Assembly (NCBI RefSeq): GCF_003966335.1 | Contig: NZ_CP034549.1 | Span: forward strand, 1,770,001 to 1,802,000 | Length of the DNA stretch: 32,000 nucleotides | Direction: 5' to 3' | DNA from: Nonlabens ponticola | Lineage (GTDB): Bacteria > Bacteroidota > Bacteroidia > Flavobacteriales > Flavobacteriaceae | Shown here: piece after piece, positions 1-32,000 of the stretch | Position numbering within the stretch: position 1 is the first letter of the stretch | How the letters are laid out: the number at the start of each line of letters is the position of its first letter | Notes under the pieces: model-generated | The model's input: the letters and a program-made list of their open reading frames with translations, nothing else | Database searches by the model: none | What the model was told of the DNA's origin: nothing | Position numbers and translations under genes: made by a program

Positions 1-34
1 TTTTAGCTATTTGATATAATTCTTTTAAATTCAT
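1..34 (-). CDS. N-terminal fragment of the next cassette ORF (MNLKELYQIAK...), runs off the window
   Basis: ATG at 34-32 on the minus strand, 26 nt downstream of repeat R1. Same position relative to the repeat as the other cassette ORFs. Only 11 codons are visible. Confidence 0.3.
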   Translation of the reverse strand, partial: MNLKELYQIAK

Positions 35-60
35 ATTGTCTTTGGTTTGTCAAATTGCAC

Positions 61-188
61 ACAACGGTCTCGGCTATGAGTAGTTGCGTGGGTTAGCCTT
101 GTTTTCTCAAATGTACCCAACCCGTAGAAAATTTCGTAGAAATTTTTGGATGACCACAAACCGAGCAATTGTGTATAGCCCGTGTTGT
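61..188 (-). repeat. attC-like repeat R1 (128 bp)
   Basis: ACAAC (61-65) ... GTTGT (184-188). Arms GGCTATGAGTAGTTGC / GCAATTGTGTATAGCC. Inner hairpin AAAATTTC-GTA-GAAATTTT around 127-145. Confidence 0.85.
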
Positions 189-199
189 AAAACGTTTAT

Positions 200-802
200 T
201 TAGTAGCAATGAAGCGTTCGATGTTCCTCTTCTTCGTGATAATTTATTTCGCCACTAATAGCGTCGATTAGTAGTATTTCATCCTTTGAATAACATTTCT
301 CCTCGTAAAGCGTGTTGAAAACTTTCCATTCATATTTGTCAGTATGAATATTCCACTCCAATCTCATTGTTATAGGCGATACAGCTTTCTTTAATTTTAT
401 TTTCGATACGATGTTTTCGACTTGTTTTTTGGTCAGAAAATTTGAGTTTTCATTTTTGAGCAAATATTCCGGTATTCGCTCATCAAAATACATATCAATA
501 AATTTCAATGAGGTATCAAATTCCATATAAACTCCAAGATGTACATTTTCGAACGTGAAATTTGGATGGTTTAAATCATATAAAACTTCATATCTATCAA
601 AAGGCGAAGAAATCACATCTAAGCTATCAGTTTTGGCTAGCCGAGACTCTTTATCTAAACTGAAGTATTCAATTAAATGTTTTCCGAAATGGGCATTTAA
701 TACACTATCTGCTTTCACTAAAATTTGAGAGGCAGTATGATTTTGACCATTGCCATGGTAAGCCATTGAAACAAAAAAGAAAAATGTAATTAAAGGTTTC
801 AA
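200..802 (-). CDS. Cassette ORF: exported protein of unknown function, possible PepSY-like C-terminal region
   Basis: 200-aa ORF. TTG start 13 nt from R2. N-terminal hydrophobic signal-like segment KPLITFFFFVSMAY. C-terminal pattern LTKKQVENIV...YEWKV...LLIDAISGEI resembles PepSY domains. TAA stop 11 nt from R1. Confidence 0.6.
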   Translation of the reverse strand: MKPLITFFFFVSMAYHGNGQNHTASQILVKADSVLNAHFGKHLIEYFSLDKESRLAKTDSLDVISSPFDRYEVLYDLNHPNFTFENVHLGVYMEFDTSLKFIDMYFDERIPEYLLKNENSNFLTKKQVENIVSKIKLKKAVSPITMRLEWNIHTDKYEWKVFNTLYEEKCYSKDEILLIDAISGEINYHEEEEHRTLHCY

Positions 803-815
803 TTCTAAATGTTTT

Positions 816-942
816 ACAACGGTCTCAGCTATGAGTAGTTGCGTGGTTTAGCACTTAACTTTGCAAGTACACACCTAACTGAAAATCCGCGAGGATTTTC
901 AGAAGTAGGCGAGAACCAGCAATTACTTATAGCCATTGTTGT
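816..942 (-). repeat. attC-like repeat R2 (127 bp)
   Basis: ACAAC (816-820) ... GTTGT (938-942). Arms AGCTATGAGTAGTTGC / GCAATTACTTATAGCC. Inner hairpin GAAAATCC-GCGA-GGATTTTC at 881-900. Confidence 0.85.
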
Positions 943-951
943 ACACAGTAT

Positions 952-1734
952 TTATTTACTTAATTCTATTTGAAATTTTGTCGCATTAAATGCTGCTTGC
1001 AAACCTCTTAAATTTGTTTCAGATTTATTTTGTTCAAATAATTCAGCCAAGTATTCAGCTTGTTTGGTCACATTATCATTCTCCTTTTTAAATATTTGAT
1101 ATTTTAAAAGAATCAAATTCGCCATGATTTTATCTGAAATAGTTATATCACCTTGGTTTAGGTATTCCTTTATTGTACTTCCTATCTCGGAATCGTTTTC
1201 AGATAGTTCATCGAATAAGTAAGCATTAGCCAAGTCAGATTTATTCATAGTTGAGTAATCGTTTTGGTCAGACATATCTTTTCGGTAAGTCATTTTGTTG
1301 CCATTTAGAAAATACCATCTGGTGTAAGAATCATTTTCCATTTTGATTTCTTTTTCAAAAGCTTTTTTCTTTACAGTCCAATTTGTGAAAGCAATCAAAA
1401 GTTCAGTTCCGTCATCTTTCTTTAATATGGTAAATCGAATCAAGTAATTTCTTTTCCCTGGTTTTTCAATTTCGATGTCTAATTTATTTTCTACAGAAAC
1501 ATATTTTTTCAATGCTTTTAGAACTGATGAAACATCTTCAGGACTTGCTTCAGGAAATAAGTTTTCTCTTAAAAACAAATCAATGTATAAGTAATGAGTT
1601 AAATAAAAATCATCCATTTTCAGATAATTCGCCTCTGTCAAATGTTCGGTTTTGATATTGATTTTGTCTGATTGAGAATATCCAAAATTTGTGAATATTG
1701 CTAAAAGTAAAAGTGTGATTATTTTTCTGTTCAT
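952..1734 (-). CDS. Cassette ORF: exported protein of unknown function
   Basis: 260-aa ORF with ATG start. Signal-like N-terminus MNRKIITLLLLAIFTNFGYSQ. TAA stop 9 nt from R2. Confidence 0.65.
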   Translation of the reverse strand: MNRKIITLLLLAIFTNFGYSQSDKINIKTEHLTEANYLKMDDFYLTHYLYIDLFLRENLFPEASPEDVSSVLKALKKYVSVENKLDIEIEKPGKRNYLIRFTILKKDDGTELLIAFTNWTVKKKAFEKEIKMENDSYTRWYFLNGNKMTYRKDMSDQNDYSTMNKSDLANAYLFDELSENDSEIGSTIKEYLNQGDITISDKIMANLILLKYQIFKKENDNVTKQAEYLAELFEQNKSETNLRGLQAAFNATKFQIELSK

Positions 1735-1754
1735 TCTGTTGGGTTATATTGTGT

Positions 1755-1881
1755 ACAACGGTCTCGGCTATGAGTAGTTGCGTGGTTTAGTACTTAACTT
1801 TGCAAGTACACACCAAGTTGGAAATTCCGCAGGAATTTCAAAAGTAGGCGAGTAGAAGCAATTACTTATAGCCATTGTTGT
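1755..1881 (-). repeat. attC-like repeat R3 (127 bp)
   Basis: ACAAC (1755-1759) ... GTTGT (1877-1881). Arms GGCTATGAGTAGTTGC / GCAATTACTTATAGCC. Inner hairpin GAAATTCC-GCA-GGAATTTC at 1821-1839. Confidence 0.85.
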
Positions 1882-1891
1882 ATGCTGGCTT

Positions 1892-3388
1892 TTAAAGTCT
1901 CATCATTACCTCCGTTAATTTATTTTTTCTAATTTTCCATTGAAATTCTCTTAACTCCTCTATTTCAATGTTGCCATCTTTCGCTTTTAAAGTTTCAATG
2001 AAATCTCTTACCGTTTTGTCATTCCTTTGCCTTAATATGCAATGGTAAGTTAGTCCAACAAAGAAATATCCATCTTCTTTAGCTCTTTCAATAAATTCGA
2101 CTTTGTGGTCAGCTAGATCTACAACTTTACCATTAATTTCAGCGTACCCATTTTGATATTCACTGTATGATATGTGATGCTCATCATCAACAATTGCAGT
2201 ATGAAATGTCTCTTCTCCTTCAACAATAAATGGTTCTGACTTATTATGATGAACTAAAATGAAGTCATTAAAAACACTGTTGTCATAGAATACCCAAATT
2301 TCTTTTATTGAGTATTCTGAATCCCAAAATTTCCAGGTAGCTAACCCTTTTCTTGTTAGTGTAAAATCAATATTTCCAGAACCATCGTGCCACCACAGTT
2401 TATTATCAAATAGTTCTTCATTATCCTTAAAGGTTTGGAAAAGACTATCTATTCGTTCTAAATCATTGCTATGAACAAAGCCCCAGTTATTTTTTGGAAA
2501 ATTACTACGAACAACTCTATTAAAGTCGTACATATATTCGAAAATATCTTTTTCTCTACTATCCTTTATATATTGTTTGATGTCTGCAATGCTTTGGAAT
2601 CTTTGGCTTGGTTCATTTTTTAAACAATTTTCAATAACTCCATTAAACATTCTCTCATCTTCTATTTTGAGAGAAATTCTTTTTCTTCCCGTGCCTCTGT
2701 GTGTATTTCCTGTAGCAAACCATTGTAGAATTTGGCCAATTGCATATATATCCATAGTCGGATGTGAATCTTTGCCGGCTATTTCTTGTTCTGGTGCAGA
2801 AAAAAGTCTATTACCAATTCTTTCATTCTTGACAGTTTTTGCTCGGATTTCAAAAATTTCAGGATTGTAACTGGCGATTCCAAAATCTGCTAAAACATAT
2901 TTTCCATCTTTAACTAAAATGTTTTCTGGTTTTAAGTCTCGATGAATAATGCCTTGACTATGTATTTCATCTACTGCATCCAATAAAAAATTAAGTAGTT
3001 TAATGAAATTTTGACCCTTGTTTTCTGATTCATCAAGTTTTAATGAACTTTCATATTCCTTCATCATTATCACTGGAATAATCGCAGAACCCTCTTCATC
3101 CTCGAGGTTTAGCAAATCGTAATCCACATATTTAACGATGAAATTCGTTTTCTCAATAGTTACTATGTTGAAATATTCTGCTAAAAAACGCTCGGTCTTT
3201 GTTTTTAGAGATTTTCCAGAGGTATTACTCAAAAGAAATTTGAAAGCAAATGTCTTTCCGAAAATTTCACCTTTGTATACAATTCCGTTGCCACCTTCAC
3301 CAATTTTATCAATCAAATTTATTTCTCCAACAGAAAGCTGAATCTTATTTTTATTGTCTTTTAAATATCTTGAAAATCGTTCTTTCAT
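1892..3388 (-). CDS. Cassette ORF: Ser/Thr protein kinase domain fused to a ~200-aa C-terminal domain of unknown function
   Basis: 498-aa ORF. Glycine loop GEGGNG plus lysine in FAFKF. Catalytic loop HRDLKPENILV. DFG (LADFGIA). APE-like SAPE. No signal peptide. Confidence 0.85.
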   Translation of the reverse strand: MKERFSRYLKDNKNKIQLSVGEINLIDKIGEGGNGIVYKGEIFGKTFAFKFLLSNTSGKSLKTKTERFLAEYFNIVTIEKTNFIVKYVDYDLLNLEDEEGSAIIPVIMMKEYESSLKLDESENKGQNFIKLLNFLLDAVDEIHSQGIIHRDLKPENILVKDGKYVLADFGIASYNPEIFEIRAKTVKNERIGNRLFSAPEQEIAGKDSHPTMDIYAIGQILQWFATGNTHRGTGRKRISLKIEDERMFNGVIENCLKNEPSQRFQSIADIKQYIKDSREKDIFEYMYDFNRVVRSNFPKNNWGFVHSNDLERIDSLFQTFKDNEELFDNKLWWHDGSGNIDFTLTRKGLATWKFWDSEYSIKEIWVFYDNSVFNDFILVHHNKSEPFIVEGEETFHTAIVDDEHHISYSEYQNGYAEINGKVVDLADHKVEFIERAKEDGYFFVGLTYHCILRQRNDKTVRDFIETLKAKDGNIEIEELREFQWKIRKNKLTEVMMRL

Positions 3389-3408
3389 TTTGTTATTTCA
3401 GCTTGCAT

Positions 3409-3536
3409 ACAACGGTTATGTATAAATATAGTTGCGGGTTTGCGTGCGAAGAATTTCCGAAGGAAATTTAGATGTAGCAAATACGCAACTGCCTTTATTT
3501 TAGCACTAAACCGCAATTATTTTTATACGGTGTTGT
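3409..3536 (-). repeat. attC-like repeat R4 (128 bp, divergent sequence, same structure)
   Basis: ACAAC (3409-3413) ... GTTGT (3532-3536). Arms GTATAAATATAGTTGC / GCAATTATTTTTATAC still pair. Inner hairpin AATTTCC-GAA-GGAAATT at 3452-3468. Confidence 0.8.
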
Positions 3537-3545
3537 GCATAGTTT

Positions 3546-3935
3546 TTATTCACATACTTTATTTTTTTCAATCCACGGATTAATAAATTTCCTTTCAGTT
3601 CCGAGTATTGTTTTCATTTCGGGTTCGTCGAAAATTAGATAGAAATTTTTGTCTTTTTCCACGTATTTAAATTTCAATTCAGTACAATATTTTCCAGTGC
3701 CGTGATTTACGAGCATACTTATAATTCCATCTTCAATTTTTATGTCTTTCACGGATTCCACCATAATAAAATTAACTTTTATATCAGAAGGAATTTCTTT
3801 TTCACTATAATTTCCAAGGTCATTCATTTCAATCATTTCGTCAACGATTTCTTGAATCCATTTGTCAATAGATTTTTCTTGGTTGATTTGGATGTTTGAA
3901 ATTCCAATCAAAAATGTCAGTAAAATTATTTTCAT
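3546..3935 (-). CDS. Cassette ORF: small exported protein of unknown function
   Basis: 129-aa ORF with ATG start. Signal-like N-terminus MKIILLTFLIGISNIQ. TAA stop 9 nt from R4. Confidence 0.6.
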   Translation of the reverse strand: MKIILLTFLIGISNIQINQEKSIDKWIQEIVDEMIEMNDLGNYSEKEIPSDIKVNFIMVESVKDIKIEDGIISMLVNHGTGKYCTELKFKYVEKDKNFYLIFDEPEMKTILGTERKFINPWIEKNKVCE

Positions 3936-3956
3936 ATTCTGTTTCTCAAATTATGC

Positions 3957-4083
3957 ACAACGGTTTGGGCTATGAACAGTTGCGTGGGTTAGCACGGACT
4001 TCTACAAGTAAACTGCAAGCTGAAAATTCCGCAGGAATTTTCAGGATAAGCCTGTAATAGCAATTGTTTATAGCCATTGTTGT
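3957..4083 (-). repeat. attC-like repeat R5 (127 bp)
   Basis: ACAAC (3957-3961) ... GTTGT (4079-4083). Arms GGCTATGAACAGTTGC / GCAATTGTTTATAGCC. Inner hairpin GAAAATTCC-GCA-GGAATTTTC within 4021-4043. Confidence 0.85.
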
Positions 4084-4093
4084 AAAACGTTTT

Positions 4094-4690
4094 TTACTCC
4101 AAATATTCTACATCAGAACGAACTTTTTCACGCCATTTATTTCCGTATTTTTCGTCCATTAGTTCAAATATCCGTTCGTTATATTGTTCAATACATTCCG
4201 AAATTGGTGGTTCACAACCAAAATCAAAATATTTAACTTTAAATCTTTTCTCAAATCGATTGCCGGAAGGTGAGTTTGCAATTGGTGCAATTGAACCAAC
4301 AAGTAATAAATTTGCCGTTCCGTTTTTCCAGTCAGATTCTGCACGTTCAGCATTATATTCACAATCCGCTTTTAATTCAAACGTCACGTTATTAATTCCG
4401 TTTTTCGTTTCGACGTCAAACTTTTGTTTTCAGTAACCGAATGCAGAGATCTCTATAATATATTTTTGATTAGGTTCAAGATATTCAATTCGGAAATTAC
4501 CTAAACTGTCAGCCATAATTAATGGTTGTTTAGTAATCAATTCTTGAACATAAATATCCGAAATTGGTTTTTCTCCTGAAACTCCGCTAATCACCTTTCC
4601 TACGATTTCAGTTTGTCCGTATATAATTCCGCAAACTAATATTAAAATCAGTTTGATAATGTTTTTCTGTATGTTCAGATTTTTCTTCAA
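4094..4690 (-). pseudogene. Cassette ORF split by one in-frame TGA: N-terminal CarboxypepD_reg-like exported segment (4430-4690) plus a C-terminal part (4094-4387)
   Basis: The 86-aa and 97-aa ORFs are in the same frame. 4388-4429 is 42 nt (14 sense codons, KQKFDVETKNGINN) and the only interruption is the TGA at 4432-4430. The downstream ORF has only a GTG start. There is no attC-like repeat between them. Confidence 0.5.
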
Positions 4691-4697
4691 ATGTTTT

Positions 4698-4825
4698 ACA
4701 ACGGTCTAGGCTATGCGCAGTTGCGCGGTTCATCCTTATTTTTCCAAATATATTCAAACCGTAGAAAATTCCGCAGGAATTTTCGGATGAGCAATGACAG
4801 AGCAATTGCGTATAGCCATTGTTGT
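4698..4825 (-). repeat. attC-like repeat R6 (128 bp)
   Basis: ACAAC (4698-4702) ... GTTGT (4821-4825). Arms GGCTATGCGCAGTTGC / GCAATTGCGTATAGCC. Inner hairpin GAAAATTCC-GCA-GGAATTTTC at 4764-4784. Confidence 0.85.
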
Positions 4826-4834
4826 AAAACGTTA

Positions 4835-5599
4835 TTATTTATAAACTCTTTCATAAATTCCTATTTCGCAACCGCTACATGTGCTCAATATAGAATTTCT
4901 CTTTTTAATATGTTTAATTAGTATTTCATCCAACTTGCTTAGTTCGAAACTGGTGTTCTCGTCTAAATATTCCAAAGCGTCTACTCCGTAAGTTTGTAAT
5001 TCTGGATTAAATGATTTTAACCATTCTCTAAACTTTTTCGCATTCCTTTTTTTATCGAATTTGAAATCATTATATCTTGGTATTTTGTAAGAAATAGGCG
5101 CATATCCACAAAAGTATCCGTAAATATGATAAGATAATACCTGACTGATAAAGTCTTCTTTTTTTAAGTTGGTTTGGTAGAATACATTATGATTACTTAA
5201 ATATTCGTCAAACGTAGTTTCTTCAAAGTAAAATTCGGTGTCTTTTCGATAAGTATCAAAACTTATTAAACCTACTATGATATTATTTTTTTTGAACGTA
5301 TGAACATTATACGATTTATTTTTTATCTGTTTGTTATCAGGATAATTAATGTTTACTTCATATACTGATTCGGTTAAACCGTAGTCGATATCTCTAGCAT
5401 ATAGGAATCCGCCAAAACTATATTTAGGATTAACCTCTCTTATGGTTTTGAAATCAATCAACTTTAAAGTGTCCAAATCAAAATTTTGGTATTCTTTAAA
5501 ATAGTTCTGAATTTCAGCTACCGCGTTCATTTCCGCTTGACTTTGAGAAAAAGACAATAATGGAATAAGCAATAAAATAAAAAAGTTTAGTGTCCTCAA
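4835..5599 (-). CDS. First cassette ORF: exported protein of unknown function
   Basis: 254-aa ORF. TTG start (no in-frame ATG before a stop). Signal-like N-terminus RTLNFFILLLIPLLSFSQSQ. TAA stop 9 nt from R6. Confidence 0.6.
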   Translation of the reverse strand: MRTLNFFILLLIPLLSFSQSQAEMNAVAEIQNYFKEYQNFDLDTLKLIDFKTIREVNPKYSFGGFLYARDIDYGLTESVYEVNINYPDNKQIKNKSYNVHTFKKNNIIVGLISFDTYRKDTEFYFEETTFDEYLSNHNVFYQTNLKKEDFISQVLSYHIYGYFCGYAPISYKIPRYNDFKFDKKRNAKKFREWLKSFNPELQTYGVDALEYLDENTSFELSKLDEILIKHIKKRNSILSTCSGCEIGIYERVYK

Positions 5600-5616
5600 A
5601 GGTGTTTATTAAAATG

Positions 5617-5632
5617 TTTTACAACGGTTATA
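5617..5632 (-). other. attI-like half-site (left arm of the repeat only)
   Basis: TTTTACAACGGTTATA matches the flank, ACAAC core and spacer of the repeats (AAATGTTTTACAACGG is shared with R2 and R6). The sequence then becomes unique, with no right arm. It lies between the first cassette and the recombinase. Confidence 0.7.
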
Positions 5633-5636
5633 TAAA

Positions 5637-5667
5637 CAAACCTAAGCCATTTATTACCAGTTTACAA
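5637..5667 (-). promoter_or_regulatory. Candidate Pc-like promoter reading into the cassette array
   Basis: The minus strand reads ATTG (5668-5665), a 20-nt spacer, then TAGGTTTG (5644-5637). This resembles the Bacteroidetes -33 TTTG / -7 TAnnTTTG consensus and is positioned just upstream of the half-site. Motif match only. Confidence 0.25.
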
Positions 5668-5674
5668 TACTATA

Positions 5675-5699
5675 TGGTAGGTATATGCAAACCTTTTGA
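5675..5699 (+). repeat. Direct repeat DR-a (TGGTAGGTATATGCAAACCTTTTGA)
   Basis: Matches DR-b at 23 positions with two 1-nt indels, 48 bp upstream of DR-b. Contains a 4-codon mini-ORF, ATG CAA ACC TTT TGA. Confidence 0.7.
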
Positions 5700-5707
5700 T
5701 AGATTTG
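5700..5707 (+). promoter_or_regulatory. Candidate -7 box (TAGATTTG) for the recombinase gene
   Basis: Matches TAnnTTTG 25 nt upstream of the ATG at 5732. No convincing -33 element found. Confidence 0.2.
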
Positions 5708-5722
5708 AACATAATTCACTTT

Positions 5723-5745
5723 TGGTAGTATATGCAAACCTTTGA
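5723..5745 (+). repeat. Direct repeat DR-b (TGGTAGTATATGCAAACCTTTGA), overlaps the recombinase start codon
   Basis: Second copy of DR-a. Its ATG (5732) opens the 277-aa recombinase ORF. Confidence 0.7.
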
Positions 5746-6565
5746 CGATTTTAGGCAGTTAATGACCATTAAAAGGTATGCGCCCAACACTATTGATTCT
5801 TATCGTGGTTTACTCATTGCCTTTCAAAAATTCCTAGGGCATGATCATCCTATCGACGAGTTGCAGGATCGTCAAATAAAAGAGGCAGTAAGCGAGGTAG
5901 TCGTAGCAAAGTCTCTTGCCGTTGCCACGCAAAAGCAACTACTGTCTGCACTAAAACTCTATTTTAAAGAGATGCACAGACGCGATCTTGACTTTTATAG
6001 CGTCTATCCTAGAGTAAAGCCTAGACCTATTCCAGTGATTTTGAGCACGCAGGAAGTAGGAGCAATTTTATCGCATACCAAAAACTTGAAACATAAAGCC
6101 ATGCTAACGCTAATTTATGCGTTGGGATTACGCAGCGGCGAGCTCATCAATCTCAAAATCAGCGACATCGACAAACATCGCAAGCTGGTACACATTAAAA
6201 GTTCCAAAAACAAAAAGGATCGTATCATTCCTTTTCCTGATGGTCTGGGCGAGCTTTTAAATAAGTACTACAAGGAATACCAACCTACGGAATTCTTATT
6301 CAACGGCCAGTCCACAAATCAGTACCACGCGCAAAGCCTGCGCAAGGTGTTCCACAAATCGTGTAAGCTTGCTGGAATCAACAAGAAAGTTACACTGCAC
6401 AGTTTGCGCCACGCCTATGCCACGCACCTCATGGATGCAGGAACTGATTTGCGTGTCATTAAGGAATTGCTGGGTCACAACAGTATCAAGACAACATTGA
6501 TCTACACGCATGTAACCAATAAAACGCTTCAACACTTGCCCAATCCGCTGGATTTTATCAAATAA
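5732..6565 (+). CDS. Tyrosine site-specific recombinase, XerC/XerD-like, lacking the IntI-specific insertion
   Basis: 277 aa. N-terminal SAM-like core-binding region (YAPNTIDSYRGLL, ATQKQLLSALKLYF). Catalytic signature LGLRSGE (Arg I), HSLRHAYATH (His-x-x-Arg), LLGHNSIKTTLIYTHV (His, Tyr). About 60 aa separate KKDR from LRH. Confidence 0.9.
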   Translation: MQTFDDFRQLMTIKRYAPNTIDSYRGLLIAFQKFLGHDHPIDELQDRQIKEAVSEVVVAKSLAVATQKQLLSALKLYFKEMHRRDLDFYSVYPRVKPRPIPVILSTQEVGAILSHTKNLKHKAMLTLIYALGLRSGELINLKISDIDKHRKLVHIKSSKNKKDRIIPFPDGLGELLNKYYKEYQPTEFLFNGQSTNQYHAQSLRKVFHKSCKLAGINKKVTLHSLRHAYATHLMDAGTDLRVIKELLGHNSIKTTLIYTHVTNKTLQHLPNPLDFIK

Positions 6566-6614
6566 CTCACCGATCAAATTCATATTTGATATAAACTATT
6601 TCCACTTAATCAAA

Positions 6615-6642
6615 AAAGCCGATTCCATTAAGAATCGGCTTT
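6615..6642. terminator. Hairpin between convergent genes (probable bidirectional terminator)
   Basis: AAAGCCGATTC / GAATCGGCTTT 11-bp stem with a 6-nt loop. An A-run on the left gives a T-run for the minus-strand transcript. Confidence 0.6.
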
Positions 6643-6666
6643 GATAAATTAGAAAATAGCTATAAA

Positions 6667-7974
6667 CTATTTTTGTCGCTCGTATTTACTCATGTAGCGC
6701 TCGTATAAATCTTTTTGCCTGGTGTCCAGCGAGATGTCACGGCCGTCGATAAAGGCGCGAGTCAATTTATTGGTACGCATGTCCAACGCATTGCCCTGTG
6801 ATATGAATAGGGTAGCGCTCTTACCTTCTTCCAGCGAGCCATAATCAGCGTCTATGCCTAGGATCTTGGCAGGATTGAGCGTTATCATCATCAAGGCTTG
6901 TTCCGCATCCACGCCATGGCCAGTGAGCGTTCCTGCATAGAATGGCACGTTGCGCACCTGGTGACGCTCCATACTACCAGAATTCTCCAACGCAACGGTG
7001 ACTCCAGCATCTGCTAGGATTTTTGGAAACTTGTACGGCATGTCAAAGTCGGCGTCCTCACGTGCCGGTAAGTTATGTACACGACCTGCGAGTACGGGAA
7101 CTCCAGCGGCCGCAATGTCACCAGCTATTTCCTGTGCACCACGAGCTCCTACCAGTACTAGGTTTTTTACATTGTTAGCTTTCGCGAAAGCTAACACATC
7201 AACAATCGCCTTCTCACCAGATACATGCATGTACAAGTTTGCATTGCCGTCCAGAACACGTCGCATCGCCTCCATTTTCAAGTCCTTGTCTGCTGGATTG
7301 TCTGTAGATTTATAAGCGACCGCTTGACGCATAAAGTCGCGCAGTGCCTCAATGTCCTCATCATAATCCTTGCTAGGCTCGATAGGCCCGTAATTAGGCC
7401 ACGATCCCGATCTACGGAAGCTGGCAGGCCAGTTCACATGAATACCATCATCCATGCGCACGGCAGCATCTTCCCAGTTCCACGCGTCTAGTTGCACCAC
7501 GCTGGACTGTCCAGAGATGCGACCACCACGCGGTACCGTTTGAGCGATCAATATACCATTGGGCCTCATGGTTTCTACCACGCGAGACTCTGCATTGTAA
7601 GCAATTATACTACGTATATGCGGATTAAAAACTCCCAACTCGCGCTGGTCGTCACTGGCATTTACGGCATCAACTTCTACCAATCCTAGCGTAGTGTTGG
7701 CAGCAATAAAGCCAGGATACACGTGCATTCCTGTGGCATCAATAACCTCACCTTTGGGTGCCATTCTTACCGTGGTAGCATCTGCAATGGCGGTGACTTT
7801 CCCGTTTTCTATAACAATGACTGAATTTTCAATTACCTCGCCATTACCTATATGAGCGGTACCATTCATAATGGTGTAAGCTCCAGTCTGTGGTGCGGCT
7901 GGCATTTGTTGGGCTAGGGCAGTGGTGCCTAGCATCGCCAGTACTATATATAATATGTTTTTCATGTCTTTCAT
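6667..7974 (-). CDS. Amidohydrolase-family protein, exported (HxH motif absent)
   Basis: Start trimmed to MKDMKNILYIVLAMLGTTALAQQ (ATG at 7974; alternative at 7965). Amidohydrolase-like N-terminal beta-sandwich pattern VIENGKV...VIDATGMHVYPGF. The expected HxH position reads ANTTLG. Confidence 0.8.
   Translation of the reverse strand: MKDMKNILYIVLAMLGTTALAQQMPAAPQTGAYTIMNGTAHIGNGEVIENSVIVIENGKVTAIADATTVRMAPKGEVIDATGMHVYPGFIAANTTLGLVEVDAVNASDDQRELGVFNPHIRSIIAYNAESRVVETMRPNGILIAQTVPRGGRISGQSSVVQLDAWNWEDAAVRMDDGIHVNWPASFRRSGSWPNYGPIEPSKDYDEDIEALRDFMRQAVAYKSTDNPADKDLKMEAMRRVLDGNANLYMHVSGEKAIVDVLAFAKANNVKNLVLVGARGAQEIAGDIAAAGVPVLAGRVHNLPAREDADFDMPYKFPKILADAGVTVALENSGSMERHQVRNVPFYAGTLTGHGVDAEQALMMITLNPAKILGIDADYGSLEEGKSATLFISQGNALDMRTNKLTRAFIDGRDISLDTRQKDLYERYMSKYERQK
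7174..7195. repeat. Iterated palindrome copy 1 (core GCTTTCGCGAAAGC 7178-7191, extended to a 22-bp perfect palindrome GTTAGCTTTCGCGAAAGCTAAC)
   Basis: Read directly. Inside the 453-aa amidohydrolase, encodes LAFAKAN. Confidence 0.95.
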
Positions 7975-7975
7975 T

Positions 7976-10954
7976 TTACCAGTGTAGCGTTTCACATTCA
8001 TACAAGGTCTTGGTGGATTGTTTGGCAAGCTGCGTTTTCAAGCCTTTGTTTTTTGCCATAATCATTTCGTTTGTCAACTGTTGACGTTCCTTTTTTATGC
8101 TTTCGCGAAAGCTAACATCACGAGATTTCTCAAAGAACACAATACCATCTACCAGGGTATATTCCGGGATCGCCTTGATGTCTAGCGGATTGTGGTTCCA
8201 CAAAACGATATCTGCATCTTTACCTTCCTTGATGCTACCTACACGGTCGTCGATATGCAGCAGTTTTGCAGGATTGAGTGTGACAAACTTCCAGGCTTCT
8301 TCCTCGCTCACGCCACCGTATTTTACAGCCTTGGCAGCTTCCTGGTTCAAGCGTCGTGACATTTCTGCATCATCACTGTTAAACGCGGTAAGAACGCCTT
8401 GTGAATGCATGATGGCACCATTGTAAGGTATGGCGTCGTTCACTTCATACTTGTAAGCCCACCAGTCGCTAAAGGTTGATCCACCAGCGCCGTGTTCTCT
8501 CATCTTATCAGCCACCTTGTAACCTTCTAGAATATGCGTGAATGTGTTGAGTGTGAAACCGTATTTCTCGGCCACCTTCATCATCATGTTGATCTCGCTC
8601 TGTACATAAGAGTGGCAGGTCACATAGCGCTCGCCGTTGAGAATCTCAACCAGCGTTTCCATCTCCTCATCATAACGGAAGTTGTTATCGCCTCTAGACT
8701 TGTCATATTCCTGCGCACGTGTAAAGTAATCTTCAAAAACCTGCTCGACACCCATGCGCGTTTGCGGGAAACGTATGCCGTTCTGGTATCTGGACTGCTT
8801 CACGTTCTCACCCAGCGCAAACTTGATAAACTTAGGTGAATTGTCATAGATCATCTCCTGCGGGCTATAACCCCATTTAAGCTTGATGATCGCACTACGG
8901 CCACCAATGGGATTGGCACTACCGTGCAGCAGTTGCGAAGTCGTAACGCCACCAGCAAGATCACGGTAGATGTTGATGTCCTCGTGATCAACAACGTCCT
9001 CGATGGTAACCTCGGCAGTACTGTTATGTCCAGCCTCATTTACACCTTGATCAATGGCGATGTGCGAGTGCTCATCAATAATACCACTAGTTAGGTGCAT
9101 GCCGCTGGCATCAACCACTCTAGCGCCACCAGCGCTCAGGTTTTTACCTACTTTAGAAATCTTACCGTTCTTGACCAGTACATCGGTATTCTCAAGAATA
9201 CCAGCATCTTCATTAGTCCATACGGTCGCGTTTTTAAATAGGATGGTTTCTGCTTTGAGTTTTGTTTTAGAGCCGTAAGCCACATTAGGATAGGTCATGT
9301 TGCCTAGATCGGTGATCATTTCTTGATCGGCTTCATCCTCTTTATCGTCATCGTCTTTTTCATCTTCTGCTTTCTTATCGGCTTGTTTTCTAGCGACAAA
9401 GGATCTTTCAATCCCATTAGGTAAGTAAACCTTTCCTTTCAACATCTGCGGATTACTCTCGGTCAATTTCATGCTCCAGCGCGTGTAGGTTTTATCATCA
9501 GCGTCCTTTTGGGATGTCGTGATGGTAATCCAGTCGTCGTTGCGCACGATCTTGCTGCCTAATTTTGTGCTGTCCAGCATGACTTTAACCGTCTTTGCAT
9601 CGCCGCTGATAGCCAATTCATATGTGTCGCCGTTTACTATGGCTTCATAAGTTCCATCCACGTTGAGTAAACCACGATCTTTCAACACATGCTTGGATCC
9701 TTGAACCCAATTTTCATAAACATCAGTGTCTTTTTCAAAAAGCTCGCCACTGGTAACGATAAAGTTTGCGTGCTTTCCTTTTTCCAAGGTTCCAATAGAA
9801 GAACTCAAGTTAAGCAATGCTGCTGGTGTGGTTGTTAGTGCAGCTAGTGCTTGATCTGCGGTCAATCCATATTGCATGGCACGCATCAATTTTGCATGAA
9901 GCTCGTCAGGTGATTTTAAACCATGTGTAGTAATACTGTATTTCACGCCAGCATCGGCCAATTTTTTAGGATTAGCAGGTGCTTGTTTCCACTCACGCAT
10001 GTCAGCGAGATTCACGTACCATTCTTGGTAAGGGTCAGTCACGTCATAAGCATCTGGGAAATTGATCGGTAAAATTAGTTGTGCATTGGTAGCTTTAATG
10101 GCATCCACCATCTCTAGCGCATCTTCACCACCTACAATGACAAATTGCTTGCCTACGCGATCACCGACCTTATCTGCTCTTAATACATTTTTCTTATTTC
10201 CAGCTTCTATGTATTGAACCAGGTTCTTATTGGCATTCAATGCCTCTAGTGAGCGGTCTTTGGTTTTGGAATTGCCAGCGGCATACCAGTCTGCATCAAA
10301 GTGTGATTGACGTAACAAAGCCATAGTTCCCATAAGCGAAGTAGGATAGGACTGGTTCGTCTGTCTACTACGGTCAAATGAGAAAAACTGACCACTCTTA
10401 TTATTCAGGATACGTTGCGAGTCGTCACCATTATTATTTAGCGCGACAACCATACCAGTACCACGAGCGATACCGTCGTGTAAGTGCGTTTGTACCACAC
10501 CATAACCAGCTTTCATCATGCTTTCGGCTTTCTTTGAGTCGTACTCGTAAAAGTCGATGGCATCCTGCTCGGCACGTATGTGGTCGTTCCAGTAAAAACC
10601 TTGTCGACCTTCATCGTATTGTTGACCGCGTGACTCATTCTTAGGAACCGTCATTCCAAAGTCTGCATAGGTCTCAATGAACGATGGGTAAATAAAAGTG
10701 CCGGTAGCATCTTCTACTACGGCATTTTTAGGAATCTTAATGTTGCGACCTACGTCCACAATTTTGCCGTCCTTAATCAGGATCGAGGCGTTTTCTAACT
10801 TCTTTCCCGGACTCGTGATGATAGTCGCACCAGTCAAGGCACGCATCGACTTACTCACTGCCGATATATCATCATTATTGGGAAAGTATTCTTGGCCTTG
10901 CGCGGTCATCGCCGCCATCGCCAGAATGGAAAAAAGTATTTTTTTCATATACAT
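7976..10954 (-). CDS. Large two-module amidohydrolase-family protein, exported
   Basis: 992 aa with signal-like N-terminus (MKKILFSILAMAAMTAQGQ; ATG at 10954 or 10948). N-terminal module IKDGKIVDVG...VEDATGTFIYPSF lacks HxH. C-terminal module VKNGKISKVG...VDASGMHLTSGIIDEHSHIA has it. Confidence 0.85.
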   Translation of the reverse strand: MYMKKILFSILAMAAMTAQGQEYFPNNDDISAVSKSMRALTGATIITSPGKKLENASILIKDGKIVDVGRNIKIPKNAVVEDATGTFIYPSFIETYADFGMTVPKNESRGQQYDEGRQGFYWNDHIRAEQDAIDFYEYDSKKAESMMKAGYGVVQTHLHDGIARGTGMVVALNNNGDDSQRILNNKSGQFFSFDRSRQTNQSYPTSLMGTMALLRQSHFDADWYAAGNSKTKDRSLEALNANKNLVQYIEAGNKKNVLRADKVGDRVGKQFVIVGGEDALEMVDAIKATNAQLILPINFPDAYDVTDPYQEWYVNLADMREWKQAPANPKKLADAGVKYSITTHGLKSPDELHAKLMRAMQYGLTADQALAALTTTPAALLNLSSSIGTLEKGKHANFIVTSGELFEKDTDVYENWVQGSKHVLKDRGLLNVDGTYEAIVNGDTYELAISGDAKTVKVMLDSTKLGSKIVRNDDWITITTSQKDADDKTYTRWSMKLTESNPQMLKGKVYLPNGIERSFVARKQADKKAEDEKDDDDKEDEADQEMITDLGNMTYPNVAYGSKTKLKAETILFKNATVWTNEDAGILENTDVLVKNGKISKVGKNLSAGGARVVDASGMHLTSGIIDEHSHIAIDQGVNEAGHNSTAEVTIEDVVDHEDINIYRDLAGGVTTSQLLHGSANPIGGRSAIIKLKWGYSPQEMIYDNSPKFIKFALGENVKQSRYQNGIRFPQTRMGVEQVFEDYFTRAQEYDKSRGDNNFRYDEEMETLVEILNGERYVTCHSYVQSEINMMMKVAEKYGFTLNTFTHILEGYKVADKMREHGAGGSTFSDWWAYKYEVNDAIPYNGAIMHSQGVLTAFNSDDAEMSRRLNQEAAKAVKYGGVSEEEAWKFVTLNPAKLLHIDDRVGSIKEGKDADIVLWNHNPLDIKAIPEYTLVDGIVFFEKSRDVSFRESIKKERQQLTNEMIMAKNKGLKTQLAKQSTKTLYECETLHW
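8099..8112. repeat. Iterated palindrome copy 2 (GCTTTCGCGAAAGC)
   Basis: Read directly. Inside the 992-aa amidohydrolase in a different frame (SFRES). Confidence 0.95.
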
Positions 10955-11013
10955 GGTGGTTTAAAGACCTTAAAGATAGGAATAAGGAAATAGTGATAAC
11001 AGCAAGATTAGCA

Positions 11014-12120
11014 CTACTTATAATGATTAACTAACAATGCCACCACATAAGAATAGGTGCGCATACCATCAGGCTGGTTGTTTGCTTTGAGATAGGTGTT
11101 GTAGGTAGCCTGAGATGCTTGCTCGATAATGTTATTATCGTATGGTGCCCAAAAATCTCGCAGTTCTTGCCAGTTTTTAAAAACACCTCGCTTAATGTCA
11201 GGTTTTAATTCTTCATATAGAGCTGGATCGCGTCGGTACAAATCGTTAAGACAGTATTTCAATGCAAAAATACTCGCGCTGTATTGGAAATACAGGTCCT
11301 CATGATTCATGCCAGTGATGACGGCTATGAAATTGGCCTCGTTTTCCTTGGCAAACCCTAATTGGTGAGACATCTCATGCAAAATGAGTACTGGCGTCTT
11401 AAAGTTATTGATGTTACCGTTGGTATGTGCCTCGCCGGTAATGGGATTGAGGTAACCGCTATAACCCATATAGGTAAGCGGCCATGTAAGGAGCGATCTC
11501 TTGATACTAGGTTGTCCATAATCCAGCTGCGGATATACGCTTGCGATTCTTTCAAAACCGCTTGGAGCCAAATCAAATAGTTCTTCCTGAGAGCGATCAA
11601 AAGCCACAGCCAGCGTATCATTTTGCTGCAATTGACTGTGTAGCATATTACTGGTTGCAATCAATTGCTGCGATACTTGCTGTAATTCTGCCGTGGTATA
11701 ATCTGCATCTATATTTAATACCTTATTCAGTGGCTGGCGGTAATAATTAAAACCCCAAGCCAGGTGAAAGAACAGCAATAGGATATTTGCAGTCAGGAAT
11801 AGTTGCGTGTACCGCTTTCTTGCCTGCCGATAGGCACGGCGCGACTCCTGCATTGAGCGTAGTCGAAGTGGCGCAATAAGTTCCCATCGATAAACTATCA
11901 ACCAGCGCAGCATCAATAGTCCACCGACTACATAAACAACATCGCCAAAAGAAAACGGCAGCCATCCTAAACCTATGCGCATGGCGCGAGCTATATACGG
12001 ATAGATGCCGGTGCTGTAGTAGGTTTCTATGAAATTTGGGAATGACCTTAGGATACGGTAGCCTATAATTTGAATCGCAAGCGATGTAAAGGACAAGATA
12101 AGTACCCAGCTTTTCTTCAT
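11014..12120 (-). CDS. DUF3810-like membrane protein, putative zinc metallopeptidase
   Basis: 368 aa. Hydrophobic N-terminal segments. HExxH motif in ILHEMSHQLGF. Family assignment from memory of DUF3810 architecture. Confidence 0.7.
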   Translation of the reverse strand: MKKSWVLILSFTSLAIQIIGYRILRSFPNFIETYYSTGIYPYIARAMRIGLGWLPFSFGDVVYVVGGLLMLRWLIVYRWELIAPLRLRSMQESRRAYRQARKRYTQLFLTANILLLFFHLAWGFNYYRQPLNKVLNIDADYTTAELQQVSQQLIATSNMLHSQLQQNDTLAVAFDRSQEELFDLAPSGFERIASVYPQLDYGQPSIKRSLLTWPLTYMGYSGYLNPITGEAHTNGNINNFKTPVLILHEMSHQLGFAKENEANFIAVITGMNHEDLYFQYSASIFALKYCLNDLYRRDPALYEELKPDIKRGVFKNWQELRDFWAPYDNNIIEQASQATYNTYLKANNQPDGMRTYSYVVALLVNHYK

Positions 12121-12199
12121 GACGCTAATCTATTAATAGGATTTTACAAACTAGGTATTGTGGTGACTTTTTCCCGACCTTTGATCAAAATAACATCCT

Positions 12200-13372
12200 A
12201 TGAATATCGTCCTTGCCGACTTTAATCTACACACGCCGTTATTGCCTTTCACCTATACGCGACCAACATCGCACATACGTTGCGGTATATTGACCATGGC
12301 TCAACGATGGGAAAAAATGCTGGACGCAACAGCTAGCTATTTGACGCAGGATTATCTGCAAACCAAATACCAGCTTGAGGAAACCGATGATAACCTTGTA
12401 GTGGCTGGACATATCTTTGCTACTGAGAAACTCGCCAAAGCAATTCTCAATCTAGAGCTAGGTCAAAAACTCATGGGTGGTAATCATGTCATCGCTTATA
12501 GAGCCAGTAAGATCCATACACCAACTATCGAGCTCACTCAAGTGCTTTTTACAGATGAAGAAGTCGATGGAATTTTTAATACTTGGGATATCTTTTCAAA
12601 AAATGGTAAAGCACTACAAGCAGATTTTGAACTGATCACCGCTGGCAGAAAAAGCCAACCCATTCCAGAAACGGTACAGACTGTCAATCCAGAAAACATT
12701 TTTATTGAGGAAGGCGCAAAACTGCAATTTGCCATACTCAATGCATCGACTGGTCCGATTTATATTGGCAAAAATGCCGAGGTCATGGAAGGCAGCATCA
12801 TACGCGGTGGTTTTGCACTATGTGAACACAGCGCTACAAAACTAGGAACTAAGGTCTATGGCCCGACGACGGTAGGCCCACATTCCAAAATTGGCGGTGA
12901 GGTCAACAATAGCGTCATCTTTGGTTATTCAAACAAAGGTCATGAAGGCTTCCTAGGCAACAGCGTACTAGGCGAGTGGTGTAACATCGGTGCAGATTCT
13001 AACACCAGCAATCTCAAAAACAATTATGCCGAGGTCAAATTGTGGAATTATGAAACAGGTAGGTTTGCAAAAACTGGTTTACAATTCTGTGGGCTCATGC
13101 TAGGCGATCACTCAAAATGTGGCATTAATACCATGTTCAATACAGGAACCGTAGTTGGTGTAAGTGCCAATATTTACGGTGCTGGCTACCCGCGCAATTT
13201 CATTCCATCCTTTAATTGGGGTGGCCCGCAAGGAAACATGGTTTACAAGACAGATAAGGCCTATGAAGTGGCAGATGTCGTGATGAAACGCCGTGGCTTA
13301 TCGTTGCAGCAAGAAGATAAAGATATTCTCGACGCAGTTTTTGAGCGTACCAGACAGTATCGCAAGGCTTAA
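12200..13372 (+). CDS. GlmU-family / hexapeptide-repeat putative sugar nucleotidyltransferase
   Basis: 390 aa. The C-terminal half has left-handed beta-helix-like hexapeptide periodicity (IGKNAEV, IIRGGF, VGPHSKIGGEV, VIFGYS, LGNSVLGEWCNIGA). Confidence 0.7.
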   Translation: MNIVLADFNLHTPLLPFTYTRPTSHIRCGILTMAQRWEKMLDATASYLTQDYLQTKYQLEETDDNLVVAGHIFATEKLAKAILNLELGQKLMGGNHVIAYRASKIHTPTIELTQVLFTDEEVDGIFNTWDIFSKNGKALQADFELITAGRKSQPIPETVQTVNPENIFIEEGAKLQFAILNASTGPIYIGKNAEVMEGSIIRGGFALCEHSATKLGTKVYGPTTVGPHSKIGGEVNNSVIFGYSNKGHEGFLGNSVLGEWCNIGADSNTSNLKNNYAEVKLWNYETGRFAKTGLQFCGLMLGDHSKCGINTMFNTGTVVGVSANIYGAGYPRNFIPSFNWGGPQGNMVYKTDKAYEVADVVMKRRGLSLQQEDKDILDAVFERTRQYRKA

Positions 13373-13776
13373 TCTACCTTCTCATAACGTTCTGCACAGG
13401 CTTCCATACACTGATAGCGTACTTCAAGGATCTTACCATTAAGTTCAAAAGCTGCGATACAGCCGCCTTTATTGAAGCTCTTGGTGGTCATGTCTAGTTC
13501 GGCTGTTTTGCCAGCGGTAAAAAAGTTGCCCACACAAACGTTCTCGTTGGATACAACGGTACCTTCCTTTTTAAAAGTCAAGGTCTTATCGCTATCTGTT
13601 TCTTGAAATTTAGCACTGCCATTACCAGGATCTGCAAGAGAATGAGTGATTCTCCAGGTACCATAAATAGGCGATTTTGATTCGGTAGTATTTGATCCAC
13701 AGGAGACAAAAAGTAGGGCAACTGCGATGATAGTTAGGGCTTTCAACGTGAGTAATTTAAGGTTAAGATACATCAT
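13369..13776 (-). CDS. Small lipoprotein of unknown function
   Basis: 135 aa. Lipobox-like LLFVSCGS after a hydrophobic leader. Confidence 0.65.
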   Translation of the reverse strand: MMYLNLKLLTLKALTIIAVALLFVSCGSNTTESKSPIYGTWRITHSLADPGNGSAKFQETDSDKTLTFKKEGTVVSNENVCVGNFFTAGKTAELDMTTKSFNKGGCIAAFELNGKILEVRYQCMEACAERYEKVD

Positions 13777-13846
13777 TTATCGATATCAGGTCATTTTACA
13801 TTTTCAATCATACTTTGCTATCTTTCCTGTTTATCAATTTATAAGC

Positions 13847-16261
13847 ATGAGAATTCTAGTAATAATTGCAATAATCCTGGCTGGTAGCACCTTAACTTCT
13901 TGTAAGGCGAGAAAAAATGTTGATGATTTAGCTTTCGCGAAAGCGCAATCAACCAAAACACCTCAACAATTCAAGGGCTTCTTCAATTTCAATTATGATG
14001 TAAACAAGGGCGCTATATCGCTAGAAGTCAAAGATCTAGATAGCGAATTTCTCTACGTACACGCGCTGGCAACAGGATTGGGATCCAATGATATAGGATT
14101 GGATCGAGGCCAGTTGGGTGGTGGCGTTGTGGTAAAATGGATCAAGGCAGGCAACAAATTACTGCTCGTTCAACCCAATTTATCCTATCGTGCAATTACC
14201 GAAAATAACGAAGAACAAGCCAGCGTGGAAGAGGCTTTTGCACGATCTGTACTGTATGGATTTGAGATCAAAAAGACCGTTGATGACGTCCATACCATTG
14301 ACTTGACACCATTCCTACTAGAAGATGCTCATGGCGTGGCACAACGATTAAAATCTAGAAACCAGGGAATCTACAAAATAGATAAATCGCGCAGCGCATT
14401 GTGGATGGAAAATACTATGGCATTTCCCGATAATGTGGAGTTTCAAGCCATGCTCACATTCACTGGTGAGCCTAAAGGTAGCGACCTGCGTAGCGTGGCT
14501 CCAGATGCGAGCAGCGTGAGTGTGATCCAGCATCACAGTTTTGTACGCTTGCCTGATGATCAGTATGAACCTAGAGAATTTCACCCGAGATCAGGATCAT
14601 TTTACACTAGTTATCTAGATTACAGTACACCTATCTCGCAGCCCATTCGGAAGCGATTGATCACCAGACATAGACTCGCCAAAAAGAATCCAGAACTAGC
14701 TATGAGTGAGCCAGTAGAGCCTATCATCTACTATCTGGATCCTGGTACGCCACAACCAGTGCGCGATGCGCTTATCGATGGTGCCAGTTGGTGGAACGAG
14801 GCTTTTGAAGCTGCAGGATATAAAAATGCCTTTCAGGTAAAAATGTTACCTGCTGATGCACATCCACTAGATGTGCGCTACAATGTGATACAATGGGTGC
14901 ATCGCAGTACGCGTGGCTGGAGTTATGGTGGCTCGATAACAGATCCTAGAACTGGCGAAATCATAAAAGGGCATGTTTCATTAGGTAGTTTGCGCATACG
15001 TCAGGATTACATGCTGGCGCAAGGAATGCTAGATAAGCCTTTTGCAAACGGTCAGGAATCACCAGAAATGCTAGAAATGGCACTGGCTCGTATCAGACAA
15101 CTAGGCGCGCATGAGGTAGGTCACACGCTGGGTTTTGCCCATAATTTTGCTGCGAGCATGAGCGATCGCGCTAGTGTCATGGATTATCCGCATCCCAAGT
15201 ATGATTTGAAAAATGGCAAGATTGATCTATCTGATGCTTATGATACAGGCATAGGTGAATGGGATAAATTGACGGTGCAATATTCTTATGGCGATCCAGC
15301 GGCTGGACAGTCGCAGGAAGAATACTTGCAATCCATTTTACAGAAAGCCATTGATCAAGATTTGCTCTTCATTACAGATAGTGATGCGCGCGCTAGCAGC
15401 GGTGCGAGTGCAGACGCACATTTATGGGATAGCGGAGAAAGCGCCGTCGATGAATTGGAACGTATCCTTAAGGTACGTCAGGTAGCTATGAAGCAATTTG
15501 GCCTGGATAATATTCCTAATGGGCAACCTATCAGTGTTCTGGAAGATGTTTTCGTACCAGTCTATTTCTCACACAGGTATCAGGTAGAGGCGGCTAGCAA
15601 GTTATTAGGTGGTATGAGATACAGCTATGCTATTAAAGGAGACCCTAAGTTCACTTATGTGCAAAAAGCAGAGCACGAAAAAGCGCTAAAAGTATTATTA
15701 AACACACTTGATGTGAATCAATTGACCATACCAGAAGATTTGTTGACTTTGTTTGCGCCTAGGTCTTATGGGTACAATCGCGACCGGGAAAGCTTCAAAT
15801 CCCAAACGGGCGTCGCTTTTGATCCAGTTGCTGCAGCTGTCACTAGTGCTGACATCACACTGGATCTCATGCTCAATGCAACAAGACTCAACCGCATCGC
15901 ACAACAAGAAATTTATGGTGATAATCTTGAATTGTCTGAGATGATTGAAGAACTAACCGATAAGATTTTCTCTAACGACACAAACACAGCTTATGAGCAA
16001 TTAATTACTGACAGAATCAAAGAACAATACGTCAACAAATTGCTGATGGCTACTAATTCATCCAGTATCAATGCTGTGGTTAAAGGCCAAATTCTTGCTC
16101 AAATCAGTAGGATAGAGAGCCTATTAAGTAAATCGAGTAATCCAACGGATAAGGTATTGCTGCAAAGCATTGAACAAGCAAGACAGCATCCTGAAATGAT
16201 CAAAGAATTACCAGTTGCAAAAATTCCAGATGGTAGTCCGATAGGTAGTTGTGGAATGTAG
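13847..16261 (+). CDS. Secreted zinc-dependent metalloprotease (lipoprotein-type signal)
   Basis: Start trimmed to ATG 13847 (MRILVIIAIILAGSTLTSCK). HExxH...H motif in LGAHEVGHTLGFAHNF. About 800 aa. Confidence 0.85.
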   Translation: MRILVIIAIILAGSTLTSCKARKNVDDLAFAKAQSTKTPQQFKGFFNFNYDVNKGAISLEVKDLDSEFLYVHALATGLGSNDIGLDRGQLGGGVVVKWIKAGNKLLLVQPNLSYRAITENNEEQASVEEAFARSVLYGFEIKKTVDDVHTIDLTPFLLEDAHGVAQRLKSRNQGIYKIDKSRSALWMENTMAFPDNVEFQAMLTFTGEPKGSDLRSVAPDASSVSVIQHHSFVRLPDDQYEPREFHPRSGSFYTSYLDYSTPISQPIRKRLITRHRLAKKNPELAMSEPVEPIIYYLDPGTPQPVRDALIDGASWWNEAFEAAGYKNAFQVKMLPADAHPLDVRYNVIQWVHRSTRGWSYGGSITDPRTGEIIKGHVSLGSLRIRQDYMLAQGMLDKPFANGQESPEMLEMALARIRQLGAHEVGHTLGFAHNFAASMSDRASVMDYPHPKYDLKNGKIDLSDAYDTGIGEWDKLTVQYSYGDPAAGQSQEEYLQSILQKAIDQDLLFITDSDARASSGASADAHLWDSGESAVDELERILKVRQVAMKQFGLDNIPNGQPISVLEDVFVPVYFSHRYQVEAASKLLGGMRYSYAIKGDPKFTYVQKAEHEKALKVLLNTLDVNQLTIPEDLLTLFAPRSYGYNRDRESFKSQTGVAFDPVAAAVTSADITLDLMLNATRLNRIAQQEIYGDNLELSEMIEELTDKIFSNDTNTAYEQLITDRIKEQYVNKLLMATNSSSINAVVKGQILAQISRIESLLSKSSNPTDKVLLQSIEQARQHPEMIKELPVAKIPDGSPIGSCGM
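13931..13944. repeat. Iterated palindrome copy 3 (GCTTTCGCGAAAGC)
   Basis: Read directly. Inside the metalloprotease, encodes LAFAKAQ. Confidence 0.95.
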
Positions 16262-16269
16262 ATTCTTGA

Positions 16270-16312
16270 AATCCCAAATCCCAAATCCCAAATTCCAAAC
16301 TCCAAATCCAAA
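16270..16312. repeat. AATCCCA heptamer run, 3 perfect units then degenerating units
   Basis: aatccca aatccca aatccca aattcca aactcca aatcca... Confidence 0.85.
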
Positions 16313-16415
16313 ACTGAGGACTGAGGCTTCTCGAAGTCCGATTGTTAAAAATCCTAAATTCCAAATTTCGAGCAGAATGCTTGTTCGAGCGTAGTCGAGA
16401 ACTACTTATGTGAGA

Positions 16416-16471
16416 AATCCCAAATCCCAAATCCCAAATCCCAAATCCCAAATCCCAAATCCCAAATCCCA
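16416..16471. repeat. AATCCCA heptamer microsatellite, 8 perfect units
   Basis: Units start at 16416, 16423, 16430, 16437, 16444, 16451, 16458 and 16465. Confidence 0.95.
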
Positions 16472-16548
16472 AATTAAAGCAAAATGCGTGTTCGAACGCA
16501 GTCGAGAACTAATTGTCATGAAGTTTAAAATTCAGATTGTCAGTATCT

Positions 16549-16604
16549 AAATACTAAATACTAAATACTAAATACTGAATACTGAAAACCGAACACTGAA
16601 TAAT
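16549..16604. repeat. AAATACT heptamer run, 4 perfect units plus about 4 degenerate units
   Basis: aaatact x4, then gaatact, gaaaacc, gaacact, gaataat. Confidence 0.85.
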
Positions 16605-16660
16605 CGAGGACAGAGGCCACTCGAAGTCCGATTGAAAGTTTAAATAAAACAACGGATTCT

Positions 16661-18217
16661 TTACAATCCACCTACCGCAGCCTCAGCACAACGTTCACCG
16701 TCCATGGCTGCACTGACAATACCACCGGCGTAGCCACCACCTTCACCGCACGGATATAGATTTTTTATTTGTGGATGTTCCAGCGTTTCAGTGCGCGGTA
16801 TTTTTACGGGAGATGATGTTCTAGATTCTACACCTACTATGTTGGCTTCATTGGTATTGTAGCCATGCATTTTGTGACCAAAAGCTGCAAAGCCTTTTCG
16901 CAATCTACTGCCTATGAGTTTGGGTAATAAACTATGTAACGGCGCACTATGCAATCCAGGCTGATAAGAGGTTTCATTGAGAGTATCGGACAGTTTACCA
17001 TCAACAAAATCCGTCAATCGCTGTGCTGGAGCCGTTTGTGATTTACCGCCTGCGGTAAAAGAAAGTTGTTCTAGATTTTTTTGAAATTCCAATCCAGCCA
17101 GCGCGCCATGTTTTTCAAATGATTTGAGATCGGTATCGGCATTGATTTCGACCACTATGCCAGAGTTGGCAAACTTATTATTGCGTCGCGATGGCGACAT
17201 ACCATTGACTACGACTTCGCCAGATTGGGTGGCAGCAGGAACGATAAAACCACCAGGACACATACAAAAAGAATAGACGCCGCGGCCTTTTATTTGCTGT
17301 ACCAGACTGTAAGACGCAGCTGGCAACAACTCGCTACGCTCGCCGTCACAACTGTATTGAATAGAATCAATGATATGTTGCGGATGCTCAACACGCACGC
17401 CCATGGCAAATGATTTGGCTTCAATCGTCACTTTTTTGCGATGCAGTAATTCAAAAATATCTCTAGCGGAATGGCCTGTTGCTAGTATCACTTTATTTAC
17501 GGCGACTTCATCTTGATCATTTAATATTAATGAGGTTATCGCATCATTTCTTAAAATAAAATCAGTGACTCTCGTCTCAAAATGGATCTCACCACCATAC
17601 TGTAAGATGGTTTCCCGTATGCGCTGGATGATTTTGGGTAGCTTGTTCGTACCTATATGCGGATGCGCATCTACTAGAATTTCGTTAGTCGCGCCATGAA
17701 AAACCAAGTTTTCAAAAATGCGACGCACATCGCCACGTTTCAAACTGCGCGTGTATAATTTACCATCGCTGTATGTTCCTGCGCCACCTTCGCCAAAACA
17801 ATAGTTGGAATCCTCGTCAACCACATGATCCTGATTGATGGCCTTGATATCGCGACGTCGTTTTTGCACATCCTTGCCACGTTCATAAACTACTGGTTTG
17901 TAGCCTAATTCCATACAACGCAATGCTGCATACATTCCAGCTGGGCCAAAGCCGATGATATGAACTTTTGACGCCTTAGAAACGTCTTGATAATCAAATT
18001 TATATTCGGATTCTTGAGGTAGAGGCTCGTTTATGTAAACGGCTATCTTGTAATTAAAAACCACAATCTTTTTGCGTGCATCAATAGACTTACGCAATAC
18101 CACGATGCCGTTGATATTTGACACATCTTCACCTAGGTGTAAAGCAGCTCTTCTTGTAAGATCAGGATCTTGCTCTTCTTCAGGCAAACTTACTCGCAGC
18201 TGTATCTCTTTAATCAT
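16661..18217 (-). CDS. FAD/NAD(P)-dependent oxidoreductase (COG2509-like)
   Basis: 518 aa. Dinucleotide-binding motif IIGFGPAGMYAAL. C-terminal GEGGGYAGGIVSAAMDG typical of this flavoprotein family. Confidence 0.8.
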   Translation of the reverse strand: MIKEIQLRVSLPEEEQDPDLTRRAALHLGEDVSNINGIVVLRKSIDARKKIVVFNYKIAVYINEPLPQESEYKFDYQDVSKASKVHIIGFGPAGMYAALRCMELGYKPVVYERGKDVQKRRRDIKAINQDHVVDEDSNYCFGEGGAGTYSDGKLYTRSLKRGDVRRIFENLVFHGATNEILVDAHPHIGTNKLPKIIQRIRETILQYGGEIHFETRVTDFILRNDAITSLILNDQDEVAVNKVILATGHSARDIFELLHRKKVTIEAKSFAMGVRVEHPQHIIDSIQYSCDGERSELLPAASYSLVQQIKGRGVYSFCMCPGGFIVPAATQSGEVVVNGMSPSRRNNKFANSGIVVEINADTDLKSFEKHGALAGLEFQKNLEQLSFTAGGKSQTAPAQRLTDFVDGKLSDTLNETSYQPGLHSAPLHSLLPKLIGSRLRKGFAAFGHKMHGYNTNEANIVGVESRTSSPVKIPRTETLEHPQIKNLYPCGEGGGYAGGIVSAAMDGERCAEAAVGGL

Positions 18218-18243
18218 GCTGCAAAGCTATGGATTATAAATGC

Positions 18244-18876
18244 TTATTCACTAACTCTAATATAGTGCGGACGCCTTTCTTTAACGTAATATTCTTTACG
18301 TTCATTTTCACTTTTGAAAATCAGAGGATCCATGCTATAACTCACAAAGTGACCATCATTCGTTCTAGTTCTTTTAGTGAATAGCAAATCATTCTTACCA
18401 TCGTTTTTCATCTTGAACTCCCAAATATCACCAGTTGAGAATTTTAAAGTGATCATGTTATCTCCAAAGCCATTGATATCTTCAGGGTCAGGAACTATTC
18501 TGAATTCTTTGCGATCATAGAGAGTGTCATCTTTCTTTTTATAGAATTCAATTTCTCTAGATTCAATAATTATTTTCTCATGTTTTGGGTAATTGCTTAT
18601 TTCTGAATTAAAGATCCATGTACCGCGCATCTTTTTAAATTCAGCCTCGTGATATCTAAACAAAATCCATTCAATTTGATCGCCTGCTTCACTCTTTTTT
18701 AGCTTCCTATAGTCGTGCATGTAGACCTTGTGATAATTTCTCAAAGCATCCAAATCATTAGAATCTTTTAATGCCTCGCGCGCTTTTGTAACAAAGTCGT
18801 TGAGTTTAGGCTCATCGTCTTGGCCATAGGAAAATACATAGCAAAAAAGAAGTAAGGTCAAAAGCTGGTACCTCAT
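18244..18876 (-). CDS. Exported protein of unknown function
   Basis: ORF trimmed to ATG 18876 (MRYQLLTLLLFCYVFSYGQ signal-like). The track start at 18891 is a TTG. Confidence 0.6.
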   Translation of the reverse strand: MRYQLLTLLLFCYVFSYGQDDEPKLNDFVTKAREALKDSNDLDALRNYHKVYMHDYRKLKKSEAGDQIEWILFRYHEAEFKKMRGTWIFNSEISNYPKHEKIIIESREIEFYKKKDDTLYDRKEFRIVPDPEDINGFGDNMITLKFSTGDIWEFKMKNDGKNDLLFTKRTRTNDGHFVSYSMDPLIFKSENERKEYYVKERRPHYIRVSE

Positions 18877-18943
18877 AACTTGATTTTTCAAATTTTGAAT
18901 GATGTGGATGGACGATGGTCTTAATCCTATTATATTTAAAGAT

Positions 18944-20095
18944 ATGAAACAATCTATCTATTTCTTATTGACTTTTACGTCGTTCATTCTAAATGCACAA
19001 CAACAGTATTTCCCACAATCAACCGCTAGCTGGGAAACTATTTCCTATCAAGAAGCTGGACTGGATGCAGATAAGATGGATGATGTGGTAGCTTTCGCGA
19101 AAGCTAACGAGTACAAAGGCTCCAGAGATTTGAGAATAGCTATTCTGGATGGATTCAAGAAAGAACCATTCCATGAGATATTGGGTCCTACCAAAAAGCG
19201 CGGTGGTCCAGCAGGCATGATCTTGAAAAATGGAAAGATCGTCAAGGCTTGGGGCGACGTAAATCGAGTGGACATGACATTTTCTGTCACAAAAAGTTTT
19301 CTATCAACCGTTGCAGGTATAGCATTGGATAAAGGATTAATTGCTAGCGAGAATGACACCGTAGCAAATTATGTTTGGGATGGCACCTTTGCTGGTAAGC
19401 AGAATTCGCAGATCACTTGGAGCCAATTATTACAACAAAACAGCGCCTGGCAAGGTGAGTTGTATGGCGTCAAGGACTGGGCAGACCGACCACCACGTGA
19501 TGGTGACGTTGATGATTGGCAGTATGCGCAGCCTCATAAACCAGGTACGGTCATGGAATATAACGATGTGCGAGTAAATGTGCTAGCATACAGTTTATTG
19601 CAGGTGCATCGCAAACCGCTGCCTGTGGTCCTCAAGGAGAATATCATGGATCCAATAGGCGCGAGCATAACCTGGCGTTGGAAAGGCTATGATAACGCAT
19701 GGGAAACGGTAGATGGTCTGCAAATGAAGTCGGTTACTGGTGGTGGCCACAGCGGTGCTGGAATGTTTATTAATACAACAGACATGGCGAGATTTGGCTT
19801 GCTATTTATCAATAATGGTAACTGGAACGGCAAGCAATTGATCTCACGGGAATTTATAGATCGCGCTTTGACACCATCGACTCCAAATCCCAATTACGGA
19901 TACATGTGGTGGCTCAATAATGCGGATGGATCACGGCACTGGAATGGAGTAGGCGAGAACGTTTTTTATGCCGCTGGCTTTGGCGGTAACTTTATCATTG
20001 TTGATCGCGAGCACGACCTGGTGATCGTTACCAGGTGGTTGGAGCCTAGCAAGGTAGAGGAGTTTATGCAGCTGATTACTGCTGCTATTGACTGA
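18944..20095 (+). CDS. Serine hydrolase, beta-lactamase/transpeptidase-like family, exported
   Basis: Start trimmed to ATG 18944 (MKQSIYFLLTFTSFILNAQQ). SxxK motif in FSVTKSF. Confidence 0.75.
   Translation: MKQSIYFLLTFTSFILNAQQQYFPQSTASWETISYQEAGLDADKMDDVVAFAKANEYKGSRDLRIAILDGFKKEPFHEILGPTKKRGGPAGMILKNGKIVKAWGDVNRVDMTFSVTKSFLSTVAGIALDKGLIASENDTVANYVWDGTFAGKQNSQITWSQLLQQNSAWQGELYGVKDWADRPPRDGDVDDWQYAQPHKPGTVMEYNDVRVNVLAYSLLQVHRKPLPVVLKENIMDPIGASITWRWKGYDNAWETVDGLQMKSVTGGGHSGAGMFINTTDMARFGLLFINNGNWNGKQLISREFIDRALTPSTPNPNYGYMWWLNNADGSRHWNGVGENVFYAAGFGGNFIIVDREHDLVIVTRWLEPSKVEEFMQLITAAID
19089..19106. repeat. Iterated palindrome copy 4 (core 19091-19104, extended TAGCTTTCGCGAAAGCTA)
   Basis: Read directly. 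Inside the serine hydrolase, encodes VAFAKAN. Confidence 0.95.
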
Positions 20096-20143
20096 GACAA
20101 ATTATTGATGCGACTCCTTTAAAATAACTTAAGAAATAAGAGA

Positions 20144-22870
20144 TTGACCGAATACCCAAAAGATATCCAATTCAAGTATCCGTGGAGAAAATATCAAGAA
20201 AAAGTGCTGCGTGAACTTAATCATCACTTAAGGGATAAACACCTACATATTATCGCACCTCCAGGATCAGGTAAGACTGTTTTGGGAATTGAAGTTGCTA
20301 TAAGATTAAACAAACCTACCCTGATTCTTGGACCAACTTTGGCCATACGTAACCAATGGATACAACGGTTTTGTGAGCTTTTTCTACAAACCAATGTCAC
20401 GCCAGATTGGATTTCGCGTGATATTAGAAATCCTGATTTTCTAACCGTGGTCACTTATCAAGGTTTACACGCAGCGTGCAATAATTGGAATCTTATAGAA
20501 GAAGAGTTTGAGGAAGAAGAGGATGCTGATGTTGAAGAAACACCATCAAGATCCTCTCGATCTGAACTTTCCAAGATTGTAGGATTGCTCCAATCTAAAA
20601 ACATTGGGACTATTGTGGTAGACGAGGCACATCACCTGAAAAAAGAATGGTGGCATACTTTGATACAGATTAAGTCTGAATTAGATCCAGTAATTGTTGG
20701 ACTAACAGCCACGCCACCTTATGATGTGAACTATACTCAATGGCATCGATACATAAGTTTAAATGGCCCGATTGATACCGAAATCTCAGTTCCAGAATTG
20801 GTAATTGAAGAAGACTTATGTCCGCATCAGGATTATGTCCATTTTACTATGCCTACCAAGGATGAGCGTCGTAAAATCATCAATTTCAGAACCAATGTTG
20901 GTAAACTGTATAGAGAGGTTAAGGCTGATGACACACTTGCAATAGCAGTAGAGCAGCATCCTATCTGGCAGAACCCATTGGATCATTTAGATTGGATCTA
21001 TGACAATCTTCAGTACTATTCGGCTATTTTAATATTCTTGAAATCTTTTGGTAAAGAAATACCAGAGTCACATCAAGAGGTCATCAATGACAAAAATGCT
21101 GAGATTCCCGCTTTTGATTATAGATGGGCTGAAGAATTATTGGAATTTTATCTGTTTAGGGAAGAAGAAGCCTTTCCCGATTTTATAGAACACCAAAAAA
21201 GACTGTTAAGCAGACTCAAAAGATACGGAGCTGTTGAACGTAATAAAGTCAATTTTCTATACAATAGAAATCTGGCTGGTTTGCTTACATCAAGTATTAG
21301 CAAAATTAATAGCATTCAAGAAATCGTCGATTTTGAACGTTCACATCTAGGTTGCGATTTACGCCTGGTTATTCTTTCGGATTATATCCGTAAGGAGTAT
21401 CTAATTAATGAAAATGAGAACAGTCTAGATCTAAATAAAATGGGAGTCATCCCAATTTTTGAGAAGTTGAGAAGATCTAATAGGGGTAAATCAAAAATAG
21501 GAGTTCTGACAGGTTCGATTATTATTATTCCTGACAACGCCTACGGTGCTTTACAAGCCAAAGCGTTCAAAAATGGTCTTGATGAGATCAACACAGTTAC
21601 CTTAACCTATGATAATGAATACCTAATCATAAATCGCACAGAGCAGAACAAAAATCAAATCGTGCATCTAATTACAGAACTCTTTGAAGATGGAGAAATT
21701 GAAATTCTTGTGGGTACAAAATCTTTGCTGGGTGAAGGTTGGGATGCACCGTGTATCAACACATTGATTTTGGCAACATTTGTTGGGTCCTTTGTCTTGT
21801 CTAATCAGATGCGAGGTAGAGCCATCAGGACTCAAAATCTAAACTTAGATAAAACTGCCAATATATGGCATCTAGCTTGTATAGATAGCTCATCGCCTAA
21901 TGGTGGTACTGACTTTGATCTTTTAAAAAGACGCTTTAGAGGTTTTGTAGGTGTGTCAAATAAAGAGAAAGGCGGTATAGAAAATGGCATGGATCGCTTG
22001 AATCTACCAGAATTAGTTCATCTTGAAAAGCAAGCAATACAGGCGAACCTGGAAATGTTCAAACAGGCTGGCAATAGAAAAAATCTAAAACAACGATGGG
22101 ATGATGCCTTAAAAACAGGAGTAACGCTAGTAGAGGAACTTAAATTACCGTTTCCCAATAAGACCAATTACCAAGCGGTAAAAACCATTCATCTCAATGA
22201 TACTATAACAAACTTTATCTACACGCTTATTGCAGCGATAGTAACGTTCTTCTTTGAAAATTTTTTAGGTGCTTTTAAAGATTTGTTCTTTGTAAAAACT
22301 ACTTGGCAATTTTATACCATTCTCTTAGTGCCACTGATGATTCTGATTGTGACCTTTGGCGGTAAAACACTCAAAGCCTTTAGGTTATATTTCAAATACC
22401 GAGATATTTCAAAGGACTTGCATAAAATTGGAGACGTCTTATTACGTTCTTTAATTCATGCTAACGTTATTAAATCGAGCTACTCTAGCTATAAGGTGAT
22501 TACATCGGTCAATGAGTATGGGACAGTTTATTGTCATCTAGAAGGTGGAACTACCTATGATAAGTCAACTTTCATAAATGCGCTTCAGGAGATTGTCTCA
22601 GTAGTTGATAATCCTAGATGCATCCTAATAAGGAAGAATAAACTGATGGGTTATCTGAGCCAAAAAGACTATCATGCCATTCCAGAAGTTTTGGGTCGCA
22701 ATAAGAAAACAGCGTTATTTTTTAAAGACACTTGGGAGCAATACGTGGGTGATTGTGAGTTGATCTTTACAAGAACCGTAGAAGGTAGAAAGTTTGTTCT
22801 CACGTCAAGAATGAAGTCTCTTGCATCCCAATTTGATGAAGAGGCTGAACATGTCAATATATGGAGGTAG
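20144..22870 (+). CDS. SF2 DEAH-box helicase-family protein with two predicted transmembrane helices in the C-terminal third
   Basis: 908 aa with TTG start as called. Motif I APPGSGKT, motif II VVDEAHH, motif III LTATP, motif VI QMRGRAIR. Hydrophobic segments ITNFIYTLIAAIVTFFFENFLGAF and WQFYTILLVPLMILIVTFGG (about 22204-22365). Confidence 0.8.
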   Translation: MTEYPKDIQFKYPWRKYQEKVLRELNHHLRDKHLHIIAPPGSGKTVLGIEVAIRLNKPTLILGPTLAIRNQWIQRFCELFLQTNVTPDWISRDIRNPDFLTVVTYQGLHAACNNWNLIEEEFEEEEDADVEETPSRSSRSELSKIVGLLQSKNIGTIVVDEAHHLKKEWWHTLIQIKSELDPVIVGLTATPPYDVNYTQWHRYISLNGPIDTEISVPELVIEEDLCPHQDYVHFTMPTKDERRKIINFRTNVGKLYREVKADDTLAIAVEQHPIWQNPLDHLDWIYDNLQYYSAILIFLKSFGKEIPESHQEVINDKNAEIPAFDYRWAEELLEFYLFREEEAFPDFIEHQKRLLSRLKRYGAVERNKVNFLYNRNLAGLLTSSISKINSIQEIVDFERSHLGCDLRLVILSDYIRKEYLINENENSLDLNKMGVIPIFEKLRRSNRGKSKIGVLTGSIIIIPDNAYGALQAKAFKNGLDEINTVTLTYDNEYLIINRTEQNKNQIVHLITELFEDGEIEILVGTKSLLGEGWDAPCINTLILATFVGSFVLSNQMRGRAIRTQNLNLDKTANIWHLACIDSSSPNGGTDFDLLKRRFRGFVGVSNKEKGGIENGMDRLNLPELVHLEKQAIQANLEMFKQAGNRKNLKQRWDDALKTGVTLVEELKLPFPNKTNYQAVKTIHLNDTITNFIYTLIAAIVTFFFENFLGAFKDLFFVKTTWQFYTILLVPLMILIVTFGGKTLKAFRLYFKYRDISKDLHKIGDVLLRSLIHANVIKSSYSSYKVITSVNEYGTVYCHLEGGTTYDKSTFINALQEIVSVVDNPRCILIRKNKLMGYLSQKDYHAIPEVLGRNKKTALFFKDTWEQYVGDCELIFTRTVEGRKFVLTSRMKSLASQFDEEAEHVNIWR

Positions 22871-22949
22871 CAGATTAATTACTTTTACTCATTCCTTATT
22901 TCAACTACTTGATTCTTTACGATCAAGGAAAGAATTTTTGCAAAATAAT

Positions 22950-22980
22950 AAAGCCCGATCTCTCGATCGGGCTTTATTTT
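22950..22980. terminator. Bidirectional rho-independent terminator between convergent helicase and katG
   Basis: AAAGCCCGATC-tctc-GATCGGGCTTT 11-bp stem, followed by ATTTT on the plus strand and TATTATTTTG on the minus strand. Confidence 0.8.
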
Positions 22981-22993
22981 AATCAAACAGGTT

Positions 22994-25288
22994 CTAGCTG
23001 TCTTTTACATCATAACGATCCAGCATCATGACCTTGTCCCATGCGGCGACAAAATCATGGATAAAACGATCATTTCCATCATCTGCAGCATAAACCTCGG
23101 CGATGTTGCGTAATTGGGCATTTGACCCAAAAACTAGATCATTGCGTGTTGCCGTATAATCTACCTGACCATTATCGCGTCTCTTTAAATCAAAGAGCAA
23201 CTTGCTCGAACTTTTAGGCACCCATTCATAATCCATGCTGGTAAGCACCTGGAAAAAGTCGTTTGTCAATTGACCTGGGCGCTGCGTGAATACACCATGT
23301 TTAGAATAGTCATAATTCTGCTCAAGTACTCGTAATCCGCCTGTAAGAACGGTCCATTCTGGCGCGCTCAACGATAATAGATTTGCTCTGTCTAGAAAGA
23401 TGCGCTCCTGAGCCACATGATAACCTACATTGTTGTTGTGGTAGTTTTTAAAGCCATCGGATACCGGTTTTAACCAATCAAAACTTTCTACATCAGTCCA
23501 TTCAGGGCTAGCATCCATGCGGCCTGGCGTGAAAGGTACTTTTATAGTTTTTCCTGCATCGCTCGCTGCTTTTTCTATGGCGGCACAACCACCTAGCACC
23601 ACAAGATCTGCAAGCGATATTTTTATATCGCCTGATGATTGATTGAAATCTGATTGGATATTTTTCAATGTATCCAGCACTTTGTTCAATTCTTTAGGTC
23701 TATTGAGGTCCCAATTGTTTTGCGGTTCCAGCGCTATTCTTGCTCCATTGGCGCCACCGCGCTTATCACTATGTCTGTAAGTGGATGCAGCTGACCATGC
23801 AGCATTTACAAGTGCAGACACGCTCAAACTGCTGTCAAGAATCTGCTTTTTAAGATCTGATATTTGTTGGTCATTCACCAATTTATGATCTACCGCAGGT
23901 ATCGGGTCTTGCCAGATTAGATCTTCAGCTGGTACTTCTGTTCCTAGGTAACGATCCTTAGGTCCCATGTCACGATGGGTTAGTTTGTACCACGCTTTCG
24001 CGAAAGCGGTAGTGAAATAATCAAAATCTTCCATGAATTTCTCACACACCTTGCGATAAGCCGGATCTACCTTGAGCGCTAGGTCAGACGTCATCATCAT
24101 GATAGGCTCTGACTTACCAGGAATATGTGCATCTGGTGTTTGTGGAGCATCCTCTTGAACTGGTGTCCATTGAATCGCACCAATCGGACTTTTAGTCTGT
24201 TTGTAATCGTATTTGAATAGGTTGATCAGGTAATCATTATCCCAATTGGTTGGATTTGATGTCCACGAACCCTCGATACCATTGGTCATCGTATTTTCCG
24301 CATTACCGTTGCCTACTGGATTATGCCAGCCAAAACCTTGTGCCTCCATAGGTGCTGCTTCTGGTGCTGCTCCCAATTTGTCAGGTTCTACCATACCATG
24401 ACTTTTTCCAAAGGCGTGACCACCAGCAATAAGCGCCACAGTCTCTTCATCATTCATCGCCATACGCGCAAAAGATTCCCGTATGTTTCTTGCACTGTCC
24501 ATAGGATCACCGTTAGCGCCAGGTCCTTCTGGATTTACATAAATTAGGTTGGAGTGCGTCGCAGCTAGCGGATTCTCAAGATCGTGGTATTCTTCCTTAG
24601 GATCACCTTTCCATCGCAGGTTATTGTTCACCATCTCTTCTGGATGACCCTTGCGGTTGACACCAGTTTGCGATTCTTCATATTTCTTGCCGTCCCAAAA
24701 TTCTGGACCCCAATAGGTACTGCGATCTGGTTCCCATGCGTCGCGGCGACCGCCGGCAAAACCATAAGTAGGAAAGCCCATGATCTCTAGCGCGCAGTTA
24801 CCTGTGAGGACGATCAAATCTGCCCATGAGAGTGCCGCACCATATTTTTTCTTTATAGGCCAGATAAGTCGTTGCGACTTATCAATGTTACCATTGTCCC
24901 ACCAGGAATTAATAGGCGCAAAACGTTGCATGCCCTGACCAGCGCCGCCGCGACCGTCTGCGATGCGATAGGTACCAGCACTATGCCACGCCATGCGTAT
25001 CATTTGCGGTCCATAATTGCCATAATCTGCAGGCCACCAGTCTTGAGAACTCACTAGAACCTCTTTGATATCTTTCTTGAGTTGATCATAGTCCAGGCTA
25101 TTAAACGCAGCCTTATAATCCTCATCACTCAAAGGGTTGGAGATGGGTTGTTCCTGGTGCAAGAATTCCACTTGTAGTCTGTTGGGCCACCAATCATCAG
25201 TCGTAGGTGTGGATACAATGGCGCCGCCTATACGTGTACCTCTAAAGGGGCACATTGCTAGGTTTTCTGGGTTGCTTATATCTTTCAT
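22994..25288 (-). CDS. katG: Catalase-peroxidase
   Basis: Start trimmed to ATG 25288 ([15 protein letters not shown]). Hallmark KatG sequences [37 protein letters not shown]. Two-domain length of about 764 aa. Confidence 0.97.
23993..24008. repeat. Iterated palindrome copy 5 (core 23994-24007, extended CGCTTTCGCGAAAGCG)
   Basis: Read directly. Inside katG, encodes TAFAKAW. Confidence 0.95.
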
Positions 25289-25535
25289 AGATGTAATTTG
25301 ATAGGTTATAGGTGAAAGCGCATTAAGAAACGATGCTTTACCGCATTGCTTAAAGCTATAAAAAAATAGCATCATTCAAATGATCTTCCTATGCTTTGTG
25401 GTAATATTAGTATTAGAAAAAAATAAATTATCAACTAGTACTGCCTCGTTGAAATTAGTCAAAAAGCCGTAAGTTTTCCAATATAATACAAATCGGTTTA
25501 TCTGAAATTGCGACAATGGATGTTGCGAGAAGTGT

Positions 25536-26306
25536 TTAACCTATTCTATCACTGACTATTTTTTTTCTCAGCAGTTTTCGTGAGAAAAAATCTCTAGGGA
25601 AGTTTTTTGATACATAACTAGTCTGCATATGTGTTGCACGGTATTTTGAACAATCACGCATAAAGGAGTCTATTCTTTTTTCAAAAAGATCACCACCATA
25701 GACTGGATAACGCTGTGAATCCTGGTGGTCATGACTATAAATATTCTCTTTGAATACTGCGGTCTCGATCAGATAGGCTTGATCTGAGAAGCCTTGACTG
25801 ATGGCAAATGGTTCTACTACTTTCGTTGATTCATTTTGAACCTGATCAAAGGCAAAATTCCAAGCAGGATTCACGCAGATCACGTCCTTATTATTTTTGA
25901 GCAGTTGCACACCATCGGGAATCCACGTTGCCTGATCTTTCGGTATCCAGCTATCTCCAGATAGGTGGAACAGAAATGGAGTAGGACATTGTTGTATACC
26001 AACAATTTCAGCTATGGAGTAGACGTATCCTGCGCCAAAATGCGTCTTATCCAATTGAAAATGTTCTAGTGTTTCTTTTTCATGATCATGTACTGCATGG
26101 TAGCTGTCAATGACTCCATTATTAATAAGTCGATCACAATGCTTTTTTACTCCGTTAAGATCTTTGACATTATTGATGATGATCTGTCTGTGATCAAACT
26201 CATGGTTACAGTAGTCTATGACTTTCTTGAGATAATTGTTCTTGAGAATAAACTCCCAATCCTTTTCCCATACTTTGGTCTCAAAAGTAACTTGATCTGT
26301 AAGCAT
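25536..26306 (-). CDS. Hypothetical protein, AT-rich gene
   Basis: 256-aa ORF with ATG start, 3 nt downstream of the preceding gene. No motif I can name with confidence. Confidence 0.55.
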   Translation of the reverse strand: MLTDQVTFETKVWEKDWEFILKNNYLKKVIDYCNHEFDHRQIIINNVKDLNGVKKHCDRLINNGVIDSYHAVHDHEKETLEHFQLDKTHFGAGYVYSIAEIVGIQQCPTPFLFHLSGDSWIPKDQATWIPDGVQLLKNNKDVICVNPAWNFAFDQVQNESTKVVEPFAISQGFSDQAYLIETAVFKENIYSHDHQDSQRYPVYGGDLFEKRIDSFMRDCSKYRATHMQTSYVSKNFPRDFFSRKLLRKKIVSDRIG

Positions 26307-26309
26307 GGA

Positions 26310-26909
26310 CTATACAATTATTCCTAAGCCATTATGATGAGGGTAGTTATATACCTTCTTACCCGTCTTTTTGGCAATGTCATAAACAGCATGACGTACT
26401 TCCATGAACGATTCTGTATCATGAAAAATAGCACAAGAAGAATGCGTAGCTGCCCATAATCCACATTGATATGTGTGTTTATAATCGTGGATGATGTCTA
26501 CATGGATGAGATCATGTTGATCTTCATTGTTTTTGATATACTCTTGATAGGTAGACTGGATCAGGTGTATGTTGTTAAATTTTTCTACCGATTCGCTGGT
26601 TGACTCATAATGATCTTGCTTAATTCCAGAATGGTCATCACCTATGAATGTGTCCACACCTATAACTTTATCAAAATAATTGGAGAGTGCCACTGTGGAG
26701 AAACAAAATTCTGTACCAAATTCCAGACAGCTATCAGTATTAAGATTAAATCGTTCTATAATATCTGGAATGATTTGTTCCAATCCTTTCCATGCAGAGT
26801 GTATCTCAAGCATTTTAGATGCTTGCTGCAGCTGTTTGGGCTCATAAGTAGGCAGATTATATTTTGCTCTTAAGGCCTTGTTTTTAATTCTTTTTACAAA
26901 ATACTTCAT
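26310..26909 (-). CDS. Probable class I SAM-dependent methyltransferase (Methyltransf_24-like)
   Basis: 199 aa. CLEFGTEFCFSTVAL resembles SAM-binding motif I. DLIHVDIIHDYKHTY resembles the D-x-I-D-x-x-H-x-Y region of this family. Assignment by pattern only. Confidence 0.5.
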   Translation of the reverse strand: MKYFVKRIKNKALRAKYNLPTYEPKQLQQASKMLEIHSAWKGLEQIIPDIIERFNLNTDSCLEFGTEFCFSTVALSNYFDKVIGVDTFIGDDHSGIKQDHYESTSESVEKFNNIHLIQSTYQEYIKNNEDQHDLIHVDIIHDYKHTYQCGLWAATHSSCAIFHDTESFMEVRHAVYDIAKKTGKKVYNYPHHNGLGIIV

Positions 26910-26939
26910 CGCGCTCCATGTGATTATAAGTTGCAGGTG

Positions 26940-28670
26940 CTAAAATAACTTTTTTCGCACCGCTAAAATTCCAGTTGTGCAAAGGAAAAATACTCCTAGA
27001 AGTACAAAACCGATCATGGTCTCGCCATAAATCAGTTTGCCGATCGCGAATAACAAGCTGTAAACACCAGCGACACCGAGTAAAAAGGCAATAGTTTTAA
27101 ACTGAAAATTGTGAAATTTTGACTGGTCACCATGAATTGTTTGGTGAAATGTCTTTAGAGTTTCCGCACTGCTTGATGATGTCACAAACGTCACCGCTAA
27201 CCATGCGACGCTGGTAATCAATACGTTGCTGCATATTTTCTCATAACTTGCAAGATCAGGAAATAGTGCCGCATCATATCGGGCATTGATGAAAAACAGT
27301 ATCGCCATGATAAAGGAAACGATCATCGCAGTAATCTCTGACCACGGATTGATACGATACCAAAACCATCGCAATATGAATAACAATCCAGATCCAGCAC
27401 CTATTTGTATGACGAGATCAAAGGCATCTTTTGCCTCTTCCAACACTAATGACAGCAGGCCAGCCAAAATCATCATTACAATGATACTAGTTCTACCTAT
27501 GATGATTTTTTGTTTTTCGCTGGCGTCTCTATTAATAAAGCGTGCATAAAAGTCATTCACGATGTAACTGGAACCCCAATTAAGATGTGTTGAAATCGTA
27601 CTCATAAATGCTGCGACAAGCGAGGTCACTACAAGACCTAGCAATCCTGCGGGCAAGAAAACGAGCATCGCTGGATAACTCAAGTCATTTTTTATGAATT
27701 GCGATTCCAGTTCTGGAAAGGCGTTAGCCAGTGCGTCTAGATTGGGATAAATGATCAATGATGCCAAACCTATAATGATCCAGGGCCATGGTCTTAGCGC
27801 ATAGTGAGCCAAATTGAAAAATAGCACTGCCCACGTGGCATTTTTTTCATCCTTAGCAGCCAGCATGCGCTGTGCTACATAGCCACCACCACCAGGTTCT
27901 GCACCAGGATACCAAGTGCTCCACCACTGTACGGCGATAGGTATGATAAAAATGGCAGCAACTAGCTCAGTATTTGAGAAGTCGGGTAGCATGTCAATTT
28001 TTCCAGCAACATTGGGATGCGTTATGAGATTTTGCATACCGCCTATTTCTGGCATGTCAAGAATGTAGATGGTAGCCCAGATAGAACCTACCATAGCAAT
28101 TATGAATTGTATGAAGTCTGTAATAAGAACTCCTTTCAAACCACCCAACAATGAATAGGCAACGGTAACTATGGATGCAATGATAAGTGTGCGTCCAGCA
28201 CTGAAGCCGAACATCACATGACCTATCTTGATAGCGGCCAGACAAACGGTTCCCATGATGATGACGTTGAAGATGACACCTAAATAAATCGCTCTAAAAC
28301 CTCTCAAGAATGCGGCGCTTTTCCCGTCATATCTCAATTCATAAAATTCAAGATCTGTTGTGATGCCGCTGCGTCGCCATAATCGTGCGTAGAAAAAGAC
28401 CGTCAGCATTCCTGTCAATAAAAATGCCCACCATTCCCAATTTCCAGCGACACCAGTCGTACGCACTATTCCTGCAACTAGATTAGGCGTATCGGCAGCA
28501 AAGGTGGTTGCCACCATGGAAACTCCTAGCAACCACCACGGCATGGATCTGCCCGATAAGAAAAAGGAGTCGGCATTCTTAGAGCTTTGGCGTGATACCA
28601 CGATACCTACAACGAGAGATATTACAAAAAAAGCGATGATGATCGCAAAATCGATGAACTCTAGAGCCAT
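26940..28670 (-). CDS. Sodium:solute symporter (SSS) family transporter
   Basis: 576 aa with many hydrophobic helices. Family-typical stretches GRSMPWWLLG, GGGYVAQRMLAAKDEKNA. Confidence 0.85.
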   Translation of the reverse strand: MALEFIDFAIIIAFFVISLVVGIVVSRQSSKNADSFFLSGRSMPWWLLGVSMVATTFAADTPNLVAGIVRTTGVAGNWEWWAFLLTGMLTVFFYARLWRRSGITTDLEFYELRYDGKSAAFLRGFRAIYLGVIFNVIIMGTVCLAAIKIGHVMFGFSAGRTLIIASIVTVAYSLLGGLKGVLITDFIQFIIAMVGSIWATIYILDMPEIGGMQNLITHPNVAGKIDMLPDFSNTELVAAIFIIPIAVQWWSTWYPGAEPGGGGYVAQRMLAAKDEKNATWAVLFFNLAHYALRPWPWIIIGLASLIIYPNLDALANAFPELESQFIKNDLSYPAMLVFLPAGLLGLVVTSLVAAFMSTISTHLNWGSSYIVNDFYARFINRDASEKQKIIIGRTSIIVMMILAGLLSLVLEEAKDAFDLVIQIGAGSGLLFILRWFWYRINPWSEITAMIVSFIMAILFFINARYDAALFPDLASYEKICSNVLITSVAWLAVTFVTSSSSAETLKTFHQTIHGDQSKFHNFQFKTIAFLLGVAGVYSLLFAIGKLIYGETMIGFVLLGVFFLCTTGILAVRKKLF

Positions 28671-28724
28671 GGTTTACTTGTGTTAAAAATTTATGAATGA
28701 TAAATATATAGGAATATGTGAGCA

Positions 28725-28740
28725 CGCTTTCGCGAAAGCG
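28725..28740. repeat. Iterated palindrome copy 6 (core 28726-28739, extended CGCTTTCGCGAAAGCG), intergenic
   Basis: Read directly. In the divergent region between the symporter and pfkA. Confidence 0.95.
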
Positions 28741-28891
28741 GAATAATTACCAACTGCACTGCAAACATGAAATTAGGATTAAAAGTTATCAACGAAAACG
28801 TTTGAAATTTCTAGAATAGAGAAATTCTCATTGATACAGCGTGTAACTTGCTGTTTCTTTAATAGATTAGCAAGGATATTGTGAATGTAAC

Positions 28892-29878
28892 ATGAGTAAG
28901 AAGATTGAAAGAATAGGAGTGATGACGAGTGGTGGCGATTCTCCAGGAATGAATGCCGCTATAAGGTCTGTTGTGCGTACGTGTGCTTATCACAAGTTAG
29001 AGTGCGTGGGCATTTATCGTGGTTATCAAGGACTGATTGAAGGCGATTTTAAAACGCTGGATGCTCGTAGCGTCAATAACATTATAAATAAGGGTGGTAC
29101 GATATTAAAGAGTGCGAGATCCAAAGAATTTAGAACAAGAGAAGGCCGTGATATTGCCTTCAAAATGGCTAAGGAAAAAGGTCTTGATGCACTCGTGGTG
29201 ATAGGTGGTGATGGTAGTTTCACCGGTGCAATGATTTTTTCCCAGGAAAATGATTTTCCAGTAATGGGAATTCCTGGAACCATAGATAATGATATATATG
29301 GAACGAGCAGCACGCTAGGATATGACACCGCACTTAATACTGTCGTCGAGGCTATAGATAAAATACGCGATACTGCGAGTTCACATAACAGACTGTTTTT
29401 TGTTGAGGTTATGGGACGTGATGTAGGTCACATTGCACTCAATGCTGGAGTTGGCGCTGGTGCAGAGGAAATATTGATACCCGAAGAAGACCTAGGTAAA
29501 GAGCGATTGATTGAAAGCTTAAAGCGCAGCCGCGCCTCAGGCAAATCATCCAGTATCGTGGTGGTTGCCGAAGGTGATAAAACAGGTGAAAACGTCTTTG
29601 ATCTTAAGTATTATGTAGAAGAAAACCTACCTGAATATGAAGTAAGAGTTTCCGTACTTGGGCACATGCAACGTGGTGGATCACCATCCTGTTGGGATCG
29701 TGTGCTTGCCAGTCGCATGGGCGTAAAAGCTGTCGAAAGCCTATTAGATGGTAAAACGAATTACATGGTAGGTATAAAGGATAGTATGATGGCGCTTACA
29801 CCTATTGATCAGGCAGTGAAAGGAAAGACTGATATTGATCTTGAGCTCTTACGTGTAAGTGATATCATGACAACATAA
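28892..29878 (+). CDS. pfkA: ATP-dependent 6-phosphofructokinase
   Basis: 328 aa. IGVMTSGGDSPGMNAAIR, VIGGDGSFTGA, GIPGTIDNDI, LGHMQRGG. Confidence 0.95.
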   Translation: MSKKIERIGVMTSGGDSPGMNAAIRSVVRTCAYHKLECVGIYRGYQGLIEGDFKTLDARSVNNIINKGGTILKSARSKEFRTREGRDIAFKMAKEKGLDALVVIGGDGSFTGAMIFSQENDFPVMGIPGTIDNDIYGTSSTLGYDTALNTVVEAIDKIRDTASSHNRLFFVEVMGRDVGHIALNAGVGAGAEEILIPEEDLGKERLIESLKRSRASGKSSSIVVVAEGDKTGENVFDLKYYVEENLPEYEVRVSVLGHMQRGGSPSCWDRVLASRMGVKAVESLLDGKTNYMVGIKDSMMALTPIDQAVKGKTDIDLELLRVSDIMTT

Positions 29879-29957
29879 GAGATTAACAATTTAAAGGAGT
29901 ACATAAAATTTAATCATAAGCTGCTGTAAATAAGCAGTCTAAATAAATAAGAATATT

Positions 29958-30962
29958 ATGAGTAAGAAGTTAAGATTAGGAATCAACGGTTTTGGTAGAA
30001 TAGGACGTATCGTCTTTAGAGCAACGCTCGAGCGTGATAATGTCGAAGTTGTTGCTATCAACGACCTTGTTGATGTGGAGCAACTTGCATACCTACTAGA
30101 ATATGATTCTGTACATGGTCGTTATGGTGGATCTATCGAGATTAAAGATGGTAACCTTATCATCGATGGAGTCCATGTGCGCGTTACTGCAGAGCGTGAT
30201 CCAAAGAATCTTAAATGGGACGATGTGGATGTAGATGTTGTTGCAGACTGCACAGGAATCTTTACAGACCTTGACACGGCACAAGCGCATATCGACGCTG
30301 GTGCTAAGAAAGTGGTGATTTCCGCTCCATCAAAAACAGCTCCTATGTTTGTGATGGGTGTCAATGACAATGAGCTAACAGCAGATCATACTATAGTATC
30401 AAACGCATCTTGTACTACTAACTGTCTAGCGCCTATGGCAAAGATCCTGGATGATAACTTTGGTATCGAGGAAGCATTGATGACAACGGTACACGCAGCC
30501 ACAGCTACCCAGGCTACTGTTGATGGACCTAGCAAGAAGAACTATAGATTAGGTCGTAGTGCCTTGAATAATATTATACCTACATCTACCGGTGCAGCTG
30601 TTGCCGTGACTAAGGTAATACCTTCACTAAAGGGTAAATTGACTGGTATGGCCTTCCGCGTGCCAACTGCTGACGTATCTGTGGTTGACCTAACTGTAAA
30701 ACTAAAGAAAGAAACATCTTTAGAAGAAGTGAGCGCAGCCTTTAAAAAAGCATCTCAAGGTGCTATGAAAGGTGTAGTAGGATATACTGATGAGCCTGTG
30801 GTATCACAGGATTTTGTTAGCGATGCACGTACAAGCATCTATGATGCTGATGCAGCGATTGAGTTAAACCCTACTTTTTACAAATTAGTGAGCTGGTATG
30901 ACAATGAGTTTGGTTACTCAAACAAGCTTGTTGACCTTGCAGAAAAAGTAAATTCTCTCTAA
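29958..30962 (+). CDS. gap: Type I glyceraldehyde-3-phosphate dehydrogenase
   Basis: 334 aa. [10 protein letters not shown], active-site [21 protein letters not shown]. Confidence 0.97.
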
Positions 30963-30976
30963 CCAACCATTCCCTA

Positions 30977-31008
30977 AAGCTGCTAGTATTTTACTAGCAG
31001 CTTTTTTA
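30977..31008 (+). terminator. Rho-independent terminator after gap
   Basis: AAGCTGCTAGTA-ttt-TACTAGCAGCTT 12-bp stem followed by a T-run. Confidence 0.8.
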
Positions 31009-31030
31009 TGTTTAAATAATACCATCTTTT

Positions 31031-31885
31031 ATGATACTTATTACTGATAGCGGTTCAACAAAATGCGACTGGATTGCGCTCGATGAAAAAGGCGAGCAGC
31101 TATTTAAAACGCGCACTGAGGGCATGAATCCAGCAATCCTATCAGTAGAAGAGCTGCAATCTCGTATGGTGAGCAGTGAAGAGTTGGTATCCAGTAAAGA
31201 TGAGGTAACCCAAGTGTTTTTTTACGGTGCTGGTTGTGGTACAGAAAAGCCCAGAATGGCTTTGCAAGTATTGTTACAAACCTATTTCTCTAATGCAGAG
31301 GTAACTGTAAAAGAAGATACAGCAGCAGCGGTATATGCAGCAGTAGGCGATAAGCCTGGTGTGGTTTGCATTCTAGGTACCGGATCAAATTGTTGCTTCT
31401 CTGATGGTAAGAACATCACTCATAAGGTAACCAGCTTAGGTTATACACTTATGGATGAGGCTAGTGGTAACTGGTATGGGAAAGAATTGATAAGAGATTA
31501 TTACTTCAAAAATATGCCAGAAGATCTGAGAAAATCGTTTGCCGTGGCCTATGACATGGAAAGTGATCATATCAAATTTAATCTTTATAAACAGCCCAAC
31601 CCAAACGCTTATCTAGCAAAGCATGCAGAATTTATTTTTCAGAATTTAGACGAGCGCTACATTAAAAAATTACTGCGTCGTGGTTTGCGCAAATTTTCCC
31701 GTAACATGATCCTTCAATTCCATGAAGAGATTAAGGCGCATCAAGTCCATTTTGTGGGTAGCATCGCACATTTTGCTGAGCGTCGCATCAAGCAAGTTGC
31801 TGGTGAGTTTGACTATGAGGTAGGCAATATAGTACGCAGACCTATAGAAGGCCTAGTGGATTATCATCGCGCGAAGTTGGCGTAA
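31031..31885 (+). CDS. BadF/BadG/BcrA/BcrD-type ATPase, N-acetylglucosamine kinase-like
   Basis: 284 aa. N-terminal ILITDSGSTKCDW and ILGTGSNC phosphate-binding-like motifs of the ASKHA fold. Confidence 0.75.
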   Translation: MILITDSGSTKCDWIALDEKGEQLFKTRTEGMNPAILSVEELQSRMVSSEELVSSKDEVTQVFFYGAGCGTEKPRMALQVLLQTYFSNAEVTVKEDTAAAVYAAVGDKPGVVCILGTGSNCCFSDGKNITHKVTSLGYTLMDEASGNWYGKELIRDYYFKNMPEDLRKSFAVAYDMESDHIKFNLYKQPNPNAYLAKHAEFIFQNLDERYIKKLLRRGLRKFSRNMILQFHEEIKAHQVHFVGSIAHFAERRIKQVAGEFDYEVGNIVRRPIEGLVDYHRAKLA

Positions 31886-31949
31886 ATAGATGTGCTGCTT
31901 TAAAAGTCAATGGTGCCATTAGCATGAAGAAAATGCGATCTTTTTTGTT

Positions 31950-32000
31950 TTAATGAAACTTGATATATTCAATATCTAGTTTAAAGTCGCTGGATTCATC
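31950..32000 (-). CDS. C-terminal fragment of a minus-strand ORF (...DESSDFKLDIEYIKFH*), partial
   Basis: Open frame from the window edge to the TAA at 31952-31950. Only 16 codons are visible. Confidence 0.25.
   Translation of the reverse strand, partial: DESSDFKLDIEYIKFH

Follow-up and report, generated by a model that had tools for sequence, protein, structure and literature searches.

Does a row of minus-strand genes separated by near-identical palindromes, ending beside a divergent tyrosine recombinase, amount to an integron, and if not, what is it? The preliminary description of this DNA took it for an integron-like cassette array with non-canonical recombinase and repeats; that architecture holds, and where its suggested tests were feasible, their outcomes agreed with it. 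From the sequence comparisons reported here we consider it highly probable that the locus is a chromosomal gene-capture platform working like an integron, made up of an Xer/XerA-like recombinase, a docking site and 128-nt repeats.

Organization of the array

In the window (the whole 32,000-nt stretch of Nonlabens ponticola DNA analyzed), the minus-strand ORFs are separated by six co-oriented imperfect palindromes of 127-128 bp with ends ACAAC...GTTGT, each confirmed by position (Table 1). All six start with ACAACGGT and end with TGTTGT. The terminal half copy proposed at about 100 bp from the recombinase is also present: TTTTACAACGGT occupies 5617-5628, 100 bp ahead of the start of the recombinase gene at 5732. 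Neither a pattern search nor nhmmer found an additional copy elsewhere in the window (25 kb). Measured from repeat start to repeat start, the units are 755, 939, 1654, 548, and 741 bp long; stop codons lie 9-11 nt from the repeat and start codons 7-21 nt from the neighboring one, so that both the unit range of 548-1654 bp and the stop-to-repeat gap given earlier were reproduced. Each unit carries one ORF; in the unit between 4083 and 4698 this frame is interrupted by one in-frame stop, and the earlier term, one disrupted ORF, was therefore correct. The window begins within another cassette (minus-strand ATG at 33), and the array therefore extends leftwards. The G+C content is 31.7% in the array (28-32% in the cassette ORFs) and 42.1% in the other DNA of the window, with the recombinase gene (42.7%) at the backbone level.

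Table 1. Features of the array and of the adjacent recombinase locus in the window
Feature	Position	Strand	Remarks
Further cassette ORF (start)	1..33	-	ATG at 33, runs leftwards out of the window; translation MNLKELYQIAK...
Repeat 1, attC-like 128-nt imperfect palindrome	61..188	+	AAC 63-65, GTT 184-186; "+" denotes the better-folding (bottom) strand
Cassette ORF, 200 aa	200..802	-	Secreted or lipoprotein-like; no family match
Repeat 2	816..942	+	AAC 818-820, GTT 938-940
Cassette ORF, 260 aa	952..1734	-	Signal peptide; no family match
Repeat 3	1755..1881	+	AAC 1757-1759, GTT 1877-1879
Cassette ORF, 498 aa	1892..3388	-	Ser/Thr protein kinase domain and C-terminal domain without assignment
Repeat 4, interior subtype differs	3409..3536	+	AAC 3411-3413, GTT 3532-3534
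Cassette ORF, 129 aa	3546..3935	-	Signal peptide; no family match
Repeat 5	3957..4083	+	AAC 3959-3961, GTT 4079-4081
Interrupted cassette gene, ~197 codons	4094..4690	-	FEKKY domain within the C-terminal part; single in-frame stop at ~4430
Repeat 6	4698..4825	+	AAC 4700-4702, GTT 4821-4823
First cassette ORF, closest to recombinase, 254 aa	4835..5599	-	Signal peptide; no family match
attI-like docking site	5615..5650	+	Cassette-derived flank TGTTTTAC, AAC 5623-5625, then platform-specific GGTTATATAAACAAACCTAAGCC
Two direct copies of GGTAG(G)TATATGCAAACCTTT	5675..5745	+	Cores 5682-5696 and 5729-5743; between docking site and recombinase start
Array recombinase, 277 aa	5732..6565	+	"Simple" tyrosine recombinase: SAM-like and catalytic domains only

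Distribution and fold of the repeats

Searching the fetched loci by nhmmer with a profile of the six window repeats gave 456 copies in 122 loci, and a broader profile gave 535 copies in more than 40 named genera, mostly Flavobacteriaceae. Repeats of mixed orientation were found in none of the loci examined (535 copies, nhmmer), and copies that appear solitary belong to arrays with one cassette that likewise end at AAC plus the docking sequence. The units between repeats (n = 313) have a median length of 684 bp, with median distances to the repeat of 6 nt from the stop codon and 20 nt from the start codon, and in 255 of the 305 that bear ORFs the longest ORF runs opposite to the "+" orientation of the repeat.

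Treated as single-stranded DNA, five of the six window repeats beat their shuffles significantly on the + strand (z -3.5 to -7.3). A 16-bp stem is conserved across the family: 97.6% of its cells are paired, against 81.7% after shuffling and 28-47% in slid controls, compensatory changes occur at 10 of the 16 pairs, and the covariation score is 0.397 vs 0.107, with none of 500 shuffles scoring higher. Most stems lack extrahelical bases and have G·T wobbles instead, and two pairs stand out, with G·T in 106 and 112 of the 114 repeats, respectively. Of the two strands, the one complementary to the ORFs has the more stable fold in 325 of 339 repeats (mean difference -3.1 kcal/mol, p = 8e-56).

Position of the cassette boundary

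The AAC and GTT triplets, pointed out early on as core triplets, are where the cassette boundaries fall, and these lie inside the repeat; the bases past GTT therefore belong to the next cassette. Pairing links the 7 nt past a repeat's GTT to the 7 nt that precede the AAC of the following repeat, on the far side of the ORF. Counting matches at six or more of eight positions, a repeat's 3' flank matches the complement of its successor's 5' flank in 213 of 276 cases, compared with 13 of 359 for its own 5' flank, 12 of 192 for the repeat after next, and ~3.5% of random pairs. There are 162 distinct 7-mers among 381 flanks and every Watson-Crick pair type is used, so it is the pairing that is conserved and not the sequence; position 8 is G:T in 185 of 212. 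All five window cassettes, as well as the half site at 5617, follow this rule. Such pairing of flanks across the ORF is the cassette-junction signature of integrons.

Recombinase and docking site

The catalytic residues R134, K159, H223, R226, H249, and Y258 are invariant across the recombinase family. The nearest solved structures, about equally close, are IntI4 (2a3v) and XerA (5hxy), but the enzyme scores below the integron-integrase cut-off (182.5 vs 265 bits) and lacks the IntI-specific insertion (31 residues vs 74 in IntI4). In integrons this insertion reads extrahelical bases and blocks second-strand exchange (PMC4792948); its absence from a plain Xer-like enzyme that would have to handle a hairpin counts against the model. 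With neither the insertion nor, in most stems, extrahelical bases, the array is not a canonical integron. The match to a sedentary chromosomal integron put forward in the preliminary description can be kept with respect to function and has to be given up with respect to membership.

Orthologues of the recombinase (52-65% identical) occur in four other genera in unrelated genomic contexts, always with an array upstream and divergent, and the docking site ~100 bp upstream of the orthologous genes is conserved in four other genomes. It is likewise conserved at ~27 array ends, at least 20 of which have a recombinase of the family within roughly 100-150 bp. Arrays without an adjacent recombinase also exist, locus L017 among others, and count against the full model. 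Within the docking site, CAAACCTA (5637-5644), or TAGGTTTG as read along the cassette strand, may be a Bacteroidetes -7 promoter box directed at the cassettes, which would probably be transcribed from a promoter in this region. The direct copies of GGTAG(G)TATATGCAAACCTTT, the second of which overlaps the recombinase ATG, are partly conserved in N. arenilitoris and may serve as accessory binding or regulatory sites.

Cassette content and turnover

The cassettes of Flavobacteriaceae are heterogeneous, with 102 Pfam families in 148 ORFs, including GNAT, ParE, DinB, SLATT, AbiTii, and kinases. The product of the 498-aa kinase cassette in the window (Pfam Pkinase, E 8e-24; PADLOC PD-T4-6, E 6.5e-24; NCBIfam MAD6, E 1.4e-19) resembles the single-gene anti-phage kinases PD-T4-6 and MADS6, and the interrupted gene matches NCBIfam FEKKY_dom (E 6e-28).

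Entire cassettes are shared by different species and genera at 88-97.5% nucleotide identity, for example between Winogradskyella costae and Formosa sp. A9. Their neighbors are unrelated and homology ends at the AACG of the upstream repeat; one such pair has compensatory changes in both flanks, 600 bp apart. Turnover at the docking site is seen in natural populations. In ten contigs from different samples with the same recombinase (P0116), the sequence from the gene to the docking AAC is near-identical (two single-base differences), and to the left of this AAC there are at least four unrelated cassettes. The docking AAC is thus the exact breakpoint at the population level, and the proposed comparison of cassette content in close relatives gave different cassettes beside an identical recombinase. 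About half of the homologous cassette pairs do not share the interior of the downstream repeat along with the ORF; there, homology begins exactly at GTT. This swapping of interiors is not predicted by a simple integron model and requires either crossovers at both repeat ends, such as top-strand events now and then, or gene conversion.

Proposed mechanism

Starting from the observed architecture, junction position, pairing constraints, and strand bias, we propose that the adjacent recombinase would be the catalyst, recombining the docking site (5623-5650) with the 128-nt repeats so that single-gene cassettes could be inserted, excised, and reshuffled. Cleavage would fall between A and C, and a cassette, read on the + strand of the window, would start at the C of AAC, take in the repeat, GTT, the adjoining 7-11 nt of flank, the ORF, and the flank on the other side, and finish with the AA of the AAC that follows. 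On excision as a circle both flanks would meet and pair, the AAC/GTT stem growing to 10-14 bp and the hairpin site becoming complete. As in integrons and CTXphi/XerCD, the substrate is most likely folded single-stranded DNA, namely the ORF-complementary strand. The predicted site comprises a variable yet base-paired "R" stem with AAC/GTT at its end, a 6-nt/3-nt asymmetric internal loop, and the conserved 16-bp "L" stem with its two G·T wobbles; these become A·C mismatches on the opposite strand, and the strand is therefore marked.

Alternative explanations

The same platform and recombinase might instead perform a classical double-stranded exchange of the Xer type, in which the repeat ends are duplex binding sites and neither a folded strand nor replicative resolution is involved. 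The plain Xer/XerA-like enzyme without the IntI insertion would suit such a reaction, as would crossover points at the AAC end as well as the GTT end of the repeats and stems that, mostly free of extrahelical bases, mimic duplex DNA. We nevertheless consider it unlikely, since the hypervariable flank arms (162 distinct 7-mers) are strictly complementary, keeping the pairing but no sequence that a protein could read, and the G·T wobbles are kept on one strand only, the one that folds better. Inverted duplex sites should also invert segments now and then, and inverted repeats number 0 of 535.

Two further readings leave the recombinase out of account or make the cluster an ordinary one. That the repeats are a REP- or MITE-like palindrome spread through intergenic spaces, where AAC|GTT palindromes might be its targets, and the recombinase is unrelated, agrees with their being conserved, palindromic, intergenic, and numerous, with many matches at the ends of small contigs where they break short-read assemblies, and with ORF-plus-flank units that sometimes have differing repeat interiors. 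Against it, every copy belongs to a co-oriented array with ORF-sized spacing, the array ends are a conserved docking site beside recombinases of one family, seemingly solitary copies prove to be one-cassette arrays with that same end, and the junction that varies in populations is the docking site and not a random intergenic position. Scattered copies had been named in advance as the mark of such a family; in the window and the fetched loci the repeats are never scattered or mixed in orientation, and nothing therefore points to one. This reading is largely refuted and very improbable. Even less credible is that the repeats act in RNA, as terminators, processing sites, or stabilizing hairpins within a long operon of an ordinary, vertically inherited cluster. 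Strong hairpins 6-11 nt past stop codons are what it would lead one to expect; however, the conserved G·T pairs lie on the strand opposite to mRNA sense, so that the mRNA would have A·C mismatches and the worse fold, no Rfam family matched the repeats, and the complementarity of flanks across ORFs, the sharing of cassettes between genera, and the turnover at a fixed AAC are left unexplained.

Relation to known systems

The gene-capture platform favored here shares with integrons its basic layout: next to the recombinase gene is a docking site, and from there a divergent array extends, its compact single-ORF cassettes all in one orientation and each ending in an imperfect palindrome bounded by AAC...GTT whose bottom strand is the better fold. 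In both, the boundary lies inside the repeat and the bases past GTT have as their pairing partner the inverse core of the cassette they belong to, and the content resembles that of chromosomal integrons (GNAT, toxin-antitoxin and defense genes, mostly unknown). In contrast to integrons, with their IntI insertion and extrahelical bases, the family has the former nowhere in its enzyme and the latter missing from most stems, which carry conserved G·T wobbles; a paired terminal stem of 10-14 bp with free sequence takes the place of the 7-bp RYYYAAC/GTTRRRY consensus, the repeat sequence is conserved across genera, and interiors are sometimes swapped at GTT. IntegronFinder surveys reported no such elements in Flavobacteriia (PMC9024848; PMC10013915).

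The suggestion of a possibly undescribed system needs to be narrowed. The recombinase-associated acquired interbacterial defense arrays of gut Bacteroidales, rAID-1 (Ross et al. 2019, doi 10.1101/471110; follow-up 10.1101/2025.05.03.651265), were called "reminiscent of integrons" in 2019; they are defined by a recombinase >44% identical to that of B. fragilis, and close homologues (>50% identity) were reported only in Bacteroidales (doi 10.1101/471110). Their mechanism is stated as unknown, and the anatomy of the recombination sites and the crossover point are not given (doi 10.1101/471110; 10.1101/2025.05.03.651265). In the one rAID-1 array used for our comparison, from a Bacteroides ovatus plasmid record (L260), the recombinase is 38% identical to that of the window over all 277 aa (E 6e-59) and 41% identical to the "long" Flavobacteriaceae class. 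Its repeat reads flank-AAC-AAG-[hairpin]-NAACC-ATT-flank on the ORF strand, that of the window flank-AAC-AAT-[hairpin]-NNNACC-GTT-flank, and 6 of 7 flank pairs that face each other over an ORF are complementary, as in the window family. The rAID-1 repeats differ in having ~45 nt from AAC to ATT, a short bulged hairpin, and intergenic gaps of 65-80 nt, whereas those of the window have 128 nt, a 16-bp stem, and a structured interior; an N-terminal extension of ~90 aa is present in the rAID-1 recombinase, which is co-directional with the genes, whereas that of the window has 277 aa and is divergent; and rAID-1 cassettes are mostly toxin-immunity genes, unlike the heterogeneous ones of Flavobacteriaceae. 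Judging from these sequences, the window system and rAID-1 are distantly related and share their junction logic (in that one array), and it is the Flavobacteriaceae branch for which no description was found in the literature searched.

Escudero et al. 2016 (PMC4792948) single out the integration of folded single-stranded CTXphi DNA by host XerCD as the one reaction that resembles cassette recombination. This phage, of the IMEX type, likewise uses Xer-type recombinases without an IntI-like insertion on a duplex-mimicking hairpin without extrahelical bases (PMC4792948). In this comparison, drawn entirely from the literature, CTXphi borrows chromosomal dimer-resolution enzymes to integrate at dif and has no recombinase, docking site, or cassette array of its own, whereas the window system would be a complete, dedicated platform. 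The pdif modules of Acinetobacter plasmids are also discrete gene modules bounded by Xer-type sites and found in varied contexts. Their XerC/XerD sites, 28-bp duplexes that alternate in orientation, are served by the housekeeping Xer proteins of the host, as opposed to the directly repeated 128-nt hairpins, dedicated recombinase, and docking site of the window. The locus would represent a gene-capture platform that is common in marine Flavobacteriaceae and places a simpler Xer-like enzyme in an integron-like layout.

The array and its cassettes

The six repeats lie exactly where the preliminary description had placed them, each opening with ACAACGGT and closing with TGTTGT, and all six have the AAC and GTT termini. 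No further copy was found in the other 25 kb of the window by pattern search or with an nhmmer profile, and no Rfam family matches the repeats. The units in between have the organization first described, namely one minus-strand ORF per unit with the stop 9-11 nt from one repeat and the start 7-21 nt from the next, and the one disrupted ORF is indeed a single frame broken by a single in-frame stop. The terminal half copy near a divergent tyrosine recombinase was likewise recovered, 100 bp before the 277-aa gene. The window's left edge falls inside a further cassette, and the right-hand backbone consists of ordinary housekeeping genes (amidohydrolases, Met-zincin, KatG, helicase and others). The G+C content is 31.7% for the array and 28-32% for the cassette ORFs, whereas the recombinase gene, at 42.7%, is like the backbone (42.1%). 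Between the convergent recombinase and amidohydrolase genes there is a strong terminator-like hairpin with a T-run after it; weak Rfam matches (mir-3145, L20 leader) occur only at this hairpin, downstream of the recombinase, and were discarded as spurious.

Positions of features in the window and in the fetched relative loci (L-numbers; chromosome coordinates for L053 and L096)
Sequence	Position	Strand	Feature
Window	61-4825		six imperfect palindromes of 127-128 bp
Window	1892-3388	-	Ser/Thr kinase cassette gene
Window	4083-4698	-	unit with the disrupted ORF
Window	4094-4690	-	FEKKY-domain cassette gene, in-frame stop at ~4430
Window	5615-5624 and 4702		predicted circle junction, a-flank (5615-5624) joined to C of AAC (4702)
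Window	5617-5628		half copy within the docking site, TTTTACAACGGT
Window	5637-5644	-	promoter-like TAGGTTTG
Window	5675-5745		two direct copies of GGTAG(G)TATATGCAAACCTTT
Window	5732-6565	+	tyrosine recombinase, 277 aa
Window	6589-6719		terminator-like hairpin and T-run
L017	1-4200		Winogradskyella maritima array without recombinase
L053	1,000,001-1,008,000		Lacinutrix neustonica, co-oriented repeats
L096	888,001-896,000		Lacinutrix neustonica, co-oriented repeats
L192	1-8000		metagenome recombinase with another repeat family
L153	3900-5166		metagenome recombinase with another repeat family
L128	5500-7500		metagenome recombinase with another repeat family

The kinase cassette encodes 498 residues with a C-terminal domain of no known type and matches PD-T4-6 (E 6.5e-24) and MADS6 (E 1.4e-19); it may be regarded as a candidate defence gene. 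The FEKKY-domain gene with its one in-frame stop is either a pseudogene or a read-through gene. The other cassettes of the window encode small secreted proteins without family matches, and no immunity family was found among the window's seven cassette proteins. In 148 cassette ORFs from other Flavobacteriaceae arrays, 102 Pfam families are represented, none more than three times, including GNAT, ParE toxins, DinB, SLATT, AbiTii, NADAR, and DMP19; immunity-type matches are only scattered (DMP19, NADAR) and most ORFs are without assigned function. This profile is closer to that of chromosomal integrons than to that of the immunity-dominated rAID-1 arrays (acquired interbacterial defence associated with a recombinase) of gut Bacteroidales.

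Distribution of the repeat family

A search of one genome for each prokaryotic species with a 17-base skeleton, ACAACGGT-N6-TA-N5-AGTTGCG, gave at least 120 stretches, nearly all from Flavobacteriaceae. With a profile built from the six window copies, full-length copies were found in 122 loci among the matches listed (at least 456 copies), and a broader profile gave at least 535 copies, again among the matches listed. The genera among these matches include Winogradskyella, Polaribacter, Tenacibaculum, Zobellia, Lacinutrix, Formosa, Maribacter, Dokdonia, Aequorivita and more than 30 others, and the repeat also occurs outside the family, in Roseivirga and Brumimicrobium. The units between repeats have a median length of 684 bp (n = 313), and the longest ORF runs opposite to the "+" orientation of the repeat in 255 of the 305 units having an ORF, at median distances of 6 nt from stop codon to repeat and 20 nt from start codon to the next repeat. 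Loci with a single repeat are one-cassette arrays. On the chromosome of Lacinutrix neustonica, two loci with co-oriented repeats (L053 and L096) are 104 kb apart, and would form a "super-array" of more than 100 kb if the intervening stretch is a continuous array.

Among IMG/VR contigs classed as viral, 16 of 43 have a profile match and five (L235, L242, L243, L238, and L251) have at least two co-oriented copies, the observed range in these five being two to four. These contigs could be chromosomal fragments that were classed wrongly, or arrays adjoining a prophage, and the number of pattern matches in viral contigs is, by our own uncomputed estimate, compatible with chance.

Hairpin structure of the repeat

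A 16-bp stem was identified inside the repeat by RNAalifold and explicit pair counting. In this stem 97.6% of cells are paired, vs 81.7% in shuffled alignments and 28-47% in slid ones; compensatory changes are found at 10 of the 16 pairs, and the covariation score of 0.397 (vs 0.107) was reached by none of 500 shuffles. At two positions of the stem the pair is G·T (in 106 and in 112 of the 114 repeats), which turns into an A·C mismatch on the complementary strand, so the + strand, which is complementary to the ORFs and corresponds to the "bottom" strand of integrons, folds more stably (in 325 of 339 repeats, the mean difference being 3.1 kcal/mol). On this strand, an asymmetric internal loop (5' side 6 nt, 3' side 3 nt) separates the AAC/GTT stem from the 16-bp stem. 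Bulged bases are absent in most repeats, and one subtype (TGGTTTCGTTGCG) has a single extra base.

Pairing of flanks across the cassette

Immediately outside AAC and GTT, the 114 aligned repeats have variable bases that show no complementarity within one repeat. They are complementary across the ORF instead. In a position-anchored search, with pairing defined as at least 6 of 8 positions, the 7-nt stretch past the GTT of repeat i pairs with the 7-nt stretch preceding the AAC of repeat i+1 in 213 of 276 cases. With the other flank of the repeat itself it does so in 13 of 359, and with repeat i+2 in 12 of 192; random pairs give ~3.5%. At position 8, 185 of 212 cases have a G:T pair, and pairing resumes at positions 9-11. 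The rule is obeyed by all five window cassettes and the half site. Cassettes that fail it have long spacers (median 1756 bp vs 627), which suggests that the failures are missed, degenerate repeats. Among 381 flanks there are 162 different 7-mers, with all types of Watson-Crick pair in use; the pairing, and not the flank sequence, is conserved. In one pair of loci (L118/L063), compensatory changes are seen in the two flanks, 600 bp apart.

Integron cassettes are defined by this same relation, in that whatever follows the core GTT is already part of the next cassette and matches the inverse core of that cassette. A circular or folded form, with both flanks of one cassette meeting, is implied, and the excised circle of the first cassette would have AATGTTTTACAA abutting CGGTCTAGGC.

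Recombinase and docking site

The window recombinase consists of SAM-like and catalytic domains only, and its catalytic residues (R, K, H, R, H, and Y) do not vary within the family. It scores below the cut-off for NCBIfam XerA (196.6 bits, cut-off 220), XerD (184 bits, cut-off 330), and the integron integrase family TIGR02249 (182.5 bits, cut-off 265), as well as for PRK15417 (110, cut-off 435), the last two being matched in two stretches each. The XerA structure (5hxy) aligns with it end to end, whereas IntI4 (2a3v) aligns in two pieces, with 31 query residues (170-200) opposite 74 IntI residues (171-244). In integron integrases, the IntI insertion contacts the extrahelical bases (PMC4792948). 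The AlphaFold model (pLDDT 82.8) has only a helix and a loop where IntI has its insertion, and Foldseek ranks IntI4 and XerA equally for the modeled protein. The recombinase is thus a neighbor of both Xer and IntI without the defining feature of the integron integrases. A Zobellia homolog has the database name "Integron-related integrase", a name showing that annotators noticed the resemblance.

Orthologs with 52-65% identity in N. arenilitoris, Lacinutrix mariniflava, Aquimarina, and Aequorivita each have a different genomic neighborhood and, upstream, a divergent array of small ORFs with these repeats. In five genomes including the window, a docking site, AAC(G/T)NTTATATA.AC.AA, is located ~100 bp from the recombinase start and begins with a cassette flank plus AAC. 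Array ends were sought as an AAC preceded by the complement of the flank of the last repeat; this gave 43 candidates, of which ~27 are true ends with the docking sequence, and a recombinase of the family is within roughly 100-150 bp at 20 or more of these. Two layouts were found. The short class (277 aa) is divergent as in the window; the long class (370-390 aa; L014, L075, L002, L012, L050, L196, and L200), with an N-terminal extension of ~90-100 aa that has no Pfam match, is usually encoded on the cassette strand and occupies the corresponding end of arrays formed by this repeat family. At least one array, that of W. maritima (L017), ends at the docking-like AACTCATAAATATACGCAAT adjoining a housekeeping gene (aconitase), without a recombinase, and is analogous to the integrase-less attC clusters (CALIN) of integron surveys.

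The docking region carries TAGGTTTG on the cassette strand, which fits the Bacteroidetes -7 promoter consensus, TAnnTTTG; our guess is that it drives the cassettes. Between the docking site and the recombinase start, the two direct copies of GGTAG(G)TATATGCAAACCTTT are 47 bp apart, the second overlapping the recombinase ATG, and the sequence is partly conserved in N. arenilitoris. They recall the accessory direct repeats of attI1.

The relatives from metagenomes are heterogeneous and mostly 38-45% identical to the window recombinase, and three of them, with 39-43% identity (L192, L153, and L128), are flanked by other repeat families; the repeats of L192 and L153 are 127-167 nt long, end in ...TTGTTA or CCGTTA, and leave ORF-sized gaps. 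Several repeat lineages thus seem to exist within the superfamily. A human-gut contig (L173) proved to be an erm-linked mobile element without an array. Acinetobacter plasmids (matches H11-H35) encode a tyrosine recombinase 56.6% identical to the C-terminal 61% of a long-class recombinase, and in one matching record from an uncultured bacterium (FJ012881.1) it is annotated as TnpF. For Proteobacteria this is an unexpectedly close relative, and it hints at transfer from Bacteroidota.

Exchange and turnover of cassettes

In an all-vs-all comparison of the inter-repeat units, whole cassettes are common to different species and genera at 88-97.5% nucleotide identity while the neighboring cassettes are unrelated, for example between Winogradskyella costae and Formosa sp. 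A9 (94.7%), Tamlana and Algibacter (88.3%), and a Flavobacteriaceae MAG and Algibacter (91.4%). On the ORF-start side, homology always ends at the AACG of the upstream repeat. On the other side, there are two patterns. In the first (L059/L023, L118/L003), homology spans the whole downstream repeat, which is the prediction of the integron model. In the second (L002/L020, L118/L037, L105/L084, L003/L037), it ends exactly at the downstream GTT with a different interior beyond; these cassettes are 84-96% identical while their repeat interiors are unrelated, and the minimal common unit is GTT-flank-ORF-flank-AAC. This second pattern is not predicted by the canonical integron model and suggests that crossovers occur at both ends of the repeat. 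The GTT junctions could result from deletions via the hairpin of the other strand, which the near-symmetrical hairpin may permit.

The strongest evidence for ongoing cassette turnover comes from Aequorivita, in which ten contigs from different samples share an identical recombinase (P0116). From the gene to the docking-site AAC they are virtually identical (two single-base differences), and exactly at this AAC the population breakpoint is reached, to the left of which at least four unrelated sequences and first genes are found. Identical cassette content in all relatives, which the preliminary description had listed as evidence against an integron-like array, was therefore not seen.

Relation to known systems

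Several other explanations of the repeats were considered. A dispersed REP/MITE-like family, found in unrelated intergenic regions genome-wide, would also be abundant and palindromic; as far as the data reach, it is ruled out by the co-orientation of the copies, their array-like spacing, and the arrays that end at a docking site and recombinase. In the window and fetched loci the copies were never scattered in the way that the preliminary description had considered, and no locus among those carrying the 535 copies has repeats of mixed orientation. Regular repeats might also recall CRISPR-like spacing, which was rejected since the spacers are ORFs of 0.5-1.6 kb. A structure acting in RNA was also rejected; the strand bias, which favors the strand complementary to the ORFs, argues against a role in the mRNA. 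A housekeeping Xer/dif system would have a single recombinase per genome, in conserved synteny and acting on one 28-bp dif site; against it stand flanking genes that differ in every genus examined and an upstream array that is constant wherever the contig reaches upstream. Lacinutrix has a separate 298-aa Xer-like gene 9 kb from the array recombinase.

Integrons are the textbook gene-capture system. Their cassettes, like those of the window array, end in imperfect palindromes with an inverse core AAC and a core GTT and with the junction within the core; homology breakpoints here are at AAC/GTT, and the attI site adjoining the integrase gene has its counterpart in the docking site adjoining the recombinase. 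There are also differences: the additional domain specific to IntI (the I2 helix region) is absent from the window recombinase, and, whereas strand choice in attC is set by extrahelical bases of the bottom strand, here a continuous 16-bp stem with two G·T wobbles shows the bottom-strand bias nonetheless. A canonical integron was thus rejected, as the recombinase is without the IntI insertion and scores below the integron-integrase cut-offs and the stems are mostly without extrahelical bases. Of the integron-like array first proposed, the architecture and junctions are borne out, but membership by integrase is not. In IntegronFinder surveys, Bacteroidetes have only In0 elements and one complete integron (Salinibacter), with none in Flavobacteriia (PMC9024848), and a Tenacibaculum genome was reported to have no integron (PMC10013915). 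Our literature search found no paper on these arrays in Flavobacteriaceae or Bacteroidota.

The closest described system is rAID-1, defined by an XerD-like recombinase with over 44% identity to B. fragilis BF9343_RS08045, by at least two downstream genes co-directional with it, and by array genes of at most 41% G+C with conserved intergenic repeats and orphan toxin-immunity proteins (Ross et al. 2019, doi 10.1101/471110). We compared one such array, from a Bacteroides ovatus plasmid record. Its recombinase, a stand-in for the B. fragilis reference, is 38% identical to that of the window over all 277 residues, so that the two are clearly homologous (E 6e-59) but with an identity below the published threshold. 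In rAID-1 the genes are downstream and co-directional, whereas the window cassettes are upstream and divergent, although the co-directional layout is also that of the long Flavobacteriaceae class. Low G+C content (ORFs 28-32%) and intergenic repeats are common to both, but the repeats differ in length and sequence, those of B. ovatus measuring ~45 nt between AAC and ATT, in intergenic gaps of 65-80 nt. Read on the ORF strand, the plan is flank-AAC-AAG-hairpin-NAACC-ATT-flank in rAID-1 and flank-AAC-AAT-hairpin-NNNACC-GTT-flank in the window, and in B. ovatus flank complementarity across the ORF is seen in 6 of 7 cases, as compared with 1-4 of 8 positions for the own flanks of a repeat. From this one array, window-type arrays and rAID-1 appear to be branches of one superfamily; the L192 and L153 repeats, which belong to other families but have matching ends, point the same way. 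Many Bacteroides rAID-1 cassette genes are reported to have their closest non-rAID homolog in Flavobacteriales (Supplementary Table S6, doi 10.1101/471110), which fits a pool common to both array types. The mode of gene acquisition of rAID-1 was still called unknown in 2025 (doi 10.1101/2025.05.03.651265).

The non-canonical nature of both repeats and recombinase stands, while the suggestion of an undescribed system holds only in part, rAID-1 being a distant homolog. Taken together, the sequence comparisons support a locus that would work like an integron, while lying outside the integron family by its integrase and outside the published definition of rAID-1, to which it is distantly homologous.

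Implications

It is quite conceivable, if somewhat short of probable, that Bacteroidota have a phylum-wide class of integron-like capture systems, with rAID-1 as its gut branch, in which an Xer-like recombinase acts on folded single-stranded hairpins without the I2 insertion and largely without extrahelical bases, G·T wobbles and the asymmetric loop mark the strand, and crossovers occur at both site ends. Either the integron principle would have been invented independently in such a class, or the class would be a "pre-integron" stage that has survived, as postulated from CTXphi by Escudero et al. 2016 (PMC4792948). The arrays are a natural test case for hairpin-site cassette recombination without the integron-specific domain, and a cassette system run without this insertion would make the evolution of IntI from Xer-like ancestors experimentally approachable. 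They also offer a concrete mechanistic model for rAID-1, comprising site structure, crossover triplet, strand, docking site, and cassette definition, and the flank-complementarity rule provides a simple computational delimitation of cassettes for thousands of genomes and metagenomes. For the marine Flavobacteriaceae, with more than 40 genera among the matches listed, this means an integron equivalent apparently missed by current integron finders, whose arrays hold a large exchangeable pool of mostly uncharacterized genes, including defence-like and toxin-antitoxin cassettes.

Follow-up and report, generated by a model that had tools for sequence, protein, structure and literature searches.

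The first 6,565 nucleotides of the window (the whole 32,000-nt stretch of the Nonlabens ponticola chromosome that was analyzed) probably represent the recombinase-proximal end of an integron-like gene-cassette platform whose integrase is non-canonical, a reading that we rate, on sequence grounds, at a probability of about 0.8. The repeats at this locus appear to separate mobile one-gene cassettes that are stacked beside a small tyrosine recombinase, and no description of a platform of this kind was found in the searchable literature. The GC content of the array is 30.5%-33.6%, compared to 40%-48% in the remaining window.

Six imperfect palindromes of 123-124 nt each, bounded by AAC and GTT, are present in the window. 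On the plus strand, each site has the form 5'-T-N7-AAC, a 6-7-nt spacer, a 16-bp L arm, a variable loop, the L' arm, a 3-nt spacer, and GTT-N7'-G-3'. Site 1 (R1; 55..194), an attC-like imperfect palindrome scoring 119.6 bits, runs from T-N7-AAC at 55-65 to GTT-N7-G at 184-194. It is followed on the same strand by site 2 (R2; 810..948; plus-strand fold of -25.9 versus -23.5 kcal/mol), site 3 (R3; 1749..1887; 138.1 bits), site 4 (R4; 3403..3542), site 5 (R5; 3951..4089; 135.1 bits), and site 6 (R6; 4692..4831). Site 4 is the most divergent copy (92.8 bits) and retains its stem through compensatory changes, and site 6 is the best-folding copy (plus -33.2 versus minus -27.1 kcal/mol, z = -7.5).

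The most informative feature of these repeats lies in their outer flanks. As described in the first-pass annotation, the right flank of each repeat is complementary to the left flank of its neighbor at all six junctions. The 7 nt 3' of repeat n are the reverse complement of the 7 nt 5' of repeat n+1. The pairing was originally given as 4-5 nt, and this length must be revised: beyond the paired 7 nt, an invariant G on the right stands opposite a T on the left, and 3 more complementary bases follow. The segment is counted as 7 nt after GTT because only AAC/GTT is a family-wide core, and thus the proposed invariant core GTTGT/ACAAC holds for its AAC/GTT part alone. Neighboring flanks match at 58 of 60 positions, versus 35 of 60 for the two flanks of the same repeat. 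Contiguous complementarity outward from GTTGT amounts to 5, 5, 4, 5, 5, and 5 nt between successive repeats, whereas the corresponding counts inside repeats R1 to R6 are 0, 1, 1, 0, 0, and 5. The lone value of 5 is due solely to the flank AAAAC, which is present three times. When flanks are reassigned among repeats, just 6 of 5040 arrangements reach 58 matches, and these are the permutations of three identical GTAAAAC flanks. The left flank of site 1 (T-TGCACAC-AAC, 55-65) predicts that the next site leftward ends GTT-GTGTGCA-G-TTT.

The same comparison of flanks across and within repeats, which had been suggested as a check, gives a matching outcome in related loci. In other Bacteroidota, arrays that adjoin related recombinases comprise 55 sites. 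Contiguous matches of 6-7 nt are seen for 25 of 32 adjacent pairs, versus 2 of 55 when the two flanks of one site are compared and 26 of 2822 for flanks from different loci. A search for GTT-N7-G ... T-rc(N7)-AAC, which is independent of the site definition, yields 104 links versus 12.4 in shuffled sequences. Seven of the 32 adjacent pairs break the rule, four of them by one mismatch, and three of the seven probably span missed sites. As a further point against the preferred reading, there are relatives whose recombinase has the same orientation as the cassettes, with another gene located between it and the half-site. The 7-nt flank rule offers a simple means to delimit cassettes and to locate the insertion site.

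The array ends at an attI-like half-site (5615..5642, plus strand; T-GTTTTAC-AAC-GGTTAT-ATAAACAAACC), 109 nt upstream of the recombinase start codon. The half-site lacks a 3' arm, and its left flank is complementary to the right flank of site 6. Homologous half-sites (AAC, about 6 nt, then TATAT) precede the integrase start by 108-115 nt in loci L001, L002, L003, L004, L006, L007, L008, and L014. In 13 of 16 loci, an AAC half-site upstream of the recombinase is immediately preceded by the complement of the last site's flank, and in the other three this complement pointed to an additional full site. The stretch from the half-site to the recombinase (5643..5745) contains periodic TATAT motifs as well as direct repeats, GGTAGGTATATGCAAACC at about 5676 and GGTAGTATATGCAAACC at about 5724, the latter overlapping the start codon. 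The region may hold accessory binding sites or promoters.

All cassette open reading frames (ORFs) in the window are located on the strand opposite to the sites. Leftmost is the start of a further cassette (1..65, minus strand), whose ORF starts with an ATG at 35..33 and extends past the left edge of the window; this piece ends at the AAC of site 1. Next come minus-strand ORFs of 200 aa (200..802; unit 66-820), with no family match, and of 260 aa (952..1734; unit 821-1759), for which an identical protein with different neighbors exists in another assembly. The 498-aa ORF that follows (1892..3388, minus strand; unit 1760-3413) encodes a Ser/Thr protein kinase domain (Pkinase, 8.2e-24) with a C-terminal extension, and its PADLOC match to PD-T4-6 (6.5e-24) spans the kinase domain. 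The remaining minus-strand units hold a 129-aa ORF (3546..3935; unit 3414-3961), a frameshifted ORF (4094..4690; unit 3962-4702) that is split into 4430-4690 and 4094-4387 and is probably a pseudogene, and a 254-aa ORF (4835..5599; unit 4703-5625) in the first cassette beside the half-site. The 129-aa and 254-aa proteins have hydrophobic N-termini, possibly signal peptides. The longest ORF runs opposite to the site strand in 28 of 29 spacers compared, and one ORF nearly fills most spacers. A toxin-antitoxin-like pair (Gp49 and HTH), a feature shared with integrons, is found in a related array.

The first-pass annotation read the flank pattern as the footprint of cassette insertion, and this interpretation is strengthened by shared and duplicated cassettes, by a conserved platform in Parapedobacter, and by the half-site and recombinase at the array end. 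The cassette with the 260-aa ORF, at window positions 818-1760, recurs in assembly L081 among unrelated neighbors, with 98.5% nucleotide identity over window positions 803-1760 and 100% amino acid identity. The identity stops exactly after the AACG of the next site (...TTGTGTACAACG), and in L081 the cassette carries another left 7-mer, which is paired with its new neighbor there. A second cassette is duplicated at 99.3% identity inside the Maribacter array L020, where the copied unit extends from ACAAC through the end of the next ACAACGGT. Two Parapedobacter species (L060 and L068) share a conserved backbone that begins exactly at the half-site, beyond which their arrays are unrelated. All three comparisons, which are independent of one another, locate the junction within AACG at the plus-strand left end of the repeats, with a resolution of 4 nt. 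The crossover, formerly assigned to the GTTGT/ACAAC core in general, can accordingly be narrowed to the ACAAC end and away from the GTTGT end. However, the 6-nt spacer after AACGG in the L081-shared cassette differs at 4 positions despite 98.5% identity elsewhere, and a single crossover point inside AACG leaves this difference unexplained.

The sites also display a conserved fold with a preferred strand. The AAC/GTT triplets are invariant in 39 of 39 sites, 88.3% of cells are paired versus 70.8% in shuffled sequences, and compensatory changes are seen in 14 of the 16 L-arm pairs. G:T pairs are invariant, on one strand only, in 39, 38, and 33 of 39 sequences. In 44 of 55 sites, the site strand has the more stable fold of the two strands (p = 2.6e-7). 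No conserved single-base bulges were found among the sites; instead, the spacers are asymmetric (6-7 nt in the 5' arm, 3 nt in the 3' arm) and the G:T wobbles are invariant. Spacers are unlike between sites of one array (GGTCTC, GGTTAT, GGTTTG, and others), and the R boxes do not fit RYYYAAC/GTTRRRY.

The 277-aa tyrosine recombinase (5732..6565, plus strand), which has Phage_integrase and SAM domains, is encoded divergently from the cassettes. Its candidate catalytic residues R134, K159, H223, R226, H249, and Y258 are invariant in the recombinase family. The protein sits between Xer and IntI, and the closest solved structures are VchIntIA and XerA. Among NCBIfam models, XerA is the best match with XerD close behind, and the scores are below the Xer cutoffs (XerA 196.6 versus 220, XerD 184.3 versus 329.6, XerC 171.5 versus 335). 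The IntI-specific insertion is absent from the phmmer alignment to VchIntIA (2a3v), in which residues 170-200 of the query (31 aa) lie opposite IntI residues 171-244 (74 aa), and in the AlphaFold model nothing more than a loop (184-199) takes its place. In integrons, the I2-containing insertion is regarded as a requirement both for capturing cassettes and for preventing the second strand exchange (PMC7790495).

A mechanism can be proposed in which the adjacent recombinase would exchange strands within AACG at the plus-strand 5' end of a site, at the boundary between the 11-nt R arm and the spacer. The half-site (T-N7-AAC plus the TATAT motif), which precedes the recombinase gene by 109 nt, would be the point of cassette insertion. 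Recombination of one site with another would excise a circle in which both N7 flanks of one cassette meet and pair; after linear insertion these two flanks would lie on neighboring repeats, so that pairing would be seen across repeats, as is the case here. We infer that the 277-aa recombinase is the catalyst of this exchange, and that cassettes are likely expressed from a promoter near the half-site. By analogy with integrons, the substrate would be a folded single strand, the bottom strand relative to the ORFs, and the invariant G:T wobbles, the unlike spacers, and the more stable fold of the site strand lend this view indirect support. Because the recombinase lacks the I2-containing insertion, the single-strand pathway is here an analogy.

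Three other explanations must be weighed against this reading. The repeats might be static intergenic palindromes, such as REP-like elements or terminators, with the recombinase an unrelated neighbor; indeed, a repeat lies in every intergenic gap directly 3' of stop codons and includes a small internal hairpin. This explanation is hardly credible, since it accounts neither for flanks that pair across an ORF rather than within a repeat, nor for the half-site, nor for the same cassette in different contexts with exact AACG boundaries, nor for the consistent linkage to one recombinase family in many genera. It is also very unlikely that the locus is a classical integron with a merely divergent integrase that is an ordinary member of the known family. 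The AAC/GTT triplets, cassette layout, attI-like half-site, divergent integrase, and bottom-strand asymmetry would all suit such an element, and the integron integrase model TIGR02249 ranks among the top three NCBIfam matches for 27 of 27 family members tested (E up to 1e-10). Yet the Nonlabens protein scores 182.5 bits against a TIGR02249 cutoff of 265, matching in two stretches, and 110 against 435 for the model NF011946, and the IntI-specific insertion is missing from both alignment and model. The R boxes misfit the integron consensus, the asymmetry appears to be a 3-4-nt spacer difference rather than single extrahelical bases, and the IntegronFinder 2.0 survey lists no arrays of this kind for Bacteroidetes (PMC9024848).

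A duplex reaction resembling that of Xer/dif deserves more attention, albeit as an improbable alternative. In this scheme, modules would exchange both strands at a core formed by the R arm (T-N7-AAC), a 6-7-bp overlap, and the L arm at the left repeat end, with the remaining palindrome serving as a terminator, in protein binding, or in some other role. The recombinase, being equally close to XerA/XerD and to IntI and devoid of the I2 insertion, would be compatible with such chemistry, as would the layout of 11 + 6-7 + about 11 at the left end of the sites and at the half-site, which is like a classical tyrosine-recombinase core. Moreover, the spacer difference between genomes in the shared cassette could follow from exchange in the overlap region. 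However, two-strand exchange requires overlap homology and would be blocked by the unlike spacers within one array. Compensatory changes that keep the long stem, together with G:T pairs that are invariant on one strand only, likewise speak against this scheme, and shared cassettes have their right boundary ahead of the spacer rather than beyond it.

The preferred reading of an integron-like cassette platform has several implications. An I2-less recombinase family, found beside exchangeable hairpin-bounded cassettes in Nonlabens, Maribacter, Lacinutrix, Parapedobacter, and uncultured Bacteroidales, provides a natural experiment on the need for I2 in such recombination, and it possibly affords a view of the origin of integrons from Xer-like enzymes. 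The same family points to a large and still unannotated reservoir of mobile accessory genes carried by marine and gut Bacteroidota, among them a defense-like kinase and toxin-antitoxin pairs. A broader proposal is put forward tentatively, as one on which we would not yet rely: Bacteroidota may carry a widespread sister lineage of integrons that shares their logic, with sites that form hairpins, crossover at AAC/GTT, a half-site adjoining the integrase gene, and a stock of cassettes, and whose recombinase would perform single-strand hairpin recombination without an I2 helix, the strand being chosen through G:T wobbles and the asymmetric spacer. If so, acquisition of I2 was not the step that created cassette capture, and standard integron detection misses the cassette pool of a whole phylum. 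Proteins like the 277-aa recombinase could be included in the 'integron-like' subgroup of simple tyrosine recombinases (Smyshlyaev et al. 2021, PMC8138268), although the accessible text of that study describes no cassette arrays or sites for insertion-less members.

The parallels with integrons are extensive. Both systems have single ORFs, mostly promoterless in appearance, that are each followed by an imperfect palindromic site with AAC...GTT, and in both the cassettes are co-oriented, the recombinase gene is divergent, and a half-site lies beside it. The better-folding strand is the bottom strand relative to the ORFs, and different species share a conserved platform that carries unrelated arrays. 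Furthermore, the crossover maps to the AAC/GTT triplet, so that the outer R-box bases belong to the neighboring cassette, which is reportedly the footprint of classical integrons as well (Hall, Brookes & Stokes 1991; Stokes et al. 1997). Unlike integrons, the Nonlabens system has a recombinase without the IntI-specific insertion and under the TIGR02249 cutoff, and the cassette-specific portion of its R box comprises 7 nt, a G:T wobble, and 3 further nt, compared with 4 nt in integrons. Strand asymmetry appears to arise here from invariant G:T wobbles and 6-7- versus 3-nt spacers, in place of single extrahelical bases, and the host phylum is one where integron surveys report almost nothing (PMC9024848).

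Xer/dif and the elements that exploit it (IMEX such as CTX phage, and Acinetobacter pdif modules) are similar in their compact Xer-type enzyme and in modules bounded by short recombinase sites. The example of CTX phage demonstrates that a folded single strand can serve as substrate for an Xer enzyme, with exchange of one strand (PMC7790495). However, Xer proteins are a housekeeping pair, whereas the recombinase here is dedicated and encoded beside the array. The pdif modules alternate in site orientation, and the sites of the Nonlabens array do not. Finally, dif is a single duplex site of about 28 bp (11-6-11) per replicon that is not linked to cassettes, whereas this locus has six tandem hairpins of about 124 nt in direct orientation plus a half-site next to the recombinase gene, in a platform with many cassettes.

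Six attC-like imperfect palindromic repeats of 127-128 nt, each running from ACAAC to GTTGT, lie at positions 61-188, 816-942, 1755-1881, 3409-3536, 3957-4083, and 4698-4825 of the window, a stretch of the Nonlabens ponticola chromosome, and an attI-like half-site lacking the 3′ arm begins with ACAAC at 5621. This array spans positions 1-5642, with the half-site 109 nt upstream of a plus-strand gene for a 277-aa tyrosine recombinase (5732-6565). Each gap between repeats carries one minus-strand ORF, one of which is frameshifted. The GC content of the array is 30.5-33.6%, versus 40-48% in the rest of the window, recombinase gene included. No further copies were found in the remaining 26 kb of the window with a covariance model of the repeat, and the window yielded no matches to Rfam families and no tRNAs.

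Several other features of the window can be recorded here. The largest cassette (ORF 1892-3388, minus strand) encodes a 498-aa Ser/Thr kinase whose kinase domain matches the PADLOC anti-phage models PD-T4-6 (6.5e-24), MkoA, and Stk2, which fits with cassette arrays storing defence genes, the match being to a generic kinase domain. The cassette between sites 5 and 6 (4094-4690, minus strand) has its coding sequence broken into two ORFs (4430-4690 and 4094-4387) and thus looks like a frameshifted pseudogene. A 14-nt palindrome unrelated to the cassette sites, GCTTTCGCGAAAGC, occurs in six exact copies (7178, 8099, 13931, 19091, 23994, and 28726) where none is expected by chance, and at least the first two copies are inside long ORFs, where they encode A-F-A-K-A. 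Positions 16269-16602 contain two blocks of AAATCCC heptamers (6.4 and 8.6 copies), after which come heptamers of the AAATACT type, and the blocks are set apart by segments of ~100 nt that are themselves repeated (16357-16407 versus 16464-16514, 80% identical).

The first-pass annotation proposed that 4-5 nt beyond the GTTGT end of one repeat pair with those preceding the ACAAC of the next, and every junction it listed is correct in the window sequence. The pairing therefore stands, but it is more extensive than claimed. Counted from GTT, 7 nt of the right flank of one site are complementary to the left flank of the following site, position 8 invariably sets a G in the right flank against a T in the left one, and positions 9-11 are complementary again. 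Similarly, the proposed invariant core of GTTGT/ACAAC shrinks to AAC/GTT, since the outer AC/GT varies in related arrays and co-varies with the neighbouring site. In the window, neighbouring flanks match at 58 of 60 positions, versus 35 of 60 for the two flanks of the same repeat, and the reassignments of flanks that score as high (6 of 5040) are all trivial permutations of three identical flanks. By this rule, a site to the left of window position 1 is predicted to end GTT-GTGTGCA-G-TTT.

The same rule holds well beyond Nonlabens. A genome scan with the recombinase family alignment recovered at least 80 Bacteroidota loci, in which sites were sought by covariance model and then by arm HMMs with nhmmer, giving 55 confident sites. 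Across these loci, 6-7 contiguous complementary bases are present in 25 of 32 pairs of adjacent sites, in 26 of 2822 pairs of sites from different loci, and between the two flanks of the same site in only 2 of 55 cases, as anticipated if matches are more frequent across cassettes than within repeats. Four of the seven exceptions are one base off, and the other three, which cross long gaps, probably span a missed site. A search independent of the site body, for GTT-N7-G with T-rc(N7)-AAC 150-5000 nt further on, returned 104 links, compared to 12.4 in shuffled sequences and 18 in a same-7-mer control. Requiring G/T at position 8 removes the high chance background seen otherwise (590 links, versus 272 shuffled and 302 control), and Watson-Crick alternatives at this position are near background.

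Flank complementarity alone does not tell which end of a repeat, left or right, is the place of exchange, and three comparisons decide between them. ORF 952-1734 (260 aa) has a counterpart with an identical protein sequence in GCA_001306415.1 (locus L081), and the shared cassette is 98.5% identical in DNA over window positions 803-1760, whereas the neighbouring cassettes are unrelated. In the next site, identity extends through ...TTGTGTACAACG and no further. At the opposite boundary, AAC is preceded by GTTTTAC in the window versus GTATGGT in L081, where this 7-mer pairs with its own new neighbour (an ACCATAC link). Four positions of the 6-nt spacer after AACGG also differ between the two copies, which a single crossover inside AACG does not account for. 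In Maribacter halichondriae, a cassette is duplicated at 99.3% identity, and the two copies, which follow unlike bases, run from ACAAC through ACAACGGT of the next site, a different one in each case. A stretch of 4.5 kb is common to Parapedobacter soli and P. defluvii (L060 and L068) (90.5% identity), and this backbone starts at the half-site ..CTAT-AAC-TCTCAAATATACGCAAT, beyond which the arrays are unrelated. These boundaries indicate that a cassette comprises a site body, the ORF that lies rightward of it in plus-strand coordinates, and, from the next site, the 7-mer and AAC. Read in gene orientation, the sequence comparisons thus define a cassette as an ORF followed by its site and put the putative crossover in the AAC/GTT triplet at the distal end, the arrangement seen in integrons. 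The array of GCA_001306415.1 also contains a Gp49 (RelE/HigB-like) gene adjoining an HTH gene (8219-8895), and the contig itself terminates within the array, in an rve transposase gene. Toxin-antitoxin cassettes such as Gp49 with HTH are typical of large chromosomal integrons.

The end of the array nearest the recombinase follows the same pairing. For 16 of the at least 80 loci listed, the site detected last was taken and the complement of its right flank sought. In 13 loci this led straight to an AAC half-site on the upstream side of the recombinase, and in the other 3 to a further full site, missed by the HMMs. Among the listed loci of the closest subfamily, this half-site is 108-115 nt before the start codon and consists of AAC, about 6 nt, and a TATAT-containing element resembling the 5′ arm of a full site, with additional TATAT motifs recurring at intervals of about 25 nt as far as the start codon. 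In the window, positions 5676-5745 hold the direct repeats GGTAGGTATATGCAAACC and GGTAGTATATGCAAACC, the latter overlapping the recombinase start codon and the former beginning a 4-codon mini-ORF (MQTF*) identical to the recombinase start. In a subfamily represented by L069, L073, L032, L068, L079, and L060, 403-442 nt separate the half-site from the matched recombinase region downstream of it, which makes it probable that these proteins have an extra ~130 aa at the N-terminus that the Nonlabens enzyme lacks. In a second architecture, found in Bacteroidales, Chitinophagales, and other relatives (L022, L025, L026, L029, L043, L044, L056, L059, L075, and L077 among the loci listed), the sites are downstream of the recombinase on the opposite strand, so that the recombinase is co-oriented with the cassettes. 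At L056, a frameshifted gene (two ORFs, 11652-12442) separates the recombinase from the half-site AACTTGTTTATATG at about 12573.

Each site can be folded as a long hairpin in which an R region (AAC:GTT) is joined to a 16-bp L stem by an asymmetric spacer, 6-7 nt long on the 5′ arm but 3 nt long on the 3′ arm, and the stem is capped by a variable loop. Among 39 sites from many genera, pairing holds in 88.3% of cells versus 70.8% in shuffles, in an alignment whose fitting to the structure model favours structure somewhat. Changes on both sides are seen for 14 of the 16 L-stem pairs, and sliding the partners by 1-3 columns lowers pairing to 38-54%. A scanner based purely on stem score could not separate true sites from background. 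Site lengths from AAC to GTT among the related loci listed fall into classes of about 52-60, 122-127, 185-192, 233-240, and 286-300 nt, which suggests that discrete modules are inserted in the variable loop. Window sites 1, 2, 3, 5, and 6 share a small internal loop hairpin, GAAAATTCCGCAGGAATTTTC or variants (e.g., 4764-4784), and site 4 has a similar hairpin at a different position.

Three stem positions are G:T pairs in 39, 38, and 33 of the 39 sites, as is flank position 8, and all of these pairs would become A:C mismatches on the opposite strand. The site strand is consequently the more stable in 44 of 55 sites (mean -20.6 versus -18.7 kcal/mol, p = 2.6e-7). Because ORFs are opposite to the site strand in 28 of 29 spacers, the favoured folding strand is, relative to the genes, the bottom one, with the mapped junction at its 5′ AAC. 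The bottom strand of integron attC sites is cleaved at AA|C, the equivalent place.

Classical two-strand exchange needs overlap homology, and the spacers are unlike between sites of one array, which argues against it. Target-site duplications of a transposon can be set aside, as the flanks form inverted complements, not direct repeats, and CRISPR-like arrays, shufflons, and invertible segments are likewise excluded given that all sites are direct. REP or terminator elements would leave unexplained the cross-ORF flank pairing, the half-site, the exact AACG boundaries of one cassette in different contexts, and the regular association with this recombinase family across many genera.

The recombinase has Phage_integrase and SAM-like domains, and 27 family members retain without exception its catalytic candidates R134, K159, H223, R226, H249, and Y258. 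NCBI annotation begins the protein at Met11 (267 aa), and homologues support the 277-aa form. Four NCBIfam models score it below cutoff: XerA (196.6 bits, cutoff 220), XerD (184.3, cutoff 329.6), integron integrase TIGR02249 (182.5 in two pieces, cutoff 265), and XerC (171.5, cutoff 335). Aligned to VchIntIA, an integron integrase (IntI) of solved structure, the enzyme has 31 residues in place of 74, and its AlphaFold model (pLDDT 83) has a loop where the IntI insertion would be. The best structural matches of this model are VchIntIA (E = 1.6e-16) and XerA (3.5e-16). Taken together, these results place the enzyme between Xer and IntI, without the insertion that bears the I2 helix.

A search of openly accessible full-text literature found no description of such arrays, and an earlier description may exist elsewhere. 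For Bacteroidetes, the IntegronFinder 2.0 survey lists a single complete integron (Salinibacter), all else being In0 elements (PMC9024848). The I2-bearing insertion is held in the integron field to be necessary for cassette capture and single-strand recombination (PMC7790495), and Smyshlyaev et al. (PMC8138268) describe it as not fully conserved in their 'integron-like' subgroup. Integron integrases carry this insertion, whereas the Nonlabens recombinase does not. By this defining protein feature the cassette array is not a member of the integrons, and in layout and putative function, as read from its sequence, it is an integron.

Follow-up and report, generated by a model that had tools for sequence, protein, structure and literature searches.

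Six imperfect palindromic repeats of 127-128 nt each occupy 61-4825 on the + strand of the window, by which we mean the whole 32,000-nt stretch of Nonlabens ponticola DNA analysed here. They alternate with ORFs on the - strand, and beyond the last of them lie an attI-like region and the gene of a tyrosine recombinase (Table 1). The GC content of the array is 31-33%, against 40-48% in the flanking chromosome. To the left of R1, the cassette continues beyond the start of the window.

Table 1. The repeat array and the adjoining recombinase gene, in window coordinates.
Feature	Coordinates	Strand	Basis or remark
attC-like site R1	61-188	+	covariance model 123.8 bits; stem most degenerate of the six
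Cassette ORF, 200 aa	200-802	-	no family match
attC-like site R2	816-942	+	119.7 bits; same cassette as ORF 952-1734
Cassette ORF, 260 aa	952-1734	-	ORF list and cross-genome comparison
attC-like site R3	1755-1881	+	covariance model 140.5 bits
Cassette ORF, 498 aa, Ser/Thr protein kinase	1892-3388	-	PD-T4-6 defence-kinase model match
attC-like site R4	3409-3536	+	covariance model 93.9 bits
Cassette ORF, 129 aa	3546-3935	-	ORF list
attC-like site R5	3957-4083	+	covariance model 134.8 bits
Cassette gene, one frame broken by in-frame TAA	4094-4690	-	
attC-like site R6	4698-4825	+	139 bits; belongs to attI-proximal cassette
First (attI-proximal) cassette ORF, 254 aa	4835-5599	-	ORF list
attI-like region	5613-5745	+	half-site and direct repeats
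Tyrosine recombinase, Xer/IntI-like, 277 aa	5732-6565	+	divergent from cassette ORFs

On the + strand all six copies are laid out as ACAAC / 6 nt / 16-nt arm ... 16-nt arm / 3 nt / GTTGT, and both the coordinates and the anatomy given in the original prediction (5-bp stem, 6-nt versus 3-nt spacer, 16-bp stem) were confirmed. The bases it quoted as covarying are also correct: AGTA:TACT in R2 and R3, AACA:TGTT in R5, CGCA:TGCG in R6 and, at the stem base of R4, GTATAA/TTATAC. Its account of the stems held for these covariations and for the G:T counts but passed over several departures, namely an A/G mismatch and two extra wobbles in R1 (four in total, leaving Watson-Crick pairs at 11 of 16 positions), A/C at position 1 of R2 and T/T at position 8 of R4. 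The inner hairpin of R4 is also displaced. Every parsed site has the form NNAAC...GTTNN, with G directly after AAC in 247 of 286 sites, and the two arms are equal (16/16) in 344 of 624 parsed candidates, all six window copies among them. The sole length asymmetry of the sites is the 6-nt versus 3-nt spacer, the longer side being on the R'-L' arm; the stems of the parsed sites are free of extrahelical bases on the R''-L'' arm, which count among the marks of an attC site (PMC2727003).

A covariance model built from the six window copies gave these copies scores of 94-140 bits (E 1e-20 to 1e-31); run on the rest of the window, it gave no further match in the remaining 26 kb (6-32 kb). In 148 distinct related copies, 92.1% of cells were paired, against 82.0 ± 0.3% after shuffling, and 398 cells carried double changes, against 143 ± 8; the observed pairing and covariation were reached by none of 500 shuffles, and shifting the partner by 1-3 columns brought the pairing down to 31-46%. 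The model scores, taken together with the shuffle and sliding-partner tests, place the stem pattern beyond chance. Pairing reaches 98.5% in the 16-bp L stem, where 9 of the 16 pairs show compensatory changes; in the inner hairpin such changes are found in 8 of the 9 pairs. Among 281 unique copies from outside the window, stem positions other than 7 and 12 are 88-96% Watson-Crick, and most stem positions use three or four Watson-Crick pair types. The claim that structure rather than sequence is conserved is therefore upheld by compensatory change in a much larger set of copies, and the sites have in common with attC the imperfect inverted repeat R''-L''...L'-R' with AAC/GTT cores, more conserved in structure than in sequence.

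At position 12 a G faces T in all six window copies, and at position 7 in five of the six, R4 having A-T there; the same holds for 238 (85%) and 223 (79%), respectively, of the 281 copies from outside the window. The asymmetry between strands that was read from these pairs is also borne out, with 655 G·T or T·G pairs against 85 A·C or C·A pairs from a parser that treats both strands alike. It was, however, an understatement to call the G·T pairs tolerated. In 205 sites that are independent of the scan pattern, a 5' G at position 12 is partnered by T over C at a ratio of 163:1, and one at position 7 at a ratio of 154:4: the pairs are selected. The two L-stem wobbles stand 5 bp apart and are accompanied by one conserved T·G in the extended R stem, and sites next to integrases that are only 40% identical still keep the two wobbles at this distance. 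On the G·T strand, the pairs formed at three spacer positions are likewise all of the wobble type, the first position being G:T in 245 of 286 sites. When folded as single-stranded DNA, the + strand is preferred in five of the six window copies, by 2.3-5.9 kcal/mol, the exception being R1 (-13.7 for the + strand, -15.4 for the - strand); across the family the G·T strand has the lower minimum free energy in 210 of 237 sites, by a mean of 2.7 kcal/mol (Wilcoxon p ~1e-33), with 26 of the 237 folding better on the opposite strand, the nearest-neighbour DNA parameters for G·T being approximate throughout. The + strand thus folds better, as had been predicted. The single orientation of the sites in the arrays implies that a strand choice operates; from the analogy of the spacer arm alone, the preferred strand could be argued either way.

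The cassette ORFs have the G·T strand as their template, as the original prediction held for the window: the longest ORF is antisense to it in 224 of 283 cassettes, and ORFs that span at least 70% of their cassette are antisense in 142 cases and sense in 7. Toxin-antitoxin and defence-like cassettes occur in the arrays. In 51% of 283 pairs of successive sites, the 3' flank of the first is complementary to the 5' flank of the second (at least 7 of 8 positions), against 5% for flanks of the same site and 4% for random pairs, and since the flanks are complementary across the cassette, the cassette ends would complete the R stem once the cassette is circular. The cassette at 820-1758 (ORF 952-1734 with R2) is 97.8% identical in GCA_001306415.1, where both neighbours are different, and window 786-1760 aligns to 3394-4363 of locus L168, from a genome other than that of the window, at 97.8% identity amid unrelated neighbours. 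With a resolution of about 3 nt in this one case, the homology breaks upstream at CG^TTGTACAC (CG^TTGT, where ^ is the break) and downstream at CCGTT^, both times within the GTT of a flanking site. A near-identical cassette in two genomes and in different contexts points to recent movement. It is the one cassette found in two contexts; blastn of 280 cassettes across the loci gave two homologous pairs. From this exchanged cassette and the 283 flank pairs, the cassettes are discrete mobile units, as in integrons, with the crossover in the G^TT of R'.

The attI-like region holds a half-site, TTTTACAAC/GGTTATATAAAC, at 5621, which lacks a hairpin body and is placed 106 nt ahead of the start of the recombinase. 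It also contains three direct repeats TATA(A/T)(A/G)CAAACCT at 5631, 5682 and 5729, the third of which overlaps the integrase ATG, and divergent TAnnTTTG boxes at 5644-5637 (-) and 5700-5707 (+). The repeats over the integrase start are conserved in a second locus, L004, and a half-site without hairpin body, together with co-oriented ORFs, is also present in L004, L015 and L018. As judged from sequence, a putative attI half-site adjoins the integrase gene and the ORFs, which share one orientation, run away from that gene, in the manner of an integron.

The catalytic residues of the recombinase (R134, K159, H223, R226, H249 and Y258) are conserved, and the RKHRHY set is invariant in 29 homologues. 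The enzyme matches the integron integrase model TIGR02249 only partially, in two pieces, at 182.5 bits against a cutoff of 265, and stays below the cutoffs of PRK15417 (110 against 435), XerA_Arch (196.6 against 220), XerD (184 against 330) and XerC (171.5 against 335). The structural neighbour ranked best is VchIntIA (2A3V), where residues 7-169 and 201-273 of the query correspond to 9-170 and 245-317 of the chain, and where query 170-200 stands opposite chain 171-244, leaving about 43 residues absent at the place of the IntI-specific insertion. The alignment with XerA is contiguous, and the structure model has one helix (172-183) and a loop at this place. The best 120 homologues are all 236-297 aa, and none of these 120 bears the name of an integron integrase. 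The recombinase therefore lacks the additional domain specific to IntI, the I2 alpha-helix insertion of about 43 aa.

The array is co-located with the recombinase gene and fixed in orientation relative to it. In 17 of 17 interpretable loci a homologous recombinase lies on the side towards which the 3' end of the G·T strand is directed. These loci come from Nonlabens, Aequorivita, Flagellimonas, Flavobacterium, Chitinophagales, Cyclobacteriaceae, Salibacteraceae and Draconibacterium, and both divergent and co-directional integrase layouts are found among the loci. In the scanned stretches of four further isolate genomes, the forward-orientation matches all fall in one block upstream of the recombinase. 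At locus L041 the recombinase gene beside the array is only partial.

We consider it likely that the Nonlabens ponticola chromosome carries an integron-like platform, of which positions 1-6565 form the end nearest the integrase, and that it works through the hairpin reaction proposed here. It would belong to a widespread Bacteroidota variant of the integron that is apparently undescribed in open-access papers and bioRxiv. Each cassette would consist of a unit on the - strand, usually a single ORF, and an attC-like site of ~127 nt after it. The + strand, i.e. the bottom strand relative to the ORFs, would fold to a hairpin imitating a double-stranded core site, with ACAAC/GTTGT as the R arm, lengthened by the cassette's own ends when circular, a G/T-rich centre with 6 nt on the side that is cleaved and 3 nt facing them, the 16 bp with wobbles at positions 7 and 12 as the L arm, and a branched tip containing the conserved 9-bp inner hairpin. 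The adjoining recombinase is the probable enzyme for these sites, the link being a correlative one from co-location; presented with single-stranded or cruciform DNA as its presumed substrate, it would bind the folded bottom strand at its R and L arms and cleave within 5'-ACAA^C, the predicted position. Strand exchange with attI (5621) or with another site would then insert, excise and reorder cassettes. The wobbles occur only in the folded bottom strand, the duplex having G:C and A:T and the folded top strand C·A mismatches, and together with the asymmetric G/T spacer they may do the job of strand choice that falls to the extrahelical bases and the I2 helix in canonical integrons.

The layout, with its divergent integrase, attI half-site, co-oriented cassettes and AAC...GTT sites, is classical enough to suggest a canonical integron that has merely gone unannotated, with an IntI integrase and standard attC sites. 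The partial TIGR02249 match, the top rank of 2A3V and the G after AAC, as in most attC sites (PMC2727003), would agree with this. It is nevertheless very unlikely, given a match that is split and under its cutoff, residues absent at the IntI insertion where the XerA alignment is uninterrupted, the lengths and names of the best homologues, equal arms free of extrahelical bases, and IntegronFinder surveys that reported nothing from Bacteroidetes except In0 and one Salinibacter integron (PMC9024848). The degenerate R1, the in-frame stop in one cassette gene and the partial recombinase gene at L041 could instead be signs of a fossil array, built by a different and now absent integrase beside which the present recombinase is a bystander or inactive. 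Against this stand the invariant catalytic residues, a pairing of enzyme family and site family that recurs in several Bacteroidota lineages and two gene layouts, the direct repeats conserved over the integrase start, and the recent movement implied by the shared cassette, and we regard a fossil as extremely improbable.

Intergenic palindromic elements are common in bacteria, and the repeats, which are intergenic, palindromic, uniform in size and 3' of genes, might be taken for self-spreading REP- or MITE-like palindromes, terminators or mRNA stabilisers unconnected to the recombinase. This has very little probability in our view, as the remaining 26 kb of the window contain no copy, the arrays are one-per-gene, of single orientation and abut a recombinase in all 17 loci, a cassette has passed between genomes and its breakpoints fall within the GTT of the sites, and the flanks pair across the cassette and not within the site. 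The mRNA-sense strand, moreover, has the C·A mismatches and the poorer folding, no T-run follows the stem, and the repeats match no Rfam family. The cassettes might also be moved by conventional double-stranded recombination of the dif/pdif kind, with the stems conserved for another reason: the enzyme is Xer-like in sequence and fold, duplex sites are the normal substrate of Xer recombinases, and the pdif modules illustrate that Xer sites can bound mobile modules. Such a mechanism is improbable, however, for the duplex has no 11-6-11 core, ACAAC and GTTGT are separated by ~120 bp, R' and L' do not form inverted repeats of each other, and the geometry of arm, 6-nt centre and arm exists only in the folded form. 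A duplex would give no rationale for compensatory change at 9 of the 16 stem pairs or for the position-specific preference for G·T over G:C, and all sites share one orientation whereas pdif modules alternate.

Returning to the integron-like platform, we would give even chances to a further proposal, that it belongs to a separate integron lineage, abundant in marine Flavobacteriia and other Bacteroidota, whose Xer-like integrase either lost the I2 helix or was always without it, and in which a 'wobble code' (G·T pairs in the bottom strand only, plus a G/T-rich asymmetric spacer) replaces the extrahelical bases. The field takes I2 to be the innovation that made single-strand recombination possible (PMC7790495), and its absence from this enzyme counts against the integron-like platform proposed here. 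If the proposal is true, recombination of single-stranded hairpins and cassette arrays would predate that innovation, or would have arisen twice.

With canonical integrons (the V. cholerae superintegron with VchIntIA and its ~125-nt VCR, and class 1 with IntI1 and attI1), the locus shares an integrase beside an attI half-site with direct repeats, co-oriented and mostly single-ORF cassettes each followed by an imperfect AAC...GTT palindrome of near VCR length, cassette boundaries in the GTT of R', the succession of R box, unpaired spacer, L box and variable branched tip, the G after AAC, the better folding of the bottom strand, divergent and co-directional integrase layouts, and toxin-antitoxin and defence-like cassettes. 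It differs in an integrase without the ~43-aa IntI insertion that is no closer to IntI than to XerA or XerD, and in a host clade, Bacteroidota, reported to be nearly integron-free. Canonical attC sites have extrahelical bases on the R''-L'' arm (PMC2727003), whereas those of Nonlabens have 3 extra nt in the spacer, on the R'-L' arm, and keep the two L-stem G·T pairs and the T·G of the extended R stem instead. The attC parallel drawn in the original prediction is thus sound for the layout of R box, spacer and L box, but as a likeness in function and not as membership. Without the I2 insertion and extrahelical bases, the system is integron-like in its working yet falls outside the integrons on two defining points.

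The REP/BIME-RAYT elements and the hairpin ends of IS200/IS605 are likewise intergenic imperfect palindromes recognised as single-stranded hairpins. They are served by HUH (Y1) enzymes, are dispersed over the genome and bound no exchangeable cassettes, whereas the Nonlabens locus has no HUH gene and its copies are confined to arrays beside a tyrosine recombinase. The class of dispersed repeats was rejected for the Nonlabens copies, the matches in the stretches scanned lying in a block upstream of the recombinase. To Xer/dif and the Acinetobacter plasmid pdif modules, the locus is likened by a simple two-domain tyrosine recombinase of ~280 aa, by the 6-nt central region between two arms in the folded site, and by sites that can bound modular genes. 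The dif and pdif sites, however, are 28-bp duplexes, alternating in orientation in the case of pdif, and those of Nonlabens are palindromes of 127 nt that all face one way and covary in their stems. The recombinase was not assigned to an Xer/dif equivalog, its scores lying below the XerC, XerD and XerA cutoffs and its sites being without a duplex core. Another system to compare is the phage CTX-phi, whose genome integrates at dif, with no cassette array, dedicated integrase and attI, and whose hairpin mimics dif by sequence and is not known to belong to a family of structure-conserved, sequence-variable sites. Val and colleagues are said to have described in 2005 how XerC/XerD integrate it on the folded single-stranded attP(+) hairpin. 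There, an Xer-type recombinase without I2 acts on a single-stranded hairpin that mimics a duplex core, one strand is exchanged and replication completes the process. The reaction proposed here would be alike in its I2-less enzyme and its hairpin, and CTX-phi thus offers a precedent that such chemistry is possible without the I2 helix.

The six hairpin repeats lie where the original prediction had placed them, within 61-4825, and direct parsing of the plus strand recovers the fold it had described: ACAAC at the 5' end and GTTGT at the 3' end, spacers of 6 nt and 3 nt, respectively, just inside them, and two complementary 16-nt arms about 75 nt apart. The covariations it listed for the internal stem are all correct, and G stands opposite T at stem position 12 in all six copies and at position 7 in five, R4 having A-T there. 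Three departures from the regular stem were not part of that account: one A/G mismatch and two additional wobbles in R1, A/C at position 1 of R2, and T/T at position 8 of R4. In a scan of metagenome contigs where only ACAACGGT, AGTTGCG and KTGTTGT were fixed (a Nonlabens-type seed pattern) and the 3' arm was left free, at least 120 contigs were matched, mostly marine. A covariance model trained on the six window copies alone, with rough E-values, identified 372 sites in the first 100 of these (at least 120) contigs, including several long arrays with some ten sites or more, and no further site in the other 26 kb of the window. Among the 148 distinct best copies, paired cells made up 92.1%, against 82.0% after shuffling, cells changed on both sides numbered 398, against 143 +/- 8, a count reached in 0 of 500 shuffles, and sliding the partner columns lowered pairing to 31-46%. 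In the 16-bp stem, pairing reaches 98.5% and 9 pairs show compensatory changes; the tip holds a 9-bp inner hairpin with such changes at 8 of its 9 pairs. The conservation of structure through compensatory change holds well beyond the window. A known RNA family was dropped as an explanation, Rfam holding no match for the repeats, as was a tRNA-linked island, a tRNA scan having found nothing.

Coordinates of the features discussed (L-numbers denote other contigs or loci carrying the same site family)
Feature	Locus	Position	Strand	Remark
Site R1	window	61-188	+	direct parsing
Site R2	window	816-942	+	direct parsing
Site R3	window	1755-1881	+	direct parsing
Site R4	window	3409-3536	+	direct parsing
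Site R5	window	3957-4083	+	direct parsing
Site R6	window	4698-4825	+	direct parsing
Shared cassette ORF	window	952-1734		260 aa
Shared segment	window	786-1760
Shared segment	L168	3394-4363
Kinase cassette	window	1892-3388	-	498 aa
Cassette gene with in-frame TAA	window	4094-4690	-
Homologous cassette ORF	L004	392-796		134 aa
Multi-gene interval	L172	2514-8593
Toxin-antitoxin-type cassette; IS (rve) gene	L168	8219-8895 and 1-830
Seventh ACAAC	window	5621
Direct repeats	window	5631-5643, 5682-5694, 5729-5741
Analogous repeats	L004	1215, 1262, 1308
TAnnTTTG box	window	5644-5637	-
TAnnTTTG box	window	5700-5707	+
Tyrosine recombinase	window	5732-6565	+	277 aa
Amidohydrolase-like ORFs	window	6667-10954
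Parser false positive	window	27050-27229
Partial recombinase genes	L010	13521-14084, 18733-19296
Partial recombinase gene	L011	18362-18925
Variant sites	L008	17955-18088, 20595-20725
Variant sites	L012	12128-12257, 13441-13568

As neither strand was to be favoured, the hairpin parser scored G·T and A·C alike and oriented sites solely by the 6-nt/3-nt spacer asymmetry. In 281 unique sites from outside the window, G·T occurs at position 7 in 223 and at position 12 in 238, G·T and T·G together sum to 655 against 85 for A·C and C·A, and at the other stem positions, which have three or four pair types apiece, Watson-Crick pairs account for 88-96%. The original prediction regarded these wobbles as tolerated pairs, a view that is not borne out. 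Among 205 sites not matched by the scan pattern, the base opposite a 5' G is T far more often than C (154:4 for position 7, 163:1 for position 12), while the excess of G·T over A·C is modest (101 vs 67) once positions 7, 8 and 12 are excluded. Judging from these sequences, the wobbles at fixed positions are therefore selected features and not tolerated damage. Cytosine deamination could be put forth as a source of G·T pairs, and some excess does exist elsewhere in the stem, but its small size, together with the near absence of G:C at positions 7 and 12, rules out such a mutational bias. A structure in the sense mRNA is ruled out as well, since the C·A mismatches fall on the sense strand. The sites beside integrases that are only ~40% identical have quite different stem sequences, yet retain two wobbles at a 5-bp distance. 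Both spacers are rich in G and T, and on the G·T strand only wobble-type pairs are possible between them, the first being G:T in 245 of 286. Of 237 sites, 210 have the lower minimum free energy on the G·T strand (mean 2.7 kcal/mol, p ~1e-33, with DNA folding parameters for G·T that are approximate). Within the window, the expectation that the plus strand folds better as single-stranded DNA was borne out in five of the six copies, by 2.3-5.9 kcal/mol, and failed in R1. A site subtype seen in L008, L012 and L035 has, in place of the pair of wobbles at 7 and 12, a C·A mismatch near stem position 5 together with G·T at 12-14, and may represent a second recognition variant.

Every substantial ORF in window 1-5600 is on the minus strand, one per interval. 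Of 283 family intervals, 224 have their longest ORF antisense to the G·T strand, and ORFs covering at least 70% of the interval are antisense in 142 cases and sense in 7; thus the G·T strand is the bottom strand, as had been proposed for the plus strand here. The 8 nt 3' of a site are complementary to the 8 nt 5' of the next site, and not to those upstream of the site itself: 7 or all 8 flank positions are paired in 51% of adjacent pairs, compared to 5% within the same site and 4% at random, and a third conserved wobble, T·G, is found at flank position 6 in 174 of 283. Such pairing across the cassette matches integron cassettes, because the two ends of a circular cassette complete the R stem. 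An exact-protein look-up found the product of the shared cassette ORF to be identical in GCA_001306415.1 (L168), inside an 11-site array; the two segments have 97.8% identity, and both neighbours differ. In ORF sense, with a slash marking the junction, identity starts at CG/TTGTACAC, the upstream hairpins being unrelated, spans the ORF and the downstream hairpin, and stops at CCGTT/, past which the window reads GTAAAAC and L168 ACCATAC. From these limits, the alignment of this one case indicates that the mobile unit is the ORF plus its downstream site. Both junctions fall inside the GTT of R' boxes (resolution ~3 nt, single case), and those of canonical integrons are likewise within the R' GTT. 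An all-against-all blastn of 280 cassettes of the metagenome loci gave just 2 homologous pairs, too few for asking which site accompanies an ORF.

With regard to cassette content, the kinase was the sole Pfam match (Pkinase) among the cassette proteins. This Ser/Thr kinase, encoded by the largest cassette, also matches the PADLOC PD-T4-6 single-gene anti-phage kinase models (E 6.5e-24), and may be a defence cassette. Another cassette gene is one reading frame with one in-frame TAA (...ISAFGY*KQKF...), which makes it a pseudogene with a nonsense mutation or else a fusion of two domains; in the C-terminal half, its product is homologous to a cassette ORF of L004. In Nonlabens marinus AP014548 (L172), ~6 kb between sites hold five genes, including a DNA methylase, HATPase_c_3 and an HTH protein; this multi-gene cassette is possibly a restriction or defence system. 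The L168 array holds a Gp49 (HigB-like) and HTH_3 toxin-antitoxin-type cassette, and ends at an IS (rve) gene located at the contig end; sedentary chromosomal integrons carry toxin-antitoxin cassettes. The GC content of the array (window 1-6000) is 31-33%, against 36-48% in the adjoining chromosome (6001-32000), which opens with two large amidohydrolase-like ORFs.

The loose hairpin parser yields false positives, one of them in the window, so the conclusions on recombinase association were built on covariance-model matches, counted beside homologous recombinase genes. The array is upstream and divergent in the window, L004, L006, L041 and the isolate genomes L169-L172, and downstream and co-directional in L008, L010-L013, L015, L018, L040 and L108, two layouts that have their counterparts in canonical integrons, in the normal and the inverted arrangement. 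In 17 of 17 loci the recombinase lies towards the 3' end of the G·T strand, i.e. the ORFs read away from it, and in L015 and L018 the half-site directly follows the recombinase stop codon and the R'' of the first cassette pairs with its own start. Several Nonlabens assemblies have a contig end no more than ~250 nt from the recombinase start, which fits repeat-induced assembly breaks. Between the window's array and its recombinase lies a seventh ACAAC, an attI-like half-site with a site-type upstream flank and without a hairpin body. Three direct repeats, TATA(A/T)(A/G)CAAACCT, spaced 51 and 47 nt, follow it, the last overlapping the integrase ATG, and L004 has the same arrangement with three analogous repeats. 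By analogy with DR1/DR2, the direct repeats of attI1, these may be accessory integrase-binding or autoregulatory sites. The region also contains divergent Bacteroidetes-type -7 boxes, a motif with a background of ~0.6 per kb per strand in the window; the minus-strand box is directed at the cassettes and lies 11 nt ahead of the crossover, and the plus-strand box is 24 nt before the integrase ATG.

The recombinase itself is 100% identical to a Nonlabens ponticola "tyrosine-type recombinase/integrase" with no fuller annotation. It has 1645 homologues at E <= 1e-30, and the 120 best of these, 236-297 aa in length, include no protein named integron integrase. Its domains are Phage_integrase and SAM_4, and all scores are under the curated cutoffs (XerA 196.6/220, XerD 184/330, integron integrase 182.5/265, in two stretches). 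Against VchIntIA (2A3V), query residues 170-200 face chain residues 171-244, ~43 residues being missing where the IntI insertion sits, while the alignment to XerA (5HXY) is unbroken; the family profile agrees on both points. The AlphaFold model (pLDDT 82.5) is equally close to 2A3V and 5HXY (E ~1e-15), and all of 29 homologues share R134, K159, H223, R226, H249 and Y258. Extra partial tyrosine-recombinase genes, 39% identical over query residues 93-274, occur within or beside the arrays of a Chitinophagales genome (L010 and L011).

It can be hypothesized that the folded bottom strand presents an arm / 6-nt centre / arm geometry absent from the duplex, and that two recombinase monomers would bind its R and L arms, the R-bound monomer cutting within 5'-ACAA^C. 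No other position fits the cassette breakpoints and the attI junction together with a site body placed distal to each ORF. The wobbles would be confined to the folded bottom strand, as the duplex has G:C and A:T and the folded top strand C·A mismatches, and could therefore allow simple recognition of the right strand and state without extrahelical bases. The specificity of the enzyme for these sites, the single-strandedness of its substrate and the point of cleavage are all inferred from sequence. XerCD, which acts on the folded CTX-phi genome, is an I2-less enzyme using a hairpin substrate.

Taken together, the sequence evidence indicates that the system is an integron in function. No account of these arrays turned up in the open-access literature. 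For Bacteroidetes, the integrons reported by IntegronFinder 2.0 were limited to In0 elements and a single Salinibacter integron (PMC9024848), yet a phylum rated nearly integron-free by this standard detector would harbour a large hidden cassette pool, with at least 120 contigs and at least 372 sites, that includes defence-like genes. The two G·T wobbles would be a simple, mutable strand determinant, which could serve the engineering of strand-specific recombination sites. In the prevailing view, the I2 helix, gripping extrahelical bases, made a Xer-like duplex recombinase a hairpin recombinase (PMC7790495, PMC4792948). A natural, widespread integron logic without either feature would make the origin of integrons directly testable, the system being either a surviving intermediate or a solution reached independently. 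For an integron-like recombinase subgroup, Smyshlyaev et al. called the insertion "not fully conserved" and described no cassette arrays (PMC8138268). Compared to the canonical definition of an integron, two features are missing here, the IntI insertion and the extrahelical bases on the R''-L'' arm (PMC2727003), and the length asymmetry lies instead on the R'-L' arm, opposite to the arm that carries the canonical extrahelical bases.

Follow-up and report, generated by a model that had tools for sequence, protein, structure and literature searches.

A Hanks-type kinase fused to a conserved domain without recognised relatives travels as a one-gene integron cassette in Nonlabens ponticola and is a candidate abortive-infection protein

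In CapRel(SJ46), an N-terminal toxic enzyme is restrained by the C-terminal domain, which also serves to sense the phage, and two TIR proteins, SpbK of Bacillus subtilis ICEBs1 and ThsB of the Thoeris system, act in defence, the former by abortive infection. Stk2 of Staphylococcus epidermidis is reportedly an abortive-infection Ser/Thr kinase (an account attributed to Depardieu et al. 2016); a phage cue (PacK) is believed to activate it, after which widespread phosphorylation would halt the cell. PD-T4-6 is said to defend E. coli with a single gene, which encodes a Ser/Thr kinase (attributed to Vassallo et al. 2022). Experiments have shown that compact defence systems abound in the cassettes of sedentary chromosomal integrons (bioRxiv 10.1101/2024.07.02.601686); the work of Darracq et al. 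is centred on Vibrio cholerae, the other integron-borne copies usually come from Vibrio species, and the word "kinase" is absent from the main text. The gene described here resembles those cassettes in being a compact candidate that is bounded by attC sites and lies in a chromosomal array, and differs from them in its flavobacterial host and in the non-canonical integrase next to it.

The window, that is, the whole stretch of 32,000 nucleotides that was analysed (Nonlabens ponticola, contig NZ_CP034549.1, positions 1,770,001 to 1,802,000), contains an array of six complete cassettes on its minus strand (65..5624). The cassettes lie at 65-819, 820-1758, 1759-3412, 3413-3960, 3961-4701 and 4702-5624, with lengths of 755, 939, 1654, 548, 741 and 923 bp, and the G+C content of the array is about 31%, against about 44% in the flanking chromosome. 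The kinase gene cassette (1759..3412, minus strand) is the largest of them and the fourth when counted from the attI side. The initial annotation had its length of 1654 bp exactly right; its limits, 1755..3408, were 4 nt off those set by the G/TT crossover points (the slash marks the crossover), which here belong to two attC sites. Exact ACAACGGT sites are found at 61, 816, 1755, 3409, 3957, 4698 and 5621, all seven co-oriented, and the whole window holds 10 such sites where 0.72 would be expected by chance. The sites are the R' ends of attC-like repeats of about 135 nt; six attC sites were recognised with nhmmer E-values from 3e-29 to 3e-43, and the last ACAACGGT core, common to the attC R' ends, belongs to an attI-like junction (5600..5628, minus strand). 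The attC of the kinase cassette itself (1753..1883, minus strand; 131 nt) has its R'' (ATACAAC) at 1883-1877 and its R' (GTTGTAC) at 1759-1753, and on the plus strand of the window, which is the bottom strand with respect to the ORFs, it forms a long hairpin with imperfect pairing (-21.8 kcal/mol, z = -3.25), compared with -16.7 kcal/mol on the other strand. The kinase cassette takes its opening bases from the R' of the preceding cassette's attC (3407..3538, minus strand; nhmmer 3e-29), and the cassette is flanked by ACAA/CGGT at 1755-1762 and 3409-3416. The features of an integron cassette seen here are an ORF with its own attC (R''/L''-L'/R'), a co-oriented array, a divergent integrase and an attI-like site. 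An Rfam search of positions 1-6600 returned no match.

Within the cassette, the sole long ORF (1892..3388, minus strand; ATG start, stop codon at 1892-1894) encodes 498 aa, a Ser/Thr kinase followed by a C-terminal part that we call domain X. A leader of 24 nt between crossover point and ATG, the ORF and the 131-nt attC make up the entire content, with no space for another gene, and the plus-strand ORFs of 50-97 aa that overlap the kinase ORF found no support. The kinase-X gene travels as a one-gene unit, and the earlier proposal that the kinase is carried alone in a single attC-bounded cassette holds. Packaged in 1.65 kb, the gene would seem to be a stand-alone unit that is easily transplanted. 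Read by eye, the N-terminus of the protein (MKERFSRYLKDNKNK...) has no hydrophobic leader, unlike five other cassette ORFs that start with signal-like leaders (e.g., MNRKIITLLLLAIF and MRTLNFFILLLIPLL); on this by-eye reading, the initial annotation correctly set the kinase apart from the rest of the cargo, which looks secreted and unconnected with defence, a point against a defence role of the array's kinase.

Independent mobility of the kinase cassette is evident from a kinase-X copy with 86% identity (P0002) that is present at three loci (L085, L086 and L087). On the upstream side of the gene, the P0002 loci (L085 and L086) become similar to the window at the G/TTGTATGCAAGCT crossover or close to it, and the upstream attC bodies and cassettes differ from those of the window; the upstream cassettes are, moreover, different in L085 and L086. 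Downstream, the similarity stops just past R'', and a terminator-like hairpin takes the place of the attC body. When the attC HMM was run on the loci of other homologues, this attC type was found only at the 86%-identical relative, and most members of the family therefore lie outside this type of array.

The kinase domain covers residues ~19-280 (2549..3334, minus strand), as judged from Pfam Pkinase, an AF2 model and Foldseek. Pfam Pkinase (PF00069) matches residues 25-248 with E = 8e-24 and 84.8 bits, against a cut-off of 31.7 bits, and every motif quoted in the initial annotation for a complete Hanks-type domain is present. Across 69 homologues, there is little or no variation in the GEGGNG loop, K50, E71, H149-R150-D151, K153, N156, D168-F-G170, S197-A-P-E200, D213 and R263, and the activation loop holds an invariant T185. 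The domain is modelled with a pLDDT of 89, disorder being confined to the loop at 184-190, and the top Foldseek matches of the full-length model are all kinases, PknB among them. It is a Hanks-type Ser/Thr kinase, intact by both motifs and fold; from these residues the enzyme is predicted to be catalytically competent, and this half of the protein is presumably active.

The defence labels attached to the kinase are less informative. The PADLOC check proposed by the initial annotation did return kinase matches, all of them confined to the kinase fold and none reaching domain X, and the labels PD-T4-6, MkoA, mad6 and Stk2 were set aside as matches to a generic fold. PD-T4-6 shares with our protein the layout of a single chain with an N-terminal Hanks-type kinase and a variable C-terminal region, and at least 25 of its profiles (models PDLC04039-04063) match, the best with 6.5e-24 and 82.6 bits; the matches end, however, with the kinase domain (residues ~19-284), no PD-T4-6 profile aligns to X, and there is no full-length similarity, PDLC04060 (486 profile positions) aligning at 11-276 and PDLC04061 (510 positions) at 14-213. 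Because 82.6 bits is no better than the 84.8 bits of Pfam Pkinase, such matches do not amount to a defence-system call. Stk2 is likewise a cytoplasmic Hanks-type kinase and matches over the kinase core only (5e-18, 63 bits; residues 7-274 against profile positions 111-351 of 500), and its domain layout and non-kinase parts are unlike those of the kinase-X protein. A profile scan of genome contigs with the full-length alignment was similarly dominated by generic motifs (HRDLKPEN etc.), and its 79 unrelated kinases from other phyla were discarded.

The profile phrog_2361, "serine-threonine kinase", scores 119 bits on the kinase domain, above the 85 bits of Pfam Pkinase, and one could think of a phage- or prophage-derived kinase that serves the mobile element through superinfection exclusion or anti-defence and has no part in host immunity. 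A precedent exists in the phage T7 kinase that is reported to disarm defences (PMC13645617). Domain X, however, has no match in PHROGs or BFVD, IMG/VR yielded no relative of it in a search with a seven-sequence alignment and two narrow patterns, which makes this a weak negative, and the annotated neighbours at the inspected loci included no structural genes of phages. We consider a phage origin of this kind highly improbable.

With full-length Foldseek returning kinases only, domain X (residues 281-498, 218 aa; 1895..2548, minus strand) was modelled separately. The initial annotation had recognised no motif in a C-terminal region of about 200 aa at 1892-2520; the real span is slightly longer, and the domain is indeed without an accepted sequence match in Pfam, NCBIfam, PADLOC, PHROGs and the PDB sequences, X alone hitting 0 PADLOC families. 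The best PDB sequence-profile match, to an RRM-like fragment of Set1 (E = 0.003), was rejected as a chance hit to a low-complexity helical stretch. Structure prediction with Foldseek, which the initial annotation had recommended for this part, gave a very confident AF2 model (pLDDT 95, pTM 0.89) in which one helix is followed by a beta-rich core of about 16 strands and three helices form the C-terminal segment, and found no significant relative in PDB or BFVD (best E = 0.28 and 0.03, TM < 0.25). The weak top hits, cupin, 2OG-dioxygenase and cNMP-binding-like beta folds, all have TM < 0.25, and no homology to them was accepted. Domain X is a real, conserved and well-folded module without recognised relatives in PDB and BFVD.

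Full-length kinase-X homologues form a family of more than 120 clusters of ~500-aa proteins at 39-88% identity, the named clusters being nearly all from Bacteroidota. One member (P0009) is a protein of Tenacibaculum piscium. X itself is present in 317 representative clusters, and a metagenome scan with the same seven-sequence alignment as for IMG/VR found it at 8 loci only. The domain has been exchanged as a module, since besides the kinase it is combined with TIR, PNP, EAD1 and FHA: by Pfam, TIR_2 precedes it in nine proteins, with which seven further proteins group by BLAST, and PNP_UDP_1, EAD1 and FHA precede it in one protein each. The TIR domains of the TIR-X proteins match PADLOC SpbK (100-180 bits) or ThsB (166-174 bits), to whose kind these TIR halves belong, and the PNP domain of PNP-X matches the PN-superfamily effector of CBASS (PADLOC). 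SpbK resembles the kinase-X protein further in that a mobile element carries it and that sensor and effector are joined in one chain; it differs in that its TIR is C-terminal (the matches cover 149-307 of the 308 profile positions) and that it lacks X, just as the kinase-X protein lacks a TIR. In one TIR protein (P0121), X is 60-66% identical to the X of kinase proteins, which points to a fairly recent domain swap.

Most residues of X that are conserved in all architectures are of hydrophobic or structural character (F289, P298, W352, W365 and G414), and only a few are polar (E358, E410 and R435), a profile that suggests a binding domain more than an enzyme. At position 433, the Nonlabens ponticola protein has I where 76% of the family have R, and its trigger site could be different or weakened. 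The logic might nevertheless be reversed, with X as the effector, of some enzymatic, membrane-targeting or nucleic-acid-targeting activity, and the kinase, TIR, PNP, EAD1 or FHA as its regulators; the protein would still be part of a conflict system. The EAD1-X architecture is one reason to think so: EAD1 is said to be typically fused to effectors in NTP-dependent conflict systems (attributed to Kaur et al. 2020), and in that protein X could be the effector instead of the sensor. FHA-X similarly suggests that X can be placed under phospho-threonine control, and the two Glu and one or two Arg conserved in X could be read in the same way. TIR and PNP are, however, themselves well-established effectors, and it would be unusual for a protein of 400 aa to contain two; moreover, the conserved polar residues are few, and no enzyme fold was matched in PDB or BFVD. 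For these reasons an effector role of X seems to us rather unlikely.

The surroundings of the homologues were inspected at only about eight independent loci and are given as raw counts. Within 10 kb of six of the seven non-integron homologues, a small and uncontrolled sample, there is Gabija, CBASS, GmrSD-like/HEC-06, AbiEii, HipBA or PDC-S06. In Mucilaginibacter, GajA (845 bits) and GajB (649 bits) of Gabija lie 173 bp from the homologue in a conjugative-transposon-like element, and the Fibrivirga homologue has a CBASS cyclase-E2 and a GmrSD-like enzyme nearby; a GmrSD-like enzyme together with a large ATPase is found at another locus, and one homologue adjoins PDC-S06. AbiEii, a methyltransferase and transposases stand beside a further homologue, HipBA, an integrase and an HNH protein beside that of Echinicola, and HicB adjoins EAD1-X. 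No neighbour is common to the inspected non-integron loci. Outside integrons, the homologues occupy variable mobile or defence islands without a conserved partner gene. The initial annotation had held that a C-terminal match to a housekeeping regulatory domain with conserved synteny would speak against defence; the opposite is seen, with no shared neighbour and with domain partners of immune type.

These observations also bear on the idea of an ordinary eukaryotic-like kinase of housekeeping or stress signalling that was captured by the cassette and whose X binds a physiological ligand. Bacterial Hanks kinases often control growth and development, the best NCBIfam match of the protein is the PknB kinase domain, and one homologue is surrounded by an RNA-repair cluster and Band_7, with no recognised defence system. 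Such a role fits poorly with the absence of conserved synteny and the patchy distribution, with sites in islands, in integron cassettes and in an element resembling a conjugative transposon, with a protein that has no transmembrane segment, PASTA or other classical sensor domain, and with the pairing of X with immune-type TIR and PNP, and we judge it improbable. The toxin-antitoxin genes beside some homologues (HipBA, AbiEii and the HicB next to EAD1-X) and the single gene on mobile DNA could, on the other hand, indicate a fused, addiction-like module in which the kinase is a toxin, X its cis-acting inhibitor and the main role the stabilisation of the array or island, with no sensing of phages. 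Kinase toxins such as HipA are known, and toxin-antitoxin cassettes stabilise sedentary or large chromosomal integrons. One polypeptide, however, gives no post-segregational killing unless its parts differ in stability, and a domain that, like X, is exchanged among TIR, PNP and EAD1 proteins bears the typical mark of an immune sensor; addiction as the main role is in our view unlikely, and it would in any case be compatible with immunity, as in fused toxin-antitoxin systems such as CapRel.

Overall, the reading that we prefer, with a probability of roughly 0.55, is that the product of the cassette is a cytoplasmic immune protein, complete in a single chain, with X as the sensor or regulator and the kinase as the abortive-infection output; it is inferred from sequence, predicted structure and genomic neighbourhoods. 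X would be a sensing or regulatory module that keeps the kinase inactive, an autoinhibition likened to that of CapRel(SJ46) by functional analogy only. On binding an infection-derived cue, such as a protein of the phage or a ligand that is a nucleic acid or nucleotide, it would release the kinase or oligomerise and so permit trans-autophosphorylation of the activation loop, the invariant T185 being a candidate site. The active kinase would then broadly phosphorylate host and/or phage proteins until growth or phage replication stops, with abortive infection like that reported for staphylococcal Stk2 as the outcome; the TIR-X and PNP-X paralogues would respond to the same trigger by depleting NAD+ or ATP instead. 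The initial annotation had offered defence or abortive infection as a hypothesis, arguing from kinases and integrons in general. The generic PADLOC matches of the kinase add nothing to it, whereas the partners of X and the defence-island loci do: the defence reading is better supported because X is common to SpbK/ThsB-type TIR, CBASS-type PNP and EAD1 proteins and because of the defence-island neighbours, and this support is more specific than the general argument was. For the stress role that had been named as the alternative, nothing was found.

If this is true, a kinase-output single-gene defence family would be added from Bacteroidota, whose immune repertoire has, to our knowledge, been little tested, and X would be a new sensor domain; the same putative sensor wired to a kinase, TIR or PNP would also provide a natural comparison of abortive-infection outputs. 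A wider picture, in which X is a new fold and a common infection sensor with swappable outputs (kinase, TIR, PNP and EAD1) that is moved in marine Flavobacteriaceae by a non-canonical integron, whose integrase would act on attC sites despite lacking the IntI additional domain, is more tentative, and we hold it to be possible but doubtful.

The integrase beside the array is a tyrosine recombinase of 277 aa (5732..6565, plus strand; Pfam Phage_integrase, 1e-40), transcribed divergently from the cassettes. It is related to integron integrases and is without the IntI-specific additional domain: its alignment with IntI1 (a reference sequence with 100% identity to annotated intI1) has 29% identity and a gap of about 40 aa, across IntI1 ~199-229 and 239-249, and the protein scores 182 bits with the integron integrase model TIGR02249, under the cut-off of 265 bits, and 110 with PRK15417 against a cut-off of 435. 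Both marks of a canonical IntI, an additional domain of ~35-40 aa with the ALER motif and a score above the cut-off, are missing. The catalytic residues are kept, R134, H223-x-x-R226, H249 and Y258 being identical to IntI1 in the pairwise alignment. The additional domain of IntI is thought necessary to recognise the folded attC, and an integrase lacking it adjoins attC arrays in Nonlabens arenilitoris, too. Arrays of attC sites beside such integrases in Nonlabens ponticola and Nonlabens arenilitoris challenge a defining trait of integron integrases, and integrases of this form may account for the under-reporting of Bacteroidota by integron-finding tools. Close homologues of the recombinase occur in several genera of Flavobacteriaceae.

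The left ~5.7 kb of the window forms an AT-rich block (31% G+C vs. ~44% in the remainder) in which minus-strand ORFs are separated by repeats of ~135 nt. Aligned with one another, the repeats have in common an inverse core (TACAAC...) that follows directly on every stop codon, and a core (ACCGTTGT...) directly ahead of the next ORF; the 8-mer ACAACGGT is found in seven copies in the array, all in a single orientation, and in 10 copies in the whole window vs. 0.72 expected by chance, and an HMM built from six repeats recovers all six with E = 3e-29 to 3e-43. A tyrosine recombinase gene (5732..6565, +) diverges from the array, to the right of which lie ordinary chromosomal genes: two amidohydrolase-like ORFs, a KatG-type peroxidase, PFK, GAPDH, and a sodium:solute symporter. 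Given the repeats, the co-oriented cores, the divergent recombinase, and the chromosomal flank, the block is a chromosomal integron-type cassette array. With borders set by the G|TT crossover rule of attC, the cassette recombination site, it contains six cassettes, at 65–819, 820–1758, 1759–3412, 3413–3960, 3961–4701, and 4702–5624. The kinase cassette (1759..3412) is the largest, as the initial annotation had it, and the length of 1654 bp also agrees, the position being offset by 4 nt. It holds a 24-nt leader, a single 498-aa ORF (1892..3388), and a 131-nt attC; with the ORFs as reference, the bottom strand of this attC forms a long imperfect hairpin of -21.8 kcal/mol (z = -3.25) vs. -16.7 kcal/mol on the opposite strand, and the bottom-strand hairpin is the shape expected for an attC site.

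The recombinase, 277 aa in length, has 29% identity to IntI1 (the comparison sequence was checked and is 100% identical to annotated intI1) and keeps the catalytic residues; aligned with IntI1, it is without the ~40-aa IntI-specific additional domain, and it scores under the NCBIfam integron-integrase cut-offs. Homologues of 274–279 aa are common in marine Flavobacteriaceae (Nonlabens, Lacinutrix, Aquimarina, Croceitalea, Maribacter, and Aequorivita), where the annotation goes no further than tyrosine recombinase or XerD. The one in Nonlabens arenilitoris (locus L103, 10001–10831; 65% identity) again adjoins a divergent array, in which at least eight sites fit the window's attC model and the cargo is different. 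As the short integrase and the attC array recur there, a conserved, non-canonical integron platform appears, by sequence comparison, to exist in Flavobacteriaceae; integrons in Bacteroidota have been reported in general terms (PMC8618304).

The cassette's mobility can be followed in P0002 (86% identity), the closest relative for which context is available, which is found on three metagenome contigs; in each of them, a same-family attC runs up to the start codon. On the upstream side of the gene, the contigs become similar to the window at the crossover (G|TTGTATGCAAGCT...) or close to it. The upstream attC body is that of a different cassette, and the upstream cassette itself varies, encoding 82 aa on one contig and 117 aa on another. 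Downstream, similarity runs through the inverse core and then ends: directly after it (ATACAACAA), a terminator-like hairpin and T-run replace the attC body (L085 11495–11635; L086 3544–3698), which suggests that either the array stops there or recombination at the inverse core, R'', has cut the attC short. When the attC HMM was run on the loci of more distant homologues, the window-type attC was not adjacent to them, and integron capture of the gene is thus lineage-specific.

The encoded protein has its Hanks-type kinase domain at residues ~19–280 (Pfam Pkinase, 8e-24). Across 69 aligned family members, the catalytic residues (Gly-rich loop, K50, E71, HRD-K-N, DFG, SAPE, D213, and R263) are all invariant or nearly so, and the activation-loop T185 is invariant; the kinase is complete, as had been proposed. 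Also as described earlier, it has no hydrophobic leader at its N-terminus, unlike five other cassette ORFs. The AlphaFold2 model has a pLDDT of 89, with activation-loop residues 184–190 as the sole disorder, and in a Foldseek search against the PDB the full-length model matched kinases only. The C-terminal domain (residues 281–498; X hereafter), modeled alone, reaches a pLDDT of 95 and a pTM of 0.89 and shows a core of ~16 beta strands with one helix on its N-terminal side and three on its C-terminal side. The initial annotation recognized no motif in this region, and the wider searches bear this out: X had no match by Foldseek in the PDB (best E = 0.28, TM < 0.25) or BFVD (best E = 0.03), none by sequence profile in the PDB, none in Pfam with 30 members run, and none in NCBIfam (19 of 19 protein matches fall inside the kinase domain), PADLOC, or PHROGs. 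Most of the positions that all architectures keep are hydrophobic or structural (F289, P298, I313, L331, W352, I361, W365, and G414), the only polar ones being E358, E410, R435, and an Arg at 433 that is missing in the window protein; this pattern fits a role in binding or regulation better than one in catalysis. At residue 433, beside the conserved R435, Ile in the window protein (1892–3388, -) takes the place of the Arg that 76% of X domains have, among them 17 of 20 non-kinase fusions; this may be a difference at a putative ligand site.

A full-length search retrieved proteins of ~500 aa in >120 clusters, all with this two-domain architecture and 39–88% identity, the named members being almost all Bacteroidota (Tenacibaculum, Echinicola, Mucilaginibacter, Fibrivirga, Taibaiella, and Saprospiraceae), with one named match from Candidatus Absconditabacterales. 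Among 1.84 billion representative proteins, a profile of X only detected 317 clusters (E <= 1e-3). The kinase-domain profile matched 83 of 131 newly listed X representatives; the other 48 are short, probably partial, or have a different N-terminal half. Among the alternative partners are a TIR domain (Pfam TIR_2; P0138, P0161, P0187, P0222, P0121, P0144, P0239, P0242, and P0150, with seven more proteins grouping with them by BLAST), a PNP_UDP_1 phosphorylase (P0251), EAD1 (P0238), and a transmembrane segment with FHA (P0168). PADLOC (2023 release) assigns the TIR halves to SpbK (100–180 bits) or ThsB (166–174 bits) and the PNP half to a CBASS PN-superfamily effector. The X of the TIR protein P0121 is 60–66% identical to the X of kinase proteins such as P0037 and P0025, and since this lies inside the full-length range of the kinase family (39–88% to the window protein), the effector replacement is probably fairly recent. 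The EAD1 fusion prompts a reversed logic with X as the effector, which we regard as unlikely. A phage-side function, to which the kinase core's top score (phrog_2361, 119 bits) could point, is highly improbable: neither PHROGs nor BFVD yields a match to X, and no relatives of it came up in IMG/VR, which was scanned with narrow patterns.

Seven non-integron contexts of kinase homologues were inspected, and no gene is constant as a neighbor. In Mucilaginibacter rubeus, a genuine Gabija pair (GajA, 845 bits; GajB, 649 bits) is separated from the kinase by 173 bp, and the element that contains them also has RteC, DUF932, and DUF3560; in Fibrivirga algicola, the kinase is accompanied by a CBASS cyclase-E2 (746 bits), a NUDIX effector, and a resolvase, with a GmrSD-like enzyme immediately upstream. 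On a 1.67-Mb MAG scaffold, the homologue is followed at a distance of 1.5 kb by a GmrSD-like enzyme, and an ABC-type ATPase of 985 aa is also present. In a 4.4-Mb assembly, it is accompanied by AbiEii, an N6/N4 methyltransferase, transposases, and the reverse transcriptase of a group II intron, and in Echinicola by HipBA together with a tyrosine integrase, an HNH protein, and an HTH gene. A further metagenome contig carries DUF559 and a HATPase_c_3 protein along with the PDC-S06 candidate ATPase. The deviating locus is an RNA-repair cluster (RlaP, RNA ligase, PNKP-like, and TROVE). Recognized defense or toxin-antitoxin genes thus lie within 10 kb in six of the seven loci, a small sample. Defense makes up only a few percent of the genes in a bacterial genome, and from this general knowledge we would expect far fewer. 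These contexts disfavor a physiological signaling kinase, a reading that we consider quite improbable. Two fusion loci merit mention. The TIR protein P0187 (L090 7925–9994 and 13469–13507) belongs to a series of unrelated genes on one strand (Por_Secre_tail, Ank, LRR, and DUF6090) spaced by ~72-nt repeats with GTTGTTT, with a 509-aa RVT_1 gene downstream, and L090 may be another, different cassette array with an X-family gene. The EAD1 protein P0238 (L088 2445–3515) adjoins a HicB-like antitoxin gene, and no EAD1-bearing NTPase partner is visible within the short 4.4 kb contig.

Overall, we favor, at a probability of roughly 55%, a conflict or defense function in which X would sense and the kinase execute, because five features, taken together, are typical of immune proteins that combine sensor and effector in one chain: the enzyme is intact and its class already serves in abortive infection; the partner domain is private and conserved and does not look enzymatic; that domain is also joined to TIR, PNP, and EAD1; the distribution is patchy, in mobile and defense islands; and the gene is packaged autonomously as a one-gene cassette. 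X would hold the kinase in an autoinhibited state, and its sensing would lead to autophosphorylation of T185 and broad substrate phosphorylation as the output. The defense role proposed in the initial annotation thus gains from the fusions and the islands, but not from the PADLOC matches to the window protein, which cover the kinase fold only. The protein may be likened to PD-T4-6 and Stk2, both single-gene kinase defenses, but is not a demonstrable member of either, since none of these matches extends beyond the kinase fold or outscores the generic Pfam model; we therefore rejected these matches as system membership. An addiction function of a fused toxin-antitoxin type is rather unlikely, and would be compatible with defense rather than exclusive of it. 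Chromosomal integron cassettes store compact defense systems (bioRxiv 10.1101/2024.07.02.601686, a study centered on Vibrio cholerae whose main text does not contain the word "kinase"), and the kinase cassette fits such storage.

The proteins of four other cassettes (200–802, 952–1734, 3546–3935, and 4835–5599, -) all have signal-peptide-like leaders; none scores above the Pfam curated cut-offs or matches NCBIfam or PHROG, and the sole PADLOC match, of 3546–3935 to PDC-M63A, is marginal (E = 0.003). Unlike the cytoplasmic kinase, they have the appearance of secreted orphan cargo. Cassette 3961–4701 (-) carries two ORFs (4430–4690 and 4094–4387), one of 86 aa with a signal-like leader and the other a 97-aa FEKKY-domain protein (NCBIfam NF052319, 6e-28) of unassigned role, and could be a two-gene cassette or a single gene with a frameshift. 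Elsewhere in the window, a 908-aa ResIII/DEAD helicase-like ORF (20144–22870, +) overlaps a second low-G+C stretch (21001–23000; 0.36 vs. ~0.44) and may be a further acquired or restriction-related gene.

Follow-up and report, generated by a model that had tools for sequence, protein, structure and literature searches.

The open reading frame studied here is likely the cognate site-specific recombinase of an integron-like platform resident in the chromosome of the marine flavobacterium Nonlabens ponticola, and the most probable reading of that platform is a Bacteroidota variant of the integron whose integrase needs no I2 domain. The integron integrase, IntI, is defined by I2, which is held to enable the recombination of single-stranded attC sites (PMC7790495). 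I2 is a helix of about 35-45 aa located between the Lys of the beta-hairpin and the HxxR box, and it is the basis of the intI_Cterm profile. In the stretch of DNA that was analysed (32,000 nt, hereafter the window), the recombinase gene is the head of an AT-rich array that diverges from it and is made up of mostly one-gene cassettes between hairpin sites of about 128 nt (AAC...GTT). This anatomy is shown (Table 1). There is no experiment on this protein, and catalysis by the recombinase is inferred.

Table 1. Features of the recombinase platform and its cassette array, in window coordinates
Feature	Position	Strand	Remarks
attC-like site R1	61..188	+	120.7 bits; weakest hairpin
Cassette 6 cargo ORF	200..802	-	200 aa
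attC-like site R2	816..942	+	150.9 bits
Cassette 5 cargo ORF	952..1734	-	260 aa
attC-like site R3	1755..1881	+	150.7 bits
Cassette 4 cargo ORF	1892..3388	-	498 aa; protein kinase domain, E=8e-24
attC-like site R4	3409..3536	+	92.8 bits; divergent type
Cassette 3 cargo ORF	3546..3935	-	129 aa
attC-like site R5	3957..4083	+	144.3 bits
Cassette 2 cargo	4094..4690	-	Two ORFs: 86 aa (4430-4690) and 97 aa (4094-4387)
attC-like site R6	4698..4825	+	134.3 bits; + is the better-folding 'bottom' strand
Cassette 1 cargo ORF	4835..5599	-	254 aa; signal peptide, no Pfam match; adjoins attI
attI-like region	5621..5743		Crossover core ACAAC 5621-5625 (AAC 5623-5625) and three direct boxes
attI box 1, ATATAAACAAACC	5630-5642
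TAGGTTTG, candidate Pc	5637..5644	-	TAnnTTTG match inside box 1; inference only
attI box 2, GTATATGCAAACC	5681-5693
TAGATTTG, candidate Pint	5700..5707	+	TAnnTTTG match 24 nt upstream of the recombinase ATG; inference only
attI box 3, GTATATGCAAACC	5728-5740		Overlaps the recombinase ATG
Tyrosine recombinase gene, Xer/IntI superfamily, without I2 domain	5732..6565	+	277 aa; ATG start
Recombinase catalytic residues	R134, K159, H223, R226, H249, Y258

The initial annotation had described a short Xer-like enzyme that carries the tyrosine recombinase motifs and lacks the IntI insertion, and this description held in the phmmer alignment, the profile scores, the Foldseek comparison and the spacing of the catalytic residues. 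The protein matches Phage_integrase (Pfam; E=1.3e-40, residues 104-263) and Phage_int_SAM_4 (Pfam; 2.8e-12, residues 4-86), its motifs are LRSGE (R134), HSLRHAYATH (H223, R226), GH (H249) and Y258, and the six catalytic residues are invariant in an alignment of 49 homologues. The distance of about 60 residues claimed between the KKDR region and the HxLRH box also held: H223 lies 59 residues from R164, the end of KKDR, and 64 from K159, and the K-to-H spacing is 63-65 residues across the family vs 107 in VchIntIA. In agreement with this spacing, the phmmer alignment with VchIntIA (PDB 2A3V; IntI4) splits into two stretches, residues 7-169 of the recombinase matching 9-170 of IntI4 and residues 201-273 matching 245-317, with 31 residues between them in the recombinase vs 74 in VchIntIA. 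The matches to the integron integrase profiles are likewise split in two and fall below the cutoffs (182.5 vs 265 for TIGR02249; 110.2 vs 435 for PRK15417). A comparison of structures led to the same result, since Foldseek aligned the AF2 model with XerA in 279 columns and needed 314-319 columns for VchIntIA at the same E-value, a cost of about 40 extra columns. These three proxies, and not the intI_Cterm HMM, are what I2 was judged by, and they show that the recombinase is without the IntI-specific domain. It thus has the R-K-H-R-H/W-Y catalytic residues of IntI and fails both the I2 domain and the TIGR02249/PRK15417 cutoffs. Furthermore, it stays under every curated cutoff for XerC/D (171.5 < 335.15 for TIGR02224 and 184.3 < 329.6 for TIGR02225), XerA (196.6 < 220 for the equivalog NF040815) and IntI. 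The best match in sequence and fold is XerA, the single Xer of archaea (PDB 5HXY, 4A8E), at 30% identity and end-to-end without large gaps; XerA is also a single-recombinase system of similar length, unlike the Nonlabens enzyme in that the latter is bacterial and tied to cassette arrays rather than to a chromosomal dif. The NCBI form of the protein has 267 aa vs the 277-aa ORF analysed here.

The composition of the locus separates the platform from its cargo. The GC content of the recombinase gene is 42.7% (GC3 0.489) and that of the remaining window 42.1%, vs 28-32% (GC3 0.24-0.29) in the cassette cargo, which shows a host-like gene and foreign cassettes. The initial annotation had inferred a resident platform from a count of 33 G+C within 6301-6360 and from AT-rich cassettes; the count is exact, the cassettes are AT-rich, and the inference held, as GC and GC3 of the gene equal those of the host. 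The array runs on past the left edge of the window. Site R4 preserves its inner stem through compensatory changes and is 85% identical to a site of another array (L050), and the R2 type of site recurs with 93-95% identity in Nonlabens YIK11, Flagellimonas and a Chitinophagales MAG. With the exception of one 45% match, the cassette ORFs of the window are not common to the other arrays examined, and for this reason mobility is argued here from sites and junctions, not from cargo. The two ORFs of cassette 2 could be one split gene. Rfam gave no meaningful match for the repeats, for the 384-nt ORF-less cassette described below or for the window, and no tRNAs were found.

The association of the recombinase family with arrays is shown by its orthologues. 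An orthologue was considered evaluable at ≥50% identity with ≥900 nt of upstream sequence, and all 13 evaluable orthologues repeat the layout of the window, with the array at the same position and in the same orientation; the check proposed in the initial annotation, whether an array is always adjacent, was therefore passed (13/13). Sites were collected with a covariance model, because an exact detector of ACAAC...GTTGT hairpins found all six window sites and almost nothing in other species, where the cores vary and only AAC/GTT is invariant. The model gave 89 non-redundant sites in 0.8 Mb of sequence, with AAC in 85/89 and GTT in 88/89. Relative to the recombinase, 65 sites are upstream on the + strand, 23 downstream on the - strand, one upstream on the - strand and none downstream on the + strand, so that 88/89 take one of two fixed orientations. 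The second of these belongs to more distant homologues, whose gene is co-directional with the cassettes, as in the type-2 loci (L008, L010-L013, L015, L018, L040, L178), where attI lies just past the recombinase stop codon. Two loci (L009, L021) have a recombinase homologue and no detected sites. A repeat-motif search of metagenomes returned 80 loci, 71 with genuine sites and one with a partial recombinase; it was uninformative on the enzyme because the contigs lie mid-array.

These data bear on the possibility that the adjacency is coincidental, the repeats being REP/MITE-like palindromes or terminators and the recombinase belonging to an unrelated element. The absence of an Rfam family for the repeats and the lack of a recombinase in most metagenome array fragments would favour it. 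Against it stand the two fixed orientations of the sites relative to the gene, the cassette-end rule and the platform/cassette boundaries exactly at AAC/GTT beside the gene, and we consider this explanation all but excluded. The claim that the recombinase is the cognate enzyme of the array is strongly supported by comparative genomics, namely by the 13 orthologues, the boundary at AAC/GTT and the co-variation of the attI boxes, and is likely correct; a qualification is that a resident Xer-type resolvase, rather than a dedicated integrase, is possibly being exploited.

The attI-like region consists of the crossover triplet AAC/GTT followed by one box and two more direct copies of the box. The repeated boxes co-vary with the recombinase, and the same layout with co-varying boxes is also found in L001, L002, L004, L005, L048 and L049; the R arm is variable and cassette-derived. 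The last box overlaps the recombinase start codon, for which reason the recombinase is probably autoregulated, an inference still without experiment. The promoters are inferred too. TAnnTTTG is the -7 promoter motif of Bacteroidetes, and sigma-70 promoter scanning is unsuited to Bacteroidota. The candidate Pc (TAGGTTTG) sits 12 nt before the GTT crossover and is directed into the cassettes on the cassette-sense strand, with no transcript data to support it or the candidate Pint (TAGATTTG).

The hairpin sites share a common structure: an outer helix (N7-AAC/GTT-N7), a 6x3 asymmetric internal loop, an inner helix of 16 bp and a variable tip. The inner helix is uninterrupted and paired at 96.7%, with double changes at 16/16 pairs; 0/500 shuffles reached the observed values and slid controls reached 31-40%. 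This covariation is shown, with the caveat that the pair counts rest on the covariance-model alignment, itself fitted to the model. A G.T wobble occupies one inner-helix position in 85/92 sites, the 3' spacer is 3 nt in 87/89 sites and the 5' spacer 6 nt in 63/89, and no bulged base is present on the 5' side of 73/89 sites and on the 3' side of 84/89. The extrahelical bases of canonical attC are thus mostly missing, and strand asymmetry would come from the G.T wobble and the 6x3 loop instead, as inferred from sequence alone. The + strand folds better at 5/6 window sites; R1 folds slightly better on the other strand (-17.0 vs -17.7 kcal/mol). The expectation of the initial annotation that recognition of the folded site must work differently is consistent with these sites (16-bp helix, G.T wobble, 6x3 loop and few bulges) and remains an inference.

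An alternative is that the system and its enzyme are as described here and the sites are ordinary double-stranded ones, recombined through two strand exchanges like the core sites of Xer, Cre and lambda, with an incidental hairpin potential, e.g. as a terminator. This is supported by the absence from the recombinase of the only domain known to confer recognition of single-stranded attC, and by the capacity of IntI1 itself for double-stranded attI x attI reactions (PMC4792948). Several observations oppose it. As a double strand, the junction has just one conserved arm; the complementarity of the 7 nt at cassette ends has no role in a duplex, but it closes the outer helix once a circular cassette is folded; the 16 inner-helix pairs covary despite sequence drift; and the invariant G.T wobble and fixed 6x3 loop constitute a strand asymmetry that a duplex site does not need. 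We regard double-stranded sites as unlikely, and the single-stranded substrate, itself inferred, as the better reading.

The cassettes follow a rule at their ends. Outside AAC/GTT, the 7 nt at one end of each cassette are complementary to those at its other end and not to those on the opposite side of the same site, which is the integron cassette signature. In the window, 6/6 units are complementary over 4-5 contiguous nt, with 0-1 in the flanks of the same site except for R6, and in about 20 arrays 37/66 consecutive pairs have 6-7 of 7 nt complementary, compared with 1.6% of random pairs and 1/89 own-site pairs. The loci L010 and L011 are identical over 107 nt to ...CAATTGTT and divergent beyond, and L008, L009 and L012 behave in the same way at the boundary. 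In addition, two plasmids (L177 and L179) share a platform with 100% identity over 989 nt, the identical stretch beginning precisely at AAC, and differ in the first cassette, which is erm(F) in one of them. These comparisons show that the platform/cassette boundary, and hence the crossover position, is the AAC/GTT triplet beside the recombinase gene.

Discrete and recently exchanged cassettes are also shown. One cassette without ORF occurs 11 times, nine of the copies being exactly 384 nt long; the copies lie at different N7-AAC junctions, including two at attI. In L048 a cassette is duplicated with 100% identical copies, and in a Myroides plasmid aadS, blaMYO-1, ere(D), erm(F) and blaOXA-347 all follow the cassette-end rule. 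A '390-nt element' in L051 was considered as a MITE or insertion sequence and rejected, as it is an ORF-less cassette that obeys the end rule. The array of L178 contains parasites, an IS110-family element and a group II intron.

The recent exchange speaks against the recombinase being a degenerate integron integrase that lost I2 secondarily, with arrays that are inactive CALIN-like relics of canonical integrons. In favour of such an origin, the TIGR02249 score of 182.5 bits is obtained despite the missing segment and is similar to the XerD score, and both gene/array orientations of canonical integrons are seen. Against it, the short form prevails among thousands of proteins whose catalytic residues are invariant, the sites are without the extrahelical bases of canonical attC, ORF-less cassettes lie at 11 junctions and an identical plasmid platform carries different cassettes, and the family stands apart from IntI4 and Xer in a rough NJ tree. 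In that tree, whose outgroups are few and reconstructed from PDB alignments, the family is separate from XerA, XerD and IntI4, and its sister group is unresolved. We consider the relic hypothesis very unlikely; descent from IntI through loss of I2 remains possible as long as no rigorous phylogeny is at hand.

The principal competing explanation is a resident Xer-type resolvase of chromosome or plasmid dimers, acting at a dif/cer-like site that lies next to the resolvase gene (cf. xerS/difSL), and exploited by IMEX-like hairpin cassettes that pile up as CTXphi and TLC do at the Vibrio dif. Fold and profile scores are equally close to XerA/XerD and IntI, the gene is host-like in GC, some plasmid homologues are labelled xerA by PGAP, and CTXphi provides the precedent of folded hairpins processed by an I2-less Xer, XerC (PMC7790495). 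Additionally, the homologues at 40-46% identity include a type-2 subgroup of 347 aa that is very abundant and 74-97% identical across genera; this conserved subgroup looks like a housekeeping Xer and counts against our best explanation, so that replicon resolution could possibly be the primary role. Other data oppose the rival. Within Nonlabens, the type-1 orthologues share no more than 54-74% identity, and each species has different genes next to them. In complete chromosome records the platform is located at about 74%, 35% and 65% of the record length, and one genome has it twice, at 23% and 90%. Judged by these record positions, with unverified origins, it shows no consistent placement opposite an origin. 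In L041 the recombinase has lost K, HxLRH and GH to an internal deletion, and the array persists. Moreover, a three-box attI over the start codon resembles a dedicated site under regulation, and its variable, cassette-derived R arm is unlike the palindromic dif. On balance we hold the resolvase explanation to be unlikely and retain the integron variant as the preferred reading.

According to this preferred reading, the platform consists of the recombinase gene and attI with the divergent array beyond attI, each cassette being usually one ORF followed by an imperfect hairpin site. The recombinase would bind the 'bottom' strand, which is antisense to the cargo, in its folded form, each helix taking up one monomer, in a manner resembling XerC/D on the folded attP(+) hairpin of CTXphi. 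It would then cleave at the AAC triplet and exchange one strand with a double-stranded attI or another folded site, and the resulting junction would be resolved through replication. The strand would be chosen by the G.T wobbles, which are C.A mismatches on the other strand, together with the asymmetric loop, and not by extrahelical bases read by I2 as in canonical IntI. Replicative resolution, like the other steps, is inferred.

The platform shares many features with canonical integrons (IntI1 of class 1; VchIntIA of the Vibrio cholerae chromosomal integron). In both, the recombinase gene adjoins attI and a divergent array of mostly single-ORF promoterless cassettes; cassettes end in an imperfect palindrome with an AAC/GTT crossover and outer (R-box) bases that come from the neighbouring cassette; attI has extra direct-repeat boxes (cf. 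DR1/DR2 of attI1); folding favours the strand antisense to the cargo; and the cargo comprises toxin-antitoxin, defence and resistance genes and many unknowns, with parasites inside the arrays. Unlike canonical integrons, the Nonlabens recombinase is without the I2 of about 40 residues that defines IntI and contacts the extrahelical bases, the sites have an uninterrupted 16-bp helix with a G.T wobble, a 6x3 loop and mostly no bulges, and the host phylum is Bacteroidota. Two defining features of the integron are met, a recombinase adjoining an attI where cassettes accumulate and a cargo with an AAC/GTT imperfect inverted-repeat site; attC extrahelical bases that set strand choice are not. The type-2 loci resemble the 'inverted-intI' chromosomal integrons (e.g. 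Treponema denticola), which are co-directional with attI after the stop codon; the Treponema IntI has the I2 domain, and the type-2 enzyme and sites differ from it as from canonical integrons.

Among Xer-dependent elements, CTXphi and other IMEX integrate at dif through XerC/XerD and share with the platform an I2-less Xer-type enzyme, a folded single-stranded hairpin of about 150 nt (a mechanism that is inferred for Nonlabens) and tandem accumulation at the site. Their hairpin imitates a double-stranded core site whose central region is unpaired, and one strand is exchanged before replication resolves the product. They are phages and islands that use the housekeeping XerC/D pair at the terminus dif, unlike the Nonlabens platform with its one-gene cassettes, standardised site and single locus-specific recombinase with a multi-box attI. 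The pdif modules of Acinetobacter plasmids are also small, often carry resistance genes, are bounded by Xer-type sites and are shuffled between replicons; they differ in their 28-bp duplex XerC/XerD sites of alternating orientation, with no hairpin, array polarity or adjacent dedicated recombinase.

Our literature search found no prior description of the enzyme or platform, and the sole related work concerns Riemerella anatipestifer. In this species aph(3')-IVb, lnu(H) and blaRATA were reported in 2026 to integrate in a homology-independent, site-specific way, a unit in which the ORF is preceded by 27 nt and followed by 140 nt of attC-like sequence integrating without homology; the paper identifies neither a recombinase nor an attI or array logic, and integron finders gave no hit (PMC13148043). 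These units resemble our cassettes in their short 5' leader, ORF and 3' region of about 140 nt with attC-like folding, and in their Flavobacteriales host, and aadS, erm(F) and blaOXA-347 of the Riemerella work are also cassettes in arrays examined here. The link of that integration to this recombinase family is an inference, with no test of the enzyme in Riemerella. The initial annotation had also predicted that integron finders would call the locus CALIN or miss it. This received only indirect support: an IntegronFinder survey reported essentially no integrons in Bacteroidetes (PMC9024848), and neither Nonlabens nor Flavobacteri* appears in the supplements searched. Because the detection software encodes ideas based on I2, Bacteroidota are recorded as a phylum essentially free of integrons (PMC9024848; bioRxiv 2024.07.02.601686).

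Taking these points together, we lean, with some reserve, towards a bolder reading in which Bacteroidota own a widespread integron lineage with an I2-less Xer-like integrase and folded single-stranded sites without extrahelical bases, invisible to current finders and the unrecognised vehicle of resistance cassettes in Flavobacteriales and Bacteroidales, including erm(F), aadS, ere(D), blaOXA-347 and blaMYO-1 and probably aph(3')-IVb, lnu(H) and blaRATA. If true, I2, which is regarded as the key innovation of integrons, would be dispensable for integron-type gene capture, and the platform would represent a second molecular solution to cassette capture, possibly the ancestral one. The first five of these resistance genes would be mobile cassettes, which bears on resistance surveillance and on the design of integron finders, and the unexplained homology-free acquisition of resistance genes in Riemerella (PMC13148043) would have a mechanism. 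The compact recombinase and its structured site would also offer a pair for genome engineering, and a large unexplored pool of cassettes would be opened in marine and host-associated Bacteroidota.

The product of the recombinase gene, whose open reading frame was confirmed, is 277 aa long and joins an N-terminal SAM-like domain to a Phage_integrase catalytic domain (E=1.3e-40), with a catalytic set (R134, K159, H223, R226, H249 and Y258) that was invariant in an alignment of 49 homologues. The initial annotation had described a 277-aa Xer-like enzyme without the IntI-specific additional domain (I2), which is the defining feature of IntI, and this held. Compared with solved structures, XerA (5HXY) aligned in one piece, whereas the VchIntIA alignment (2A3V) was split, query residues 7-169 matching 9-170 and 201-273 matching 245-317, so that 31 residues of the recombinase stand against 74 in VchIntIA. 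The spacing between the catalytic lysine and histidine was 64 residues (63-65 in the family); Xer enzymes have 66-72 and VchIntIA has 107. The AlphaFold2 model (pLDDT 84.3), in which two helices separate the beta-hairpin from the HxLRH helix, matched XerA (279 alignment columns) and VchIntIA (314-319 columns, including about 40 gap columns) equally well in Foldseek. Both IntI models aligned in two stretches and scored below cutoff (TIGR02249, 182.5 vs 265; PRK15417, 110.2 vs 435), as did the XerA (196.6 vs 220), XerD (184.3 vs 329.6) and XerC (171.5 vs 335) models. Because I2 is missing and all these cutoffs were failed, the recombinase was assigned to none of IntI, XerC/D and XerA. The deposited NCBI protein (P0001) has only 267 aa, starting 10 codons downstream of our ATG; the longer N-terminus is kept in orthologues (100% coverage), falls inside the SAM-like domain match and has its ATG within the third attI box, and the deposited start is probably wrong.

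The AT-rich region beside this gene contains six repeats of about 128 nt in a single orientation (R1-R6, R6 being nearest the gene), each starting with ACAAC and ending with GTTGT. The intervening units each contain a single minus-strand ORF, except one unit with two. The host-like composition claimed for the gene as opposed to AT-rich cassettes also held (42.7% GC, with 42.1% in the remaining window and 28-32% in cassette cargo), and the count of 33 G+C in 6301-6360 was exact. All repeats form long hairpins, and the + strand, antisense to the cargo, was more stable in 5/6, since its G.T wobbles are C.A mismatches on the opposite strand. Outside ACAAC/GTTGT, the flanks of one repeat showed only 0-1 contiguous complementary nt (R6 excepted), whereas complementarity between neighbours, the right flank of each repeat against the left flank of its successor or of the attI-like region (attI), covered 4-5 contiguous and 7-9/10 positions in 6/6 cases. 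It is this decisive feature that marks the units as discrete cassettes, which circularise and undergo recombination within the conserved core, as in integrons. Cassette 2 has two successive ORFs, one of 86 aa that includes a signal peptide and the other of 97 aa; a frameshift may have divided what was a single gene. For the 97-aa part, a 45% match occurs in another array (L004). Elsewhere in the window, self-BLAST found a short direct repeat, its copies about 146 nt apart, right after an 844-aa ORF.

Features of the window and of the compared loci (L numbers), with their coordinates
Feature	Sequence	Position	Strand	Remark
AT-rich array region	window	1-5620		
R1	window	61-188		
R2	window	816-942		
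R3	window	1755-1881		
R4	window	3409-3536		
R5	window	3957-4083		
R6	window	4698-4825		
Cassette 2 ORFs	window	4094-4690	-	
Lone ACAAC	window	5621		abuts attI box 1
attI box 1	window	5630-5642		ATATAAACAAACC
attI box 2	window	5681-5693		copy of box 1
attI box 3	window	5728-5740		copy of box 1; overlaps recombinase ATG
Pc, possible	window	5637-5644	-	TAnnTTTG
Pint, possible	window	5700-5707	+	TAnnTTTG
Recombinase gene	window	5732-6565	+	
Codons absent from P0001	window	5732-5761		
844-aa ORF	window	13727-16261		
Short direct repeat	window	16268, 16414		
R2-type site	L010	19692-19834		Chitinophagales
R2-type site	L041	8889-9031		Flagellimonas
R2-type site	L051	6316-6458		
Deleted recombinase gene	L041	10001-10540		Flagellimonas sp. 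S174
ORF-less cassette	L051	1446-1832		and five more
ORF-less cassette	L050	1408, 8212, 9503		
ORF-less cassette	L049	2679, 5191		
Plasmid platform	L177 (NZ_CP092416.1)	7904-10822		Flagellimonas
Plasmid platform	L179 (NZ_CP022516.1)	5700-7173		Arenibacter pSMS7
Resistance array	L180 (NZ_CP102755.1)	2700-11500		Myroides albus pMA84474
GTTGAACTAAACC(N4-5)GGTAGCT	L180	~600, ~11480		
GTTGAACTAAACC(N4-5)GGTAGCT	L053	~7200		Aequorivita
IS110-family transposase and group II intron reverse transcriptase	L178 (NZ_CP041688.1)	14074-15075 and 16540-17856		Chryseobacterium plasmid

Homologues of the recombinase (1663 at E<=1e-20) came chiefly from Flavobacteriaceae and other Bacteroidota, and 47 genome loci plus nine complete-genome contexts were compared. 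A covariance model of the site, built on 13 sites and containing a 16-bp inner stem with six compensatory pairs, found 89 non-redundant sites in 0.8 Mb, placed upstream of the gene on the + strand (65), downstream on the - strand (23), upstream on the - strand (1) and never downstream on the + strand. The divergent layout of the window (type 1) was present in 13/13 orthologues that are >=50% identical and have >=900 nt of sequence upstream, which bears out, within these limits, the association of orthologues with arrays; in the four site-less orthologues the contig ends <=250 nt from the gene. At 40-46% identity the array is downstream and co-directional (type 2), with attI 60-110 nt past the stop codon, in Flavobacterium, Chitinophagales, Cyclobacteriaceae, Salibacteraceae and Draconibacterium. 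Draft contigs often terminate a few hundred bases or less from the recombinase, at the end where an array would be expected (upstream in L001, L002, L003 and L005; downstream in L014, L017, L019, L020, L024-L026, L029, L043 and L044), and the repeats may regularly break short-read assemblies and conceal arrays. In Flagellimonas sp. S174 (L041), an in-frame internal deletion (...LDGERN|TIKTTMVYTH...) removes the beta-hairpin Lys, HxLRH and GH, and at least six cassettes are still found upstream.

Only the outer triplets are invariant in these sites, AAC being found in 85/89 and GTT in 88/89, at a median distance of 124 nt. The seven nucleotides outside the triplets (N7) followed a cassette-end rule, complementarity between consecutive sites, in 37/66 pairs, compared with 1.6% of random pairs and 1/89 own-site pairs; the distribution was bimodal, and the failures are attributed to intervening undetected sites. 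In the 95-row model alignment 89.2% of cells were paired (69% in shuffles, 31-40% in slid controls), and the 16-bp inner helix was 96.7% paired with double changes at 16/16 pairs, with the caveat that this alignment was fitted to the covariance model itself. One inner-helix position was G.T in 85/92 sites. The spacers were 3 nt on the 3' side in 87/89 sites and 6 nt on the 5' side in 63/89, and the inner helix was bulge-free in 73/89 sites on the 5' side and 84/89 on the 3' side. In overall plan the sites match canonical attC, with an R box bearing AAC/GTT, then an unpaired spacer, an L helix and a tip that varies, but they lack the extrahelical bases read by I2 in canonical integrons, which fits an enzyme without I2. 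Additionally, the window's R2-type site was 93-95% identical in other genera and even another class, with different cargo, and site types appear to circulate among Bacteroidota.

Footprints of exchange were found at the predicted crossover. Two platform copies in one Chitinophagales genome share an identical 107 nt and diverge directly past GTT, and L008, L009 and L012 break in the same way. Furthermore, two mobilizable plasmids of one replicon type, from Flagellimonas and Arenibacter, carry a 100% identical platform (recombinase and attI) over 989 nt starting exactly at AAC, with different first cassettes: erm(F), with ends complementary at 6/7 positions, versus a hypothetical gene (7/7). The erm(F) cassette is reversed and followed by a DHFR-family cassette, and a Tn3 transposase adjoins the array. 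The same erm(F) unit, from AAC to AAC, occurs at 94-97% identity on Sphingobacterium, Myroides, Parabacteroides and Riemerella plasmids. The Myroides albus plasmid (L180) carries five resistance genes separated by sites, and the end rule is obeyed (aadS 7/7, blaMYO-1 5/7, ere(D) 7/7, erm(F) 6/7, blaOXA-347 7/7). This array is bracketed by two units of a tyrosine recombinase (integrase) and an IS91-family transposase, the recombinases being 39% identical to ours over the catalytic domain only. Directly upstream of both integrases, after an attC-like hairpin, lies the motif GTTGAACTAAACC(N4-5)GGTAGCT, also present at the distal end of an Aequorivita array; it might be an end or target of an IS91-type element inserting at attC-like sites. 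The type-2 array of a Chryseobacterium plasmid (L178) contains an IS110-family transposase and a group II intron reverse transcriptase, which recall the IS1111-attC elements and group IIC-attC introns known as parasites of canonical integron sites.

The apparent "390-nt element" of Nonlabens arrays proved to be a cassette without an ORF. Its ends (CAGGCCA/TGGCCTG) are complementary to each other, and it combines about 150 nt of cargo with a variant hairpin of unusual length (AAC GGCAAAGG...CCTTTGCC GTT). Its 11 copies in three Nonlabens genomes, nine of exactly 384 nt, are preceded by differing N7-AAC junctions, and two lie directly at attI. Rfam gave no match for it; a promoter, a small RNA or a selfish cassette are all conceivable, none being established. 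In addition, when metagenomes were scanned for a 17-nt motif, 80 contigs, mostly marine, were recovered, of which 71 had genuine sites, at up to >20 sites per 11.7 kb.

By inference, the recombinase would most likely bind the bottom strand in its folded form, treating it as a pseudo-duplex core site with the outer helix as one arm, the inner helix as the other and the 6x3 loop as the central region; cleavage at AAC and exchange of one strand with attI would follow, and replication would resolve the junction. Such binding would resemble that of XerC/D on the CTXphi attP(+) hairpin, a precedent for processing a folded strand without I2 (PMC7790495). The attI boxes (TATATAAACAA / TATATGCAAA) and the L-arm of the sites (GGCTATAAGTAA...) are similar in sequence, consistent with a single protein reading both. 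Box 3 covers the recombinase ATG, suggesting putative autorepression, and TAnnTTTG motifs are tentative candidates for the Pc and Pint promoters.

The chief uncertainty is an alternative, judged unlikely, in which the recombinase is a resident resolvase exploited by IMEX-like cassettes. In its favor, a type-2 subgroup of 347-aa proteins, which bear an N-terminal extension of 75 aa (L008, L009, L012, L178; P0121-P0240), shares 74-97% identity between Chryseobacterium, Kaistella, Flavobacterium and Halpernia and is extremely abundant (>7900 database proteins at E<=1e-40), a pattern resembling housekeeping Xer that keeps this reading open. However, in the clade of the window orthologues are merely 54-74% identical inside Nonlabens, neighbouring genes differ in each species, positions along chromosome records vary and two copies occur in one genome. 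Moreover, Flagellimonas S174 retains its array with an internally deleted recombinase gene, and the three-box, apparently regulated attI looks dedicated to the cassette system. The alternative is retained because termini were not located and no whole-genome search was made.

We favor the reading as an integron-type platform, which behaves like integrons in every feature that could be tested and differs in its enzyme. An IntegronFinder survey listed Bacteroidetes with In0 elements only, plus one complete integron in Salinibacter (PMC9024848), and neither Nonlabens nor Flavobacteri* occurs in those of its supplements that we examined. Bacteroidota also appear, in a 2024 preprint, on the list of clades "previously found without any integrons". 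The nearest prior observation found is in Riemerella anatipestifer, where natural transformation with an aph(3')-IVb PCR fragment carrying 27 nt 5' and 140 nt 3' led to integration that required no homology. Its authors noted an attC-like fold, found no integron by software, named no recombinase and cited lnu(H) and blaRATA as behaving similarly (PMC13148043). The open-access literature searched yielded no paper that names either the enzyme or the platform. The initial observation was thus confirmed and its interpretation supported: the locus is likely an integron-type cassette platform with an Xer-like integrase lacking I2 and bulge-free hairpin sites, its catalysis being inferred, and this platform appears to be widespread in Bacteroidota, where it likely carries clinically relevant resistance cassettes.

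Follow-up and report, generated by a model that had tools for sequence, protein, structure and literature searches.

A hyper-abundant palindromic word in the genomes of Nonlabens and Dokdonia, a possible tag of self DNA

The window that we analyzed, a 32-kb stretch of Nonlabens ponticola DNA, opens with a low-GC cassette array and a recombinase (positions 1-6600) and continues through two amidohydrolases (6667-8028 and 7976-10954, both minus strand), a met-zincin (DUF5117/DUF4953; 13727-16261, plus strand), a beta-lactamase-family hydrolase (18899-20095, plus strand), katG (22994-25375, minus strand), a sodium:solute symporter (26940-28670, minus strand), pfkA (28892-29878, plus strand) and gap (GAPDH). 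Dispersed among these genes are six exact copies of a 14-bp perfect palindrome, GCTTTCGCGAAAGC, with cores starting at 7178, 8099, 13931, 19091, 23994 and 28726. An exact search recovered every copy reported in an earlier note on this DNA, and the note had rightly placed five of them in the two amidohydrolases, the met-zincin, the hydrolase and katG, and none in the cassette array or recombinase. The word is essentially all-or-none in the window: no variants with one or two mismatches were found there, and a shuffle null permitting up to two mismatches gave an expectation of 0.09 matches, with none of 100 shuffles reaching six. All six occurrences of TTCGCGAA, all six of GCGAAAGC and six of six GCTTTCGC octamers in the window sit within full copies of the 14-mer, the core of which includes TCGCGA and CGCG.

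The first copy (core 7178-7191) lies within a 24-bp perfect palindrome, TGTTAGCTTTCGCGAAAGCTAACA (7173-7196), previously described as 22 bp long, and is read DVL-AFAKA-NN in the amidohydrolase at 6667-8028; the orthologous site of N. marinus holds the word with C/G flanks (ATC GCT TTC GCG AAA GCG) where N. ponticola has A/T flanks, and the motif is absent from this site in SY33080 (VTFIKKNN) and N. xiamenensis (LNFIDEHG). The second copy (8099-8112) falls in frame +1 of the large amidohydrolase, is read V-SFRES-I and lies 45 residues before the C terminus. SY33080 and N. xiamenensis also carry the word at this site, read RFRES; seven of the 14 closest homologues (64-100% identity; the named ones are Nonlabens) have [RS]FRES at this position, and six other genera have QxRE[AS]-like proto-sites instead. 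Copy 3 (13931-13944) encodes L-AFAKA-Q close to the N terminus of the met-zincin, and the word is base-for-base the same in six Nonlabens species although the flanking residues are wholly different (NVDDL, MVLNF, LVFCT and TLDKF). Copy 4 (core 19091-19104, within the 18-bp palindrome TAGCTTTCGCGAAAGCTA at 19089-19106) is read V-AFAKA-N in the beta-lactamase-family hydrolase and is also kept in six species, five with ATC...GCG flanks and N. ponticola with GTA...GCT, a symmetric flank change. The katG copy (core 23994-24007, within the 16-bp palindrome CGCTTTCGCGAAAGCG at 23993-24008) is read T-AFAKA-W, and the N. antarcticus orthologue carries the word at the corresponding codons. The sixth copy (core 28726-28739, within a 16-bp palindrome at 28725-28740) lies between genes: the start of the symporter is 55 nt away, and pfkA begins 152 nt downstream. 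Because separately assembled genomes of up to six species share the word at orthologous codons, the assembly or vector artefact that had been named as a possible undoing of the observation is excluded.

Comparison with relatives indicates how such sites come into being. The spacer that holds copy 6 in N. ponticola contains no copy of GCTTTCGCGAAAGC in relatives; four of them (N. agnitus, Hel1_33_55, M30B61 and YIK11) instead carry the exact word, read AFAKA, within pfkA at codons 89-93, approximately 430 bp from the copy 6 position. In N. ponticola these codons (29156-29170, plus strand) form a proto-site, GCC TTC AAA ATG GCT (AFKMA), and two more distant lineages read AYEKA and AYENM. A second proto-site lies at codons 261-265 of gap (30738-30752, plus strand; GCC TTT AAA AAA GCA, AFKKA), where only Nonlabens sp. 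Hel1_33_55 has the exact word and other lineages read AFEKA, AFKKA, AFKEA or VFKDA. At the katG site, N. agnitus has GCC TTT TCT AAA GCT (AFSKA) and Hel1_33_55 has GCA TTT GCG AAA GCC (AFAKA); because these two relatives encode AFSKA or AFAKA with other codons, the N. ponticola word was gained there by substitution. The codon alignments of pfkA, gap and katG are free of gaps, and the word replaces AFKMA, AYEKA, AFKKA, AFEKA or AFSKA without a change in length. GCTTTCGCGAAAGC is thus formed where it stands, through point substitutions in sequences that resemble it, and some of these substitutions alter the protein. A mobile element of the REP or MITE kind was rejected: the sites show no indels, and at most some 2-4 flanking bases are shared. 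The earlier note had proposed DNA-level selection or a copy/convert mechanism, in the spirit of HIP1 (GCGATCGC, cyanobacteria), uptake signals or Chi. The general idea is supported, and every check suggested there that was carried out favored it; conversion in the sense of insertion of a mobile unit is not supported, because point substitutions at the site itself produce the word, and a Chi-like role is unlikely because a perfect palindrome has no strand polarity, being no asymmetric 5-8-mer with the replication-linked strand bias of Chi or KOPS.

The suspicion that the word is greatly over-represented was borne out by counts: 253 kb from 11 Nonlabens lineages contain 51 exact copies, or about one per 5 kb, against an expectation of 0.0004-0.0008 under order-1 and order-3 Markov models, an excess of approximately five orders of magnitude. 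This density extrapolates to about 600 copies per 2.9-Mb genome. Other Flavobacteriaceae genera yielded no copies in about 1.45 Mb from some 78 loci, made up of 77 loci (1.43 Mb) plus Leeuwenhoekiella, nor was any other dispersed GC-containing 12-mer repeated in other flavobacterial genera, so no analogous word was seen there. Marine metagenomic stretches supplied 217 further copies; the stretches with several copies trace back to Dokdonia and Nonlabens. Dokdonia is enriched likewise, at about one copy per 4 kb with the seed copy excluded, a density that derives from motif-seeded contigs only, because the search for PFK homologues returned no Dokdonia protein. Enrichment is therefore confined, in a survey of related genera such as had been advised, to Nonlabens plus Dokdonia. 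Around 80% of copies in the isolate loci lie inside long open reading frames and, over the data sets, a fifth to a third lie outside; the intergenic copies share no sequence beyond the core.

Within genes, the word leaves a mark on the proteome. The pentapeptide AFAKA occurs 15 times in 45,112 residues of Nonlabens open frames and not once in 504,382 residues, an 11-fold larger sample, from other Flavobacteriaceae; [RS]FRES occurs nine times in Nonlabens and not in other genera. The observation that AFAKA is written with fixed codons holds for 13 of the 15 Nonlabens peptides. Four genic window copies are indeed read AFAKA (in the amidohydrolase at 6667-8028, the met-zincin, the hydrolase and katG), and this is the commonest frame but not the sole one, since [RS]FRES and xLSRK also occur; the three frames are represented by 13, 7 and 2 copies in the Nonlabens loci and by 28, 12 and 18 at metagenomic non-seed sites. 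Ordinary causes were weighed at this point, namely a transcription-factor operator, an AFAKA peptide motif, a miniature mobile element or REP, and an assembly artefact. One copy does lie in the divergent symporter/pfkA promoter region, and katG naturally encodes FAKAW. An operator was rejected with some 80% of copies intragenic at arbitrary positions and the copy upstream of pfkA not conserved in relatives; peptide-level selection for AFAKA is out in view of the three frames, the intergenic copies, the AFAKA in other codons in the katG of a relative and the absence of the peptide from other genera. These results, with those on mobile elements and artefacts, contradict the ordinary causes, to which we give hardly any credence. 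In Nonlabens and Dokdonia, GCTTTCGCGAAAGC is a genomic signal specific to the lineage, and not a gene feature, mobile element or artefact.

At the hydrolase and met-zincin sites, the word is identical in six species and stays the same to the base while neighboring synonymous sites are scrambled. Codons are identical in 30% of the columns in which three species share a residue (Ala 17%, Phe 55%, Lys 46%), and from those rates the chance of three-species identity of the word is about 0.007 per site; the sites are conserved between genomes beyond neutral expectation, as in a HIP-type element. Near-miss variants are about ninefold rarer than perfect copies, with 51 exact and 6 one-mismatch copies in the Nonlabens loci and 185 exact and 21 one-mismatch unique sites in the metagenomes. 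It is conceivable that the word is a functionless by-product of methylation and biased short-patch repair, with near-matches converted to the full word by a methyltransferase that acts on TCGCGA or CGCG and a repair nuclease specific for mismatches. Both motifs are in the core, TCGCGA is missing from the two lytic Nonlabens phages considered below, which hints at host activity on the hexamer, and HIP1 is tied to two orphan methyltransferases (PMC4390886; 10.64898/2026.06.24.733823). We judge this origin improbable, however: the sites recognized by methyltransferases and by Vsr-type repair span 4-8 bp rather than 14-16 bp; TCGCGA by itself shows no enrichment and turns up readily without the rest of the word (in the window, at 5 of its 11 occurrences); the 9:1 ratio of perfect to one-off sites would require very efficient conversion; and neutral replenishment, by an argument developed for HIP1 (PMC5861425), predicts neither even spacing nor base-perfect orthologous sites.

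The spacing of GCTTTCGCGAAAGC copies is more even than chance would give. Over all loci, the gaps have a coefficient of variation of 0.48, compared with a null median of 0.84 (P<5e-5), and across tests the value ranges from 0.44 to 0.53 against null medians of 0.82-0.84; the window and loci L121-L123, a largely independent set, give P=0.0016, and each locus of about 21-25 kb contains three to six copies. All of the loci that were chosen independently of the motif are 20-kb pieces, drawn from a few neighborhoods, and several are related by descent; the spacing P values are inflated for this reason. We are highly confident of the points set out so far when taken jointly: a density of about one per 5 kb, an origin by substitution, invariance of the DNA across species, even spacing and the rarity of near misses.

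The main rival to the interpretation that we favor below is that the word is a chromosome-structure site, bound about every 5 kb by a dimeric nucleoid-associated or ParB/Noc-like protein, where it would anchor loops, set the boundaries of topological domains or organize the nucleoid and would be created and kept by natural selection. The even spacing suits such a role, as do the conservation of orthologous sites, the scarcity of decayed copies, the apparent replacement of a lost copy nearby (the pfkA-internal copy of relatives is the counterpart of the upstream copy of N. ponticola) and the placing of the extra katG copy where the interval was longer. The format is also right, the perfect 14-16-bp dyad being that of parS and Noc-binding sites. 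Indeed, parS, Noc-binding sites and matS are 13-16-bp perfect or near-perfect palindromes that are read by dimers and dispersed, often in unrelated genes, and GCTTTCGCGAAAGC is a genic and dispersed palindrome of just that size; parS and Noc-binding sites, too, occur within genes. From the same kinds of evidence, Xu, Lawrence and Durand concluded that HIP1 has a structural role (PMC5861425). The known ParB, Noc and MatP systems, on the other hand, use tens of sites, not hundreds, and their few to about 70-100 sites are gathered in chromosome domains, whereas those of GCTTTCGCGAAAGC number about 600 and are evenly dense; by eye, moreover, the half-site GCTTTCG has no match in register to a parS or Noc site. 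We regard a structural role as rather unlikely, and two further points against it emerge from the information content of the word and from prophages.

The usual flanks of GCTTTCGCGAAAGC are C and G, giving the 16-mer CGCTTTCGCGAAAGCG: G/C occupies position +/-8 in 81 of 90 half-flanks from other Nonlabens and in 164 of 188 from metagenomes. N. ponticola has T/A at 6 of its 12 half-flanks (Fisher P=4.9e-5), and C-to-A and G-to-T flank changes separate it from its relatives at four orthologous sites. A metagenome scan seeded with GCTTTCGCGAAAGCTAAC recovered only genomes of the G dialect, with TAAC an occasional flank and no dialect of the N. ponticola type, and the latter dialect is consequently defined by the six sites of the window. 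An A-rich extended recognition sequence was discarded, the enrichment of A at +4, +7, +10 and +13 having a period of 3 that is most simply attributed to composition at third codon positions; the only flank positions that look motif specific are +/-8 (G/C) and perhaps +/-10 (A/T). From the dyad symmetry, the symmetrically co-varying flanks and the N. ponticola dialect, we infer a homodimeric, sequence-specific reader of double-stranded DNA that would co-evolve with the word. By our own calculation the word holds about 29-32 bits, and about 12 bits would suffice for some 600 sites in 2.9 Mb. The approximately 30 bits are far above what a chromosome-structure site would need in its own genome, but would be expected of a word that has to be distinguishable from environmental DNA.

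Recognition might alternatively occur in RNA, the transcript of either strand carrying a GCUUUCGCGAAAGC hairpin that would serve as a site for an RNase or RNA-binding protein or as a translational pause. Most copies do lie in transcribed regions, gene orientation is irrelevant for a palindrome, and the extended 24-mers, folded as DNA, reach -7.9 to -8.7 kcal/mol. Against this, the hairpins of the 14- and 16-mer do not exceed shuffled sequences in stability (z = -0.2 and -0.9), nothing in the window matched Rfam, and every copy is an exact Watson-Crick palindrome, with no G-U-type variants tolerated; position within genes is unconstrained, and spacing that is even along the DNA regardless of operon structure has no rationale at the RNA level. 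An RNA element is accordingly very unlikely.

DNA of foreign or recent origin provides another perspective. The low-GC or lineage-specific DNA of the window (the 33%-GC cassette array and two ponticola-specific low-GC inserts) contains no copies in 10.7 kb, where about 2.2 would be expected, a deficit that is not significant alone. Two closely related lytic Nonlabens phages, whose host may lack the word, have neither the word (35.7 kb, and the 35.0 kb read of the second) nor a single TCGCGA. Prophage-type contigs, among them a Nonlabens tegetincola prophage, contain two to three copies each, and a chromosome-structure role offers no obvious reason for prophages to gain and keep them. Among the matches listed, viral contigs mostly had single chance or gene-specific copies, for example in one conserved gene of approximately 65%-GC phages, and only the low-GC, multi-copy contigs are informative.

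The best reading of these data is that GCTTTCGCGAAAGC would be a DNA signal peculiar to this clade, which a dimeric protein would recognize in its palindromic form and which selection or molecular drive would maintain. We consider it possible, though short of probable, that it works as an uptake-type signal, by analogy with the USS of Pasteurellaceae and the DUS of Neisseriaceae. The word would mark DNA fragments as "self," and fragments with at least one copy would be favored in uptake or in later recombination; alleles that create or perfect a copy might then spread through biased transmission (molecular drive) or selection, and would do so fastest in stretches far from any existing copy, with even spacing, reading-frame bias and an enriched peptide as the expected outcome. 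More tentative is the specific proposal of a 16-bp palindromic self tag for natural transformation or recombination in Nonlabens and Dokdonia, with a dimeric receptor that drifts between species; the N. ponticola dialect is suggestive of such a drift in specificity. Known uptake sequences are present in 200-1000-fold excess, arise by mutation plus recombination rather than insertion, are evenly spaced, display reading-frame bias and enriched encoded peptides, and are absent from genes without homologues (PMC2817400, PMC7811141). In the same manner, GCTTTCGCGAAAGC is a clade-specific exact word with hundreds of copies in coding and intergenic DNA, vastly over-represented and reaching the excess of at least 200-1000-fold that typifies USS and DUS; its origin by point mutation rather than insertion is seen in the pfkA, gap and katG alignments, and it is evenly spaced, with frame bias and enriched peptides. 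The low-GC or lineage-specific DNA of the window has 0 copies in 10.7 kb, where only about 2.2 would be expected. Its flank variants between species, here those of six N. ponticola sites, resemble DUS "dialects." USS and DUS are, however, defined by preferential uptake and a receptor, and the likeness drawn here is one of sequence properties alone. The known uptake sequences also differ from GCTTTCGCGAAAGC, a perfect palindrome in Bacteroidota, in being explicitly not palindromic (PMC2817400), shorter (9-12 bp versus a core of 14-16 bp), about five times denser (about 1 per kb versus 1 per 5 kb) and proportionally richer in one-off variants. A chromosome-structure role under selection would lead one equally to expect an origin by substitution, conservation, even spacing and restriction to a clade, in line with the case made for HIP1 (PMC5861425). 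Riemerella, of the same family, is naturally competent and prefers its own DNA, and is the only member of the Flavobacteriaceae for which this is known; no uptake signal was established, only k-mers of up to 10 bp were examined, and an uptake role for the most over-represented of them was left open (PMC7965970). We know of no report of natural competence in Nonlabens or Dokdonia.

HIP1 resembles GCTTTCGCGAAAGC as a hyper-abundant, short perfect palindrome that extends through coding DNA, being mostly genic and non-randomly spaced. The function of HIP1 is still debated after three decades. [quoted passage not shown] The word described here is nevertheless unrelated to HIP1 and close to double its length (about 30 bits versus 16), occurs in Flavobacteriaceae and not cyanobacteria, is some 5-10 times less dense and is confined to two genera, whereas HIP1 is found across most of a phylum; it is evenly spaced at about 5 kb, where a 10-90-kb periodicity is reported for HIP1, and has no known counterpart of the cognate methyltransferases of HIP1.

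To our knowledge, very few classes of hyper-abundant clade-specific words are well established, namely the uptake signals of two proteobacterial families, polar signals of which Chi and KOPS are examples, and HIP1. No publication was found on the 14-mer, its 10-mer core or such a palindrome in Nonlabens or Dokdonia, and nothing relevant on HIP in Flavobacteria. With GCTTTCGCGAAAGC, a third phylum supplies a clean and independent case: a perfect dyad of 14-16 bp, essentially all-or-none, that recurs at even intervals of about 5 kb and is strong enough to rewrite the conserved enzymes PfkA, GAPDH and KatG to AFAKA. Its hosts, Dokdonia among them, are cultivable model marine bacteria, the long and specific sequence should make a reader protein easy to fish out, and a range of two genera combined with a dialect in one species lends itself to powerful phylogenetic profiling. 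The word is also a near-diagnostic marker for the assignment of metagenomic contigs and prophages to this clade. If it promotes uptake or recombination, better genetic tools for these bacteria could follow and, were it truly a self tag, it would be the first signal for sequence-specific uptake or self-recognition outside the Proteobacteria, the first that is palindromic, and a tractable parallel to the 30-year-old puzzle of HIP1.

The 14-bp perfect palindrome GCTTTCGCGAAAGC occurs exactly six times in the 32-kb window, at 7178, 8099, 13931, 19091, 23994 and 28726, and no variant with one or two mismatches was found there. Dinucleotide-preserving shuffles of the window (n = 100) held a mean of 0.09 matches at two or fewer mismatches, and none reached six. 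Every TTCGCGAA, together with every GCGAAAGC and GCTTTCGC octamer of the 32 kb, is part of a full copy; in the window the word is all or none. Five copies lie in genes identified by Pfam, encoding two amidohydrolases, a DUF5117/DUF4953 met-zincin (13727-16261, forward strand), a beta-lactamase-family hydrolase (18899-20095, forward strand) and KatG (22994-25375, reverse strand); four of the five are read as GCT TTC GCG AAA GCN (AFAKA) and one as AGC TTT CGC GAA AGC (SFRES), and the sixth copy, at 28726, lies between the genes for a sodium:solute symporter and PfkA. Perfect palindromes extend beyond 14 bp around four of the six copies, to 24, 18, 16 and 16 bp. The earlier note had described these six positions, the five host genes, the shared AFAKA codons and the longer palindromes from the sequence alone, and each held on searching. 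In the met-zincin, the word (window 13931-13944; position 20174 in L119 and 21025 in L120, two loci compared with the window) encodes AFA|KA at about residues 17 to 21 of annotated orthologues; AFA may occupy the A-x-A signal-peptidase position expected where a signal peptide ends, and the word may be accommodated there because AFA fits.

The KatG, large amidohydrolase and PfkA encoded in the window match N. ponticola proteins at 100% identity. Relatives were sampled through syntenic 22-kb loci, which contain six exact copies in N. marinus, five each in Nonlabens sp. Hel1_33_55 and Nonlabens sp. YIK11, and four each in N. agnitus, N. antarcticus, Nonlabens sp. SY33080 and N. xiamenensis. A PfkA-seeded protein scan yielded 80 Flavobacteriaceae loci (1.5 Mb); the word is present in the three closest (PfkA identity 86-88%), five times in that of Nonlabens sp. 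M30B61 and three and five times in those of two uncultured Flavobacteriaceae, and absent from the other 77, including Winogradskyella, Maribacter, Flavobacterium, Tenacibaculum, Polaribacter and Olleya, as well as from one Leeuwenhoekiella locus. The sampled DNA of 11 Nonlabens lineages (253 kb) holds 51 exact copies, a density of one per 5.0 kb, where order-1 and order-3 Markov models predict 0.0004-0.0008 copies. Ordinary explanations are disfavored to the point of being scarcely credible. A search of the other genera for dispersed non-AT-rich 12-mers found no other one repeated, and the trait is thus not a family-wide habit with different words.

The survey of related genera that the earlier note had suggested was extended to Dokdonia through metagenomes. 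A scan seeded with the flank variant GCTTTCGCGAAAGCTAAC recovered 116 marine stretches (850 kb) with 217 exact copies. By exact-protein look-ups, four of the multi-copy stretches belong to Dokdonia and further ones to Nonlabens dokdonensis and to an N. marinus-like genome, so that hyper-abundance of the word extends to two genera or more. When the seed copy is left out, the Dokdonia stretches (L310, L229, L230 and L258) carry about one copy per 4 kb. The 120 sequences closest to Nonlabens PfkA do not include that of Dokdonia, and genera with closer PfkA are without the word; the trait may have passed from one genus to the other, or PfkA may reflect relationship poorly and the two may be sister genera.

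Among open frames of 120 aa or longer, those of Nonlabens (45,112 aa) contain 15 AFAKA and nine [RS]FRES peptides, and those of other genera (504,382 aa) contain neither. The earlier note had proposed checking whether AFAKA always uses the same codons; the exact word encodes 13 of the 15, the remaining two being one and three bases off. All three frames are occupied, split 13/7/2 over the window and five relatives (the first six loci; stop-free frames of 150 aa or more) and 28/12/18 at non-seed metagenomic sites. Of the 28 copies in those six loci, six fall outside long ORFs, as does a somewhat larger share in metagenomic fragments. The DNA word therefore determines the peptide and not the peptide the word.

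Codon alignments of pfkA, gap and katG orthologues have zero length differences at word sites. At the pfkA site, four species have the word (AFAKA), N. ponticola has GCC TTC AAA ATG GCT (AFKMA), and the site reads AYEKA and AYENM in two lineages further removed; in gap, the word is present in Hel1_33_55 only, other lineages having AFKKA, AFEKA, AFKEA or VFKDA; and in katG it is present in N. ponticola and N. antarcticus, with AFSKA in N. agnitus and, in Hel1_33_55, the same AFAKA written with other codons (GCA TTT GCG AAA GCC). These gap-free alignments show that copies are built in place at look-alike sites by point substitutions, several of which are non-synonymous changes in well-conserved enzymes. 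The hydrolase and met-zincin words are identical in all six species examined, an inter-genome conservation beyond neutral that is a HIP-type feature, and the met-zincin residues adjoining the word are unrecognizably diverged. Among three species the same codon is kept in 30% of conserved-residue columns (Ala 17%, Phe 55%, Lys 46%), so the chance of keeping four codons is about 0.7% per site. Free decay would leave about as many one-off relics as perfect copies; Nonlabens has 51 perfect copies against six one-mismatch and two two-mismatch variants, and unique metagenomic sites comprise 185 perfect copies against 21 decayed variants. On these comparisons, copies, once present, are maintained at the DNA level.

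Copies, three to six per locus of ~21-25 kb, are more evenly spaced than random placement with the same copy counts would leave them: over all loci, the coefficient of variation of gaps between neighbors is 0.48 against a null median of 0.84 (P<5e-5), and P is 0.0016 for a largely independent set (the window and loci L121-L123) and 0.057 for the window alone. These statistics are inflated by the shared ancestry of the loci. In N. ponticola the copy inside pfkA is missing, but the spacer upstream of the gene holds one at a distance of 430 bp, and katG of this species carries an extra copy where lineage-specific insertions lengthen the interval; gain and loss of copies seem to keep to the spacing.

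In 81 of 90 half-flanks from other Nonlabens and 164 of 188 from metagenomes, the first base beyond the core is G (3') or, equivalently, C (5'), which makes the consensus the 16-mer CGCTTTCGCGAAAGCG. A preference for A two bases out from the core may be real; enrichment of A at +4, +7, +10 and +13 follows the codon period and is probably a matter of composition. T (A on the opposite side) makes up 6 of 12 half-flanks in N. ponticola but 3 of 90 elsewhere in Nonlabens (Fisher P=4.9e-5), and at four orthologous sites N. ponticola carries C->A and/or G->T flank changes, symmetric on both sides at two sites and causing an Arg-to-Ser replacement at one. On the basis of six sites, this looks like a shifted recognition preference, or "dialect," in N. 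ponticola; the metagenome scan recovered no further genomes of its flank type. A by-product of methylation and repair is a doubtful source of the word, fitting poorly with a specificity of 14-16 bp, with even spacing and with the free occurrence of the inner hexamer TCGCGA outside the word (five further times in the window). Intergenic copies share no sequence beyond the core, the 14- and 16-mer hairpins are not unusually stable under nearest-neighbor folding, a model that leaves out the mini-hairpin effect of GCGAAAGC, and the window has no Rfam matches; a role as an RNA hairpin is disfavored and very improbable. Each palindrome strand ends in GCGAAAGC in all copies (e.g., window 7184-7191), reportedly an unusually stable DNA mini-hairpin (Hirao and colleagues).

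No copy lies in the cassette array and recombinase (1-6600), as had been claimed, nor in 20144-22870 or 25536-26909; about two would be expected in these regions together, a deficit not significant alone. The 1-6600 region is integron-like, with 33% GC against ~43% in its neighbors, ~140-nt repeats between ORFs (50-196, 806-943, 1745-1882, 3947-4084 and 4687-4833), a common ...AAATGTTTTACAACGGT motif (795-823, 4677-4705 and 5600-5628) and a tyrosine recombinase (5732-6565; Phage_integrase plus SAM_4 domains); one cassette ORF encodes a Ser/Thr protein kinase by Pfam (1892-3388), and most others are without a Pfam match. At 5681-5696 and 5728-5743, 47 nt apart, the direct repeat GTATATGCAAACCTTT (16 nt, exact) straddles the recombinase gene start and could be an attI-type or promoter element. 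The two other regions (37% GC) are missing at these positions in the relatives' syntenic loci and look like N. ponticola-specific insertions; 20144-22870 holds a 908-aa ResIII/DEAD helicase, and 25536-26909 has two ORFs between katG and the symporter gene (25536-26306, without a Pfam match, and 26310-26909).

The lytic Nonlabens phages P12024S and P12024L, close relatives whose host may or may not carry the word, have no copies in 35.7 and 35.0 kb. In contrast, a set of low-GC viral contigs that encode portal, protease, capsid and HNH proteins have two to three copies each among the matches listed, some at orthologous positions, and one contig is a Nonlabens tegetincola prophage; the word is acquired by long-term residents of these genomes and is absent from the lytic phages sampled. 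Both lytic Nonlabens (Persicivirga) phages, records L201 (JQ823122) and L205 (JQ823123), encode a DNA methyltransferase and have zero TCGCGA in ~35 kb, where composition predicts roughly three to four; this may reflect avoidance of a host activity on the palindrome's central hexamer. Related viral contigs of ~65% GC and ~52 kb (L001, L010, L013, L017, L019, L026 and others) carry one 14-mer each in the identical context cttgccacgacgGCTTTCGCGAAAGCcgcgatcggctc; this is a conserved stretch of a gene and has nothing to do with the flavobacterial enrichment, and single matches elsewhere are ordinary.

The word is real, clade specific, generated by substitution, maintained at the DNA level, evenly spaced and dyad symmetric to at least 16 bp, and from these properties we infer that a homodimeric protein reads it in duplex DNA by sequence and coevolves with it. 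Uptake sequences are characterized by large excess, mutational origin, even spacing, frame bias, peptide enrichment and absence from homologue-less genes (PMC2817400, PMC7811141), and uptake bias alone can yield such distributions according to modeling cited in PMC7811141; the word shares the first five. Riemerella, of the same family, is naturally competent and prefers its own DNA, and k-mers of up to 10 bp examined there established no signal, the most overrepresented being left as candidates (PMC7965970). By calculation the word holds ~29-32 bits, although ~12 would be enough to specify some 600 sites in 2.9 Mb; so large an excess makes sense if the word must be distinguished from environmental DNA. 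The match to uptake sequences, competence in Riemerella and this excess lead us to rank first, tentatively, a self-DNA tag like the USS of Pasteurellaceae. The lack of palindromic symmetry, shorter length and higher density of known uptake signals speak against this reading, as does natural competence being unreported in Nonlabens and Dokdonia. A chromosome-organizing site kept by selection, the conclusion drawn for HIP1 from comparable evidence (PMC5861425), is a possibility nearly as likely.

The likeness to HIP1 and uptake signals drawn in the earlier note is upheld by these shared properties, with differences in symmetry, sequence and host: known uptake signals are not palindromes (PMC2817400) and are shorter and denser, and the word is neither GCGATCGC nor cyanobacterial. 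By analogy, it would work like USS/DUS and look like HIP, failing one defining feature of each; the main functional hallmarks of the two families are uptake preference and cognate methyltransferases. Literature searches found no paper on the word or its 10-bp core in this context, nor one on an iterated palindrome of any kind in Nonlabens, Dokdonia or Flavobacteria. The word joins the clade-specific hyper-abundant DNA words; it is sharp, it occurs in cultivable marine model bacteria, and it offers an independent handle on the purpose of such words.
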